Positions 1-64,000 are shown, counted from the stretch's first letter. The stretch is 64,000 bases of DNA from Penicillus capitatus (GCA_965649825.1 OZ287699.1:1084477-1148476), one strand, 5' to 3'. The notes: generated by a model not told the origin, from the sequence alone. A program made the numbers and translations.

Positions 1-1143
1 CACGCATCCACACCATAAAATGCTCATCTTCATCCAGCGGGCCTGATCATCGACAACAGAGAGATGAGAAGAGAACGGCGGCCACCGATACCTTACCATC
101 GATGGTTTTACCTCCGCGGTATTTTGCCTCTTTATTAAAGTACTGTGCTTCCATATCTCCATAAAGATACTTGCGATCCCACTCCGTCGCAATGCCTTTT
201 TCCTAACAGGCATCTCTCTCTTCAGCAAGGCGCGTGCGATGGAAGAGATAGAACCGTCGCACCTCCATCTGAACATCCCCTAACGGCTCGTCCTGAGCGT
301 CTTGGACAGACTCGAGGGTGAAGGAATCGTTGAAGAAGGAGTGTGCCATCAATCCACAAGGAAGTATGGGCCCTGCACAACATTCCGTCCTCCAGTATCA
401 TCCATCTAAGCTCAATCATGTTCCACGTACGGGTCTGATCGATAGAGTCATCTTCTGGGTTCTTTGCGTATTGATAGGGTTTGCAATAATCACTTCCTGC
501 TGGCTTGTCTCCTCCAAGCTGCTTCGGATCTTTGCTGCGAATGTATCTGAAATAGCAACCACTCACGATCGGGTTCCCCTGCTCTGCCTGCCGCTCACCT
601 CTTATGGTTCTGGTAATAGTCTTTTAACTCGTAGTAGACGTACACCTAGGCATGCGCATTCATAAGAGATCGATTTTTGCTGTATCAACAGTGTCAGTAT
701 TGCCACGTATTCTGCGAGATTTGGGTGTTTGTATGTACGATGGTTACCGGACTATTCATGTTCTCAGAAATTGAGAATATGTGATTTTCTGTATGAGTCT
801 CATTCCCCCGCTGAATGATCTCTTTTCTTTCATCGTTTGTTAACCGCGTCTTATCATTCAACGTGAAATTGTCATATCTGAGGATCACTTCCGTATTTTC
901 CAGTGTTTGCCAGAACAAGGCAGCTCCAAGAGGAATAGCCGCGACGGTGAGCATGCAGAAAAACACAGCCGAATAACACAGTGAGGGCGTGGGACTCATG
1001 CATGCTGACAATTCTTGTCGCACGAACTTCTTAAAGTAAGCAGAAAAGACAGATGGTTTCCGTGAAGCTTCCCCCTTGCTCATTCCCAGCGCCGTGTCGT
1101 CGTACGAGTTCGACGGCAAGCGGCTCACGGAAGTCAGCGACAT
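1..1143 (-). CDS. CDC50/LEM3 family P4-ATPase (flippase) beta subunit; spliced, runs off the window start
   Basis: Exons give F.RQEL.A..P + TM + RYDN, VYVYYELKDYYQNHKRYIRSKD, PILPCGLMAHSFFNDSFTL, EKGIATEWD and EHFMVWMR, all CDC50-type motifs. GT-AG introns such as 646-747. Start at ATG 1143 or 1083. Confidence 0.85.
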
Positions 1144-1449
1144 CGGACAGAGCTAACCAGCGAAGCCTCGACGACGTCAGCCACTGTCGTGTACGAAGAC
1201 GACAAAAAATAAGAAGCTCAGGTGACCGTGGTTATTTTACAAGATACTCAACGCGACGATGTGGCGATTGGCAAAAAGGACGGTGAAATGGGCACGCAGC
1301 GAGCGATATGACTATGGCATGTCGCTTCATCGACGCTTCTGCTCACAGTCGGATGATGAAAACTTCGTAGCTCGTATCTCAGTGGAAACGAGCGCGATGG
1401 CGACCCGCGTGTTCAAAAATACCCAACCCCCTCCTTTTTAGTGGCTTAC

Positions 1450-1840
1450 CGGTGAAGGCATCTTTTTGTCCGTTGTGATCTCCAAGAGTGACTGGTGTCC
1501 GGCATCCGCCTCTCGAATGCGTTGCAGTCTTAGCGAGTTATTTTCTGCCTTGAAATTGTCATACCTGGAAAGCAAAAGCAGCCCCATACATCGAGTGCTG
1601 ACAAGAAGAAATGGGTCATGTACTGGGTACGGACCTGTATGTAAAATCGATGTTTTGCTTAGAGAAGTAAAACAGTGCCCCACCCAGTGGCAGGGCCACG
1701 ACGGTAACAATGACGTAAAAACCAACGGCCCAGCTGAAGCGTGGGATCGGTTGCCATTTGCTTTTTGAATTTCCTTTGGCGAAACGCTGAAACCACTCAG
1801 GGCCATTGATAAGCGACGTCTTTTTATCGCTCATAGCCAT
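1450..1840 (-). CDS. Second CDC50-type N-terminal module (two exons, 1840-1635 and 1564-1450); truncated paralog or alternative 5' exons
   Basis: MAMSDKK...WQPIPRFSWAVGFYVIVTVVALPLGGALFYFS...RYDNF...MPSP followed by a GTAAGC donor. It parallels the N-terminus of the 1143 gene. No YQNH or PCG exons are found between 1450 and 1143. Confidence 0.6.
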
Positions 1841-1969
1841 AACGCGTTCAGCCGGATGCTAACACACGAAAGAACGATACACAGCAGAGACGAATAAAAC
1901 AGCAGAAGGTACGCGTGCGGGCCAGCTAGTTCCAATCAATGTCGTCGTCATGTGTCCCATCTGTGACAT

Positions 1970-4076
1970 CTATCTCTCGCGACGTGGGCGCATCGGGCCG
2001 GTGAATAACTCCAAACAGGCACGGCTTTTGACGAGTCGATGCAAGTAGTATTGCCCATCCGAAGAGTAACGACTCTCAATCTGCAGGACAGAGTGAAGGA
2101 GGGGTTCAGATTCGAAAGGGGAGACCAGTGGAATGTAGGAACGGTGACGAGATAGACGGAGAGGATCGAGAAACCATTGCATCTCCTGCGGTGCAATGAA
2201 CCCACAGGCAGTTCTCCCGGTGATGTGACACATGAACAGGTAGACAGATTGAATGTCTTCGACCTGAAGAAATCACATAAGACGGAGATGGGAGTCGAGA
2301 GAGGGACACACAGTAGCCGTCTCATCGTTGTCAAGATCCAGAAGTCGAGCGAGGTGTTCCGCGGAGCACTGCATGAATTCCTCTCCTGTCATCCTGACCT
2401 TCATGGCGTGTTGATGTGACACGCCGTGCTCGACTAAGACACAGCGCAACTGCTCTGGAGAGTGGTCGACGAGGGGCAGATCGTGAGGGGCAAAATCGCC
2501 CAGACGCTCAAAAACGATCCTCATGACGGACTACATTCAGAATCCATGACGGATGTCATGGAGAGAGGGCAGAGGTGGAGGAGGTACAGGGAATGCCCAG
2601 GTATTGGACCGAGTTCTGAGCAACTCGAGCTCCTTCTTCCATAAAGATAGAAGCTCTATGGATTCGACAGAACCCTTCTCGAGCACTTCCATGATCCTGG
2701 CTCGAATACGGTCATGCGTCGCTTTCTTGAGTGTACCCCGCATAACAGCAGGAGAGGATTCGGGTAGGGTCAGAATCGGAGCAATAAACGAGCTCATGTA
2801 CTCCTACAAACGGACACATCCACTCCAGCAGCTGCAAAACACGTGCCTCGACAGACTCGAAAAATGATGTCGCTATTGAGTGCCAGGACTGTCAGGATCC
2901 CAGCTGACATCCAATGCATCGATCGCCCGTTCGGCTGCTGACTGGATCTGGTATGCTTGAACACAGAAGCAGCGAGGCAGAAGGTTGCAAAGTGTGGTCT
3001 TCCGTGAAGAGGCATGACATCCAGAATGGCAAAGAGCGTATCCACGCGCTCCAGATCCAGAGGCTGTATCATCCAGTACATCGTCAGGCAGCGTAACACC
3101 TCTGACGACACACGATGGGTCCCTTCCATCCTGGACAGCATGTCATAATGACCTGTCTCATCTTGCAGTTCTGGTGCGGTTGGATATGTCAGAAGGGAAT
3201 GCAGGAACGTCAATGCATGTTCCAGAAAGGGATGCTGTGCTTCGATCGCTTCGCATGCTTGCTCAACACATTCCAGCAGCATTGGCACATAGACACTATG
3301 GTATAACAGCTTTAAGAACGGAAATAAGGAGTGCCGTCCTGACTGGATATTCACAATCCTCCGATACATCCATAGGAGATTCAGAATCGATGCCATTTGG
3401 TGTCGTATATCCATATGGCTCTCACGGATGATCCGACGGACGATCTGTACAGAATCTTCTGTCTCCAGGAGCCGCTGAAAGAATGGATGCCTCTCGAGCG
3501 TCACATACAACACCCTCAGCAAGCAGCGCAGGTGATCTGATAAGACAGATGCGTCAGTCACCCGACGCCATGGCCAACCGTACACGGCACCTTCTTCTGG
3601 ACTTTGTTGAATGACGTCGAGGATCAGACGAACGTGCTCCTCTCGGAAATTGCCGGCCGTATTGCACAAGGCACGGGACGCTGTTTGCCACAGTCGCTGT
3701 CAGTGGCACATTCAGCTTAAGAGAGCCGACTGGCGTAGCGTCAACGGCATCACTTTTCCGGACGAAGCGTCGCAGAGATAGCTGACATTCCAGTCCTCCT
3801 TCGTCATCATTGGCTCCTCTTCCGGACGCTCATTGGATCGCACCTCGAACAACGTTCGTCCGAAGCGCCTTCGATGCGCGATCGCGAATCGCGTCGACGC
3901 CTTTTAACCGTCAAATGCAGCAATGGCGGCGCGAACGGCGAACGAAGACACGTTGTCGATCTCTCCACCCTTACCACTCGACTTCCAATCCAGTTCAACA
4001 AGCGATCCATCGGAGTATCAGACAAAAAGATACGACAACGACATGTGACGACACCCTTTATGTTGGCATGCCCCAT
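1970..4076 (-). CDS. Multi-exon protein of unknown function; boundaries approximate
   Basis: Chain of long minus-strand ORFs (2794-3669, 2537-2797, 2273-2524, 1970-2233) with protein-like composition and interspersed GT-AG segments. The stretch MTGEEFMQCSAEHLARLL is weakly SAM-domain-like. The start is uncertain. Confidence 0.5.
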
Positions 4077-4084
4077 CACGGCAG

Positions 4085-4645
4085 TCATTTCGTCGTTTGA
4101 TCCGTTTGAGCGTCGCTCGGCATCCGTCGCATCTTCTTTAATGGAACGGCTTCGCGTTGCAGCCACCAGTAATCCGACAGCGGCATACGCTCAGGATCAC
4201 AAGCAACGTGATAACCACGAGCATTTGTTACGAGTGTCACCGTGATGCTGGGGATCGTCTCGAATACATCAAAGAACGGCTCGATTTCGGGAAAGAGCAC
4301 GACAGACTGGACATCAAACGTAAAACGACCGTCCTTAAAGGACGTCAACTTCGAAGGCAGTCCACGAAACTCCTCGTTGCGTGCAAAAGCAAAGAGACAC
4401 GTTTTCGTTAGAAATGCACGGATGTCTTCGGCTCGAGTGAGACGTAGCTTCGTGCCGATGCACTGGTGGCGTCGCACTTCGAGTTCAGAGTCTGGACGTT
4501 CGGCGAATATGGGTTTCGGCTTCTTGCCAGTCAGGAGACGCAGCAACGCCATTTCCAGGACGACAAAACGCCGATCATCGCAACCAGCTTTGTGTTTGAG
4601 CGTCAGGAAAATTTTGCGAACTCGGGGAACCCGTGCAAAATTCAT
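4085..4645 (-). CDS. rpl5: Bacterial/mitochondrial-type ribosomal protein uL5, intronless
   Basis: VPRVRKIFL...LLTGKKPKP...IGTKLRL...FRGL...FPEIEPFFDVFETIPSITVTLVTNA matches the uL5 pattern. The FPE.E..F..FE.I....VT..T.A tail resembles mitochondrial rpl5. The only in-frame ATG is at 4645. Confidence 0.7.
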   Translation of the reverse strand: MNFARVPRVRKIFLTLKHKAGCDDRRFVVLEMALLRLLTGKKPKPIFAERPDSELEVRRHQCIGTKLRLTRAEDIRAFLTKTCLFAFARNEEFRGLPSKLTSFKDGRFTFDVQSVVLFPEIEPFFDVFETIPSITVTLVTNARGYHVACDPERMPLSDYWWLQREAVPLKKMRRMPSDAQTDQTTK

Positions 4646-4710
4646 CTGGTCATTAGACGCATTGCATCGTCCCTTCGTTTGTTGTCCGCCGCCTTCGACT
4701 GACCTCAACG

Positions 4711-5304
4711 ATGACGGTGACACCGAAATGGGCGCGAACGCGCACGAAGCAACGCAGAAAGTCGCGAAAGGTCGGACATCGGTCAGCAGAACGAAGATCG
4801 CAGGATGTGCTCTTGTCGCTTAGGCGCACTTTACGGCGCCGTCGCATGAAAGGCGTATCCTTATGAGTTCGCGTCTCTCGGCTGAACTTCGCAACAAGCA
4901 CGGCGTACAGTTGCTTCTTTTCGCGTGTCTTCATCTCAGTGTGGCGCTCAGGTCAAGTCGTTGCCCGTCCGCAAAGATGATGAGGTGCACATCGTCCGCG
5001 GGACGTATAAGGGACGCGAAGGCAAGGTGATCCAAGTCTATCGTAAGAAATGGGTCATCCACGTGGAACGCGTCACGCGAGAAAAAGTGAACGGTGAGGA
5101 TATCCGCAGACATGCTCCAATGGAGTGAGGGATAATGGAATAGGCGTCACGGTGAATGTCGGGATCCAGCCGAGTAAAGTGGTGATTACGAGATTGAAAC
5201 TGGACAACGATCGGAAAGCTCTGTTGGAGAAGAGGAGAAGAAAAGGAAAGGCGAAAGGGAAGTTCACAGACCAGGACATTCAGGCGATGCAAGATGTGGA
5301 TTGA
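4711..5304 (+). CDS. RPL26: 60S ribosomal protein L26 (uL24), four exons: 4711-4770, 4824-4904, 4952-5093, 5144-5304
   Basis: Spliced protein ...[81 protein letters not shown]... Three GT-AG introns of 53, 47 and 50 nt restore the frame. Confidence 0.95.
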
Positions 5305-6050
5305 ATGCGTTGCCCATAGACATGAACTCATGTGGAAGATTCCCTATTCGCTCCTTGAAAAAGAATGAGAATCGATGATGCCATATCGCGATCGACGCAT
5401 CGACGCCTCTGGTGCTTTTCAGTAATATGTGTCTGTCAGAAGAATGCGGTCATTACGGTTTGGCCAACCCATCTGCATTTTCAATGCGTCTTCGACTGAG
5501 ATCGAGAGCGGCAAGAAACGCAAATCAAGACAAATGCGTTTTCTGTGCAGCGGGAATGTTTTCGGACATAGACAGACAGCTTTGCTATTGCCAGTACATT
5601 AATGCGTGCAGGTCATTTGGCCAATAGCCCTTCCGCAAAGACCACGATACTTGCCATTACTCCCAGTCTTCCTTAAGAAGAATGGAGCTGTCATCTGTTA
5701 CTGCCTAGACGGAATGCATGTGACCTAGACGGTCACTTTCGTAAGTATGGCGTTACACGGGATGATACTTAAAGAGAGACCCTAACGTGCCATATAGCAC
5801 CTTCTCCTTTCTTCGCGTTACGGCAGTTGATGATAATGAAGAGGCCGCGTTTCAGGAGCCTAGCGTCTCAAATTCCAGTTTGAAATGACCACCATTCGTA
5901 TTCAGTACCGCGAACCTCGCTGAGGATCCACCTAGATTCCATTGCCGCGAGCGTGGTATTCCGCACCCTCAGGCCCATGTTCAGCGCGTTCTTGACACGA
6001 CCCTTCGCAATTGGTCATTGGCGTGCTGTGTATCCGGACTTCAGACGCTC

Positions 6051-7117
6051 ATGTTGCGTTTCTCCCGTGCAACGGATGGCGGTGCTATTTTCCGCCGAGA
6101 AGTATCCAGCAATGACACCGTAGCTCCGGCGGGATTTAGCTACTCTTTCTGGAACCTCTTCACCTTGCAGTTCCCTAGTAGGTCCACAGAGACACGCTAT
6201 GGAAGGGAGGCATACTCGACGTTTCTCGAACACGACCTCCTGGCGCATTTCATTGGATGCTTTCCCGGTCCGTTCTTCGTCTATAACCTCGGCAGCGTTC
6301 TACCTCGCTGGTTTACGATACTGTGGCTGCTACTGTCGCTCGTTTTCGCCCCAGCAAACATCTACATCCGAGCATATCACACGTACATCTCCACTTTCGC
6401 TATCCTCTGTGAGTAGTGCATCTATTGTTGTCTGTCATTAGGGAGTTCTATGTGCGGATGCGGATGTCTAGTATCGTCTTCATACGCTTCGTCATACCGT
6501 TCTGTTTCCTGGGCTTCGGAATCTATGATTCGCCACCTTTGGCAAAACTTTCTGCTGTTGTGATGACCATCTGCACCAAGTCTCCCGTGTCGAATATGTT
6601 GTTTTCGTCCATGAATTTGAGATTACTCTTTCATCAGCATATCATTCTTCACACAGTGGCGCTGTTTGTGGCTTATCTCTGGATTCCTGGATTCTGCACC
6701 ACGTGCCTGTCTGAACCGACAGTCCTCGAAAAGTTCAACGATGTCTCGATGGCGTTTCCCTATCCTGCTGTTTCCGTGACGATGTGTGTTGTCTAGATGG
6801 GATACGGCATCGACTGGGTCTTTACAAAAGGCTTGCTCAATAGATCGCCGGATGCAAAGGACTACCCCTGTTGGATGATTTCGGCTCTCGTCATAACTGC
6901 GTTTGGATATATCATTCCAACATTTATTGTTTTTAGTGCAGAAGTGTCATCACGATCAGTGTTTCTCCGAACGAGGATCTCCGAAGAATACCAAGAACCC
7001 CTTGGCAAATTCCGCAGCGATGCTTTGCGCGTTGGGTCCATGGGATGTCTCGCATGTCTCATCGCCACTTGGTTTCTGCTTTCAATGCTGCGGGATACAG
7101 TGGATGACTGGATGTAA
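6051..7117 (+). CDS. Unnamed multi-TM family protein, copy 1 (most divergent), three exons
   Basis: FWNLFTLQF, KSP..., LRLLFHQH, W.PGFCTTC, MGYGIDW, YPCWM, E..SR..FL. Same exon layout as copies 2-7. Start approximate. Confidence 0.75.
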
Positions 7118-7587
7118 TACTGCATAAGTGACGCGCATTTCTTAAGCAAAGGACTCTTGGTGATACAGACGTCCGATCGAGTCTGGATGTCTGTTTGTTT
7201 TTGTTATGAGGAGATGTTATGAGGTATCGCGGATCGAGGAAATTGGAATAACGATCGTCCATTTCCAGTTCCACCTCGCCTCACAAAGACCAATGGTGTG
7301 TGTATGCGTCGTTCGATTTTTTTCCACTCCTCCTAATTGAATCTACGTACCCGCAAAAACACAGATATTTCATTTGTATTGCTGGGACTTCAGTGACAGT
7401 ATTGCTGCTGTTAAGTTTGATGTCTCATCTTCTGGAAATCTGCAGCAACAGGATTTGTATAGCAACGGGGTGTGTACCAGATTTGCGTGTCTTCTGTGGG
7501 AAACAGCATCTCAACGCGTCTGGCGGCCGTCACCCATCGTCCATGCATCGCATTCGGATACGTTTTCCTTTTGCATGAAACGTGGCG

Positions 7588-8627
7588 ATGTGTTTCGTAA
7601 GGGTCAAGAGCAATTTCGCCGCTTACGCCAGCGATAGACAAATAACGAAAACCGTTTCTAAACCTCGGACATTGTGGAGTCCGTTTTCGTTATGTTTCGC
7701 CTCGGCCATGAAGGAAAAACAGTACCGAAGGGCGATGCTTGGCTCCTGGCTCGTCCTCGACGCCGTCGGCTGCTGCTTGGGCGTCCTCTCGACGCCGCTT
7801 CTCTTCATGGCGTATCGCCATGAGTTACCTGCAGTGTTGTACGCAACGTGGTCGTTCTTTTCCTTTGTCCTGGCTCCGCTCGGCATCTACACCAATTTCG
7901 TATACAGGTCAGTCCTGACGGTAGATGCGCGGCTGACGTGATGCCGTTTGCTGCCTAGGAAGAATATGAATCCGGAATCCAGGCTTTGGTACGTGTTGTT
8001 TGTTCGACTGATCATTGGAGCATCCACGATCGGACTGCACAGCCTCGCCACCCAACCCATCTCTTCCATACCTGGACTGCTTCTTCACATACTGACAAAA
8101 TCGCCACTTCTTATCATGGTTATGGCATCATGGATGCATCGTATGGAATTCAGATTCCATGTCTTGGTGCAAAGCGCGGCACTGATTCCGGCTCTCCGCT
8201 GGGTACCGCTATTCTGTGAAACATGCTCGACGGATCTCGCCAATGCACAGAAATTTGAAGAGGTATGAAATCCCGTAGAGCGATCTTGCCCATAAGCATC
8301 GATCTGTTCTCGCAGATGGGTTACGGAATCGACTGGCTGTTGTCCTACACTGTCTTAAACAGAGAACCAGATCCGGCTGTCTATCCTTGCTGGATGATGA
8401 CAGCATTTGTGGTCGTCGTTCTCGGCTATATCCTTCCCTGTTTTTTGATTTTTATGACTGAGATTGCTTCTCGTGCTGCTTTCTTGCAGTCCAGAGTGTC
8501 TCACAAGTTCCACTTTGACATTTTCTCTTATGCAAACAATGCGCACAAATTTGGAGTCTTGGCGGCGCTAGCGTCGATGTTCGCTATGTGGTACACATTA
8601 TCCGTTAGCAGAGATCTTATGTACTAG
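7588..8627 (+). CDS. Unnamed multi-TM family protein, copy 2
   Basis: LWSPFSLCF, HRMEFRFH, LFCETC, MGYGIDW, YPCWMM, EIASRAAFL; three exons. Confidence 0.8.
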
Positions 8628-9180
8628 CCTGCTCTTCCATGTCTCGATCGTATGATTCATGTTTCTCCTGCAATTGTGAGTGTTTAGCAAAACGTTCTGT
8701 CTGGCAATATAAATGTTCCCAATCAACTTGTGAAAAGTCTGCCGTTGGCAAGGTTTTGTGTTCTTTCTGTAATGTATTTCGGCTCGCACATGGTTCAAGA
8801 TGCTGCCGGAACCTAGACAATTCCATTCTCTTTTTGTTTTGGCCCTTGACTCTTCGGAGGACAGCGGATCCATAAAATAACAAACTCGACCGCACTCTGG
8901 TCAGAATGCAAATCTTCATCTCTTTCGGAGATGATGATGATATCTTTGCATTTTAAAAGTTTGCATTGCTTTTCGTGCTGGTATGAGTTCCATAATGACG
9001 GTTCTTTCTGAAATCATGCCATTTGCAAGAAAAGTTAGAGCATGGCGCCGGTTAGCATGTGGCTCTCTACGACGTTTAACGGTTTCGTATCCTCCCTCCC
9101 GCGACCCGATCGATAGATTCCATCTGTCGATCTTAATGCGGTTTCGATTGGTCGTGCGATCCTCGCAGCGTCACTTCGGC

Positions 9181-10212
9181 ATGTGTTGCTCGAATCCTGC
9201 CTTTCATCGCACACACTTTGACGATGAAGCGAAACCGGATAAGTCGAAGAAGGAGATAGCGCACGTATCTTTTTGGAAGCCCTTCTCTCTGAGGTTTCGA
9301 AAGGATGCTCTCGAACGCACTTATCATCTCCAGGTGAGTCCAGGCTGGTACAGGCAGGACGCCGCGTCTTACGGCCTCAGTACAGTTTTCTTGCCCGTAT
9401 TCGTCTATACGATGTGGACAGAGATTCATCCGTGGCACATCGCCATTGTTTCCATTATCAGCCTCTTTGTCGGCCTGCAACTCTGGACCTTTTGGAGAAA
9501 TAGGTCATACAGAGACTTCGAGATTGTCTCCATTCGAGACTCTGCGTGTAGGGCGTTGTTTGTGCGCTACCGTTTTCTGTCGACAGTTTTCGTACGATTG
9601 TTTGTCTTCTTCTTCATCACAAAAGTCTCGAGTGAAATCAAGTTGCCTCACTCTTCGTCCTTCGCTGTTTTGTTGGCCTCTATAATGAAGTCTCCGGCTG
9701 TCCATATGTTCCTAATGTCTTTTCATCACCGTCTGGAATTCAGGTATCACATGCCTGTCCAAACCGCAGTACTTTGCCTGAGTCTTGTCTGGATTCAACC
9801 GTTTTGCCAGACATGCTCGTCTGATCCCTTCATCTCCAAAGAGTTCCAGAAAGTAAGCTCCTCTTCGAAAAGACAAATCTCTCAATGAAGTTCTCTGCAG
9901 TTCGGTCACGGTATCGATTCAATGTTTTCATATACCGTGTTCAACAGAGAGCCAGATCCCACTGTTTATCCGTGTTGGATGATGGCCGTCCTTATTCTTA
10001 TAGTCCTGGGTTTTGTTCTTCCATGCTGGCTCATTTTTGTTGCAGAGGTTGCGGCTCGACGGATGTTCCTACTAAGCAAGACGTCTCAAAAGTTCCGGCA
10101 AAGAATTCTCGAATACTCTGCTGCTGCAATGAGAGTGGCAACGTTAGCGTTTGCGGCTTCCTCTGTAGGAACATGGTTTTTTCTTTCTGCTGTGCGGGAT
10201 CTGTTGTACTAG
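9181..10212 (+). CDS. Unnamed multi-TM family protein, copy 3
   Basis: MCCSNP..FWKPFSLRF, HRLEFRYH, PFCQTC, YPCWMM, EVAARRMFL; three exons. Confidence 0.8.
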
Positions 10213-11103
10213 CTGTCTTGCAGTTCTCTGAAAGACGACAGGTGCAGTCTTTCGAAGCTTTGCTGAGCAGTAGAATGCAGAGTAAGCTGTCTGCCTATCA
10301 ACATGTCCCGTTCTACGTTTATAACTTATCGCACGAGTCCAATCCCACGAGTAGAAGTCTATTTTCGGTGTAAGCCTATAATGTATGCTAAAGTTCAAAG
10401 GTTGGGAGCAGTAATCTATGTCGCAATGGGTATTATGCTTTTCCTAAATGAGCTTTGTGGTGATAGTTCCCACTACCTTTTTTCATAACTAATGGCTCAA
10501 CGGTGCATGTTGTTTGACGTAATGATTTCTTCTCGGTGGCAAAGCATGAATCAAGTCTGGTGTAAATACGATGACGGGATTTTATCTTCTCGTTTGGAAA
10601 CAGTGTTCATGAAGACAACTGAATTTGGGGAAGTCTTACTGAACAGACGTAGTAGGTAGGAACTGTCATGAGTATTGAGTTCATTGATACGAGGTTGATA
10701 CACGTATAGACCTTCGATGTTGATGGTCTAGTACATCTACAGTGGCCCAAGATATCAAACCGTATCGATATTACTGACAGACTATCGACAACCATTGTAC
10801 AGATTGACTTGACGGGGCCCATACAATGATGTTATGATTCGATGATCGTAAGTGTGCGAGTCGTACAGCAATCGTCTGCTAGGTTAGAGTAGTCAGACAG
10901 GCAAAAACTGGAAGCAGGTCAAATACTTATACTCTCTTCCAACCAATGCTGGAAAGAGAATTGTTTACTCTCCTTACCTGTCAAGTGTTCCAAAACACAC
11001 GTAAGAAGTAATGGGGCCTCCTCTCGCTTGTGATGTCTGTGTTTAAGTCTATTGTATGAGCATGGAATAGATTACTGGCACAGGCAAGGTTGTTGCTGTG
11101 ATT

Positions 11104-11265
11104 AGATCAGCCACGGTTCTGCAACAGATGTGAAGATCAGCCACGGTTCTGCAACAGATGTGAAGATCAGCCACGGTTCTGCAACAGATGTGAAGATCAG
11201 CCACGGTTCTGCAACAGATGTGAAGATCAGCCACGGTTCTGCAACAGATGTGAAGATCAACCACG
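11104..11265. repeat. 30-bp minisatellite, five perfect units plus a partial unit
   Basis: AGATCAGCCACGGTTCTGCAACAGATGTGA repeated head-to-tail at 11104, 11134, 11164, 11194 and 11224, then AGATCAACCACG. No spacers. Confidence 0.95.
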
Positions 11266-13354
11266 TTAATAGACCTGTAGAATCAGCAAGGCAAGAGTGT
11301 TTGTTGTGCTCTTATAGCTAGATTTTCAGCTTTTCTGTTCAGCCTTCAAGCTCAGTCATTGTCGGCATCGTTGCAATTAATGTCCATCAGTCAACAATTG
11401 TCTGAATGCTGTCGCCGCCGGGACCCGATGTTTCCAAATCTCTCCCAGTTGTTCTTCATGTTTTTCGGGCCTTCTGTAGCACCAGAACATCGACTTCCCG
11501 CGAAAGTGTCAAACAAGTAGTCGAAGGTTGTTCCAACAACCCAGGAAAACGGAGCACCATACTGTTTGTAGACAAGAGATCTGCTGTCCAGAAGCGATGT
11601 CTTTGATGGTGTAACATGCTTTTGAATGACAGGATGGGTTATGTAGTTTGAGCTACAAGACAGTCCGGCTTCCTTCGTAGCTCTTCTATTACAGTTCAGT
11701 TCGACTGTCTGAATCAGTCAATAATCATACAAAAGAACATCACTGGGAGGGTAGGATAAGAGTTGCATCAAATGGAAAATTAAAGCGCGTAATGCAAGGA
11801 CTGTAAATGACTAAAATAAATCGCAAACACGCCCGACAGAATCTTGAAGGTCTTGGTAGACCCTCGCTTTGGTTCATACTCCCGCAACGTAAACTTATTC
11901 TTCCTCGTGGTGACAACGTCGCGATGCTCGCTCTGATTGCAAAATGGGCAAACACTTATCCAAAACTATTCTTTGCAGAGTCTTGTTCGTCTTCTTTCCT
12001 TCACGAACATAATGACATCGCCTGGCATCTGTAACATAAGCATTTTTTTGCGAAATTCATTCATCGTTATGATGTCCACTCCCCTGAGTTATAAGCTCCG
12101 CGGTTAGTCAAACCTTTGACAGTTGCTCGAAGTTTTTGCACTAGTGCTCGAAACGAGCGATAGACATTCTTCTTGTTATGTGCATGAAAAAGATACACTG
12201 CCGTTTCTAATCGAGAATCGAAGTTTCGATGAGTATCTATTCAAGCCTGGTAAGAGCAAGCTCGATCCACGTACGTTCAATACGTTGCGAAAAACACTGT
12301 TGTGTTAACATTGTCGACGATCATTCTATTCGCTTCGATGTCTTCGTCGACGGAGATCTAACAACAATATTGCTCTATCGTAAGGTTATTGAAGATCCTC
12401 GTTTTTCAAAAAAAGCAAAAGCGAATGGTAATAATCCAAAGTGCAAAGAACGTTACAGGTTGCACAACTTCTAATATCTGCGCGAGTTGTCCATGATTCC
12501 ATTCCGTGAATTTGTTAAACATACAGTGACGACATTAATAGGCTGGAATAAAAGTTGTTGGAATTCAACACACTGCAAATAGGACGCCTTGGGGTTAAAT
12601 GAAAGAAATACATTTATTCTTCCTGTCTTCAATTTTATAAATATTCTCTTATGAAACTTGACGAATTTCGGTGCTGCGACGTCTTTGTTACAATTCCCTT
12701 GGCTATCCAATTGATGCCCAACAAAAAACCGCTCGCCAGGAGTTTGCCAGTCTTTAATTTGATATTTCGGCGCGAAAACACGTTCTCCAGGTTCGTTTCA
12801 CTAAGACATCATCTTGCCCTATCCAAAGCTTCATTCTTGGTTGGTTGAGCCAATACTTTCGAACTTTTCTTGAACCTTGATGCTTCAACGGCGTGGCACA
12901 CTTTCGCCTTAGCCAACGTTTTGTGTTTTTTCACACAAAGTATTTTGGCGCAAAAATGATAGACGAGTAAGGTATTTGTTCATCTCCGTGAAATCTTGTA
13001 CCCTCGAGGTCTTCAAGAAGAGATAAAAAGCATGTTACTATGTAAACACGCGCTCTGTCAGTCTTCCTTATGATAGAGGACGATATTAGTGAATGCAACG
13101 GGCAATAGGTATGGAAAATATGTGATGTTAAGAATCCGATTAACAGAAGAGGCTGTTCCGGTCGGTATTTCTCTAGGAATGTAGCCTGTACCGAGCGTTA
13201 GTACAAAGAAGACCCGTTTTCTCCTGACAGGTACGGGATGGTGATGAGATGGTTCGTTAGAGAAAATACAAGATTCTTTTTTATGCATGTATGAATGAGC
13301 AGCCTAAACTTTCTTTGTGACTAGATATATCTAACAAAGATTCAAATATGTGCG

Positions 13355-14049
13355 TGTCAGTGGACAGCTGTCCACCTTCGTGCAGCTGTCCAAAGAATTG
13401 CTTAAATTCTTACAATTACTGTTCGAACAGTCTTTGTAATCCTTACGCCTTCGTCGTTAACCCGTTGTCCGTTGACAAACACGACATGGTTTCGGAGCGA
13501 CAAAGATTCCGGCGATAGAATCTCGTCATCGAAGACTGAAGACTTTCCAAGACACGTCCGTGGTGACAGCGTTTTACCTACCACCTGCAGTCCGTAGTTC
13601 GTTCCATCGTCCGAGTTGCTGCGTTTCAGTTTCACGCTGCGATAAGCGTACTGTTGCGCATTGTTGTGTTTACGTTTTCTATCTGGGTCACCACGGACGT
13701 GTTGTCGCTGTGAAGTACGGTTCGAATTTCCAGAGTCGGCGCTGAAGTCTCGGAGACGTAAGAGCTACAAAGCTGCGGCGAATGGGCCGCAGAGGGAGAA
13801 GCCTCGTGACGATGGCCCTGGCTCGACTCCTGGCCAGCCTGATGACATCCCGACTGTCGTGAAATATGTTCCGTTCGCATCATTCGGAGTCTGCACAACG
13901 AAAAGGGGGTGGGTACATGTCAGTGGACAGCTGTCCACCTTCGTGCAGCTGTCCAAAGAATTGCTTAAATTCTTACAATTACTGTTCGAACAGTCTTTGT
14001 AATCCTGACGCCTTCGTCGTTAACCTGTTGTCCGTTGACAAACACGACA
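13355..14049 (+). mobile_element. TRIM (terminal-repeat retrotransposon in miniature), 695 bp
   Basis: 132-bp direct repeats at 13355-13486 and 13918-14049 with 2 mismatches and TGTC...GACA termini. Identical 5-bp flanks GTGCG (13350-13354, 14050-14054). PBS-like TGGTTTCGGAGC directly after the 5' LTR. Purine tract GAAAAGGGGGTGGG just before the 3' LTR. Confidence 0.92.
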
Positions 14050-14092
14050 GTGCGTAAGGATTGATATAGATGCACGTCTTGCAATATAGGTC

Positions 14093-14314
14093 CTACTGAC
14101 GATCAACTATCTCAGAATGCACAAGGGATTCTCGGGAAAGTTTCAATTCGGAGCATTCCAACAGATGGTTTCTGTCTTCGATATCACATCCACAGAGTTG
14201 ACAAGAAAGATCATCTCCGGTGTTTTGGATTGTGACGAGCGTGGAATATAGAATAACTTTGAAAATCAAGACAACGAATGTCAAATCGTAAGAGCAGGTT
14301 CGTGTTTGAACCAA
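14093..14314 (-). pseudogene. Possible relic of a non-LTR retrotransposon C-terminal zinc knuckle
   Basis: CQLCGCDIEDRNHLLEC fits the CxxC...ED..HLL.C motif at the end of LINE ORF2. The upstream frame is broken by stops and no RT core is recognised. Confidence 0.35.
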
Positions 14315-15868
14315 TCCTATGAAAAAAGAAAAGTGGGCACTTGCCGTTCCTCCATGCGGTCTCTCTAAAACGTACCGTCAAAGACGCATTCGTTACTCGA
14401 GGCTTAACGCTCGGCGTTGATTTTTAATATCCTGCGTTCTTTGCATAAGCCTCGCTTGACAATCCTTATCTTCGCTCGACGAAGTTCATTTGGTCTCAGT
14501 CGGACTTCAGTCTTCGCCTACCGCATTGAATCCTCTTTCCGTTCGCTTCGCAAAATCTCTCACGTGGAGAAGAAGCGTTCAGAATAAGTGCGCTTAGCTT
14601 ATCAAAATCGCCTTCTAAAATAATTCAACTGCCGATGACATAATGCACGATCTCTTCATAACTATGCACTGTCAAGAAACAAGAACTAGATGCACTAACC
14701 CCTATATTACAGTGCGGCTCTGTCCTAATAGTGGATGGCCCTATCTTGATGAAAGCCAAGGTAGAAGCTTCAGATTACGCAAAGAATGGCTTAATATGCC
14801 GGAGAATGATTGGGCGTTTATACGACGATGGACGTGACGTAACGTTTTCTTCCCCACAAAAACGGATTTCATTCAATAAAAGATGTCTTTTTCGTTCGCG
14901 CATACCTCTACAAAAACACAACCGTCCATCGCGCCACCTGTCGCCGAGTCCTGGCTCTCCGGCGTCCGCAAAGCATCGATGGACGATGCCGAATACGAGC
15001 AGCGATGGCGATCTGCATCGAACAGAGTCCGTTCTTTTCCGCATCTTGTCGTGCTGTTGGCGGCGCCACCGAAACGGCGCCAGAGTGCCACGGTTTCTCG
15101 GATTGAACAACATCGACGTCGATTGCCGCGAAGCGGTTGCCGCGACAGGCGATCCTGTCGATCGCGCGATCCATCGAAGACAAGATTCAACTTCGTGTTC
15201 AGAAACAGTCAAAATCCCTTTTTGCTTCCGCAATCGGCAAAGAACGAACGACTCTTCGTGCTGCGCCGTCCATCGCAGTCGACAAACACTGGGGACAGGT
15301 CTGTCTTCTATCAACCACAACCGTTTTCCAGACAGGACACGAGGTTATAGGGTTCATGATCGACGGACGGATTGATTGATCCAACCTTGAACGTTGTCCA
15401 GCCCCCTCGATACTTGAGCGAAAAACAACGTCTTTACGTCTGACTTTCTCTTCGAAAACTGTTGACACCGAAATCGACAATCCCGACTGAACCACCGACC
15501 CAGTTGAGCGGCAACGGAATGATTCCTTTTGACGTCTATCGTGTCTCCCTCGAATCCCCTCTCCAGATCACGTGCGCAAAACAACGGCTAAACTACTACT
15601 GGGCGAAGAAGTGCATCGTCCGTCGTATGTACGTCGGGGCGACATTGAATGAGATATATCCGTCAGCGTAAGGTACAGGACGACAAACTGCTGCCATCGC
15701 CAAGCTCGCCAGTACAACTCGTACACGTTTGCAGATGCAGTTCGTCATTTGTCATCGACGGCAGCGACCAATACGTCAGGTGAGTATACAGAAAAACGCA
15801 GGCCCGGCAAACGCAATGCTGCCTCATCGGCGAGACCCTCTCGACGCCGCAGAACGAAATGAAGGGAA

Positions 15869-16495
15869 CTAAGAGAAGCGGCGCGAGATGCCTCCGTAGA
15901 TCGAGATCATGGCGCCCGCTATGTATATGTACACGTAGGCAGGCAGCGTTTTGAGCTGCTCAGCCGAGAACATGTCCTTCATGGGCATCAACGGCGGCAG
16001 GTGATCCCCCTCGTGGGCGTCTTCCTGGGGCGTCAGCAGCTGCCTGTCTCGGTGAATGACGAGGGGCTTTGCGTCCGAGACATCCAGCAGAGGTCGCTCG
16101 GCGGCAAAGCGCACTCCATCGTTCTCGATGTGCTCCTGCTTGCACCCGTACATCGCGTAGAACCTCATTTCGCGGTGCTCCTGACACATGGCGCACGCAT
16201 GGCAGCAGCAATGCACACAACAGTCGTTGCATGGCACCGGCGGCAGACTGAACTTGCGTCTCAGGTGCTCGCGACGCGTCATTCCGAGCAGACAGGGAAC
16301 GCCCGGAATGCAGCAGGTCACCGTGTAGATGGCGCAGTCGGCGCAACACGAGCACGCGTCTTGACCGAGCAGGTACTCCCCGATGCGGGCGTAGCTGATG
16401 CACGGACACCAGCACGACAAGCAGCAGCTGCTTGCATCGCGCGAACAGTCAAACAGAGAGCCGCTGCGCCACTGGCCGAAAAGTGCCGAGGACAT
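15869..16495 (-). CDS. PLAC8 (Cys-rich, PCR/FW2.2-like) family protein, left-arm copy
   Basis: WRSGSLFDC...CCLSCWCPCISYARIGE...REHLRRKFSL....CNDCCVHCCCHACAMCQEHREM is the PLAC8 signature. ATG at 16495. Confidence 0.88.
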   Translation of the reverse strand: MSSALFGQWRSGSLFDCSRDASSCCLSCWCPCISYARIGEYLLGQDACSCCADCAIYTVTCCIPGVPCLLGMTRREHLRRKFSLPPVPCNDCCVHCCCHACAMCQEHREMRFYAMYGCKQEHIENDGVRFAAERPLLDVSDAKPLVIHRDRQLLTPQEDAHEGDHLPPLMPMKDMFSAEQLKTLPAYVYIYIAGAMISIYGGISRRFS

Positions 16496-16709
16496 CGCCG
16501 CGAACAAGCGCTTCTATCCCGCGCGTTAAGCGAAATGTTCGTCCATCTGATCCGCTCGCGCATTTCGCCGGTCACCGTTGACGCCGAGAGGCATTTCGCG
16601 GCTGTCGTGGACCGACAGGCTCGCCGGCAGATCGAAATCGATTCGCCTTCCGCCGTGACCGGCCCGAACCGATCGACCGTCCCGTCGCTGCATTCCGCGC
16701 GCTGCCCGT

Positions 16710-17552
16710 ATGTCGGAGACGGAGCTGCAGACGACGTTCTGGAGAGACGACGTGTGGCTCTCCCAGACGGCGCTGACGGCGGAGACCGCCCTGCGCGACT
16801 ACTTCTCGCTGTCGACGTTCTACGATCCGCAGTGCAACAACGAGACGATCAAGACGCTCGACCTCCCGTTCTCCGAGCTGCAGTGCGTCCGCCCGCGTCC
16901 TCCCCGTGCCGAAGGCTCTGTTCCCGCAGCACGCTCGCCCCCGGCGTGGAGTACGTGCTGGCGGCGGCGTCCGAGCCGGACCTCTTCGTCATCGAGAAGC
17001 AGCACAGGAGCGAGAGCCAGGAGACAACGCCTCTGGCCTACTACTACATCCTCTCCGGGACGGTCTACCAGGCGCCGGACCTCCACTCGGCCATCCGGGC
17101 AAAGTTGGGACGGCCCTCGGATGGAGATCGGCATCTCGGTGTTCGTCGTGAAGGGCCAAGAGGTGCCAGTTTCTGCTGGAGAAGAGCTTCCGGAGCTTCT
17201 CCAAGGCGTTCGATCCGCGCACGGCCCCCTCAAAGGAGTGAGAGACGGACGCCTCTTCGGGAAGAGGGTCGGATGACGGCGGCGCGTTTGCAGGTCCGAG
17301 GAGGCGAAGAGGAAGTTCGAGAGCCAGCAGGAGTGGGAGAAGATGAAGACGGGGACGGACGTCGTCAACGCCGTGCTCGCCAGGTGAGCGTGCCCGGCCT
17401 CGCCGTCCCTAATCCGCTGCTCTCTCTGCCTCAGCTACCCGACGGTGCCCGCCTCCGAGGCGCGCACGGCCCAGTCCCTCGCTCCTTCGATGAGCCAGTC
17501 CACGGCGACGGAGGGCGTGGCGAGGAGGCAGGGCTGGAAGGGCAGTCCGTGA
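16710..17552 (+). CDS. MED6: Mediator subunit 6, left-arm copy, five exons
   Basis: FWRDDVWL...ALRDYFSLSTFYDPQCNNE / GVEYVL....PDLFVIEKQ.R....TPLAYYYILSGTVYQAPDL. Short GT-AG introns join the frames to a TGA at 17550-17552. Confidence 0.9.
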
Positions 17553-17668
17553 GGCGCCGTCGAGGGCAGGTGCGAACGCCGACCGACGTCGCTTTCGCGA
17601 GACGGTGCGCGCGCCGTCGGACGTTGTCTTGAAGGCACCGCTGACGTTTCTGTAAGTCCCGGCGCGTC

Positions 17669-19646
17669 ATGCAGACCGTCTGCGAGAGCTCGTCCCCGGC
17701 GCGTCCGAGAGGCGACGTCTTCGCCGGCCTGTCTCCGTGCTCCCTCCTGGAAGGCCAGCGCGAGTCCCTGAACGCCTGCTACGCGGCCCTCCTGTCCGAG
17801 AGGGCAGCCGCCGAAACGCAGGTTCCCGACGCCTCTCCCTCCACCCTCTCACGCGCCCCGCAGAAGGAGAACGAGAAGCTCTGGGCGATCTTCGACGCGG
17901 CCCTGGAGACGGAGCACGTCGAGTTCCTGCACCGCTACGTGGAAGGTCCCGCTATGCCGGCCGGCCGGGCTCCGCGACAACGACGCGCTGTGGCTGCGTA
18001 GATGTCTGCTTCTCGCCGGATCTCCTGCCCTTCGGCCCCGACGCCTACCTGCACAGCACGCACGTCGTTCTGGACTGGTGTCAGAAGTTCCACGGCGATG
18101 CGGAGATTCAGATCCTGGAGGGCAGGCGGGACGCTCTGTCGCGCCTCCCTCGGAAGTGCGAGAGCGTGAAGGGCGTGCTCGGCCGCTGTCTGGACCGCCG
18201 AGAGGGGGATCCGGAGCGCAGACGGAAGAGGTCCGTCGTGGCCCGGCGGCTCCTGGAGACGACCGAGGGCGTCAGGCTGGCGGCGCTCGTGGCGTGCTGG
18301 CTGTGCCGTCTCGGCGCGTCCCCCGCGCCCAGGCGAGAGCGGATGGCCTCGCTGACTCCGGACGCGTACCTCTGCTCCCAGGACCTGCCTCCCATGTGGC
18401 TGGAGCACTACCCCTTTCGGGACGAGAACAGGATGATGGAGATCGTGTTCCTGAACAAGGACGACCTCGGCAGCACGCGGCTGAGGCACTGCAAGCTCGC
18501 CATGCTGGCGTTCTACCTGATGCACTCCGGCCGGGTCGACTCCCTGGAGTTCCTGGCCGAGCGGTTCGGCGTCGACCGTCCGAGGGCCAGGCTCTGGCAG
18601 GGCGTCTTCGCGGTGGACCTCTGTCTTCTGGAGAACGACTTCGGGACGGACGGCGTGATACAGTTCGCCGCCCAGTCGCTGAGGGACTCCGTCCACGAGC
18701 TCGGCGCGATGCTGCCGTTCGACACGATGATGAAGCTCGTGACGCTGGGATGCGGCGCCGACGTCAGGAGCATGTTCGTCCGGCACCTGTCCGCCTACCT
18801 CGACGCCCACTCGTGCCCCGTCTCCGTCGCCCGCCAGGGCGTGCTGTTCTGCCTGGTGTCGCGCGACGTCCCCGCCGGGCTGATGGTGGTGCGGAAGACG
18901 CTCCGGAAGCTGCACGCGACGACCGACGGGATGCTGCTGCTGCACCACCTCTACGACCAGTGCCTGGGGAACTCGCTGCTGGAGGATCTGGTGATGCAGG
19001 ACCTGACGGGAATGGAGGAGGCGGTCTTCGTCGACTGGGCCGGAGCGAAGAGGGACGATCCCGAGTGCAGCCTGTACCTGGCGCTCTACTTCTTCAGGCA
19101 GTCCAGACCGGAAACCGCCAAGGCGCTCTACCTCCTGAGCGCCGAGACGATGCGGCAGTCGACGCACCAGGCACCCCGCCACCCTCTCCTCCCGCCGTGA
19201 CGCGGCCTTCTGTTCTGCAGGACCTGTGGCGACAGCTCGGCGAGGGACTCGGGGGCACTTCCGTCACCGCCTCGGGCGAGGTCGACGGCAGGAGGCGTGC
19301 CGCCGCCGAGGAGGAGGCCGTCGAAAGCGGCGACTCCGTGGACGAAGAGACGGAGGGCGACGGAGAGGTCGCTGCTTTGGTCGGCGCCTGCCGCTCGGCG
19401 ATGCCGTTTCACCTCCAGCAGCTCGTCGGAGAATTCGATCGGTCGACGCCTCACCTGATGTCCTCGTACTCGGAGCTCATGAACTCCAAGAACTTCTGTC
19501 CGCTGCTCCCGGCAGAGGAGGAGGACCAGCCTGTCGCAGAGACGCATTCGTCGATGCAGGACGACAGTTCCGTGGAGATGGACATAGAGAGTGAGTCGGA
19601 TGATGATGCGGTTTTCTACGATGCAATGGAAACGCTTGAAGAGTGA
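17669..19646 (+). CDS. HOS1/ELYS-like nuclear-pore protein, left-arm copy, four exons
   Basis: KLWAIFDAALE...RYVEDVC...VVLDWCQK and YPFRD..MMEIVFL...KLAMLAFYL...FLAERFGV resemble the plant HOS1/ELYS region as I recall it. The last intron (19171-19220) is GC-AG. Acidic tail ends ETLEE*. Confidence 0.65.
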
Positions 19647-20868
19647 CATGTCTTTCATCAAAACTCCCGCCAGCACGAGAAGCGTGAGACGCATAAACTG
19701 TTTCTTAGCACGGTTTTTTAAGAGGACGATCTCCATTATGTCCATTCTGAAAGGCAATCTAGGACGACAGCATTTTCTACTTCGATGCTGCAGTTTTCTT
19801 TGCAAAGAAAGGAAACGAAAGTGAAAAACCGGGTCTTATGTCACAGATGCAGAAATGGTCGTGCCGGGTTGGAAGGATCCATTGTTCTGATGCTCTCCCC
19901 CCGTGCTTTTGTCAACAAATCTATTCTGCTGGGGCATGGCTCATGACAACCTCTGCTCTGGTGGACGCCATGTGCACCGGAAAGATAGCTTGGTCATCCA
20001 GTAGAGTTGACAGGAGTGATTGAATTACAAACGTGCTGTTGTTGCCTTTTTAGACTCGTAGTCGACGGCAACTGACTTCTTGGCGGCACAAAAGGATCAC
20101 ACTCCCAGGGTATTTGTATCTGTCTCTGTCGCTGACTGTCTGATGGGTGGAGTTCCTTTGACAGACGCCTTTAAACAGCGCGCATTTTTCGCGCGACTAA
20201 ATTACAGACCATGGCTGATTTTTACGTCTGACCTCATTGAACGATGCCATCCCTGTCCGATTGTTTTTCTCGTGCACTATCCTGTTCGCAGATTCGCAAA
20301 GAGTTTACGTTTACACAGCAAGTTGGGTTACCTAGGTCTATGTGGTTCTCTCTGGTTCCAATTAGGGGTATTTCGTTTCCGTACGAAATCTGCCAATCGA
20401 ATGTCGATGCATCTAAGACTGGCTCCGTGCTGTCTTAACATTAAGAAGGACACCTGAAGGCATACTCTTTTAGTCTGTACATACGGTCGGCAGTTTGACC
20501 TCCGTCCTGACACAGGCTAACGTCGCAATCGATAGAGTGAGGCTGTACAAACGGCAGTTTCCACCAATTGTATAGTTGGCATGGATAGGAAACCCCTCTG
20601 ACGCGGTTAAACACCGCAGGGATTCTCCTTCGTCGTCGACTCTCACGATGAGTCTCTGTGAACTCGACGCGTGTCTTCCGAAAATCTGTGCGGCAAGATC
20701 TTCTTTCGTATCGGACGCGATATCTGTCGTTATCGTCCGTTCGTCGTCCGTCTCTGGTTGAAGACCGCATTTCACCCGCGCGCAGGTGGGTTGTCAGATC
20801 TCTAACGGTAACATCCACCTTTTGGACGTCATCTAATGTCCACGTATTCTTGTTATCGTCTAATTCTC

Positions 20869-21912
20869 ATGCATTTTGCTTGTCATGAGTCGCGCAAACA
20901 CCTTCCGCCATCAGGCGACTTCAAGGACGACGAGACCGAGCCGGAAGAGGACTACGCTTTCTGGAGGCCATTTTCGCTGAGATATGAAAGGCTTGCTACC
21001 GAGAAAGACTTTCATTCCAGCGTGATTCCGGGATGGCACATGCGCGACGTCGTGGCGTATGCACTGAGTATTCCATTCGCACCCATTTTCTTCAAAGCGC
21101 TTGGACCCGAGATTCCATCGTGGCACGTTGCCGTCGTTGCCTTTATTTCTGGATTCTTTGCACCGCTCCAAGTGTTCGGCTTCATCAAACAGAGGTATGA
21201 ACCAAAAGTCTCTTTCCTGGATAAAAAGGATAAACGTCCTGTATAGGGTGCGGTATGCTCAGTTTCGTTTTGCATCCGTCGTTGTCGTGCGATGTGGCCT
21301 GGTGGTCTTCTTTGCTGCCATCTGCAGCTACTTTCACGCACCACATCCAACAAACACAGCTCTCTTGATGGCATTCTTGATGAAAACGCCAGTTCTTCCG
21401 CTCATCTTCATGTCATTCGGTCACCGGGTGGAATTCAGATACCATGTGCCAGTGCAAACCGCTGCCCTGTTATTGAGTCTGATTTGGGTGCCACTCTTCT
21501 GCCGAACATGCTCATCCGACCCGGAGATCTTTGAGGAAATCCAAAAGGCGAGGCTCCGCTAAAAGATAGATCCAACGTCGTGATTGACGACTGTGTGTAG
21601 TTTGGCTTTGATATCGATTCCGCCTTTACTCGTACCATACTGAACAAAGAACCTGATCCCACAGTTTACCCCTGTTGGATGGTTATGACATTTGCTCTCA
21701 TCGTCACGGGTTTTATCGTTCCTTGCTTTTTAGTTTTTGTTACCGAAGTCGACCTCCGTAAAAAATTTCTCCTCTCCAGAATGTCTCAAAAATTCCACCT
21801 TGGTATTCATGGATATGCGCTGCATGCAATAAAAGTTGCGGTCACGGCATTTGCAGCCACCGTTTTAGGAACATGGTTCTGTCTGTCTTCTGCAAGAGAT
21901 CTCTTTTATTAG
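20869..21912 (+). CDS. Unnamed multi-TM family protein, copy 4
   Basis: FWRPFSLRY, HRVEFRYH, LFCRTC, YPCWM, EVDLRKKFL; three exons. An alternative ATG lies at 20836. Confidence 0.8.
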
Positions 21913-23403
21913 TCTGTCTCACAGCGCAGAATTCTACTGCAACGCTTGGGATCTTGCTTTTCGTTTGGCAATGCAAATTAACGATTTCCTGGCTTCTTAA
22001 TCGGGATGTATATGCATCTACATGTTCTTTAGAGTGCAACTCCTTTATCATCGATGTTTTCTGATCGATGGACGACTGAAACTATTGCCTTTGAGAATAG
22101 ACTGCCTGTCCGATTTGACATAGCATTCTTAATGCCCGCCGAGTAGTGTGGCGAGAACAGTCGCTTCGTCCAGAACGGCTATCGAAGCGTACCAATGCGT
22201 CTGTGTGTACTCAATTCGTTCTCTCTCGACTGGCAATCATTTGATTCAAAGAATCAGAAGAGAAACATTTTACCTGAATCTGTATTAAAACATATCCAGT
22301 TAGAATGCGAATTGACGAAGATCAGTTGGAATCGGAATAAGGAAGATTCGATCATCATCTACTGAAGATGAAATAGAACAATCCTCGGTGGGACATATCT
22401 CGACGTCTGGAACACATCTCAAACGGCGGGCATTTGGATGTTTTCATAGTTAAATCTCTTTCGGTTAGTGTGAAGAAGATCTTTGCAGATCAATCCCGTC
22501 GATTTCAAATCGTCAACGTTGGTGTTCTAAATGAGAAGGGCAAGTGGTGAAAAGGCTTATCGACCCAGTGTCGTAGCTCAGCGCCACGATGGAAGACATT
22601 ATGTTTGTTATGTTAATGTTGTGAAGATAGTGTAATCTCCTTGGTGGATGACTTTCGCAAACGTGCCGCTCCGAGCATCGTGAGAACGCTCGTCCTTGTG
22701 TATAGACATCAGATGATCGTCGCTGTGGCACTCTTTTCTGAAAGGGCACGATTTACAGCATGCTTATACTCTCTGCTAATAGTGTGAGTGGAGATGTCTA
22801 TCGTCATTGTGACGAAAGAATAGCACGCCAAGATCGAGGGAAGTTGTGATCGCTTGCGAGAAACGGCTCTCCTTGACGATAACATCACCTTGATACTCAA
22901 TCCGTTATCTGCAAGTTCCGTTTTCACAATGACATCGCTATGGCTGCCTTCGCATTTCGGTGGATTCGGAAAGAAAGATGCACAACATCATCCTTTTGAG
23001 TTTCTTAGAATAGCAGTTCGAGGCACCCGCGACTTAGAGATAAAGGTTTTTCGTCTCAGATTGTCGACACAGTGGTTGTTGTTCTTTAATAGCCAATACG
23101 GCAGCGAGCACGAGACATAGCTGCACCCTATTTCTCGTTGTGTAACTTTGGACGTCAAAACGTGCCTGCGTCTCAAGAGCCTCTTCTCCTTAAACCATTG
23201 CCGACGTTATGTTTTGTATGCGCAGACAGATGGTTCTGCAGATAGATTCCCACGGGACTGGCGGTTTGCAACATTGCTGCGTAACTTCTGAAGACACCGA
23301 GCCGGTCATTTGAACTATTCTCTTCCCTACAGCACTCCTGTGCATTGTTGAACGAAAACCTCTCCACGAAGAGATTCCTCGCGACTGCTCATCCTATATG
23401 AGC

Positions 23404-24416
23404 ATGGAGAAGGAATTGGCAAAGTTAGTTTGTTCGTCACCCTTCTCAATAGGAGAGGTTATGCTGAAAGGACTATCTACCGGAACTCGAGACACGTCTG
23501 GTACTTTCAGGACATCATGGCGTACCTTGTCAGTATTCTTTTCCTTCCGATTTTCTTCCGCAACTTCGAGCTCGAGAACGATTCATGGCACGTGATGTTG
23601 ATCGTTTTGGAAACAATGCTCATCGGGCCACTCCAGATACACTTCTGTTTCACGGACAGGTTCGCCACGCACACTTGAGGAGAATGCCTATCGAGGGGAT
23701 TTATGCAGAGCGACGTCGAGACGCCATCGATCTGTGCTAATAGCTTCCGTACGAATGGCGATGGCTTTCTTTATCGCACTATTGTCTATCAACAGTGAAG
23801 TTCAGAGACCCACACTCTCTGTCGTTCTTATGACACTCTTGTTCAAATCACCGGTCACACATCTGATGTTCACAGCACTCCATCGCCGACTTGAATTCCG
23901 ATGCCATATTCTCATCCATGCTACGATGCTCTTGTTTTCGGCACTGTACTGGATTCCGCCTTTCTGTCGAAACTGTTCCAAAGACTCAGCCGTTCGAGAG
24001 ATATTCCAACAAGTACTATCCCTATTGCAAAGTGTGCGTGCTCATGATGGAATTCTCTCTAGATTGGCTGCGGAATCGATTTGATGTTTTCCGTTGTGCT
24101 CCCTAATGAAATGCCGGCTGTGCGAGTTTATCCGTGTTGGATGATATCATCTCTAGTTTTCATCGTTTTAGGTTTGATTGTGCCATCGTTGTTAGTCTTT
24201 GTCACCGAGATTTTAGCTCGAAGGGCCTTTCTCCTATCCACACTGTCGCACAGATTTCATCGCGACATCTTTTATTTTTCAAATGAGGCAATAAAGATTA
24301 CCCTCTTGGCTTCTTTGTCAGGCATTTCGGCATCCTGGCTCTGTTTGCTGATTGCAAGGGACTCATTTCACGCACAGACGTCGACTTTCACCTCATGTCA
24401 GCAAATTGACCACTGA
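23404..24416 (+). pseudogene. Unnamed multi-TM family, copy 5, with an apparent frameshift in exon 1
   Basis: The SPFSI motif (~23440) is in a different frame from the ERTIYR..W.FQD that follows. Exons 2 and 3 are intact (RRLEFRCH, PFCRNC, IGCGID, YPCWM, EILARRAFL). Confidence 0.6.
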
Positions 24417-25544
24417 ATCAAGTGCTGGGAATGCACAGTGCGCATTCCGGGGGTATATCTGTGAGAGTATCTGACAATGAAAAGCTATCTATCGTCTGTG
24501 CACTGCATCAACCTTTGCTGATAGATGTCGGTAGCCTCTGTTGGCCCTGCATGGTCGAGAACGATTGGTTTGTATGGTGTCACTGTTTGCGCGATCTCTT
24601 ATTCTGAGCAAGTTTTTCATAATGGTGTGTGCTGTTTTTCTTCAAAAATATGATCTCGGACGATGCGACTAGATTCGTGAGAATGTTTACAGCAGTCAAT
24701 GCCACTGAAGTCTTTGATGGGAAGCATCATGTCAAGACCATGATGGTCTGTACAATGTAAGAAACTGCGTGTGTGGTCATTTGAGAAATGGATCTCGAAA
24801 ATTACCGCCAGGATTTGGAAGAAAGACTCGAGTGAGTGAGTGATCCTTTTCGAGTTGACTGTCGTCGAGAATCTATTCAGACATCGCGAGTTGGACATTT
24901 TGGGCATCATCTAAAGCATAATCAACAAACCTGAACCGTTATGCATTAGGTCGGAGGCGTCAAGAACGGCATGAGATAATCTTAGATTCCGTTCCAATAG
25001 AACCTTGAACGAAAGCGACTCGTAAATTTCTGTCGGTCGGTCCTTACATCGCTCAATCTATTTCAGAAGTCGTCTGTGCACTGGTTACTTCATCCTGTCT
25101 CTGCTCGTGCGAAACGTTGACGCGTCCTCTTCAGAGAGTCGTACTCATGGCTTTCGGTCTTCACTTACGGAAACCGATTCAGGTCGCTATCGAAGTCTAT
25201 GATCGTCACGCGGCTCCGTTTCGAAATCAAACAGAGAACATAGGCGTCGTTTTGCGGTCGAGAAATCAGTTAACCGATGGGTCGGCACTAGCGGGGGTGC
25301 CGTCCAACAGGTAACCACTTCCCAAGTCAACTATTGGCGCAGAAGTTGCAACACAATCAGCGCGTAGAGAGTGCTGAGCTTTGTGCTCACTACCGTTCTT
25401 TTCAAGGCCGCGGTATTTCGATGAAGGCGCCCGCTTCACGAATAGGTCCTTCCTAACCGTCCTGCCCCTTCTGAACCCCGTCTTTGCCTGTACATTAGCT
25501 TGTACCTTTGACGGGCGTATTACTTTGCGACACGAAAGGTTTTT

Positions 25545-26584
25545 ATGTGTTGTTCAAAACCAGCCTGTCACCGAATCATTTTCGATGACGAACCCAAACC
25601 GGACAGCGACGCGGAGAATCCAACGCGCCTCTCGTTTTGGAAACCATTCTCTTTGAAGTTCGAAAAGGACATTACGGAAGAGACTTTTCATTACCGCACG
25701 AGTCAAACTTGGCAAATACGCGACCTCATAGCTTGCTGTCTCACTATCCTGCATATCCGCGCTTCCCTCCTCGAGATTGCACCGAAGATTCAAGCGTGGT
25801 ATACAATCGTTATACTCTCCATACTCTCCTGTTTTGCATCGCTTCATATCTGGGTGAACTGCAAGCGCAGGTATGTACAACACAATCTGTGATGCGCTTT
25901 CTCACTGAGATGTTGTTCAGAGACAAGTATGGACGCAATTTCTTCTGGTTGATAAGCTTCATAGGAGTCGGCATGTCTTGTTCTTTCATGGCTTCGTCTA
26001 GGTCCTCTGAAGCTCCTTACCCGACATATTCTGCTCTTTTTGTCGCCTACATTATAAAATCTCCTGCTATTTCTCTTTTCTTTATGGCGCTCAGTCTCCG
26101 CTTGGAGTTTAGATATCACTTTCCCGTTCAAACCATAGCCGTCCTCCTGGGAAGCGTCTGGATTCCACCCTTCTGTCAAAAGTGCTCAGCCCGTCCAGAT
26201 GTCATGAACATGTTTCAGCAAGTACGTTCAGCAAAAAATGCAAAATCAATTGCTCCATCGAATGTCACTTAGATTGGCCATGGGATTGATTGGCTCTTTT
26301 CTTTCTTGTTTTTCAGAGAAGAGCCACATCGCGTGGTCTATCCCTGTTGGATGATGACTAGTGTCGTGATTGCCGTCACGGGTTTCATCATCCCATGCTT
26401 CTTGGTTTTCATCGCAGAGGTATCTGCACGTTCAGTTTTTCTGCAGTCCAGAATGTCACACCGATTCCACTCTGGCATTCTCCAATATACGAAAGAAGCA
26501 ATGAGAGTGGGTATTTTAGCATTCGTCTCGGCTATTCTGGCAGTATGGGTGTGTTTCTCTGTGACGAGAGACCTCTTGTACTGA
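25545..26584 (+). CDS. Unnamed multi-TM family protein, copy 6
   Basis: MCCSKP..FWKPFSLKF, LRLEFRYH, PFCQKC, YPCWMM, EVSARSVFL; three exons. Confidence 0.8.
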
Positions 26585-27623
26585 TACGCGTCACAGTCTG
26601 ACGCAGTTACCTGAACCAAGAGCTGGCGTCGTGGATAATAATGGAGTCGACTCTGCGTGATATCAGGAATTACCTTGAAACTCCAACGATCCAATCGAAG
26701 TCTCTTTAGTAGTTACTAGGTCTGGGATAAATCTACAAAAGATGTATGTATGATTGACAGCAAACATTAGTGGAATGCGGCTTTGCAGGGTAGTTGTATG
26801 GTTTCCTTGTCGAAGATTTAGTACATTCTCGTTATTCTTCAATTTCATTGGAAGGGTGGGCGAAACAAAATGTCATCTGTCAAGGAATGAAGTTTTACTA
26901 ATGGTATGATACTCGATTCACTACGAATGATGAATTGATCCGGGTTTTGCCCCACGAAGCTCTGCAGCTGCTCGTTAGCGCCATCTGATTTTACGGGTTA
27001 GACACTGAAGCACATAGAGTAGGGTAACAACTGTTTAAACAACACATCCAGAGCGTTTCCCTTTTTCAGTCATAATCAGACCTACATCACGGTTCCATAG
27101 CTGGATGGTATTTTAGCAGCTGTAGACGGACTTGTGGAGCAATGATCTTATCTATAGTCTATAATAATAATTCATAAACCAGTGTATCAAAATCCAAAGG
27201 ATGACGCGTTTGTTACAAACACATCGGCACAATCGCTCGAAGAGAAGGTCGAAAGAAGTAAGAATGTTTTTTCGCAGCGATCTAGACTATCCGTCTGAGG
27301 ATCCTGGTTTGCTCATGTCTTTCATCAACCATCTTCTCGGCGTCTGGATTTCGTCATCGCTGCTTCGCATCGAGGGCGAGATTATGAAAAGAGTCGAATC
27401 GCGAAGAGCAGGACGTCAGAGAGCAGACATATGTTCCTGGCAGACATTGACGAACTCTTTCTCCTTCAGACGAGAGAATCTGATGATCGAAATGCTGTTG
27501 TACGACAAAGCAGATGTGTAGCGGCTCACATCATTGTCGCCCAGGAGTTCGATTTATCTCCTTCGACTTCGATCCATTTCGACAGTCATTCGTTTGCTTC
27601 TCAGCACATGCCGTCAACTGACG

Positions 27624-28665
27624 ATGCATTCCCAGAAACTGAAGAGCGATTGTGCGCTTTTTGACAAGGAATTTGTGCCAGACGTAGACAGTGAGCTTCA
27701 GGAAGATTTGGGCTTCTGGAAACCGTTCTCGTTGAGATTCGAAAGAGACGTAGTTGAGAATGCGTTCTACCGTAGCGTCAGCGATTCGTGGCACGTTCAA
27801 GACACCGTGGCGCACAGTCTCAGCATCCTATTCGTACCTGCGTTCTTTAGAGCGCTGGGACCGGACATTCCTTGGTGGCACGTTTTCATCATTATCTTTA
27901 TATCGCTCTTCTTCGCACCGCTGCAGCTCTACACTTACTTCACCGACAGGCCCGTATTCTCGTCATTCATTTAATACCCACTTTTAGGTGTTTCGCATGT
28001 AGACGACGGTATGAGAGGTATCGCTGGCTGTCTACAATATTCACACGATTGGGTTCGTATTATGCTCTTTCTTACTTCTGCAGTTATTTCAAAGCTCCAA
28101 GTCCGACGTATTTTATGCTTATGCTGGCCCTCATGGTAAAATCTCCACTTGTCCATCTGGTCATCATGTCAGTCCATCACCGCTTGGAATTCAGATATCA
28201 CGTTCCAGTCCAGATCGCAGCGTTCTTACTTGGAGCTACATGGATACCGCCATTCTGCCGCAGCTGCGCGGCCCAACCAGCAATTCTCACAAAATTCGAA
28301 GAAGTGCGCTTGCTCCTCACTGAACACGCTTCTGCTCATTAAATGCATTACAGATGGGGCATGCCATCGATTGGTCAATTTCTTATGCCGTTTTGAACAG
28401 ACCGCCAGATCCGGAGATTTATCCGTGTTGGATGGTGACCGCTTTCATTTTCACAGTTACTGGCATGATCATACCGACTGCATTGATTTTCATCACCGAG
28501 GCAGCGACACGCAAGACATTTCTGGAGAACAGAGTGTCACCGTTGTTACACCGAGAGGTTTACAAATACACCAATGAAGCAATAAACGTTGCCAATCTGG
28601 CTGCCATTACAGCTGTGATGGGCACGTGGTTTTTGGTGTCCGCGTTGCGAGATTACGTTCACTGA
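27624..28665 (+). CDS. Unnamed multi-TM family protein, copy 7
   Basis: FWKPFSLRF, HRLEFRYH, PFCRSC, MGHAIDW, YPCWM, EAATRKTFL; three exons. Confidence 0.8.
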
Positions 28666-31600
28666 CGTATCTCACCAGAGCTCGCTGAGCAGCGATCTTT
28701 GACTCTCATTAAACGCGCAAGTAGAGAGCACATTCCATGGCAAATGATGCAGATGCAACGCCTTCCTCTAACTGACTCAAACTGTCTTTTTGTTTCTTTG
28801 ACTTCAAACCAAACTCGTTCTCGAGGATTAGCAGCTTTGGAGATTTCTCCTGGATCCTTAATGCTGCTTTCCTCTACGGACTTTTACTGTAGCAACATTC
28901 GCTGTCGCTTAGTGTACGGGTGGATCGACGCTGTTTTCTGGAATACTGTGGAACTCTGTTGATAGATCTTGGCAACTGCACATGGATGAAGTGATGGACG
29001 ATTACAATTATTATATATTTGTCCTGCATGAAAACCAAACCACTGTGAATAGGGTAATGAAACTGTTGGGTTGTGAACCAAAACAGGTAGGGCAATTCTC
29101 AGTCCCTCCACCGAACTCTTACTATTGTCTGCCTGACGCCCACTAGTTACTGGCCAACTTGTCGCTGTTTCGCAAAGATGACATGTATGTGCACGCGAGT
29201 ATCACTTCGACAGATCGGTTTTTTGCGTGCTACCATAAATACACGAAATTTCGTGTTTAAGCATCCCTAGTCATGCTTTGTAGTCTCTGTGGAGTCCTGA
29301 CACGGCTATCCAAACAGTCCTGTCACCGTTCTGATGATCAAGTGATAGTTTTCATGGGGGTGAAGCCTTTTCCTACAAACTCCGAATTGCAAGTCAACTG
29401 CGTATCGTTACTGGCTTGATTTCTCGGCGGAAAACTTTGCTCGGAAAAGCACTAGGCACTTTTGTGGCCAGTTGAGATACAGTTGAATGTTAAGAATTTT
29501 CCAGGTGTCTCATCTCGAACCATGGATCGAAGGAAAAGCATAGATGTTCTTATTTGAATAAGAGAAACTGCAAGGCACCATAAACGCAATCATTTTTGAG
29601 GAAAGGAGATGGCTCCCATAAAATGCGGCAACTTCAAAAGCAAAGGTGGAACTCGGAGATAATAAAGAAGAAAGAACTTCTCAATACTGGAAACGTTCCA
29701 CCGAAAATGCCAGAGGCTGTAGATTCTGAGTCTGCTAAATTCTACAATTTTTGCGAACCATAAGCTGACATTACCTTCAAAACTATTGGACATGGGTGAC
29801 ACGTATCTGCGGATAACACCAGCCGAAATCGTAGAAACTATGTTTTTGTTTGACCGAAGCCGGCCTTTTTCCTAATGTTAACTCCACAAGCACAAGTTTC
29901 CTCTCTGAGTTTTAGTCCAGCTCCTAAGTCTGGTTTTTCTCACCTGTATAATGAATAAAACAACTCATCAAGTGTGCGCGGAATAGACATCATAGAGTCC
30001 AGAGTCTACACCCGTTTTTGCCATGAGCGGACGATCTGTAACTCGATCTAGCTTAATGCGCGTCGTCGTGTCTGTCCATGACGTTTTATCACATGGATGA
30101 CGAAAACAAGCACTAGCTTAAGCACGGACAATTGAATCTAACGTGTGTTGGACGAAAGGATCGCCAAAGGGTACGTTAAGCGCGAAAGATGATGCTTCGG
30201 AGTTTATTTGTTGATAGACTCGCAAAGACCATCCCACCTGGTGAAGTAAAATTCTACTGCCTCAGCCGTCGCGATCAGGAGGACTAACATAATCTCACCT
30301 TCTTCTAAGAACAGATTCTCTTCGTCAACAGCAGAAGCACCGTTAACGTGTTCATATTGGCAAGAATCATTACTTGACAACCCTCTTGAGCTTCAGTAGT
30401 TGCGATTAGCCTATCATATACGGTGTGGATAGTGTTACTCGACATTCCCCAAAACAACACTCTAAATAAACCGTCCCACAGGTCCGGCTTGGATGAGCTG
30501 CATCAGTAGTTCCATGACCTTTTGTCTAAAAGAAAGCCGTTCTTTCAGGATGAATTGTCTCTATATTTAATAGATCGTGCCGAGCGTATATCATCCAAAT
30601 TATGATGTTTCGTAATCACACAGTTGTCTCCGACTTGTCCGGCAAGGTATGCAAGTCAAGCAGCTTTTCCGCATGCCTCCACACTAATTTCAGAATGAGA
30701 GGGTTTTGCTATAGTATTCTAATCCAAAGAGTGTCCGGGAAAACGTTTCGCTGACAATATTGTGTAAAACTTCCTCGAATCATCAGATACCTCTTTCCTG
30801 TTTGGGAGACAGTTGCAGCAAATAGCTCAGAGGCGACAAGAATCTGCATTGAAATAAAGTCCAATGACTCGAAGAAGAAAATCTAAACACGAGCCGGTCT
30901 TTTCTACAGTCCTATTCAACCGAGTACTCCAAGTCGTTGACTTTAGGATGATGATTGTCGCAATGACACAAGAGTTATGAAAAATTCTTATGGCGACGTT
31001 CGAAGGCTGTGAGGATTGAATACATGATATCTTGAAAATGAAGTCCACTCGAACGTTCCGATTTGTCACCTACTTGCTTAATGACTATCATTGTCGCCGG
31101 TCAGCCGGACGAAAAGATAACATCGGAAGGCTTCTGTTACAAGTGCTCGGAGCAAGATCCTGAATGGTTCGAACTGTCCATTATGTACTCGCATGATGAC
31201 GTGACAGTCTAGGAAGCTGAGTCATTAAAGTCTTAGAACGAGAGAATTGCGTCCCCTGACGCAGTTGAACTCCATTTCAGAAGACAGGAGCGTCCCTTGA
31301 CATAGATGACCCCCTCATCACAGGACAATCACATCACCCAGAACAACTCTTGGCGACAGTCATTGCTTTTGGGTGTCACATCGTGTTCTCCTAGGGACTG
31401 CCTCGTCTTCCCGGGGTCCTGTCTTCCAAGGGGCACTCGCACGGGGTTCGCGGCTTCTTAGTTGTGTTTTCCTCTGGCTCTGAGAGCCCGCCTGCTCACT
31501 TATCTAGGGAAGTCTTTTCACATGTAGCCTATGAACCGGCGAACGAGAATCTTAGAACACTTCTACTCTGTGAGCTTGAAAGTCTTCTGTTGTATGATTT

Positions 31601-33309
31601 TAGAAGCACGGCGCAACCGGCGCGACACAGTTTGTATGTCGAATCATTAAGAATTGCATTTGTATGTTCGAAGGCATTTGTCGAAAAGATCTGGTTGTCA
31701 CATTGTGACTGTCTAGATTTCCCAGGGTTCTGTCTCCGAAGAGGCGCTTATACGACGTGTCATGTCACCTGTGACATACAAAGACATGAGCGTAAACACG
31801 TGTATACCTTTTGCTCTGTAATCAGTGGAGCCTTCCTCTGACAGCATTCCCGTCACATTGTGAGAAATTCGTATGCGTCTTGACATAAGTTCATCCTAAG
31901 ATTCAACAAGATTTCACAGCACTAGCGTGAAATGACATGAAACCTGAATAGATGCGAGATAGGAGAACTAACGAGAGTGTTTTGATTGTGTGAGATTTCA
32001 TCTGTTCTCTGTCGGCGCTCCGAAAAGATAAGCAGAGACGTTTCTGGCGACGGTTGAGGGCTGTCAGCGCGAAGACGCAGGATCTGATGGAACTTGGAAA
32101 CGTATGCTTTTGAAGTGGATGGCCTGAATAGGTAGGTATTCTGGGTTTGAATCGAGATGATGAGGCCTGTGAGCATATAATCTGCCGAACGATCGAGACG
32201 AGTTCATCATTATTGTTAAATTATCGGTTACGTTCTGGCCGCTCGTTTTGCGCGCGTCTGAAGCTCGCGATGAAACGGCTTCCGCCAACAGCGTCTGTTT
32301 AAAGGGCTTTCGAGTAGTCGTGTCAGTGGTTGCTGCTGATATGTGCGCGTCAATAAAACGTCGTTGTCAATCGCGAACACGTAGACACTGGCTAGTTTCT
32401 GTAAAGAATGGCGAAATTCCACGTTTTCCGAGATCGCAGCGATGCCGGTATCGACGGCAAAACTGGCCTGCCGGATGTAGACGACACCGATATCTCAGTA
32501 GAAACCTCGAGGCGATGCAAAATGAAGGAATTCTGGCGATGGTGGTCAGAGGACGAGAAAACGAGTACAACGTGACAGTCAGTCAGCATCACGTGTGGAC
32601 CTTCCCGCGCTTGAAACTGCGATAATAGGTGTTATACGAGGAAGAATTAAACTATTTAGCAAACTACAAAGATTCTCGGCAGATTTGCGCCTGGTGTGGA
32701 ACCGTCACTTGTTCTTAAGGGAACATGAATTCCGCAAATAATGAATAACTTTACTCACGATATAATCCTGCAGGTACCTATTTTGACATCATCCTGTTAA
32801 AGCGTTTACCTTTCGAGCCTTTGTAGAAACTCCGTGCCTCGATTACGGCAAACATTGTCGCTGGCCAGGCCGCATGGCGAGAACGAACAAAAAAGACTTG
32901 CAACTGTGTCTGGGGCAAGGTCTTGTTTAACTCAAAAACGCATTTTATATCCTCATGATGACACGACTTCCTAAGCAGTCAAGTCAACATATCCCTAAAA
33001 CCAGAGAAAAGGTGTCTCTTTGATGCCATGAGACATCTATCCGGGGCAGCAACGAGGTACAATATCGACGACAAAAAAGGCCGACAAAGATCTTGAACAC
33101 CTGCTATATCTCAGTTAACATTCCACAGCCAGGAGCTGTAACTCATAACTTACACACACCGAGAGTGTCGCCGAATAGTATAATAACATCGAGGCCGCAA
33201 CAGAAGAAAGACCGATGAACATTAAAACAAGAGCATCTGCACTTTGTTTTATAGACTAACGTCACATCCATCGACAGTGATGTTTTTCTTTTTTTGAGTT
33301 AGCACGAGA

Positions 33310-35290
33310 TTAAGAAATGATCACTGTTTCCATTGCATCGTAGAAAACTGCATCATCATCCGACTCGCTCTCTGTGCCCATCTCCACGGAACTGTCGTCC
33401 TGCATCGACGAATGCGTCTCTGCGACAGGCTGGTCCTCCTCCTCTGCCGGGAGCAGCGGACAGAAGTTCTTGGAGTTCATGAGCTCCGAGTACGAGGACA
33501 TCAGGTGAGGCGTCGACCGATCGAATTCTCCGACGAGCTGCTGGAGGTGAAACGGCATCGCCGAGCGGCAGGCGCCGACCAAAGCAGCGACCTCTCCGTC
33601 GCCCTCCGTCTCTTCGTCCACGGAGTCGCCGCTTTCGACGGCCTCCTCCTCGGCGGCGGCACGCCTCCTGCCGTCGACCTCGCCCGAGGCGGTGACGGAA
33701 GTGCCCCCGAGTCCCTCGCCGAGCTGTCGCCACAGGTCCTGCAGAACAGAAGGCCGCGTCACGGCGGGAGGAGAGGGTGGCGGGGTGCCTGGTGCGTCGA
33801 CTGCCGCATCGTCTCGGCGCTCAGGAGGTAGAGCGCCTTGGCGGTTTCCGGTCTGGACTGCCTGAAGAAGTAGAGCGCCAGGTACAGGCTGCACTCGGGA
33901 TCGTCCCTCTTCGCTCCGGCCCAGTCGACGAAGACCGCCTCCTCCATTCCCGTCAGGTCCTGCATCACCAGATCCTCCAGCAGCGAGTTCCCCAGGCACT
34001 GGTCGTAGAGGTGGTGCAGCAGCAGCATCCCGTCGGTCGTCGCGTGCAGCTTCCGGAGCGTCTTCCGCACCACCATCAGCCCGGCGGGGACGTCGCGCGA
34101 CACCAGGCAGAACAGCACGCCCTGGCGGGCGACGGAGACGGGGCACGAGTGGGCGTCGAGGTAGGCGGACAGGTGCCGGACGAACATGCTCCTGACGTCG
34201 GCGCCGCATCCCAGCGTCACGAGCTTCATCATCGTGTCGAACGGCAGCATCGCGCCGAGCTCGTGGACGGAGTCCCTCAGCGACTGGGCGGCGAACTGTA
34301 TCACGCCGTCCGTCCCGAAGTCGTTCTCCAGGAGACAGAGGTCCACCGCGAAGACGCCCTGCCACAGCCTGGCCCTCGGACGGTCGACGCCGAACCGCTC
34401 GGCCAGGAACTCCAGGGAGTCGACCCGGCCGGAGTGCATCAGGTAGAACGCCAGCATGGCGAGCTTGCAGTGCCTCAGCCGCGTGCTGCCGAGGTCGTCC
34501 TTGTTCAGGAACACGATCTCCATCATCCTGTTCTCGTCCCGAAAGGGGTAGTGCTCCAGCCACATGGGAGGCAGGTCCTGGGAGCAGAGGTACGCGTCCG
34601 GAGTCAGCGAGGCCATCCGCTCTCGCCTGGGCGCGGGGGACGCACCGAGACGGCACAGCCAGCACGCCACGAGCGCCGCCAGCCTGACGCCCTCGGTCGT
34701 CTTCAGGAGCCGCCGGGCCACGACGGACCTCTTCCGTCGGCGCTCCGGATCCCCCTCTCGGCGGTCCAGACAGCGGCCGAGCACGCCCTTCACGCTCTCG
34801 CACTTCCGAGGGAGGCGCGACAGAGCGTCCCGCCTGCCCTCCAGGATCTGAATCTCCGCATCGCCGTGGAACTTCTGACACCAGTCCAGAACGACGTGCG
34901 TGCTGTGCAGGTAGGCGTCGGGGCCGAAGGGCAGGAGATCCGGCGAGAAGCAGACATCTACGCAGCCACAGCGCGTCGTTGTCGCGGAGCCCGGCCGGCC
35001 GGCATAGCGGGACCTTCCACGTAGCGGTGCAGGAACTCGACGTGCTCCGTCTCCAGGGCCGCGTCGAAGATCGCCCAGAGCTTCTCGTTCTCCTTCTGCG
35101 GGGCGCGTGAGAGGGTGGAGGGAGAGGCGTCGGGAACCTGCGTTTCGGCGGCTGCCCTCTCGGACAGGAGGGCCGCGTAGCAGGCGTTCAGGGACTCGCG
35201 CTGGCCTTCCAGGAGGGAGCACGGAGACAGGCCGGCGAAGACGTCGCCTCTCGGACGCGCCGGGGACGAGCTCTCGCAGACGGTCTGCAT
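33310..35290 (-). CDS. HOS1/ELYS-like protein, right-arm copy
   Basis: Near-identical to 17669-19646 (one E>K change, a D-I>G-T change near the end, several synonymous changes). It ends ETVIIS* outside the repeat. Confidence 0.65.
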
Positions 35291-35406
35291 GACGCGCCGG
35301 GACTTACAGAAACGTCAGCGGTGCCTTCAAGACAACGTCCGACGGCGCGCGCACCGTCTCGCGAAAGCGACGTCGGTCGGCGTTCGCACCTGCCCTCGAC
35401 GGCGCC

Positions 35407-36249
35407 TCACGGACTGCCCTTCCAGCCCTGCCTCCTCGCCACGCCCTCCGTCGCCGTGGACTGGCTCATCGAAGGAGCGAGGGACTGGGCCGTGCGCGCC
35501 TCGGAGGCGGGCACCGTCGGGTAGCTGAGGCAGAGAGAGCAGCGGATTAGGGACGGCGAGGCCGGGCACGCTCACCTGGCGAGCACGGCGTTGACGACGT
35601 CCGTCCCCGTCTTCATCTTCTCCCACTCCTGCTGGCTCTCGAACTTCCTCTTCGCCTCCTCGGACCTGCAAACGCGCCGCCGTCATCCGACCCTCTTCCC
35701 GAAGAGGCGTCCGTCTCTCACTCCTTTGAGGGGGCCGTGCGCGGATCGAACGCCTTGGAGAAGCTCCGGAAGCTCTTCTCCAGCAGAAACTGGCACCTCT
35801 TGGCCCTTCACGACGAACACCGAGATGTCGATCTCCATCCGAGGGCCGTCCCAACTTTGCCCGGATGGCCGAGTGGAGGTCCGGCGCCTGGTAGACCGTC
35901 CCGGAGAGGATGTAGTAGTAGGCCAGAGGCGTTGTCTCCTGGCTCTCGCTCCTGTGCTGCTTCTCGATGACGAAGAGGTCCGGCTCGGACGCCGCCGCCA
36001 GCACGTACTCCACGCCGGGGGCGAGCGTGCTGCGGGAACAGAGCCTTCGGCACGGGGAGGACGCGGGCGGACGCACTGCAGCTCGGAGAACGGGAGGTCG
36101 AGCGTCTTGATCGTCTCGTTGTTGCACTGCGGATCGTAGAACGTCGACAGCGAGAAGTAGTCGCGCAGGGCGGTCTCCGCCGTCAGCGCCGTCTGGGAGA
36201 GCCACACGTCGTCTCTCCAGAACGTCGTCTGCAGCTCCGTCTCCGACAT
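35407..36249 (-). CDS. MED6: Mediator subunit 6, right-arm copy
   Basis: Mirror of 16710-17552. The only difference I noted lies in a predicted intron. Confidence 0.9.
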
Positions 36250-36463
36250 ACGGGCAGCGCGCGGAATGCAGCGACGGGACGGTCGATCGGTTCGGGCCGG
36301 TCACGGCGGAAGGCGAATCGATTTCGATCTGCCGGCGAGCCTGTCGGTCCACGACAGCCGCGAAATGCCTCTCGGCGTCAACGGTGACCGGCGAAATGCG
36401 CGAGCGGATCAGATGGACGAACATTTCGCTTAACGCGCGGGATAGAAGCGCTTGTTCGCGGCG

Positions 36464-37090
36464 ATGTCCTCGGCACTTTTCGGCCAGTGGCGCAGCGGCT
36501 CTCTGTTTGACTGTTCGCGCGATGCAAGCAGCTGCTGCTTGTCGTGCTGGTGTCCGTGCATCAGCTACGCCCGCATCGGGGAGTACCTGCTCGGTCAAGA
36601 CGCGTGCTCGTGTTGCGCCGACTGCGCCATCTACACGGCGACCTGCTGCATTCCGGGCGTTCCCTGTCTGCTCGGAATGACGCGTCGCGAGCACCTGAGA
36701 CGCAAGTTCAGTCTGCCGCCGGTGCCATGCAACGACTGTTGTGTGCATTGCTGCTGCCATGCGTGCGCCATGTGTCAGGAGCACCGCGAAATGAGGTTCT
36801 ACGCGATGTACGGGTGCAAGCAGGAGCACATCGAGAACGATGGAGTGCGCTTTGCCGCCGAGCGACCTCTGCTGGATGTCTCGGACGCAAAGCCCCTCGT
36901 CATTCACCGAGACAGGCAGCTGCTGACGCCCCAGGAAGACACCCACGAGGGGGATCACCTGCCGCCGTTGTTGCCCATGAAGGACGTGTTCTCGGCAGAG
37001 CAGCTCAAAACGCTGCCTGCCTACGTGTACATATACATAGCGGGCGCCATGATCTCGATCTACGGAGGCATCTCGCGCCGCTTCTCTTAG
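36464..37090 (+). CDS. PLAC8 family protein, right-arm copy
   Basis: Mirror of 15869-16495 with V>A, A>T, M>L and M>V differences. Confidence 0.88.
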   Translation: MSSALFGQWRSGSLFDCSRDASSCCLSCWCPCISYARIGEYLLGQDACSCCADCAIYTATCCIPGVPCLLGMTRREHLRRKFSLPPVPCNDCCVHCCCHACAMCQEHREMRFYAMYGCKQEHIENDGVRFAAERPLLDVSDAKPLVIHRDRQLLTPQEDTHEGDHLPPLLPMKDVFSAEQLKTLPAYVYIYIAGAMISIYGGISRRFS

Positions 37091-40000
37091 TTCCCTTCAT
37101 TTCGTTCTGCGGCGCTGAGAGGGTCTCGCCGATGAGGCAGCATTGCGTTTGCCGGGCCTGCGTTTTTCTGTATACTCACCTGACGTATTGGTCGCTGCCG
37201 TCGATGACAAATGACGAACTGCATCTGCGAGCGTGTACGAGTTGAACTGGCGAGCTTGGCGATGGCAGCAGTTTGTCGTCCTGTACCTGACTCTGACGGA
37301 TATATCTCATTCAATGTCGCCCCGACGTACATACGACGGACGATGCACTTCTTCGCCCAGTAGTAGTTTAGCCGTTGTTTTGCGCACGTGATCTGGAGAG
37401 GGGATTCGAGGGAGACACGATAGACGTCAAAAGGAATCATTCCGTTGCCACTCAACTGGGTCGGTGGTTCAGTTGGGATTGTCGATTTCGGTGTCAACAG
37501 TTTTCGAAGAGAAAGTCAGACATGAAGACGTTGTTTTTCGCTCAAGTATCGAGGGGGCTGGACAACGTTCAAGGTTGGATCAATCAATCCGTTCGTCGAT
37601 CATGAACCCTATAACCTCGTGTCCTGTCGGGAAAACGGTTGTGGTTGATAGAAGACAGACCTGTCCCCAGTGTTTGTCGACTGCGATGGACGGCGCAGCA
37701 CGAAGAGTCGTTCTTTGCCGATTGCGGAAGCAAAAAGGGATTTTGACTGTTTCTGAACACGAAGTTGAATCTTGTCTTCGATGGATCGCGCGATCGACAG
37801 GATCGCCTGTCGCGGCAACCGCTTCGCGGCAATCGACGTCGATGTTGTTCAATCCGAGAAACCGTGGCACTCTGGCGCCGTTTCGGTGGCGCCGCCAACA
37901 GCACGACAAGATGCGGAAAAGAACAGACTCTGTTCGATGCAGATCGCCATCGCTGCTCGTATTCGGCATCGTCCATCGATGCTTTGCGGACGCCGGAGAG
38001 CCAGGACTCGGCGACAGGTGGCGCGATGGACGGTTGTGTTCTAGACCCATTCAGACAAAACGACATCGCCTGTCTGTGAACAGCCAAGAGCTCGCTTCCA
38101 TATAACATTTGAATTCGAAAACCCCGCTAAAGAATGCGTCTTTACTCGATTCTCTTCTCCTGAATTCCCTCTTCTCTACGCGCCCACTGCTTTCTGCTGC
38201 TGTGTTCTTTCAAATTCGAGCTACGCTTCAGCGACACGTTCAGTCATTCGCGCCTTGTTCTTTGCTATCATCGGCAGCATTGAGTGTCTCTTTATCGACT
38301 TTTTACTACCCGTTCGTCAGACAAAGCCTTGTTTCAGTCACAAGTAATCCCAAACTCCCAAACAACTGTGCTATAGTCTCCGACAGTGGAGAAGAACGTG
38401 TTAGAAAATCCATTTGCCTGTTGTATTTTCGACATGCATGGGTAGATTAGATCGTCAGGAAGATTAATTCTTATAACTTGCTCCAAATAGTTTTACACAC
38501 AGGCAGTTGTTGATTGACTGACAGGCTTAAGCAAGACGCGACTGCATCTTTGTTTTCAGAGAAGGGTCGGTAGAGGGATTTGAATGGTCAGGTCGTGCAA
38601 CAACCCACTTGGTAAAAACCATGGTTACAACAAATTGTCAAGGGCTGAGTTGGCTCCATAAAGAAAGACATCAGAAACAACAACAACAACAAGTCGGATT
38701 CGGGAGAGTTAGATTAAACGGGTTCGTCAGTGTGTATCGTTGGGAAGAGTTGTCTTAAAGATCAACCGCAACAACAACAACAGAAATGTTAAAGAACCAT
38801 AATAGCCGCGGAGCAATTCTTGAACAGCTAAACGTCAAAATACGTCGGACTGAGTAAGAAAACTGCCGAGTGCAAAAGAGGACATCTGAGGTGAAAATCC
38901 TTATACCTCTCTGCAGCGCCTGCGAATACCACCGTTCATTAAATGTTCCCAAATCAAAAATGTGTATGAATAAACATGCGTCCTGTCTCCCTGCCTGATT
39001 GTGCACACTCCAGTTTTGGTACAGGATGAGTGGCAAGACTGGAGCAGTAGATGGCATCAGAGAAACCGCAAAGACATCATGTGGAGTATTTTTCAGTCAT
39101 GACGCATCAGCAGCAGTTTGGCGATCGTCCGTTGCTATTCAATCCTCATCATCAGACTCGTCGCCGAACCGTAACAGCAAGACTAAGTAGCCAAAGGGTC
39201 ATGGAATGGATAGACACCGTCCAACCACCCCAGAGAGCGCACGCCAGAAATCATTGATTGCTCTTGTGGTGTGCGTGTGCTTCCAGAGTGTTCTTAGCCT
39301 TCAGCATAATGATCAGCCAGAGTAGTATCGACATGCAGAACAGAAAAATGAATGCGGTGCGAGTTGTTATTTCTTGACAAAAAGATCCGTCCTAAATAAT
39401 AAGGCCTGTTTCAGGCGCCCTGCTTCACAATCTCGCCCCGATCAGCAGTTGCTCCATGCGGTTGGGTGGGCATCTATGGCACTTCCACTGTTTGCTTGGT
39501 CATTGTCTGTGATAACAGCCAAGGCTGAAGGCAAGCGGCAGAGTGAGTGCATCCACAAGGCAGAAAGCGATGAATCAAACAATACAGAAAAATGGGATTG
39601 CCTGAAGCTGGGCTGCAAATAATGCGCTGATTGATAAGCAGAAAGAGGGTGTCGAACGCGATTGGAAAGTCACATAATATGTTCTTCTTCTTCTTCGCCA
39701 AACATCGGGACACAAGAATCCAGTTTTAACAGTAAAGGAGGACGTCTGTCTACCTTCTGCTTTCTAGCACCATCGTTAAAGCAGTGGAGACAATGGATGT
39801 ATCTTTATTCAGAATAAAAACTGTTGGGGCACACCACACATCCGCAGGCAAGCAAATGTATGTCCTTGCTCGAATGATATCCCCGGTACGGCCCATCTGC
39901 ACAAACTGAAAGAAAAGAGAAAGAGTGGAAAACCACAAATCGGCTGTAATGAATCGGACATTGCTGCAGGAGAAACGAGATATCGTCAGATCTTTCTGAG

Positions 40001-40461
40001 GACCTTGATCCACTAAATCTAACACTTTCTGTTGCACTTCCTTTCCGTGATGCACGTTGTCCATAACATACGTCAATGCGTTAAGGCCAGTTAGAAACGA
40101 CAAGAACATTAAAGCCAGGCAAAAATCCAACCACGTACGAAAACGACCGAGACAACAACAACAAACATCCACAAACAAACAACAAACAACATCAACAACA
40201 GAATAAAGAATTACGCTGGCCGCACTTCACATCCTTTTGGCCATTGTACTATTTGTACTCTAATGGGCAATCAGAGAGCATGGTCACAGGAGACAGTTTC
40301 ATGTTTTGTTGTATGCGACTCCGTGACACAAAAGAACCAGGAAACAACGAGCTCTCAAAAAGCTGCTTCTTATCATAAAGCAAACGAACTAGATAAAAAT
40401 GCCTCGCGTGAAACGGATGTATCCGGAGGACGGAAAAAAAGAACCAGTCTGATGGATGCAG

Positions 40462-42400
40462 TTATGGCTGAAAGGACTCGCAGTTCGACACGGTGGTATT
40501 GGCAGTAACGAAACACTCTGTTCCTTGGTTGACAGGAATGAAATCATCTGAAATGGTGGCGGCAACAGATGTCCCACCAAAGGGCTCCAGTGGAGTGGAT
40601 CTGGGCCAGGAATCCAATGGAGCACCTTCTCTAGAGAAACAACCAAAACTGTCTGCAGCGGAACTATCAGTTGAAGATCGCGTCTGGTTTCCAGAGAAGA
40701 GGTAGTCTGCTGCCGGATCGATTGTGCCCATTCCACCGAGCAACCCTTGTTGTTGTTGCTGTTGCAAAGGCCTACAAACAGATATACGTTATTCAATTGG
40801 TATCTCTGCTGTCGATCTCTCTTACCCTATGTTCATATAGTTCATGGATTGCTGCTGCAAGAAGGATGAGGCATTGGATGCCACACCATCATAAGAGACC
40901 CTTGCCGGAATTCTGCCGGAGCCACTTGACAAAGTGCTATCCAGTGAAGATCTCAACACCGCCCCTGGTCCCATGCCTTGCAGATTCTGCAGCTGTTGAA
41001 GTAAAATGGGATTTGACATGGACGACGATAGGTTTGAGTATGCCATCGGCATATTTGGCGAGTTAAGCGGAACATTAGGCTGCTGCTGGTTCATAGACAT
41101 GTTTCCTGCAGGATTCAGATTACGTTGCTGAAGATACCATTTCAGCATATCATTCAACTGATCAGGATGGCCATTGCTCACGGACAGGGGAGATGGAGCA
41201 TAAGGGCCTTGCTGCACGCAGGGTTGTTGCGGAACATCTCCAAGAGATAAATGATTCAACGCCGCGGCTAAATCAAAAGAATCTGTCTTCATCTGCAATT
41301 CCTGTTGCATTGTTTGTTGCTGTTGTTGCAACAACGCCATGAGCGACAATAACTGCACGTCACATCACCACGCACACATCAAGCATGCACCCGATGAGTG
41401 GCACCACGTACTTGATGGTTATGTTGAAGCCCAAGAGGTGGCGTGGACTGCGAAGCGGACGATGGATGCAGCCCCATTCGGCTTGTACTAGAATCCAATG
41501 AAGGTCTGGGTGGAAGATCAACAGATGGCGGCTGTTTTCGAGCAACATCAAATGAAGCCCTATTCTTCATCCTCGCTGTTTCGTTTTCCGGATGTTTTGT
41601 CTCGTAGCTTAAACGTGGTGAGGGACTGGATTTTGCCTCAGAAGAAGTTGTTGTTACTCTTCTTGGTCCTTCATATCTCACGCACAGCTCATTTCTCCCT
41701 CTTTGAGGCAATGCTGACCTTGTTTCGCATTAATGGTCGTGTCTTTCGAGACGGGCGTTGGTTCTCGCAACTCCTGCACTGAATGAGCAAAGAAACAAAT
41801 CTTCCGACGACATGTTGCAGGCTCGTTGCACATTTGTGTGCGATATCTAACACCATCATCACCGTATTGGTGTAGACCACCCCCACCCTCTCGGTGGAGC
41901 ACTTACCTTAATGGATGGAGCCAGCATTCAAAGACATTGTGTGCAAAGGGACACATATCACCACGAGGGCACTTGCTCGACTAGACAAGCACAGGAGAGG
42001 ATGACCACTGCAGCATCGGTGGAGATTTCTTCGGACGGTTACTTACTTCCCCTTTCACATGAGGGCATTCAATTCCAACGTATGAGTAAAGCCGTGGATT
42101 TCTCCGTGTAGCTTTCTCTCCAGGATGTGCAAATGGACATTCTGTCCAATCGTGGGTATAGTGTCGAGAGCAAGGCATAACCTATGCAGGCGACAAGGCA
42201 TTGGCAGGACGCTCGACAGGACTAGATAGATGTCCTGCTTGTCGCCGTTTGTGGCAGAAACCGGTATCGCGTTATCCATACGCGCAGAAATGCGTATTAC
42301 TGTATGCACTGTTTACTTTGAAGCAGTACATTCGGAAGTCATCGGAGGTGTAGAGCGGGTCCGTTTTGAGGGAACCCTTGTCCTTTCTGCTTCGTGGCAT
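40462..42400 (-). CDS. Plant-type arginine-rich tandem CCCH zinc-finger (RR-TZF) protein with a Gln-rich tail
   Basis: SDDFRMYCFK / VMPCSRHYTHDWTECPFAHPGEKATRRNPR..Y....CP / CP.GD.C.FAH.VFE.WLHP / YRTQMCNEPATCRRKICFFAHS. The 3' end is approximate. Confidence 0.88.
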
Positions 42401-42625
42401 GGAGAAAAGGCAACGAAAGCGTAACGTTTGTGCTGACGCAGACCCACGGTAGACTCAAAGAAGCTAAATACAAGTCGGCGGCTATAAAGAAGTCCTTCGC
42501 AGACGGCTTGGTTGCGTCAAGGAAGAACCAGGTAAGAAGAATCGACGAAACGCGTTGAGACAAAAAACAGAGCTTTCGAAATGTATGCGTTGACGGGACA
42601 CAGAAGACGAAAGCTGACCGAAGAA

Positions 42626-42679
42626 CACACGCACGTACACACGCACACGCACGTACACACGCACACGCACGTACACACG
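42626..42679. repeat. 18-bp tandem repeat x3
   Basis: CACACGCACGTACACACG three times, between the AlaRS stop and the TZF start. Confidence 0.85.
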
Positions 42680-42728
42680 CGCGCACGAATAAGGGTCCAA
42701 TTCGACACGCGGAAATTGTCGTACGATA

Positions 42729-45700
42729 TCATAGATGTTCAAGACAGTAGTCCGCGGACGTCTGCATGGCTGTCTCGATTGAGTCGATTTGATTCCCCTG
42801 TCCTTGAGCCACTGTAGCTTTGCCTCCTCCTTTACCTGATGACCATCCAAGATTCAGAATCTTGTGGAATGGAGATGTTGGAAGCGACCTCCTATAGTGG
42901 CGAGAGTGGCTTTGATCCAGTCTCCTGCTTTCAGCTTTGGTGTCCGCGATTCCGGAACGCTCTGTGATGTCATGTCATGATGTCATGCGAGAGGATATGA
43001 GCTACCGCTACGGCCAGCGTCTTGTTTTTGGCCTGGTCGACGCTGAAGAGCATGATGCAGAGATCGGTGTGCGTTTTCTGTGCTTCGCCGATGGCGTCCA
43101 AAAGCAGCTTGGCCTCTAAGCCTACATCCACCCGATACACCAGATGACTGTGCCCCTCATCGATTGCCTGGAAACAACGATATACTAAATCAAATGTAAG
43201 GCATGGGACCTTCTGAGCAGCAGATGCGACGGCAGCAGTGGCATGTTTCTTGTTGTCGGCTGCTTGTTGTTTCTGTTGCTCGAAAAGCGCTTTGCTCAAA
43301 GCGGCAATCTTTGTTTTCAGCTCGTTCTTGAGGCAAACCGAAATCACAGATCCTGACCGCGACAACACATTATGCCTAGCTAAATGAATTGCCACGACAG
43401 GCGATACTTACCGTCCACTTCTTGTTTGAAACGATTGAGCGCATCCTGTTGATCGGAGTCCTGTTGCTCAATGGCAGTAAATGTTTCAACGAGGCGTCCT
43501 CCTGTCGCCTGTGCATCTCTAGCTTCTTTGCCTGTTTCATTGGAGCGTCATGCTCGAATACAGAACAACGCCTGTTGGTAGATACCTGTCACAGCAACGA
43601 TTCTTCGGACACCCTTGGCAATGCCTTCTTCTGTCAGCAGCACAAAGGCCTCTGCATCTTTGGTGTTCTGTAGATGCGTCCCTCCACAGAACTCAATGGA
43701 ATAGCTAAGGAAGCACAGATCGACTCTGCCAATCATTGTTGAGGCATCGCCAGGGACCTTAGGTTCTCGTCCGAGTCTGGAGATGCCAACAAATCTGTCA
43801 CCGGCTTGCCCACGGAGATCACGCGAACGGGATCTGGATAGCTCTGCAGATAACAATGCAGATAAGCATACGACACGCCAGGACAACCTCTCCAAAGACA
43901 GCTCTGAGGCCTTTGATTTGCTGTGCGTCTTGAAGAGGGACTTCCATCGCATAAACAGGAACGGCATCTTGTAACTGTTTGTTACAGGCATCTTCGATCT
44001 CTTGCAGCGCTTCTGCCTTCACGGCACCATTGTTGCTGAAATCGAATCGTAGTCTCTCTGGATACACAACAGACCCCTGCCGAGAAATATAAAATCCGTC
44101 GGTTGTTTATTGGATCTAGCAAGAGTAGTCACTTTCTGATGGACGTGTTCACCGAGAGTGTTTCTGAGAACGTAGTTCAAAACGTGGGTGAAAGTGTGAT
44201 TGGGAAGAATTTTCTTCCGACGGGCGTAATCCACACACGTAGTCACATCATCGTCAACTCTAGAAACGCAGCAGAGATGCGAAATATGTGACGCGACAGG
44301 AAGAATTGCCTCAGTGCCTCTGTTCCAAGAGATAACGCATTGCAAATGTGCAGAACATAACCGGCAGCAACTTTGCAGTCGACAATCTCCGCACGGCCGC
44401 TTTCCCACTGCAAACTACCAGAGTCGCCAACCTGACACAGTTCATCTCGTCCGTCTTTCTCCCCGATCATGAGGGATCTGATCACCTGGCCTCCGGCTTC
44501 TGAATAGAAACTCGTGGACTTGAGAACGAATCCGACTGGCAATCCTGCATCTCCATGAATGGATTCCACAAATCCCTCGGCGGTGAGTATGGCAACAAGC
44601 TTTGATGTCACATCTTCTTCTTTGTACTTGAATCCATCGTCCGTTTTCTATCAGAGGGCGAACTTCGCTCAGGGACATCTCGAGATGACATGAGCTCACC
44701 GCAATGGAGTGGTCTTGTAGCCATCCGGTGGCTTCGGCTTCGAATTTAAGCTCGCCGTCGCTCAACTTCTTTCCAGCTTCCCGTGAGCGTACGCGTTGTT
44801 TTTCCAGACATGCAGCAAATCTCTCCATATCAACCTTCAGTCCACGCTCTTCGCACATGAGCTGTGTCAGATCCACGGGGAATCCAAAAGTGTCCCACAA
44901 CTCAAATGCGACTGCCCTGTTTGCAAGCTGTTTTGAAAAGAGAGATCATGACGAGGGCATTCGAACCCGTCCAGAATGGAACTCTTTGCCGCAGCTGCGG
45001 CTTTCTTGAACCGATCGATGCCCTTCTCGAGCGTTCGTGAAAAGCTCTTCTCTTCAACCTGAATCGTCTCGAAAATCGTTTGTCTAGAAGCGACCAGTTC
45101 AGGATAGAAATTGCCGAAGTTCTCGATGACGCAGTCAACGAGTTGCGAGAAGAATCCCTGTTGAGCACCCAACACCTCTTTCCCAAATCGTACCTACACA
45201 AACAAGGAGGCTGTCTGAGGATGCTCGGCCACAGCGAAGGCAGACAGCTCGTCTCAAGATTCTGCGGAGAACATAATCTCTGCCCTCCTTGCCAGGCTGT
45301 GCTCCGTCCGCGATGGAAAAGCACAACGTGCGAATGTGATCGGCCACGACTCTGAAAACCAGTCATCAACGCTGTCAGTGAGATTTGGTATTGATCCAAA
45401 TTCACAGGGCAAACCTGTATGCCATGTCGACTCCGTCTTTATCATCGGCTCCATTCAGATCCGTATATGGCCGCGCGCCAGTAACCTCTTTGATCTTGCC
45501 AAAGATAGGCTCTGCAGAACGGAGTTGCATGTTGGACGGCAGTGCAAAATGACAAGACCCCACGGAAAACGTCTGTTGCATAGTTTGACATGGTGCCCTG
45601 GAGAACGGATGTGACACGTTCTAAGCCCATTCCTGTATCAACATGCTTCGCTGGCAATAGCTTCAGACTCCCATCCTCTTCTCTGACAGGAATCTTCAGC

Positions 45701-46490
45701 GCCCGCTGAAAAGAAACGAGCGTCTTACCTGTTGAATTGGATAAAGACCAAATTCCAGATCTCCAGCACATTGGGATCGTCTTGATTGACCAATGCAGCT
45801 GCATCCCGTCCACCGATTCGATCGTAGTGAATCTCTGTGCAGGGACCACACGGCCCAGTCTCACCCATTTCCCAAAAATTATCCTTCGTCCCAAAGGGCA
45901 AAACTCTCTCCGGTGGAAGCAGCTTCAGCCTACGCAAATCCATTCTAGTAACCCAGAAGCCGAACACGGGTTTTACCAGATGCTCTTGGCTTCTTCATCT
46001 GGATCAAGGCTCATCTCGCTGTTGCCGCCAAAGTACGTGGCATAGAGACGTTCTTTGGCTAACTTATAGACATCGATCAGAAGCTCAAATGCCCATGCAA
46101 TTGCCTCTTCCTTAAAATAATCTCCAAAAGACCAGTTCCCCATCATTTCGAAGAAAGTGTGATGGTAGTTGTCTCTTCCCACATCATCCAGGTCATTGTG
46201 CTTGCCTCCCGCACGAATGCACTAAGTACAGAGTGTCTATGTCGATAAGGTTGTCGCACGCGCTGCACTTTCTGAGCATTGCAGGCGCGTTTTAGTTTTC
46301 CGAGTGGGCTGTTAGGGTCTGCCGTGCCGAGAAAGATCGGTTTGAATTGATTCATTCCCGCATTGGCAAAGAGGAGAGTGGGATCGTTGAGCGGGACGAC
46401 GGGACTCGATGGAACAAACTCATGTCCTTTGGACTCAAAGAACTGAACATAGGTATCGCGCACGCGTTGAACAGACCACTCCGTTGACAT
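42729..46490 (-). CDS. AlaRS: Alanyl-tRNA synthetase, eukaryotic cytosolic type, many short introns
   Basis: [103 protein letters not shown]-terminal [15 protein letters not shown]. Confidence 0.97.
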
Positions 46491-46546
46491 CGCAAAATCA
46501 ACTAAAGGACAAACAGTGAACAAGACTCTCTTCAACGTTTATCATT

Positions 46547-48785
46547 TCAATCATCATTCAAAATCAGTTCATCTCGGACGTCTGCTGCATGACAGTTTCT
46601 GCCTGGTGCTTTAGCTGGGATAACTTTTCGGCGACGATGGGATTGTAGAGTCTCAGCAGTTTGTTGGACTGGATAGCGATGCGGACACGTGTTTCCATCA
46701 CTTGCTCTCGCATCAGCTGTGCTTCCAACATGATCTAAACACACGTACTGTTTATTCAGTGCATGAAAATATGGGATGATTACGAGCTCCAGTTGACGTG
46801 TCACTGCTCCGAAATCTTCGACCTCGACGAGCTTCGTGGTTGCGTTCGTCTCGCTTCCCTCTATGACTGGAGAAGGCATGGATAACTCCGGTGATTTCTC
46901 CTGTACTTCTGTCGGTATGGCTGGATCGTTGTCTGCATTCACCGGCAGAGTCTCTCCAAGACAACCACCGTCTTTGATAGCAGAGAGCATAGTGTTCACG
47001 GGCAGCGACTGCTTCTGTATTGTCGACTCTGTCTCTTTGCCAACTGAAAGTCTTGCAACGCTTGTTTTCTCAAGAATGGCCGAGAAAAGGAGGTGTGGTT
47101 TCTTGCGGCCGTTTGAAGGAGAGGAAAGATTTGGTCGAACAGGGACAAATGCACGCTTGGTTCCTCGAGTGACAGGCTTCGGCCTTGGAGTAACCGATCT
47201 GGAATCCATGCCATCTTCTCTTAGAGAATTCTCTGATCACGAATGCAAAAATCGAGAAAGTGCGGACGGTGCTTCTATGGCTACCGCGGCTTTTTTTCTC
47301 GTCGTGTTTAGCAGAGGCACTTCGCCCAGAGCGTTTTGGTTGATGTCTTTTCTGGATGAGCGTAATGCGTTGCTTTGCCGGATCTCTTCTTCGAGTCAAT
47401 GCAGCGGTCTGCTCTCTGTGTAAACTCCGTCTTGTCCCGATAGGGTTTTCCTCTCTCCTTCATCGCAATCGCGGTACGATGGCATACGTGAGATGCACCA
47501 AAAAGTACCAGTGCGTTTGTGGAGTTGTGTCTGAAGCGTTTTCTGTGACGCCCGCTTCCCTGGGCGATGTCCTGGCTATCCCATCTCCAAAATCTTCTAC
47601 TTCTGATGGCCAGAAGATTAAAAAACTCATCGATGGTTAGTAATATACTACACCTGATTGTTTCATCGGCGAAGCGATTGATAGCGTCTCTTCAGCAATT
47701 GTATCCTTCAGGAAGAGGTGGTCATCATTGCTTTTGGCATCTCTGTGTTGTTCTTCCTCCATCGCTGTCTTTTGTTGTGGAAGATCTTCCGTCGATGTTC
47801 CTTTCTGTCGTTCTGGTTCGGAGTTTGCTGTTCTGATCAGCGGCTGGCACGTGAACCAAATGAATGTCACATCCAGAGGGACCCAGTCATCTCACTTTGT
47901 CTGTCGTTTGGGAAGGCTCGATGAAGTCATTGCTGATTTCCTTTGATGTAAATTCGTTGGTTCTGTACTCACGGACATCTGCATCGTTCATCTCGTTGCT
48001 TTCCTTTTGAATCTGTACGTCATCTGGCAATTGGGCGTTGTCAACTTCATTCCCTCTATTGCTCAAAACATCCCCTTTGTGTGAACGGCTCGAACTATTT
48101 TCTATCTACAGGAACAGTGTTTGAGCTCTCTTCAGATCAGAGAGCTTAACAAGAACACCACTTCATCAAGAGCATTCTCGAGATCATTGCGCTCGGAAAT
48201 GTCCGACTGCGAGTCAACCACATCGCGTTTGTGATTTTCGCTTTCTTTTGGTTTCTGATGACTGAGATCCTTTTCTTCGCCTCCTCTTTCGTGTTGAAAG
48301 GATACACTGGCCGATTCTTTGTGTTGTTCAGATGATTGAGCGTGATCTTCGATTTTCTTTCTATGGGAGGCGATCTCCGCAGTGTCCGAGGTTTCCCACT
48401 GCTCGAAAGAATGCAAGGAGCTTGGATCGTCTGCATTGAGGTACAGAGCTCTCGGATTCTCTTCTCACTCTTTTGTTCTCACACTACCTTTGGGATTTGA
48501 AGTGGGCAGCTCGTTTTGGAGGGAGGGTTGACATGGAGGGGTATCCAGATCATCTAATCGAAACTCTTTGAAAAAATCGTCCTCTTCGTCGCCATCCCCT
48601 TCCGTTATTCCAAACATTCCACCCGACGCAAAAAAACTACGAACGATCGAGATCGGTACGAAGACGTAACGATCTCCACTTCTCGTCGAGCGCTGAGGGC
48701 GCCACAGTTTCACCCTGCTTCGCATTTCCGATGTCTTTCTGTGTCGCCTGGACGTGCTGTAGGAAGTCGATGTGATCCTTGTCAT
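46547..48785 (-). CDS. Large low-complexity (Ser/Glu/Lys-rich) protein of unknown function, spliced
   Basis: Series of long minus-strand open frames between ATG 48785 and the stop at 46547. No family motif recognised. Confidence 0.55.
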
Positions 48786-50699
48786 CTATGTGGCAATCAG
48801 GAGAAGGTCTGTCTTATAAGGGACGCTACCTCCTAGACTGTCGAGAAAACTCATCGACGTGTCAGCTCTGGATAGTCCTCAATGTGTGTGATCGTTATGT
48901 ACCATCACCACCATCAGTTATGCGTATAATCACAGTCTGTGACACTAGCCAAACATAATGCGTTTATTGAGTTAGAGTGTGTTATCCTAATTACGCTATG
49001 CCACAGGACTCGGTACCTAGCCCGCTTCTCTTCCTCAATTACTATGGATACAACGCCAATGACCTATCAACTAACATAAGAATTCTCCTGCTCCGCCGAC
49101 AGCATTCTAATTTGCATGTCAATTGCTAACTGAAAACTTCCTACAGCTAGATTTTACAAAACCCTCTTGGCGACTTGCGTTACCGGTCAAATACACACTA
49201 GCACAGTTTTCTTTGTTTGGAAAAAATCCAGGCTACTTTAGCCGGTCGCACAATTTATTTACACGTGTCTGGAATTGGGAATCACGCCAATAAGATCTAT
49301 GGAGTCATTTAAACATATATGTGCTGCATGCCATGCGATTAACACTTTGACAATCACCGTCGCTCTCCTCAAACACAAAGTTGGACTCTCTTGATACACC
49401 TAAAGCAAACAGCAAAACCATATCTCCCTACCAATTCTTTTGATCAGCTGATTTGTCCAAGGTCCAAACAACGTTGGAAATATTCTAAGAAACCTTTGAG
49501 TTGATGCAACGACAATTTGGATATCTTCCATGACATGATTTCAGCGTTTCACGCTTCCGTTGTTCCATTTTATTAATGACGGGAATCTTCAGAGACATAC
49601 TTGCCGCGGTGCACAGATGCGCAGCGCCGAACAGAGAGAACAAACATGAGTTAACGCGAAGACTACAGGGCGGTGCATGCACCGTCATTTATACCCTTGG
49701 TCGCCCGCGGAAGGACGTCACCTCGCGAAGCTGCGACGTGTGCAGTCCGCGGGCCGGAAACCATTCGTGTCCAACCGTCAACTGATTTCTTACCCTTATT
49801 TTAATGTCAATGATCACAATCTTCGATCTGATAATCTATAATTTTAACTCTGGTCATATGGCAAACTTCCCGAGCAATTGTCGCAATAAAAAAGCCGGAT
49901 AGTATGTTTACCTCTTCTAACATCTTGTTATTTGCTCCTACTAACTCCATTTTCATGGGTAGATATCGCTTCCAAGGATTCATAATGAGTCCCTTTATAT
50001 GCAATTCGCCCCTACTTGTACACTGGTTAGTCTAGATGGTGTACCGATGTAAACCAATGGCTTGTCTAACGTTGTGTCAAGCTATACTTCAAGTCAGCAA
50101 TTCGGTTCTCTACTTGAAAGTATTCCACTGGACCAATACACTATACCCTTACCTTTGCAAATAACTCTGCGCGGTATGTCAAATTGCCTGGAATATCCTC
50201 TAACTCTCTTCGTTCAAGTATAATTAATATGATACCTGTATGTCTAAGTCGGTTTTTGAGAGATCTAGTCCAATCAGATTCCTTCAATACCACAAAAACT
50301 CGTGCGTGATAGATGGTCTAACCTCTTTCAAATGCAACAAACAACATATCCTAGAGCTTGCCGCTGACGTCATGTTATACAACAACAGCTTCTTGCCGAT
50401 ATGCTCCAGCTGCAAGTAAAACGTTATGTCCCAAAGGAAAAAGACCTACTCTTCGAAGCAGTTAAAAGGTCGATAACAAAGCACAAACGAATCTTGTCGT
50501 TCTCGTTGTACACTTGTTCCGTCCACTTTACCATTCCTTGCAAAAACACCACGTACGAACTTTGGCAAGTTGACTGTTTTCTTAGTAACAATTCGGTAAA
50601 TGACTCTTTGAATAACTGAGTTCTAATGAGTATCATCGACGTGTAAAGTCGTGATCGTCCTCCTGATGGAGCAGCAGCCAAATCGGTATCCGAGCTAAC

Positions 50700-52465
50700 T
50701 TATTTCTGTAATACAGCCAAAATGCCTTCCAGTGCTTCGGCCCATTGCGTCCAGTGTGTGCCACCCTGACAATAAACAACATACGGAGGGCGAATGGGTC
50801 CATCTGCCGTGAGCTCAGAGGTGCTGCCATCGATAAAAGTACCATCGGCGAAGACAACGGCATCAGTGTATCCAGCTGTGCGGCCTATCGACACAAGAAG
50901 GTAGTGCCAAATGCAACTTGGTGATTGAAATCGCACCTGGAATGGGCTGAACGTAAGAACCGACCGGAGACAGCTTCTGAACAGACTTGCAGAACTGTAC
51001 CATTCTCGATTCCGACCCCAATCTAATGGCCGTGATAAAAGATAAGGGACGATGGATGCTTGGTCGAGGACAAACGTCATACCCCGCTTTGCTAAGAACA
51101 TGCGAAATAAGCAGACCAGATTTGAGTGCCTCCCCCACCATCTGCGGCGCCAAGCAGAATCCTAAGGTCTCTTCTCACGAGACATGAAGCGCCAACATCC
51201 GGGACAGACCTTGGAACATCAACCTGAGCGTCTCTCCTGAAACGGATCCAGCATCTATCCCGATTCCTGGAGCTGTGAGTCGTGCATGAACACCATGCAT
51301 CAGCTCTTGCCTTCCAGCAACGTACCTAATTTGAAAACTCGTGGAGATTCTTAACGAACGCATCATACCCCCCAGTCGAAGCGATGGTTCCGCCGGGATT
51401 CTTGATGAAGCTGCCCATCATCAAATCCACTCCAACATGTGTCGGCTCTCTATCTTCGGTAAATTCCCCGTAGCAATTGTCGACAAGGATCCGACACTTC
51501 GGATGATGCCGTCGAATGTGAGTGACCACGCTGCCGATCTGGTCGATGCTCAATGTCGAACGCGTGGCATATCCACAGGATCGCTGCAGATAGACCACCT
51601 GTGTCTTATCCGGAGACAATTGCTCCTTCAGGGAAAACAGATCCACAGAACCATCGCCACAGAGATCCAATTCTTTGTAGATGATGCCCCAGTCAAGAAG
51701 CGATCCGTGTGAAGATGCCGACGGACCGTGACCAATGACATCGTGGAGCGTGTCGTAAGGACTAAACACCAGCAATTGCAGTCGCTGCTGCAGTACCCTT
51801 GCATCGTACTATGTATGCTTACCTTCCGGTCACACAAATGAGTTCATCTCCTGGGCGGAGGACGCCAAAAAGTGCAGCTGCTATCGCATGGGTACCCGAT
51901 ACAAAATGGTGTCGAACCAGAGCGGACTCAGCTCCAAAGGATTGTGCAACCACCTGAAACAACGAGTGTCTGAGTCGGGGCGAGTATAGATCTGGTAGAA
52001 CTCGATCGAGGGCTGCCCTTCCTAGATCTCCATGGCCGTATCCTGATGAACCGGCAAAATGCTGAGGTCCTACTCTCTCATCTCGGCAAGCTTTTCGCAC
52101 ACGGCGGCTGTTACTGTCCACCAATCGATCTATCTCAAGAAATGATGACTGTAAATCTTCAGCCTGTCTCCAGATCTGTCCACGCCACTGAGTCGTCCTG
52201 ATACTCTTGAACGCAATAACGTCACCTGTTGTCTGAGATCTTCTCGGACGCATGTCCCCAGAAGACTAAGCTTCCTGCCGTCCGAAATGGTCGACGATGA
52301 CGATTGCAAAGACGTCGTCCACTCTGACGCTTTCTGGTGGGTCTGTGACCAGCTTGTGCGATTCGCCGAACGTCGTTCGCCGCACACGATAACCAAGGCG
52401 CCGCGTTTTTTCGCTTTCGTCGCTAAAGGCGTCGGTCGTCTGACATCAAGACAGATTGTTTGCAT
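50700..52465 (-). CDS. PLP-dependent methionine gamma-lyase-like / 'aluminium resistance' family protein with a probable transit peptide
   Basis: HFAGSSGYGHGDLGRAALD, VRHHFVSGTHAIAAALFGVLRPGDEL, VDNCYGEFTE..EP, GS.IKNPGG, PGIG.D.G, DGPIRPPYVVYCQGGTHW. Confidence 0.9.
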
Positions 52466-53507
52466 CTCTTGCCGTATCACATTTGTAAAGCAGAGTATCC
52501 AAAAGATCGCTATGTCGCTTCCAGTCTATACCATCCACGGTGCACGTTGCTTCTAAAGTCACACCATCCACAGCAGGTCCATCTCGAACCATTCTTTCTA
52601 GAATACGGTATGCAAAGTCGGCTTCGAGGCAAGGACGCATTCTCTGATCCGACCACATCAACATCAGTGCCGTCATGAGACCCCAGGCGCCCCAGTTTGA
52701 CACACCAGCGACAACGAGTTGATCGCAGGGAGTCACACAAGCAATGGTCTCTCCGTTTTGGACGTCCTCTGCAATGAGTGAACGTGGCACAGCGCCCATG
52801 CCAATCTCGTTGCCGCCGTCTCCGATACCGATTGTCGTCCAAGGAACGTCGACGAACAAGGCATGGACATCTGGGCTTGTTGCGCTGATGTCCTCGCCAC
52901 GCATGTTATAAATCCTGCCCGTCGCTGACTGGCCCGGACACTCGATAGATATGAGATGTGTGATTCCTTGAACTTGCAGGCGATGTTTGGTATCGGGTGT
53001 CAAGATCTCGACTTCTCCGACGTCGCCCGTCGCTTCGCTTAGAGACACAGCCATGGCGTTGTGACAAAAACGATCGGCGAGAAGCGTCACTGGGATATGA
53101 CGACGCATCAGTGCTGCCGCTAACTGAGAGGCCCCGAGAGGTCCATCTGTCTCCACCATTCCGACCTTTGGGATATAGAAGCCCGACAGGATGCCGACGT
53201 GTGGAGCCGGATGAGCGGTGAGGCTTTTGGCGGCTCTGAACAAATTTCCCGACGTGTGATGTACGAGTCGCTGTATCCCACGCCCAACATCCGTTCCAAC
53301 AAATTTCTCAATTGCACCCACAACTGAACGAACACGTTGTGCTTTGCAACAATGGTTCTGCGATTGTCCGCGTCGGCGCATTCCATCCTCACTCCGGCGA
53401 ATCTCTGGGCGACAAGAACTCGGCGATCCTTTCTGCCACGGCCACGACCCATGTTCCACATCTGTTCGCCACCTCGACCCACGCAGCAGAGAGATGTGAC
53501 GCATCAT
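52446..53507 (-). CDS. D-glutamate cyclase-like (DUF4392) protein, intronless
   Basis: GFY...ETDGPLGA, ISIE.PG...G.IYNMRG.DIS, TIGIGDGGNEIGMG, VAGVSNWG. The true start may be a downstream ATG (about 53381). Confidence 0.85.
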   Translation of the reverse strand: MMRHISLLRGSRWRTDVEHGSWPWQKGSPSSCRPEIRRSEDGMRRRGQSQNHCCKAQRVRSVVGAIEKFVGTDVGRGIQRLVHHTSGNLFRAAKSLTAHPAPHVGILSGFYIPKVGMVETDGPLGASQLAAALMRRHIPVTLLADRFCHNAMAVSLSEATGDVGEVEILTPDTKHRLQVQGITHLISIECPGQSATGRIYNMRGEDISATSPDVHALFVDVPWTTIGIGDGGNEIGMGAVPRSLIAEDVQNGETIACVTPCDQLVVAGVSNWGAWGLMTALMLMWSDQRMRPCLEADFAYRILERMVRDGPAVDGVTLEATCTVDGIDWKRHSDLLDTLLYKCDTARDANNLS

Positions 53508-53525
53508 GCAGTTGAAGAAAGCAGT

Positions 53526-53711
53526 ATGGCAGCAGCGCTGCTGGTGGATGTCTTATGGGTCATGATCTCTGTGACCACGGTGGCATCAACTGTTCTGTTG
53601 TTTCGTTCCCTAATGAGTGCCAAGTTGATTGTGGACAAGCGAAAAAATGAACCTCTGAAAAAGGAAAGAGAAAGACAGGAGAAGATCAAAAAGCTCACTG
53701 GACAGAAGTAG
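53526..53711 (+). CDS. Small single-TM protein with a basic coiled tail (weakly SMIM15/UPF0542-like)
   Basis: 61 aa: a hydrophobic N-half followed by KRKNEPLKKERERQEKIKK. Confidence 0.45.
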   Translation: MAAALLVDVLWVMISVTTVASTVLLFRSLMSAKLIVDKRKNEPLKKERERQEKIKKLTGQK

Positions 53712-53818
53712 ATCGATGGTGATGATGATACTCTGAGCTTGTAACAGTCACATCTCCGCAATGCCTCATTCATAGCCGTGAATGAGGACCATCTCACGAT
53801 TTGACTCTTTCTTCCGCG

Positions 53819-54734
53819 ATGGCGTCTCAGGATCCGTACAATCTCGTCAAACAGGAGCTTCAAGAAACGGTGTGACACAAGTGCCGGGAATGAAAACAAG
53901 ATGTTTGTTCGTGCGCTTAGGTGAACGAGCTTCAAGAGAAGTTTGTTCGTTGGAGTGAGTACCGTCCATCCAATCCTCTCAGAGCCAAAACCGGCGAAGA
54001 TTTGGAACGCGGCAGCAACAGTGTTCTGTGGCAGGTGAGACGAGAAGCCTGCATGCATGCTTGCAACCATCTCTGTATTCCTGCAAGAATTTTCGTCTGT
54101 GTTTCTTAGTTAGATGAACTGCAGCAGGCCATTGACGTTGCAACTCGCGATCCCGTTCGATTTAACCTCACCGATGCAGAGCTGGGCAATCGTCAAGCAT
54201 GGGTCCGAAACACCCGACGCCAAGTAGAGCATCTACGACAAGCAGAGGCCGAAACCTGTCATGTCGGTGATTGTTGACAGATTCATACCATTCAAGAATC
54301 TGTCAAGGCCTCTTCAGAACGCACTCAGCGATCCGACTTGGGTGCTTCATCTCGGCACGCACATGAGAACGATGCTTTTCTGCGAGACCAGAAAATGGAA
54401 CAGGAAATGGTCATCAGGTCGTCATCCCTCCTTTGTCGCTTTTCTTGCTCCGAGTAAGGATGACAGGAGACAAGATGAGGAGTTGGAAAACATGGAGAAG
54501 GCTGTGTCTCGTATTGGCAATGTGGGATTGACGATCCACGGAGAACTGACATCTCAGCAACAGCTTCTCAATGCACTGGACGAAGATGTGGATATCACGG
54601 GAAGTCGGATAAAGGCAGCACAAGCCAAGATTCAAGATATCTTAAAAAGATCTGGCGGCAATTGTCAAATGTGCACCATTATTGGATTAACAGTCGTTCT
54701 ACTGATCCTCATCGTCGTCGCTGTGGCAGCCTAG
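53819..54734 (+). CDS. Qc-SNARE, syntaxin-6/SYP61-like
   Basis: MASQDPY.LVK.E..., LDELQQAI.V...DP.RFNLT..EL..R..W, QD..L..M...V..IG.VG..IH.EL..Q..LL..LD.DVD, C-terminal TM. Confidence 0.88.
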
Positions 54735-54966
54735 AAAAAGAAGTCTTCCAATAAAGACATCCATTCGGCACGACGACAGGCGAAGACGACGACGCCCATC
54801 AACATGTAAAAAAGAGTGCTCTTTCACTGTTCCTTATTTGAATTCAACAACATGGACAACGAGTGTAGCTACATTCTAAGACTTGACACAGGCAAATCTG
54901 TCTCGTCATTGGTCGCTGGATCGATCATCTCTCATTCCTAGTGAAGGAAAACGCATCGCCGGCCGT

Positions 54967-55351
54967 CTACTGGTGCAGGAGACGTGTTTTGCATCTGCAT
55001 CGCCCGGAGAGAGATCTAACGTTTTGTTTCTGACATGGGGTGTCGGGGAACCTCGAAAACTTCTTTTTCTGTTTGAGATAGCATGCTTTGTCTACATCGT
55101 CCTTTGCCGAAGAGTTTGGACCTTCGTGGGTTTGACATTTGTCCATCAGCAAATCGTCATCCTCCTTACCCAGCAGAGTTTGCGTTGAACAGTCGATTGA
55201 GCTTTTGAGTGGAGTACTGTCCGTTGAAATCCTCTGGCTTTGCTGTTGATAAAGTTGGTATTTCACCCCCACAATCTGAGACATTAGTCCATTGTCTGGA
55301 GTCCAAGGACACAAGGTGAATCAATCCACGATGGTCGTGTCTTGAAGACAT
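54967..55351 (-). CDS. Possible small hypothetical protein
   Basis: ATG at 55351 followed by a GTAAG donor and a second open frame to 54967. No motif recognised. Confidence 0.25.
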
Positions 55352-55468
55352 TAAAATTGGACAGGCCGGTCGGTGGTTGTGCGACGCGTGCACATTTGTT
55401 GTCTACTCGCAACCGACACAGTATAGCCGTAACGCGGCTGCTGTGGTGAACATTGTCCCCCACCAAGA

Positions 55469-56483
55469 ATGGCACTCATCGAGGGACAGGTCACGACAGC
55501 CTTGGCACTAACACTCCTGGGGGCCATGGGCACAACACTAGGCGGCTTGCTCGTCGTCGTGCATCCAGGAATGACACTGCATCAACTCGGCTTCCTGCAA
55601 GTCGTGCAGCTTTGTATGTGACATAAAGAATTCGGTTGTCTTCACAGGGCGTCGCTGCAGGTCTCATGATCTGTATTTCGTTTATGGACCTTCTTCCAGA
55701 TGCCGTCGAGACTTTGGGATTTGAGAGGGCACATATTGCTCTGTACGCGGGGGCTGCCTTCTTTGCCCTTGTGACCACAATTCTGCCAGAACCCGATATG
55801 GAAAGCATGCTTCGAGATTCGAACACATCTGAATCGTAATGGTGCCTGTGGTTACCTCGATCTGCTGTCTGATGAGAGGCGTGATGCCTTCAGTAACGAT
55901 GCAAAATCGAAGAAACTGAGAAAGGAGATTCTGTTGAGTGGTCTGATCACTGCCATCGGCATTGCCCTGCACAACTTCCCAGAAGGTGTCTCCGTTTTCC
56001 TTGCTTCGATGAAATCGACAACGACGGGGCTGAACTTGGCCATCGCTATCGCACTGCACAACATTCCAGAAGGTGATGAGAATTGCCAGTGCGAATCATT
56101 CAGAGAGGCATTTCTGTTAGGCGTTGCTGTGGCACTGCCTGTCTATTTTGCAACACGAAGCCGTTGGATGGGATTCAAGTATGCAACACTGTCTGGGATG
56201 GCCGAACCTCTGGCTGTCATTTTTATGGCTCTGATCATGCCAGTAGGTCACTCTATGTCATTTTCTCGCTCTTGACAAGGCTTTGTTGCAGCTATGTGGT
56301 GTTGGACTCTCCGAGTATTCGGTAGATTTCATGGTGGCGACTGTCGCAGGCATCATGGCGTACATCAGTTTTCACGAATTGCTCCCTTTGAGTCTCACAC
56401 ATTGCGGGAAGACGAAGATGGCAATCTCTATGTTTGTGGGAATGGCGATGATGTCGGCAAATCTCTATCTGTTGCATGACTGA
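55469..56483 (+). CDS. ZIP family zinc transporter (ZupT/ZTP29-like)
   Basis: GVAAGLMICISFMDLLP, GIALHNFPEG, AIALHNIPEG-VAVALP, SG.AEP, GIM.YISF.ELLP. Confidence 0.93.
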
Positions 56484-56776
56484 TATACATTCCATGAATA
56501 TTCACCCATCCCATCGCTCATATCAAAACAGTGTTCATCCCAAAGAGAACTGCAAATAAATGCTTCACATCTTAAAAGAGATGCTTCCGGCACGCTCTCT
56601 TGTCCTCAGAATACTGAACACAGGTGCAGAAGATTGATGTGACGGCGCTGGAACAAGACAGGTTCACAAATTAATGCGAAGAGCCACTCGTGAGTGTTGT
56701 CTGTTCTTTTTCTAATCGTCCGCGCGAAGAAAGTTCGGGTCACCTCGGCGTCTGTCGCGTGGACATTGGCGACAAT

Positions 56777-57944
56777 ATGAAAACCGTCGTCATTACAGGC
56801 AGGAAAAAGATCCGCCATAACCTAAGCAATCGCCCTCTAACATCCTCTTACGCGAAGGTGGCAACACGGGCATTGGTTTCGAGACAGCGGCCGCTTTGGC
56901 CAGTCGAGGATTCAACACTATCATCGCCTGTCGAGACACCGAAAAGGGAAAATCTGCCGTCGATCGTCTCAAGTCCGACTTTGCACGCGGTACATCGGAT
57001 GCCGCACACCTGATATATCATGTAGGGACCGTGTGCCAAATGGCAAGATCTCAGCCAAGAGACTAGACTTGGCAGATTTCTCCAGCATCCACCAATTCGC
57101 GGACGACTTGGTGTCGAAGAGAACGCTGATCGATGTCTTGGTCAACAATGCGGGTGCAAAGAACCAGCCATGAGCGAGCGTCTTTGATATGTATGGATGT
57201 GACAGGAGTGATGGCGTGTCCTGCGATGAAGACCAAAGACGGCCTCGAACTTCAGATCGGCACCAATCATTTCGGTCACTTCCTTCTTACCAGTCTTCTT
57301 TATCCTCTCATGCAAAAGCACAAAGAGTGAGATGCATACATCTCATCAGGAAATCACACTTTCTGTTGCAGTCAAGCAAGGATCATTAATCTGTCATCCG
57401 TGGCGCATCGTTTCGGCGGCGGTATCAATTTCGAAGATATTAACCTCGAGAAGTCGTATACCCCATGGACTGCGTATGGAAAATCGAAGCTGGCGAATGT
57501 GCTCTTTACGAATGAACTGGCGAGACGTATTCCAAAGGAAGACAATGTGACGGTCAATACCGTGCATCCAGGCATTGTCCATACAGAACTACAGAGACAC
57601 GTTGTCGGAGAGGAGCCAAATTTCTTCCTCAGACCGTTCGTTGCTTTGGGCAACAGTTTGATCAAGACAGCAGCACAAGGTGCGGACCGTCGAATGAAAA
57701 TAAACAACGGTGCTTGTGTACAGGAGCGGAGACGAGCATCTATGTAGCAACGGATCCCCAGTTGGCTGATGTGACTGGGAAGTACTTCAAAGACAGCAAA
57801 GTGTGACCCCTTCTCATTCTTCGGAACCTGTGGCATCACTGTCTGTAGGAAACGAGCAGCAGCGCCCGAACGCACAACGTGGACGAGGCGAGACGATTGT
57901 GGGAGATGAGCAATACATTGACAGGCGCAAAGTGGAAATTCTGA
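56777..57944 (+). CDS. Short-chain dehydrogenase/reductase, retinol dehydrogenase 12-like
   Basis: TGGNTGIG (across a GC-AG intron, 56799-56857), NNAG, GTNHFGHFLLT, YGKSK, HPGIV.TEL. Confidence 0.93.
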
Positions 57945-57977
57945 GCCCGCGGTGATGTGACGGATTTATCATTCTTT

Positions 57978-58819
57978 TTACACATCCTTTCTCTGTCCTT
58001 GGATCGTGACAATAATGGATCTGGATCCGCCGTAGTTGCGGTGTTCATTCATGTAGATCCCTTGCCAAATTCCCAACCCCAATCGCCCATTGACAATTGG
58101 AATCGTCAGGCTTGGTCCCATCAAAGAACTCTGAGCAAGGTTCATCCTCGATGGCTGCTCTTTGCAGAGTGGGGGCACCTTACTTTCACATGAGCTGGCA
58201 TATCGTCTGCTCCCTCTTCGTCATGTCTGTAAACAGAGCTCTCAGGCACCATTCGATCCAAGGTATCCTGCAATTCCATCCAGTTAAAGTAGACGGCAAG
58301 AAAATGGATGAGGGAGCTTACATTCAAATCCAGAGGCACATCGGGACTTGCGTTTTCATTGATCGTGAGAGAAGCGCTCGTATGTTGAACTACATAGAAA
58401 AAGGGATTGGGGACATAAATGGATACGAGTGAGAAATGAACTGAAGAAATTGGCAAGGCCTGTTTGGATGTGACGGATGTCTTCGAGACCAGACACGAGC
58501 TGACGTGTGATGATATGACACCCTCTGGAAACAGGTGGAATATTGATCTTCTTCTGAATCCTGTACACGGAATCGGCGCCGTCTTACGATTCAGACACAT
58601 CTGGGAAGGGACGCACCAAACGGTTTCGCTTCGAGTTGCCCGATCGGCAGAGACGGCCAAAACAGAGAGAGCGCCTCGTCTGTTCTGCGTCCGTCTGCGT
58701 CTGGATACGGCGAGCTGTTGTCCACCGTTCCAACCACACCTCCTGGGGACACGCAACGGCACTCTGTGGGCTGCAGGAATACACTGCACAGTCGGACAGG
58801 CGTTCACGAGCGAAGCCAT
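57978..58819 (-). CDS. YjbQ/UPF0047 (secondary thiamine-phosphate synthase-like) protein with an N-terminal transit-peptide-like extension
   Basis: [47 protein letters not shown]...G.L.LG.WQGIY..EHR. Confidence 0.92.
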
Positions 58820-59035
58820 CGGTGTCTGTCCTTTACTGTCCTGTCAGGTCCCGTCATCGATGAAGCCGTCGATGTCATACGATGAAACGAACTGGACCGA
58901 GAGCTATATAGTACATTACAAGCAACAAAATGTCATTAAGGTCAACAGTTTACTCGAGAACATGTTCGTTCGAAAAGGGATTGATTGTCATTGTTTTCAC
59001 GAACCAAATGGTTCAGTAGAAAAACGAAAAAAACG

Positions 59036-60532
59036 TCAACCGAAAATGAAATGCTCAACGAAATGGTCAATGGCTTCACGATAGCGTCTGGATGTCCTCC
59101 GTCCGACGCGTGTGTAGATCGGAATGTCTTCCGGCTCCGTCGCTCGGGTAAAGGCCTCTCCATTTGCTTCATCCGTCTCTTTGGTGGTCTGAACTCGGAG
59201 GTACTGTCCGGGACGAACATAAGGATTTCCGTAAAACATATAATCGACTTGAGACTGGATATTCTCTGCACTGCCTTCTGTCGTGATGCCCAGCAGTGCA
59301 TTGTTTGCCAGCCATCCAAGGGCAGATCCATCTGCTCTTTCTTCCAGTTGCTGCAAAGCCACCCCTGAACCCAGAGAAAGCATCGCGATCTCCGTAATAG
59401 GGATGAGACTGGGCTGCGCCGACAACTGAATCAGAGCATGCAGAGATGGGTTGCTTCCGGCCATGAAGCCATCGATGAGACTGTACATGATATCATCTCT
59501 TCCGATGGGAGACAGCTCTTTAGCCGGATAAAGCGCAGGACTGGCACTGCCAGCACGCAACACGTCTTTCATATAGAAGTCCAAACTGGACTGAACGGTT
59601 CTGTCCGGCTGGACATCGACTGTCTCTCCACCGTTCGTTTCCGGAAACACCCTCGGTTCATTGCGGATAACTCCATGCGATGTGAATGTTCTGTGATGGA
59701 GATCAGATGTCGTATCGTGAACAAAGGAGATGGTCTGACGACGAATGAGATCATAGACATAAGAAAGATAATAGGTCGAGAGATCCGAAAGCTTCGTGTC
59801 TCCTAGGAACAGATCCAGCGCCAACTCCAGTCCTTCGACAGAATAGGTGGGCGATGTGACCCCTGGGATCTGTATTAAAGAGATGAGCGGACGACGGTTT
59901 GGATCCGTGAGGGATGCCTGGTTAAAATTGAACGGTGGCGTTGGGAATTCGAATACTCCCTCCGTCGTGGCACGTTGATTGAGATTGAAATTCAGGCCGT
60001 CTGGGTAGAACGTTGGACCATATTCTGTAAAGAAGACTTCTAATCCGCGCGCTTGGCCCGGAAGAATGCGGCCATAACGCTGAACAATACGCGGATCTTC
60101 CAGGACACGACTGGCAGTGCCGTTTCCTCCTTTGGATGCCAGGTATCCCGTGACCCACGTTCCGCAGGAGACGCCCGTCATCACGTCGAAGTAATCCGCC
60201 AACTGAATGTCGAAATCGTCGACTGTAGTGATGGCGCCGTCATCAGGTAAGTATTCTGGATGGGCCAAGAGGTAACGTTTGATCGATGATTCCACCTCGA
60301 TCGCAACCATAGCAGGTATCATGCAACGCAAACCGAGTCCATCCACAGACAACACAGTCGTGTACGTGCGCCTCTGGGTAGGACGTTTCACCAATGGCCT
60401 GTAAAGAAAGACACGTTCGACGCTTGCGTTCGGCAACTCCTCGGGTACAGACTTGGTTTCTTGCGCTGAGGTCTCCATCAAAAGTCCATAGAGAAGTAAA
60501 AGGAGAACCGTCCAACAATTCTTTGATTCCAT
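59036..60532 (-). CDS. Secreted patatin-like phospholipase-family protein, intronless
   Basis: Signal-peptide-like N-terminus; LSVDGLGLR, LADYFDVMTGVSCG, LIDGF..SNP, LSLGSG, YLRVQ. Confidence 0.88.
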   Translation of the reverse strand: MESKNCWTVLLLLLYGLLMETSAQETKSVPEELPNASVERVFLYRPLVKRPTQRRTYTTVLSVDGLGLRCMIPAMVAIEVESSIKRYLLAHPEYLPDDGAITTVDDFDIQLADYFDVMTGVSCGTWVTGYLASKGGNGTASRVLEDPRIVQRYGRILPGQARGLEVFFTEYGPTFYPDGLNFNLNQRATTEGVFEFPTPPFNFNQASLTDPNRRPLISLIQIPGVTSPTYSVEGLELALDLFLGDTKLSDLSTYYLSYVYDLIRRQTISFVHDTTSDLHHRTFTSHGVIRNEPRVFPETNGGETVDVQPDRTVQSSLDFYMKDVLRAGSASPALYPAKELSPIGRDDIMYSLIDGFMAGSNPSLHALIQLSAQPSLIPITEIAMLSLGSGVALQQLEERADGSALGWLANNALLGITTEGSAENIQSQVDYMFYGNPYVRPGQYLRVQTTKETDEANGEAFTRATEPEDIPIYTRVGRRTSRRYREAIDHFVEHFIFG

Positions 60533-60832
60533 AATCTCTTATCGCAGTTGTACAGATTCTGTAGAGAGGGTCGAACACAAACTATGACACCGTGCCGGAG
60601 AGAACAGCCAATAAAAAGCTGCGATGTTGAAAGGGCAAAGAAGGTGTAACGATGTGTCACATCACAGCCTCCTTGTGGTTGTCAGCAATGCCCTACTGCG
60701 TCGCTTTCATTGGCGAAGCTGTTGAGAACAACAGTGTACATGACATGTATTAGCGACTATGCGAACGAGACGGCGATAGATACGGATATGGACTTTCACA
60801 ACGATGGGATGTTTGGTTCTTAGTATGGGGTG

Positions 60833-62103
60833 TCATGACCAACGCAGGATATCTTCCTTTTCATCGACCGCCGTGTACCACTTCGGTCGTAGTACGGATG
60901 GATTGAGGCGGTAGTTGAGGAAGAGTTCTTCGTCCTGCAAATCTCGATTCGCCAGTAAAGCAAGACCCTGTACGGTCTCATTCGCCTCGATGATCGCATA
61001 CGATCCCATACACTTCACATTTGGAAGATAGGGACGCGAAACGACATCTGCCTGAATATCAAAGGCGCTGACGATGACATTCGGCACAGTGCTCTTGGGC
61101 GGGTGATTGGCAAAGTGTGCCAGAGCCAAAGGATGACGTCCCTGCATATCACGTTTGGAAAGGAGAGACAGAGGCAAAGGCGGACTTCCAGATCGTAGAC
61201 CTCGGCAAAAGTCTGTGTTGTCCCTGGGAATGGATGATCTTCATATAGTCCCTGTCCCCATGGCTTTGAGTCAATGATGATGCCGTCGTAGCGAGAGATG
61301 AGATATGCATTGTCTTCATCGATTCTCGGATATCCAAGCATCTCCCTCGTAGCCAAAACGTCAGATGGAGGCACGGATGGAGACCGTTGTTGATGTGACC
61401 TGTAGTGAATCGGTGCGTAGCACACTCCGGGGAAGAGTCCAACAACATCGCCGGAATTTGCATGCCCTCTCAACCACAAGCCCATTCCAGCGTCGGGATG
61501 TGAGATAGATGACTCCGCAACGTGTAAGGAGTAACCAAAGCGTTCCTGAACAGCACACTGTGTTATGAGGAGATGCTGTCGAGGGTCATCTGTCGGGCAA
61601 ACCTGGAACATGGCCGAGACTTCTGCCAGAGATATCTTGGGACGGAAGGTCGGGATGTTGCCGTTCTCTTCGCTGTTATCCTATAGAACCTGCCGAGAAG
61701 TGGATAGCAGCAGATGGAAAGGACGTGGGATTTGGAGGCGTTTCGATCATGGCCTCGGGAAAAATGACGCCGTCGGGCAGCGACTCCTCTCTTGCATTGG
61801 GCACCGTATCATTCTTTTCTTCGAGAAATCCATGCAGCATAGAGGCAAAGGTCGACAACCGATCGTGGATCTTCTCCTGAACCACCTACTGCATCACAAA
61901 CTGCTCACCGGACCTTCTCTTCTCTTTTCAGCAGACCTGCTCCATCCCCTGCACAGAGATCTCGTTCTCTCCATCACCTGTCCATCCATCACACTGCAGA
62001 CGTTATCTCAGAAAGTGATTGTACTCTTGTGTTCAAACATCAGAGCATAGATCTTCTTCAGATCACGTTCTCGCAAATCTCTCCGTTTGTCCAGCTTGTT
62101 CAT
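60833..62103 (-). CDS. SETD9/C5orf35-like SET-related protein; 5' end approximate
   Basis: S.I.HPDAG.GLWL.G....G.VV..FPGV.Y, N.YLISRYDG.IID, HPLALAHFANHPP....PNV, RD..DEELFLNYRL.P...RPKWY. Confidence 0.75.
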
Positions 62104-62294
62104 AATGGCTTTGGACGACAAGCGATCTAACCACTACACGCTTCTCGTCGTCTTTCCATGCCAAATAGCGCGTACGCCCATGATGCGCTTCATCGGATCG
62201 TTCAGTAAACACACGCACGCACGTACATACGCGTCTGTCTATGTCTGCATCGATCGATCGACGGTCATTATTGTGGTCCAGCCGACCTCTGTCC

Positions 62295-63365
62295 ATGGCG
62301 TCCATCTCTGCTCTTACCCTCGTCGCGGTTCTCTTCGCGTCTCTGTCCATCTGGACAGTTCACGCAGACACTGTCGCTTTTCTCGACGGCGCTTCGAAGC
62401 CGTACCTCAAAGAGTCCATTCCCTCGCAGCTTTCTGCCGACGGATACTCCGTTCTCCAATCCGTTCTCTCCAACGAGGCACCTCCATCTCGCGTGTCCGA
62501 AGACGTTGCGACGGAAGTCGACCATTTCCTTATTCCCGATGTCTTCCACCGACCGGTCGCAACGTGGAACGTCGTGGTCCTCGGAGCAACGCCGGCCGAA
62601 CTGTTTGCCAACAAAGAGACAACCGATGCCGACATTCCTGCAGTGAAGGTCGCCGAAGTCGTTGGCAGCTCCCCTGTCTCGATGCACAGATCTCCAACGA
62701 AGCGCGTCTTCCAGAGCTGCGACATCTCGTGCTTAGCAGAGAGTCTTGGTCAAGGGGCCGAGCGTCTGGGTGGTTCCTATCAACGCCAAGGCAGCGCCGA
62801 CCTCACCGGAGTGCTCTCTCTGGCGCAATGTTCCGCCGAGGGGCTGCAGTTGGAGCAAGGAGCATTGTCTTTCTGGGCTGCAGAGCTCGGGGCATTGTGG
62901 AGGGACCTACTCACAACACCGCGCGTTTCTAATCGTCCCGTGCATTACGACAGCGCGCTCATTGGACTCTTCCTCGTACGTCAGAAATACGGCATCGATT
63001 CCAATGCATTCCGTTTTTCCACCTGCTACACAGCAGCGACGCTGAAGCGATTGCATCAGATCGTGGGGGAGGAAGTGAATGGACAGCTCTTGATGTCGAT
63101 CTTGACGCAGAAGCACATCGAGACAAATGTTGTTGTGGAAGAGGCGATGGCATCTCATGGACGTAATCTCCTGGAGATCAAGTGGTACGGAGACAATGAT
63201 CCAAATTATACGGCGCTGGAAAAGACGAAGAGGTTCTCGACGAACACTGTGGCCTATGTCATGTTCTTGATATTGCTTTTCAGCGGATTGGGAAGTTTCT
63301 ATGCCATGGTGAACATGGATTTTACAAAGGACACGCTTCTATACTCTCAGGCAAGAGTTGACTAA
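62295..63365 (+). CDS. Type I membrane protein resembling V-ATPase accessory ATP6AP2/(pro)renin-receptor-like plant proteins
   Basis: Signal peptide, a single C-terminal TM and tail NMDFTKDTLLYSQARVD (compare M...RDTLLYS..K.D in plant homologs as recalled). An upstream ATG lies at 62241. Confidence 0.65.
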   Translation: MASISALTLVAVLFASLSIWTVHADTVAFLDGASKPYLKESIPSQLSADGYSVLQSVLSNEAPPSRVSEDVATEVDHFLIPDVFHRPVATWNVVVLGATPAELFANKETTDADIPAVKVAEVVGSSPVSMHRSPTKRVFQSCDISCLAESLGQGAERLGGSYQRQGSADLTGVLSLAQCSAEGLQLEQGALSFWAAELGALWRDLLTTPRVSNRPVHYDSALIGLFLVRQKYGIDSNAFRFSTCYTAATLKRLHQIVGEEVNGQLLMSILTQKHIETNVVVEEAMASHGRNLLEIKWYGDNDPNYTALEKTKRFSTNTVAYVMFLILLFSGLGSFYAMVNMDFTKDTLLYSQARVD

Positions 63366-63555
63366 GGAGGCATGAAGTCCGTCAGGCGTCTGATGGGATT
63401 GCCGTGGCATCTAGTTTGTGGATGGTCATGGATTAAGATTTGTGTTTTGTTGGCTGAGCGAATACGCGTCGTAACGGTCTCCGTTCTCACTCTTGGCTAG
63501 AAAGCAGGCGGTTAACAGATCGGACGAGAAAAGGCTTCAGAGTGTGTGACCGTTC

Positions 63556-64000
63556 TCAAAAGTCCCATTTCGCCCCTGTGATGGTATTGCTCAATTCCCA
63601 CAGCTTCTTGGCAACTTCCTCATCATACGAGGCAGCAGTCGAACGGGATTCCTACACACATCGTTCAATGGATCGACAACGACAGTCGAGTTTAAGGACT
63701 TTGGAATCGGAAAAGTACTTTCCAGTCACTTTTTCGACCTCTGGACTCGATGCCAAGTAGATTTGCGTCAGAGCCCCTGATGCAAACAAAGGAACGGCCT
63801 TTTAGGTTAAGGTAAGTGATACCTTGTGCCGATGTCTTAAAAAAAGAGGAGAAGCATTTCGAGAAGAATCTCAGGAGGATATTGGAGTCTTCTGTCACAA
63901 GGTGTCGTCCGAGATCTGTGGCAACGACGCCGGGATGACATGCATTGACCGTGACATTGTGTTCAGGGGGAATGCGTCTGGCCAATTCGTAGGCAAAGAG
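63556..64000 (-). CDS. Second RDH12-like SDR, 3' part only (runs off the window)
   Basis: ELARRIP..HNVTVNACHPGVVATDL, GAQT.IYLASSP...VTGKYF.DSK, LWELSNTITGAKWDF*. A clear paralog of 56777-57944. Confidence 0.88.

Follow-up and report, generated by a model that had tools for sequence, protein, structure and literature searches.

The seven related genes found in the 64,000-nucleotide stretch of DNA analysed here (the window) are old paralogues that arose by tandem duplication at the DNA level and encode an uncharacterised family of integral membrane proteins of about 310 amino acids, a conclusion which we regard as well supported. Judged by their sequences, these proteins show a weak but reproducible likeness to the domain that anchors animal adenylyl cyclases in the membrane, and it is possible that they are stand-alone sensor modules, a reading which we favour tentatively.

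A motif scan and tblastn located exactly seven copies in the window (c1 to c7), each on the plus strand, and the array extends from the start of c1 at 6051 to the stop of c7 at 28665, exactly the span given in an original prediction made from the same DNA. Splice models and alignment agree with its description of co-oriented three-exon genes with identical intron positions: every copy consists of three exons and two introns of 48-59 nt, intron 1 following the second base of a codon and intron 2 lying between codons, at the same alignment positions throughout. Exon 2 is 301 nt long (304 nt in c2 and c5), exon 3 is 312 nt long in five of the seven copies, and two of the 14 donors are GC instead of GT. 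The copies are as strongly diverged as had been claimed, sharing 27-46% pairwise identity, and c1 (6051-7117, 317 aa; exons 6051-6382, 6442-6742 and 6797-7117) is the most divergent; the donor at 6382 (GTACAT) and the acceptor at 6442 of its 59-nt intron 1 are the sole pair that restores the frame at the shared position. Both introns of c2 (7588-8627, 311 aa; exons 7588-7907, 7959-8262 and 8316-8627) are of the GT-AG type, 51 and 53 nt long. In c3 (9181-10212, 311 aa; exons 9181-9503, 9552-9852 and 9901-10212) the 48-nt intron 1 is in frame and free of stops, and thus the raw open reading frame 8983-9888 runs across it. Read from 20836, c4 (20836-21912; exons 20836-21194, 21247-21547 and 21601-21912; GC donor in intron 2) encodes 323 aa; the more likely start is Met12 at 20869, giving 312 aa, and in the orthologue from a related species GTG replaces the first ATG while the second Met is kept. 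Six copies are intact, the exception being c5 (23398-24416), in which the ATG at 23398 sits, like the PFS motif, in a different frame from the remainder; the frame changes right after this motif (at about 23440), so that exon 1 forms no clean reading frame, and the in-frame part comprises 23448-23659, 23709-24012 and 24063-24416 (289 aa). The last two copies, c6 (25545-26584; exons 25545-25870, 25921-26221 and 26273-26584) and c7 (27624-28665; exons 27624-27949, 28003-28303 and 28354-28665), encode 312 aa each. The GC donor of c7 intron 1 is kept in the orthologue, and c7 served as the reference for residue numbering and for the structure model.

The array is not contiguous: 10.6 kb of unrelated sequence (10213-20835) separates a block of c1-c3 (6051-10212) from a block of c4-c7 (20836-28665). 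This interruption contains a 30-nt tandem repeat of 5.4 units (11104-11265), a pair of 137-nt direct repeats (at 13350 and 13913) and an inverted-repeat arm of 4.7 kb. This left arm (14915-19633) carries PLAC8, Med6 and an open reading frame of 487 aa; the right arm lies at 33326-38040, the arms are 99-100% complementary, with 29 mismatches over 4391 nt, and c4-c7 are enclosed in the 13.7 kb loop between them. The neighbouring open reading frames that were scanned are housekeeping genes; the window also encodes RPL26, which is nearest to that of plant ribosomes, and its GC content falls within the range of Bryopsidales.

The related species carries c4-c7 in the same order at an orthologous locus (L002), with conserved splice sites and 77% nucleotide identity. 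The proteins are 73-81% identical between the two species (78% for c6), and the introns merely 63-85%. Orthologue dN/dS is 0.21-0.36 by NG86, with 0.21 for c6, and 0.28-0.53 by YN00; by exon it ranges from 0.18 to 0.35, the minimum falling in exon 2 (TM3-TM5), and no diversifying selection was seen in the per-exon values. The preserved order, the amino acid identity and dN/dS values of 0.2-0.5 indicate old duplications followed by purifying selection. The earlier description of the family as fast-diverging has to be qualified accordingly: the paralogues are old, and their orthologues are constrained.

A profile search of 1.84 billion proteins, a step proposed in the original prediction, returned 179 relatives at E<=1e-3, 112 of them at E<=1e-10. 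Since a profile built from the seven copies finds relatives elsewhere with E-values down to 7e-92, the family is real and chance is excluded. Among 30 relatives sampled, 17 belong to Bryopsis sp. KO-2023, two to Ostreobium quekettii and one to Myrmecia bisecta, the others coming from metagenome or SRA contigs; that the core of the family's range lies in the siphonous green algae (Bryopsidales) is well supported, and the window itself probably belongs to the nuclear genome of one of these algae, assembled from a metagenome. The family was rightly described as unnamed: a function is given for none of the 20 named relatives, all of which are "hypothetical" or unnamed proteins, and hmmscan of six copies, 90 family members and two consensus sequences matched no Pfam family. 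The proteins GMH39640.1, GMH39681.1 and GMH43550.1 of Bryopsis sp. KO-2023 and CAD7695546.1 of O. quekettii are true members (E 1e-16 to 1e-41 with the window profile), with the length and conserved residues of the window copies at an identity of just 15-25%. Several of the Bryopsis relatives lie near one another on the same contigs. The Ostreobium gene models, unlike the window copies, have no introns. None of these proteins is named, assigned to a domain or described by function.

Helix prediction and an AlphaFold2 model built with 90 sequences (pLDDT 91.5, pTM 0.87) both contain the seven hydrophobic helices that had been counted by eye, the nine helices of the model yielding seven transmembrane spans. 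The mean number of K/R residues over the 90 sequences is 3.1, 1.4 and 4.4 in the inner loops and 0.3, 0.3, 2.8 (over 43 aa) and 0.3 in the outer ones, and by these positive-inside counts the predicted topology is N-in/C-out. An N-terminal amphipathic helix with the motif L.F.....E precedes TM1 on the predicted cytosolic side. In the model, TM6 continues as a cytosolic helix bearing E...R..F, 24 residues lie between TM6 and TM7, and the proteins end 5-10 residues past TM7. The outer loop between TM5 and TM6, 38 aa long, contains a helix of its own, and a disulfide between C194 and C234 probably holds it together. The three conserved cysteines noticed originally (C194, C197 and C234) are present in all seven copies; family-wide, C194 is found in 75 of 90 members and C197, the second cysteine of CxxC, in only 42 (W stands in its place in 19), which makes a structural C194-C234 bond more likely. 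For this confident seven-helix model Foldseek found no PDB neighbour, TM-scores among the 50 matches listed being at most 0.33.

Some but not all of the elements that had been called invariant hold in all seven copies. The residues that do so (c7 numbering) are E45, D60, K155, P157, R169, F172, H175, W189, F193, C194, C197, G211, I214, D215, P227, YPCWM at 232-236, G246, P250, F255, E258, R262, F265, L266, S271, A285, W301, R308 and D309. Others do not: the HRLEFRYH position reads MNLRLLFHQH in c1, KSP reads KTP in c4, and G.GIDW varies among the copies. Across the family, L37, F39 and E45 (82-84 members each), R116, C234, E258 and R262 are kept in 82-88 of 90 sequences, and D60, F172, H175, C194, G246, P250, F265 and W301 in 66-79. 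The best-conserved part among the seven copies is TM4-TM7 with the outer loop, TM1-TM3 being poorly conserved, and the residues conserved family-wide map to the cytosolic face, not along the membrane path.

The likeness to a cyclase anchor, suspected in the original prediction, gains some support from sequence profiles, which falls short of being decisive. When PDB sequences were searched with the 90-sequence profile (hmmsearch), adenylyl cyclase 5 (AC5, 8sl3) alone scored below E=1; its E-value of 0.009 comes from one PDB chain, and AC8, AC9 and mycobacterial Cya gave no match. The match covers the segments directly before both AC5 membrane domains (pre-TM1 and pre-TM7), the pre-TM1 motif of the family matching both KFPSDKLERLYQRYF and LTFREPDLEKKYSKQV; the E...R..F element after TM6 aligns with EVSQRQAF of AC5, a segment that alone scores below zero. 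Comparison by hhalign with an AC_N alignment limited to AC5/6 sequences gave a probability of 83% (P 9e-6, score 43.8, 105 columns) and still 81% when the window sequences were left out, against 0.3-4% for reversed and block-shuffled controls and 2.6% and 6% for truncated ones; the controls scored 14-24. Neither the N-terminal motif nor the transmembrane part was significant by itself, and the seven window copies by themselves reached 0.7%. An extended alignment is collinear and places the LpFRxH loop on the invariant LLPVRMR loop between cyclase TM4 and TM5, with low per-column confidence. Pfam AC_N (PF16214) was not matched even at E<=10 by the six copies, 90 members and two consensus sequences scanned. 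A cyclase membrane domain is absent from the 50 Foldseek matches listed for the confident model, a method that is weak on helical bundles; a poor first model alone matched AC9 (TM-score 0.28, E 1.9).

The family appears to share with class III cyclase anchors (AC_N; AC5, AC9) a cytosolic helix (L/F).F....LE..(F/Y) right before TM1 and the six helices that follow it. The further common features would be a loop after TM2 that is basic and aromatic, a TM4-TM5 loop of the L-P-x-R type and E...R..F where TM6 exits to the cytosol. Mammalian cyclase isoforms have an invariant region ahead of TM1, and their TM6 exit is followed by the cyclase-transducer element, 19 aa with the centre SxL/MP or NxLP (PMC9552081). 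Unlike class III cyclases, the family has neither this element (SxLP/NxLP occurs in none of the seven copies) nor a second membrane half, and no catalytic domain is present in the copies or the 90 relatives, as the original prediction held; unlike the short-looped six-helix anchors, it has TM7, an outside C-terminus and the long cysteine-stapled outer loop. A role as lipid or ligand receptors has been argued for cyclase anchors (PMC11606603, PMC4821796, PMC9552081). On our tentative reading, the first six helices and the four cytosolic-face motifs would be a free-standing derivative of the class III hexahelical module, in which the seventh helix takes the place of the missing catalytic domain and transducer element. 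The charged cluster E45, D60, R116, H175, E258 and R262 may serve as the output surface, either read by a partner protein or rearranged when a ligand binds within the membrane or on the outer side. Differences in specificity between the paralogues would then reside in TM1-TM3, which are poorly conserved. The bacterial quorum-sensing receptors CqsS and LqsS, compared here by description only, have a six-helix ligand-binding module that signals via its cytosolic exit, a precedent for a six-helix module serving different outputs, and they can stand in for a cyclase anchor (PMC4821796); unlike the family they are fused to histidine kinase domains.

Other readings have to be weighed. The copies may instead be subunits of channels or transporters, a somewhat unlikely reading by which half-helices of TM4 and a kinked TM5 would make up a site for ions or a substrate, within homo- or hetero-oligomers of differing properties. 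In the high-confidence model TM4 is indeed broken at residues 154-158 (K/R-S/T-P) and TM5 kinked at 187-190 (W-x-P); at the mid-membrane polar site of TM4, 67 of the 90 sequences have K, R, N or Q, and 79 have S/T at the next position, and both the strong conservation of TM4-TM7 among the copies, which would suit a pore (or a catalytic site), and the low dN/dS of exon 2 agree with it. The odorant and gustatory receptor channels of insects (7TMIC superfamily) also have seven helices in an N-in/C-out arrangement and form tandemly expanded, highly diverged repertoires. Their conserved motifs are different, however, and neither sequence nor structure is significantly similar: Gr43a, nominally first in Foldseek, has E 0.32 and a TM-score of 0.16. 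Pfam transporter matches amount to a sub-threshold OPT hit on a consensus (17.4 bits, the cut-off being 25.8), and the residues conserved family-wide lie off the membrane path. That the proteins are themselves 7TMIC chemoreceptors or true GPCRs is highly improbable. Seven helices, tandem expansion, strong divergence and the nominal Foldseek ranking of Gr43a and various GPCRs would fit, but all these matches have E>=0.3 and TM-scores of at most 0.22 (0.10 for OR5-Orco), no 7tm Pfam family is matched, the C-terminal helix ends in W...S..RD rather than the TM7 motif of gustatory receptors, and the inside N-terminus, opposite to that of GPCRs, excludes their arrangement.

The grouping of the family-wide charged and histidine residues at one membrane face could also belong to a lipid-modifying enzyme acting through the E45/D60/R116/H175/E258/R262 cluster, and FCxxC at the outer end of TM5 could, with C234, form a thiol-redox site; a CxxC at the membrane boundary beside an amphipathic outer helix loosely recalls VKOR and DsbB. 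An enzyme is nevertheless improbable: the redox pair of VKOR and DsbB is conserved, whereas fewer than half of the members keep the second cysteine, no His-box or other catalytic signature and no Pfam or PDB enzyme match was found, and seven diverged paralogues in one array are unusual for a housekeeping enzyme. Least credible of all is that the copies are decaying, non-functional duplicates with reading frames kept by chance or through recent duplication. The c5 frame break and a variable C-terminal tail are what decay might leave, and the break recurs in the c5 orthologue, which also has TAA in the downstream frame. Yet the remainder of c5 is free of stops over 265 aligned codons in both species (dN/dS 0.36), where a neutrally evolving sequence with dS near 0.35 would, by a rough estimate, have gained several stops per lineage; the other copies are intact with canonical, conserved splice sites, and the paralogues share just 27-46% identity, against 73-81% between orthologues (dN/dS 0.2-0.5), whose introns are 63-85% identical.

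Should the copies be cyclase-anchor-like sensor modules, siphonous green algae might even possess a large repertoire of free-standing cyclase-type receptor modules for membrane or extracellular ligands that act in trans, a proposal we put forward as doubtful. Their partners might, for example, be class III cyclases with a single anchor, contacted via the membrane helices, or other effectors. If this is true, the cyclase "anchor" would be an autonomous, portable receptor domain with an evolutionary history of its own.

A motif scan together with tblastn recovers exactly seven copies of the 7TM family in the window (c1-c7, all on the + strand), and the coordinates originally claimed for them, 6051-28665, are exact. 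The copies do not form one block but two: c1-c3 are separated from c4-c7 by 10.6 kb, in which lie a tandem repeat with a 30 nt unit and the left inverted-repeat arm. The spliced models that we built agree with the predicted three exons and shared intron positions in all seven copies: intron 1 is in phase 2 and intron 2 in phase 0, each at the same alignment position throughout. The introns are 48-59 nt in size and have 12 GT and 2 GC donors; exon 2 measures 301 or 304 nt, exon 3 measures 312 nt in five of the seven copies, and the encoded proteins, 311-323 aa in length, are 27-46% identical pairwise. A c1 intron 1 of 29 or 33 nt was considered and dropped, since a 59 nt intron fits the shared position. 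Several of the motifs listed as invariant in the original prediction are nearly so in the seven-copy alignment, although strict invariance does not hold.

A metagenome contig of a related species, L002 (ERZ26696514), came to light through an exon fragment that shares 82% identity with c7. The contig runs collinear with window positions 18666-30934 at ~77% nucleotide identity and carries orthologues of c4-c7, in unchanged order and with conserved splice sites. The orthologous proteins are 73-81% identical, well above every paralogue pair, and the duplications are therefore older than the split of the two species. NG86 gives an orthologue dN/dS of 0.21-0.36 and YN00 one of 0.28-0.53, with values of 0.35, 0.18 and 0.28 for exons 1, 2 and 3; as estimated from these comparisons, selection is purifying and of moderate strength, and neither the orthologue nor the per-exon values between the window and L002 give any coarse sign of diversifying selection. 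Since the orthologue has GTG at the position of the first c4 ATG, c4 probably starts at the second Met (20869). GC-AG introns have their donors at 27950 (c7 intron 1) and 21548 (c4 intron 2) in the window and at positions 8323 and 10438 in L002; the c7 intron 1 GC donor is kept in the orthologue, and c6 intron 1 has a GT donor in the window and a GC donor in the related species. At the N-terminus, c3 (9181-9195), c6 (25545-25559) and c2 (7588-7593) begin with MCC or MC (MCCSNPA, MCCSKPA and MCFVRV), which may be a candidate S-acylation signal and would suit a membrane-held cytosolic N-terminus.

The c5 copy has a frame shift directly after the PFS motif (23398-23460 in the window, 5860-5930 in L002). 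Both species have the break, and in L002 the downstream frame contains a stop as well. Past the break, 265 aligned codons are stop-free in both species with a dN/dS of 0.36, which shows that c5 is maintained apart from its 5' end. An additional intron that would rescue the frame was rejected by reasoning: it needs 3n+2 nt, and the stretch from PFS to WHVQD has no room for it. An AAAG|GAC site is conserved right after the break, and on its sequence it could be a candidate acceptor joining c5 to a hidden exon upstream; other possible readings are frameshifting and a non-AUG start.

The window is eukaryotic nuclear DNA, most likely of a siphonous green alga, with a GC content outside the inverted repeat of ~43-52%, which falls inside the range of Bryopsidales genomes (10.1101/2023.11.22.568388). 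The ORFs scanned elsewhere in it are housekeeping genes: RPL26 (nearest to plant ribosomal uL24), mitochondrial-type L5, alanyl-tRNA synthetase, a SNARE, a patatin-like lipase, PLAC8 and Med6. The arms of the 4.7 kb inverted repeat (14915-19633 and 33326-38040) are 99% identical (29 mismatches in 4391 nt) and 13.7 kb apart, and the position of the right arm places c4-c7 inside the loop between them. Either arm encodes PLAC8, Med6 and a 487 aa ORF. The arm GC is 64-66% and the GC3 of the 487 aa ORF is 85%, while the orthologous stretch of the related species has only 55% GC; such values would be consistent with gene conversion between the arms that is biased towards GC. Beyond the shared block, the window continues with 30934-33325 and the right arm, and L002 with 7 kb (13432-20462) that do not resemble the window; the inverted repeat may thus be specific to the window species, or L002 may carry an insertion. 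The 30 nt tandem repeat (11104-11265, 5.4 copies, 99% identity, several frames open) lies between c3 and the inverted repeat. Two direct repeats of 137 nt (13350-13486 and 13913-14049), 97% identical and 563 nt apart, each overlap a short Cys-rich ORF (SCPPSCSCPKNCLNSYNYCSNSLCNP). An Rfam scan of the window gave no match.

An exhaustive search of 1.84 billion representative proteins with an HMM built from the seven copies, the check that had been proposed, recovered 179 relatives at E<=1e-3 (112 at E<=1e-10), each being a cluster at 50% identity; about 87 are full length (270-430 aa). A word-indexed protein search returned zero matches with c7 and only 3 proteins with the alignment of 90 members: the word index is too coarse for this family. 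Origins were looked up for 30 relatives. Seventeen belong to Bryopsis sp. KO-2023, where they are annotated as hypothetical proteins and several are neighbours on common contigs, two are intronless gene models of Ostreobium quekettii, one is a distant member from Myrmecia bisecta, and the remainder come from unnamed metagenome or SRA contigs, so that in this sample the named relatives are green algae only. A search of JGI metagenomes for related loci found only two short contigs. A 2.7 kb metagenome contig (L003; JGI 3300008030, Ga0099821_1051862) holds two intronless members in tandem, at 76-1002 and 1376-2320. These and the Ostreobium gene models show that part of the family lacks the two short introns found in the window. 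The intronless contigs may derive from transcripts or from genomic DNA; no poly(A) tail was seen in L004. A 498 aa single-exon ORF of the window is found verbatim on a 1.58 Mb contig of the ENA metagenome assembly ERZ25074695, which has prokaryote-style gene calls. As a result of such calling, public collections hold only exon fragments (P0004, P0016, P0097, P0152), and single exons deposited as separate "proteins" hide the family from ordinary searches. Pfam has no match for single copies, the 90 members or consensus sequences, and no relevant domain in any of the 90 aligned members, and no member bears a functional name. The family is real, uncharacterised and unnamed.

AlphaFold2 gave a poor model from the seven sequences (pLDDT 65.7), the Foldseek matches of which were discarded as meaningless, and a confident one from the 90-sequence alignment (pLDDT 91.5, pTM 0.87), which has the seven membrane helices that had been counted by eye as hydrophobic segments. 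In this model (c7 numbering), the cytosolic pre-TM1 part and TM1 form one long helix (residues 42-81), TM2 and TM3 follow, TM4 is broken at K155-S-P157, TM5 is kinked at W189-x-P, an outer helix spans residues 201-223, TM6 extends as a cytosolic helix up to residue 267 and TM7 spans residues 272-311. By K/R counts over the 90 sequences, the N-terminus is on the inner side, as are loops 2-3, 4-5 and 6-7, and the C-terminus is on the outer side. Conserved family-wide are L37, F39, E45, D60, R116, F172, H175, E258, R262 and F265 at the cytosolic face, where the charged residues form a cluster, as well as G246 and P250 in TM6 and W301 in TM7. At their outer ends, TM5 and TM6 carry the likewise conserved C194 and C234, which probably form a disulfide; just 42 of the 90 members have the second Cys of FCxxC. 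An internal 3+3 duplication was rejected (N- versus C-terminal half, hhalign probability 1.6%, score 14.3). The search for cyclase, GPCR or 7TM-channel folds that had been suggested yielded no PDB neighbour in Foldseek (best E 0.32, all TM-scores <=0.33), and viral models gave no match. The fold is thus confidently predicted and has no known structural neighbours.

The likeness to the membrane anchor of adenylyl cyclases that had been noted is partly borne out. With the seven copies only, a PDB profile search gave nothing relevant; with 90 sequences, a single chain among all PDB sequences fell below E=1, adenylyl cyclase 5 (AC5, 8sl3; E 0.009), and no other cyclase was found. The pre-TM1 motif matches AC5 KFPSDKLERLYQRYF, before the first membrane domain, and also LTFREPDLEKKYSKQV, before the second; helices 1-4 align to AC5 residues 220-375, and the post-TM6 E...R..F aligns to EVSQRQAF, a stretch that alone scores below zero. 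In hhalign against AC5/6 N-terminal fragments, all annotated PF16214, the family reaches 83% (P 9e-6, score 43.8) over 105 collinear columns, and 81% (score 43.1) when the window sequences are removed, versus 0.3-4% (scores 15.6-23.8) for two reversed alignments and 12 block-shuffled cyclase alignments. The pre-TM1 motif alone (2.6%, score 18.5) and the membrane part alone (6%, score 24.3) score low in the same register, which makes the signal additive and collinear; with only the seven window copies (0.7%, score 19.8), the register is also unchanged. A relaxed alignment stays collinear, with low per-column confidence, and puts the LpFRxH loop of the family onto LLPVRMR, the loop between TM4 and TM5 that is invariant in cyclases. 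On the other side, the Pfam anchor domain AC_N (PF16214) is absent by hmmscan at every threshold from the copies, the 90 members and the consensus sequences, no cyclase membrane domain is among the Foldseek matches of the 90-sequence model, and the family lacks both the cyclase-transducer element (centre SxL/MP, PMC9552081) and, as predicted, the catalytic domain that cyclases have. A literature search on AC_N-only proteins was unproductive. We put the chances of true homology with the cyclase membrane domain at about even.

The array is old and selectively maintained, and the 7TM family is lineage-restricted. We infer that its module would be a stand-alone relative of the hexahelical domain of cyclases, for which a receptor role has been proposed (PMC4821796, PMC11606603); by analogy, its ligand would bind within or at the membrane, and its cytosolic face would pass the signal to a partner, with paralogue specificity set by TM1-TM3. 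The chief alternative is a channel or transporter with the broken TM4 at its core; a membrane enzyme is a further possibility. Membership among GPCRs or insect receptors in the strict sense would agree with the number of helices and is disfavoured, the PDB search having found no such neighbour. Pseudogenes, of which the c5 break could be taken as a sign, are likewise disfavoured beside the constraint on the copies, the body of c5 included.

Adenylyl cyclases have large membrane domains whose function has long been an open question (PMC12414865, PMC11606603). If the family is related to these domains, it is a natural module free of the catalytic domain, in dozens of diverged copies, and would give an independent handle on their role. 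Even without the cyclase link, this is a sizeable unannotated family of 179 clusters with a confident 7TM prediction and no PDB neighbour. It is concentrated in giant single-celled algae, in which membrane signalling is almost unexplored, and since RNAi and a genome now exist for Bryopsis (PMC12961179; 10.1101/2023.11.22.568388), the family is open to experiment.

Follow-up and report, generated by a model that had tools for sequence, protein, structure and literature searches.

The window analysed here, a stretch of 64,000 nucleotides from Penicillus capitatus (GCA_965649825.1 OZ287699.1:1084477-1148476), harbours a small palindrome, i.e. a genuine inverted segmental duplication of nuclear DNA with a 13.7-kb spacer (Table 1). 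A repeat search and a self-BLAST both paired the positions 14915-19633 with 38040-33326 over 4719 bp at 99.30% identity, and the coordinates that had been proposed by an earlier reading made from the sequence alone (the sequence-only reading) were thereby borne out. The intervening 13,692 bp are unique sequence, and self-BLAST uncovered no further internal homology of this kind in the window. A base-by-base alignment revealed 29 substitutions between the two arms and an indel of 4 bp, with 15242-15245 found in the left arm only, and their divergence is about 0.6-0.7%. The homology ends sharply at all four arm ends. As the sequence-only reading had also stated, neither a terminal inverted repeat nor a TSD is present at these breakpoints, where merely a chance 2-bp 'CT' was found.

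Table 1. Features of the palindrome and of its arms in the window
Feature	Position	Strand	Remarks
Left arm of the inverted duplication	14915..19633	+	Alignment, self-BLAST; sister species (L008/L010) collinear over left flank (A)-arm-spacer
Outer edge zone of the arm	14915..16320	.	20 of 30 arm-arm differences (1.42%); GC lower
GC-rich arm core	15800..19450	.	0.60-0.73 GC in 100-300 bp bins; mirror ~33510-37160
PLAC8, left copy	15869..16495	-	Single exon, 208 aa; Pfam PF04749, 8e-24
MED6, left copy	16710..17387	+	Predicted exons 16710-16882, 16930-17103, 17154 or 17163-17237, 17294-17387
ELYS-like gene, left copy	17669..19646	+	623 aa; exons 17669-17945, 18002-19170, 19221-19646
ELYS-like intron 2, GC donor (CAG/GCACCC...CAG)	19171..19220	+	Mirror copy 33739-33788 (-)
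Inner edge zone of the arm	19582..19633	.	4 arm-arm differences in 52 bp
Unique 13.7-kb spacer	19634..33325	.	Contains several paralogues (+ strand) from an uncharacterised family of membrane proteins
Membrane-protein-family ORFs in the spacer	20836-21562, 25637-26272, 27534-28665	+	
ELYS-like gene, right copy	33310..35290	-	624 aa; ends in ...METVIIS-stop, new 3' end
Right arm of the inverted duplication	33326..38040	-	Junction 38040/38041 also in L001 and the sister species (L013/L014)
MED6, right copy	35572..36249	-	Coding sequence same as in the left copy
PLAC8, right copy	36464..37090	+	Differs from the left copy by 4 replacement changes and 1 silent change

The locus was compared with a contig of another strain (L001, 4x coverage) and with a sister species (ERZ26696514; two haplotigs, contigs of 824 and 960 kb, 188x), which is 17-19% diverged from the species of the window. 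The sister species is collinear with positions 4642-30934, which comprise the left flank (A), the left arm and spacer DNA; the collinear spacer segment (20400-30934) adjoins its left copy. Separately, it is collinear from the right flank at 48947 across 38041/38040 into the second copy, as far as 35407. The two copies of the sister species are in direct orientation, lie about 193 kb apart and are 8% diverged. Moreover, the window and the sister species carry the B-P block (38-64 kb) in opposite orientations. The spacer segment 30975-33325 has no counterpart at the sister-species locus, and the junction 33325/33326, at which the right arm meets the spacer, was seen in the window alone.

Genes carried by the arms

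In agreement with the sequence-only reading, PLAC8, MED6 and a third gene appear intact in each arm, and the identity of the first two was confirmed by Pfam. The PLAC8 domain scored 84.9 bits (gathering cut-off 34.4), both copies are intact, and the orthologue P0005 is 88% identical and of equal length. For MED6, a splice model derived from the genomic DNA predicts four exons in frame (172-175 aa), of which exon 1 (39.5 bits, 5.7e-10) and exon 2 (61.6 bits, 8.8e-17) match PF04934 above the gathering cut-off of 27. The sole difference between the MED6 copies is position 17131/35828, which lies inside intron 2.

The left copy of the third gene encodes a protein ending in ...FYDAMETLEE-stop, as it does in the sister species, and its intron positions are kept in the orthologues L003 and L004. 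In the right copy, ...METLEE gives way to ...METVIIS, since the duplicated segment stops 13 nt short of the original stop codon. The donor site of intron 2 is GC in both arms and in L001, while it is GT in the sister species, L003 and L004. Neither the window protein, searched as a 487-aa ORF and as the spliced form of 623 aa, nor its sister orthologue matched a Pfam family at E<=0.1-1, and a PDB profile search with the protein gave no match. However, P0003, a relative with 53% identity, matches PF13934 (ELYS) weakly (2.3e-6). The AF2 model is all-alpha with a mean pLDDT of 61, and its top Foldseek match is a chain of the Xenopus nuclear-pore nuclear ring (7vci_T), with further nuclear-pore chains (9hcj_T0, 7wb4_n, 9sob_T) among the matches. 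These matches are weak (E 1e-3 to 2e-2, TM 0.40-0.44), and generic TPR proteins are interspersed among them. The assignment of the third arm gene as a putative ELYS-like nucleoporin gene is weakly supported. The sequence-only reading had proposed 'HOS1/ELYS-like'; the HOS1 part of this label was not sustained, as Pfam scans of the full protein found no RING or zinc-finger family.

GC content and substitution bias of the arms

The GC content of the arms is 0.62-0.72, compared to 0.41-0.52 around them. The GC3 of the arm genes is 0.78-0.96 as estimated from ORFs, and 0.79-0.96 in the aligned coding sequences, vs 0.42-0.62 in 11 other ORFs of the window, and the L003 and L004 orthologues of the arm genes have a GC content of 0.40-0.50. 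This GC island, which is limited to the arms, is the most striking feature of the locus and is absent from the sequence-only reading.

A comparison of the arm with its sister orthologue yielded 517 sites at which the window has G/C and the relative A/T (S/W) and 136 sites with the reverse pattern (W/S), for which the lineage polarity is partly resolved. The S/W:W/S ratios of the arm segments are 2.1, 4.2 and 4.8, and an S/W excess is present in every 100-270 bp bin of the arm, intergenic DNA included. By contrast, 27 kb of control DNA from the flanks, the spacer and a gene-rich block contain 1913 S/W and 1939 W/S sites (p = 3e-47 vs the arm). The bias falls to about 1:1 exactly at 19633/19634, with counts of 11:11, 16:15, 15:17 and 26:22 in the successive bins just past this position. 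At this inner boundary the arm and the ELYS-like gene end together, so that the effects of the two ends cannot be told apart. A cleaner test of an arm-limited bias is offered by the outer 0.9 kb of the arm, which are non-genic, although the bias is weaker in this part (2:1), with counts of 81:39 vs 212:263 in the closest flank that could be aligned (p = 9e-6).

In the sister species, the copies have a GC content of 0.53-0.58 vs 0.46 in the flanks, and copy-specific changes from GC to AT outnumber the reverse changes (72:26, 47:16 and 40:6). About 30% of the sites with S in the window and W in the relative in the 3' part of the ELYS-like gene result from GC loss in the sister species. In the species of the window, 10 AT>GC and 6 GC>AT changes are found in both arms, and 4 and 8, respectively, are private to one arm; these counts are small and the difference is not significant.

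Conversion that favours G/C over A/T is most likely the cause of the high arm GC and is the best reading of the GC island, although lineage polarity is only partly resolved. A less probable reading attributes the island to an allelic (meiotic) recombination hotspot or to selection for expression or GC-rich codons; in that case, the duplication would have copied a segment that was GC-rich beforehand, and the palindrome, though real and converting, would be incidental to the composition. The sister copies are GC-elevated although the palindrome is no longer present there; thus, part of the island either is older than the arrangement seen today or was caused in another way. Moreover, the inferred ancestor of the ELYS fragments of the sister species had a GC content of about 0.61, and the bias has its inner limit where the ELYS-like gene ends. 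In simulations of primate X palindromes, conversion since the human-macaque split explained less than 20% of the GC excess (PMC8981503). However, selection on codons fails as an explanation because intergenic and intronic arm DNA is biased as much as coding DNA (26:4 and 36:8). The gene-rich control block of 13 kb is without bias (ratios 0.89-1.19), and the outer non-genic part of the arm is biased next to an unbiased flank. Furthermore, GC declines in the sister species, in which homogenisation has lapsed, and a bias caused by a meiotic hotspot should taper off, yet the observed bias halts at the breakpoint.

Age of the duplication and exchange between the arms

Both outer arm/flank junctions are common to the window and the sister species; the right one aligns base for base, and the repeat of the sister species itself starts within a few bp of 14915. 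The duplication is therefore older than the split from the sister species. All 337 informative sites between 14915 and 17552 support the grouping ((winL,winR),(relL,relR)), and none supports orthology or the third grouping. In this interval, the window arms are 99.2% identical and the sister copies 91.9%, while the identity between window and relative is 81-83%. An old duplication whose copies nevertheless group within species shows concerted evolution, which, as these site patterns demonstrate, has proceeded through arm-to-arm gene conversion.

The differences between the arms are unevenly distributed. In the outer 1.4 kb, the arm-arm divergence is 1.42% compared to a divergence of 2.06% from strain L001, and in the central 3.3 kb the values are 0.18% and 1.10% (Fisher p = 0.006 for the outer/central contrast relative to strain divergence). 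At 63 aligned columns (65 events) the left and right arms agree with each other and differ from L001. The clustering of arm-specific differences at both edges may be explained by conversion that fades toward the ends of homology, being strongest at the arm centre. In the contig L001, an arm connects the right flank with the left spacer end, and this arm carries right-type alleles in its outer part (14:6) and left-type alleles in its inner part (9:1; p = 0.005), with the proviso that L001 is a single 4x contig and possibly chimeric. This linkage is exactly the one predicted for a putative flip of the spacer by a crossover between the arms; a chimeric 4x assembly would also explain it.

It is highly improbable that the duplication arose recently in the lineage of the window and that the arms are alike for lack of time, with purifying selection keeping the differences silent. 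Such a scenario, which the sequence-only reading had implied, would agree with an arm divergence of merely 0.6% and with the long ELYS-like exon, in which four of the five differences are silent and one is E>K, exactly as counted in that reading. However, it is contradicted by outer junctions that are both common to a species 17-19% diverged, by the 337:0 site patterns and by the uneven arm-arm divergence. Moreover, the full coding set contains 7 synonymous and 7 non-synonymous changes (ELYS-like gene 6/3, PLAC8 1/4, MED6 0/0; one-sided p = 0.04 vs neutrality). Because the similarity of the arms is kept by conversion, the scarce and mostly silent differences say little about constraint. The sequence-only reading had taken these differences to argue that the copies are both real and constrained; the former holds, given that junctions recur in independent assemblies, and the latter does not follow.

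Similarly improbable is an assembly artefact, in which either a fold-back produced a chimera or a single locus was represented by both its haplotypes, the second being inverted. The arm divergence (0.7%) does resemble the divergence of the sister haplotypes (0.63%, L008 vs L009). However, the sequence contains no Ns, the spacer is unique and the arms are flanked differently. Three of the four junctions are present in independent assemblies (L001, L008-L011, L013/L014), which largely answers the concern raised in the sequence-only reading, and the fourth junction, 33325/33326, could not be created by a haplotype artefact. In addition, right-arm alleles lie beside the right flank and left-arm alleles beside the spacer in the contig of the other strain (14:6 vs 1:9), and the two-copy state is also present on two haplotigs of the sister species. 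Mobile elements such as foldback or long-TIR transposons and Pack-type captures, with host genes in their terminal inverted repeats, have a similar outline of long inverted repeats around an internal segment, but an element of this sort is the least credible of the explanations. There is no TSD or short terminal repeat, and domains of a transposase, an integrase or a reverse transcriptase were absent from the spacer and flank ORFs that were scanned. The spacer is host DNA with an orthologous, collinear counterpart in the sister species, the arms consist of complete host genes with promoters and introns, and the window contains no extra copies.

Proposed history and comparison with known systems

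We consider it probable that the locus as a whole represents an old inverted duplication, homogenised by conversion and driven to high GC by conversion bias. The junctions in the two species show that the 4.7-kb PLAC8-MED6-ELYS-like block was copied, presumably in inverted orientation, before the split from the sister species, and the cross-species site patterns show that the arms have since overwritten each other repeatedly through intrachromosomal gene conversion, resulting in 99.3% identity. Preference for G/C over A/T during conversion would have raised the GC content of coding and non-coding arm DNA alike. In the same way, conversion may have fixed a T>C change by which the ELYS-like gene lost its conserved GT donor and acquired GC in both arms. 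A crossover from one arm to the other would invert the spacer.

A palindrome with arm-to-arm conversion is a phenomenon that is already known, to which the locus adds a clean and small example. Two studies on the X and Y palindromes of primates describe >99% identical arms around a unique spacer, an arm similarity that is higher within than between species, arms that are GC-richer than the flanks with AT>GC-biased replacement, and rare spacer inversions by crossover between the arms (PMC8981503; PMC3723533). Like these palindromes (e.g. the Y palindrome P6 and 12 conserved X palindromes), the window locus has inverted arms of >99% identity and a unique spacer, is conserved across species, and shows arms that are most alike within species and raised in GC. 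Sex-chromosome palindromes have arms that are far larger than 4.7 kb, the size of the window arms, and the host is a microbial eukaryote without evidence of a sex chromosome. Moreover, the arm genes are single-copy housekeeping types (MED6, nucleoporin), whereas the primate palindromes contain testis-expressed families, and the GC effect amounts to about +15-20 points vs the flanks, with a GC3 of up to 0.96, whereas it is about +4-5 points in primates.

The inverted repeats of plastids and the yeast 2-micron plasmid are also kept identical by recombination, and a crossover inverts the segment between the copies, giving rise to two isomers. Isomers with unchanged junctions correspond to the linkage seen in L001. 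However, those systems reside on organellar or plasmid DNA and some of them have a recombinase of their own (FLP), whereas the window locus is chromosomal, encodes no recombinase and its flip is putative. Frequent non-allelic conversion also goes with raised GC in multigene families such as rDNA arrays, histone genes and human segmental duplications, as cited in PMC8981503. Those families are mostly tandem or dispersed and multi-copy, whereas in the window a block of three different genes is present in two inverted copies. Finally, the staggered-break model, known from Drosophila and Anopheles, generates inverted duplicates at inversion breakpoints and predicts one new outer junction. The window resembles such inversions in that an inverted duplicate lies beside a segment of differing orientation, the B-P block. 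However, both outer junctions are common to the two species, and the left flank (A), arm and spacer are collinear in both. Therefore, the model does not explain the origin of the duplication within the sampled lineages.

A more far-reaching possibility, which we put forward tentatively and regard as rather doubtful, is that the autosomal mini-palindrome of 4.7 kb has acted as a long-lived conversion engine. It would have kept both copies of the three housekeeping genes alike since before speciation, driven GC3 above 0.9 and carried AT>GC changes with a weakly deleterious effect, among them the GT>GC donor, into both copies, with the spacer flipping between strains. If this were true, the sister species, in which the copies are direct and distant, would be a natural control, where conversion has lapsed, an ELYS-like copy has been lost and GC is decaying.

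Structure of the inverted repeat and its junctions

A repeat search of the window returned the arm pairs 14915-15247/37708-38040 and 15243-19633/33326-37716, which self-BLAST of the 64 kb united in a single 4719-bp inverted match of 99.30% identity. Base-by-base alignment of one arm against the other revealed 29 substitutions and one 4-bp indel. Thus, the inverted repeat lies where the sequence-only reading had placed it, and no other comparable internal homology was detected by self-BLAST across the 64-kb window. At all four arm ends the homology stops abruptly, and there are no short terminal repeats and no target-site duplication except a chance 2-bp 'CT', in agreement with the earlier remark that no TIR or TSD is visible at the breakpoints. 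The window does not contain a single N. Moreover, the domain scans in and around the structure revealed no transposase-type domain, and scans of the window for tRNAs and Rfam families had no hits. The features are listed in the table.

Features of the window and of related loci
Feature	Position	Strand	Description
Left arm	14915-19633	+
Right arm	33326-38040	-
Spacer	19634-33325		13.7 kb
PLAC8	15869-16495	-	single exon, Pfam 8e-24
MED6	16710-17387		Pfam on two exons and in-frame four-exon model
ELYS-like gene	17669-19646		three exons
ELYS-like intron 2	19171-19220; 33739-33788	+; -	GC-AG
ELYS-like C-terminus	19611-19631; 33328-33348	+; -	acidic tract, then VFYDAME
Glutamine-rich ORF	40822-41358	-	Med14 match below threshold (E = 0.012); ~3 kb away from the right arm
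Paralogous multi-exon ORFs	8983-10373; 20836-21562; 25637-26272; 27534-28665	all +	motifs FWKPFSLRF...E and RLEFRYH.PVQT
Inner spacer segment	30975-33325		2.35 kb adjoining the inner end of the right arm
Short tandem repeat	11097-11265		left flank, encodes a (VADLHICCRT)n-like ORF
Direct repeat pair	13350-13486; 13913-14049		left flank, 137 bp, 563 bp apart
Pieces duplicated in the sister species	56856-57308; 63929-63988		pieces at ~57 kb and ~64 kb, small reciprocal inverted duplicates
Helicase gene in distant relatives	L003:3098-4008; L004:2190-2706		DEAH-type RNA helicase, convergent, follows the ELYS-like gene

Two independent assemblies cover the locus. For the sister species there are two contigs (824 and 960 kb, 188x, 99.4% alike), apparently its two haplotigs. 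At one locus the sister species is collinear with window positions 4642-30934, comprising the left flank, the entire left arm and the spacer. The same contig, when walked from the patatin/DUF7794 block, is also collinear with 64000-50566 and 48947-38041, and the alignment continues unbroken over 38041/38040 into a second arm copy as far as 35407 (outer part, PLAC8 and MED6). The alignment across 38041/38040 is base for base, and the sister species' own repeat begins within a few bases of position 14915; the stretch 13107-14963 does not align with that species. Since both outer junctions occur in the sister species, both predate the separation of the two species, and the fold-back or haplotype artefact about which the sequence-only reading had warned is no longer a serious option. 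Its claim that both copies are real is borne out by the same junctions, and we are highly confident that the duplication is real and ancient. The inner junction 33325/33326 is the sole one without independent support because a protein search with the adjoining spacer ORF found no match. The inner spacer segment has no counterpart in the sister-species loci retrieved (blastn, tblastx) and no Pfam-matching ORF.

The second assembly is L001, an 8.2-kb contig (4x) of the same species from another sample (98-99% identity). In it, the right flank (40803-38041) runs into an arm, and this arm in turn into the leftmost part of the spacer (19634-20400). A JGI metagenome scan by ELYS alignment yielded no further contigs of the species or clade. 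Two other histories were considered and rejected. A staggered-break inversion would make the left outer junction a novelty and L001 the ancestral single-copy state; it fails because left flank, arm and spacer are collinear in the sister species. Likewise, the right arm is no lineage-specific insertion, as the walk through the right flank of the sister contig reached a second copy.

Of the paralogous ORFs, which apparently encode membrane proteins but lack a Pfam match, the left flank contains one and the spacer a tandem series of several; the sister species has this array in collinear order. In that species, the block corresponding to window 38-64 kb has the opposite orientation with respect to the left-arm locus. 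One of the reciprocal duplicates lies near the 64-kb end of this block (L006:5656-6113) and the other inside it, at the equivalent of window ~57.5 kb (L006:12733-12792), which suggests further nested inversions with breakpoint duplications. At contig positions ~258-282 kb, the sister species carries a third, partial and decayed copy (L002/L005/L006/L007), in which frameshifted pieces make up the 3' half of the ELYS-like gene and 12 kb of the spacer are duplicated. Its identity to the left locus of that species is 84-95% and its pieces are permuted in order; a retrotransposon (RVT_1 + rve) interrupts it, as does a block that starts at L010:6009 and recurs three to four times. No main claim rests on a full reconstruction of this heavily rearranged locus. 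The Med14 match of the glutamine-rich ORF in the window is probably a low-complexity artefact.

Concerted evolution of the arms

Over the 2.6 kb common to the two window arms and the two sister-species copies, 337 informative sites group the window arms together against the sister-species copies, and neither the grouping of orthologous arms nor the third arrangement is supported by any site. The identities are 99.2% within the window and 91.9% within the sister species vs 81-83% between the species. When the copies of an old duplication cluster by species, gene conversion has left its hallmark, and concerted evolution by conversion is very likely here. The sequence-only reading, with its implicit view of a recent duplicate kept by selection, has to be corrected: with outer junctions older than the species split and a site count of 337:0, the duplication is old and looks young through conversion. 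Both arms share 65 changes (63 aligned columns) that set them apart from L001.

The few differences between the arms are unevenly spread. The non-genic outer 954 bp carry 14 substitutions and the indel, PLAC8 carries five (four replacement, one silent), MED6 one, which is intronic, and the ELYS-like gene nine (six silent, three replacement). The 'four silent, one E>K' reported earlier for the long ELYS-like exon is an exact count; over all coding sequence the silent:replacement ratio is 7:7, just weakly under the neutral expectation (p = 0.04). In the centre of the arm, the arm-arm divergence is 0.18% vs 1.10% between strains (L001), and in the outer 1.4 kb it is 1.42% vs 2.06% (p = 0.006). 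Four more arm-arm differences fall in the last 52 bp of the arm. This clustering at the edges is consistent with conversion tracts rarely extending to where the homology stops.

At arm-diagnostic sites, L001 is right-arm-like outside (14:6) and left-arm-like inside (9:1; p = 0.005), and its allele types agree with its flanks. The contig thus matches exactly the expected product of an arm-arm crossover between 16320 and 17131. Such a crossover would invert the spacer and leave the four junctions unaltered. An assembly of 4x coverage that crossed the repeat chimerically would give the same picture. The contig name resembles that of a long-read metagenome assembler, which, to judge by the name alone, would favour a real molecule. 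Being a right/left mosaic itself, L001 had to be rejected as an outgroup for polarising the arm differences.

A GC island confined to the arms

The GC content of the arms is 0.62-0.72 vs 0.41-0.52 on either side, and GC3 of the arm genes is 0.78-0.96 (0.79-0.96 on aligned coding sequences) vs 0.42-0.62 in eleven other ORFs; GC2 of the arm genes is ordinary. The orthologues have a GC content of 0.53-0.58 in the sister species and of 0.40-0.50 in the distant relatives L003 and L004. In a comparison with the left-copy orthologue of the sister species, sites were scored as S/W where the window has G/C and the relative A/T, and as W/S in the reverse case. The S/W:W/S counts are 81:39 in the outer non-genic part of the arm, 201:48 in PLAC8-MED6 and 235:49 in the ELYS-like gene, vs ratios of 0.81-1.22 in ten control segments (27 kb from the left flank, the spacer and a gene-rich block; pooled controls vs arm, p = 3e-47). 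Directly past 19633, the counts are 11:11, 16:15, 15:17 and 26:22. Selection on codons fails as an explanation because every arm bin shows the S/W excess, intergenic DNA included (26:4, 36:8), and the unbiased gene-rich control block excludes a general tendency of genes to be GC-rich.

The polarity of the shift is only partly resolved. In the 3' part of the ELYS-like gene, 40 of 136 S/W sites are GC losses in the sister species, as polarised by its own diverged copies. Moreover, GC>AT changes specific to one copy prevail in both sister-species copies (72:26 and 47:16). There the copies are direct, ~193 kb apart and unhomogenised, and their GC content is thus decaying, which is what biased conversion predicts after conversion has stopped. 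The decay also implies that the block was GC-rich already in the common ancestor. In the window species, changes common to both arms comprise 10 AT>GC vs 6 GC>AT and arm-private changes 4 vs 8, which is the expected direction in small numbers. Taken together, we lean towards biased arm-to-arm conversion as the main source of the GC island.

The ELYS-like gene and the place of the structure among known palindromes

In a search of 5.8 billion proteins, the sole relatives of the third arm gene product were four metagenomic ORFs, one of which (P0003) matches Pfam ELYS weakly (2.3e-6). The window protein itself had no match in the Pfam and PDB profile searches, so that ELYS membership could not be proven at the sequence level. 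The AlphaFold model of exon 2 is all-helical with a mean pLDDT of 61. The structure that it matches best is a chain from the nuclear ring of the Xenopus nuclear pore; pore chains from Dictyostelium and Arabidopsis are among the matches listed, but E values are no better than 1e-3 to 2e-2, and generic TPR proteins rank in between. The designation 'ELYS-like' is thus plausible but weakly supported, and for the earlier label 'HOS1-like' we found no support. Both intron positions appear to be conserved in L003 and L004 (~50% protein identity), the second having been checked base by base; the introns of the MED6 model measure 47-59 nt. In L003 and L004, a helicase gene and not the membrane-protein array follows the ELYS-like gene, so that the synteny of the window extends no further than the closer clade.

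The inner breakpoint lies 13 nt upstream of the ELYS-like stop codon. The left copy ends in ...METLEE*, as does the sister-species gene, and the right copy runs into the spacer and ends in ...METVIIS*. The C-terminal acidic tract is kept in all relatives together with [VAEI]F[YF]DA[MI]E (EFFDAME in L003, AFYDAME in L004, IFYDAIE in the sister species), and this element is a candidate FFAT-like (VAP-binding) motif; the duplication breakpoint is located 2 nt past it. Intron 2 has the donor CAG/GCACCC in both arms and in L001 vs a GT donor at the same conserved position in the sister species (CAG/GTATCC), L003 and L004. The step from GT to GC is an AT>GC change, a type that biased conversion can fix. 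If intron 2 remained unspliced, the protein would stop at ...HPLLPP* and lack its last 142 residues, among them the FFAT-like motif. The altered donor is a candidate case of the cost of GC-biased conversion.

Palindromes undergoing gene conversion have been documented mainly on mammalian sex chromosomes, where the effect on GC content amounts to a few percentage points and its cause is debated. In primate X palindromes, the arms have 46% GC vs 41% in the flanks and GC-enriched derived bases occur in the arms only, although, according to the authors, recent conversion accounts for the GC excess only in part (PMC8981503). For the human Y palindrome P6, conversion with a GC bias, tracts spanning multiple kilobases and rare inversions of the spacer have been reported (PMC3723533). 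The primate X palindromes thus display the same features as the structure in the window on a smaller scale (PMC8981503). In contrast to the primate palindromes, the window structure is only 4.7 kb in size, differs in the magnitude of the effect, contains housekeeping genes and resides in a microbial eukaryote whose introns are ~50 nt long. Among examples of a known phenomenon it is new and both unusually clean and small, with a very large and sharply bounded compositional shift. For annotation, it follows that near-identity of the copies does not date the duplication. The structure holds normally single-copy essential genes, lies in an ordinary gene-dense region and can be spanned by single long reads or PCR. 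Moreover, the sister species provides a built-in comparison, in which the copies are no longer a close inverted pair, are 8% diverged and are losing GC. If confirmed with reads and further taxa, the locus would serve as a compact natural experiment outside animals, from which the strength, the tract geometry and the cost of GC-biased conversion could be learned.
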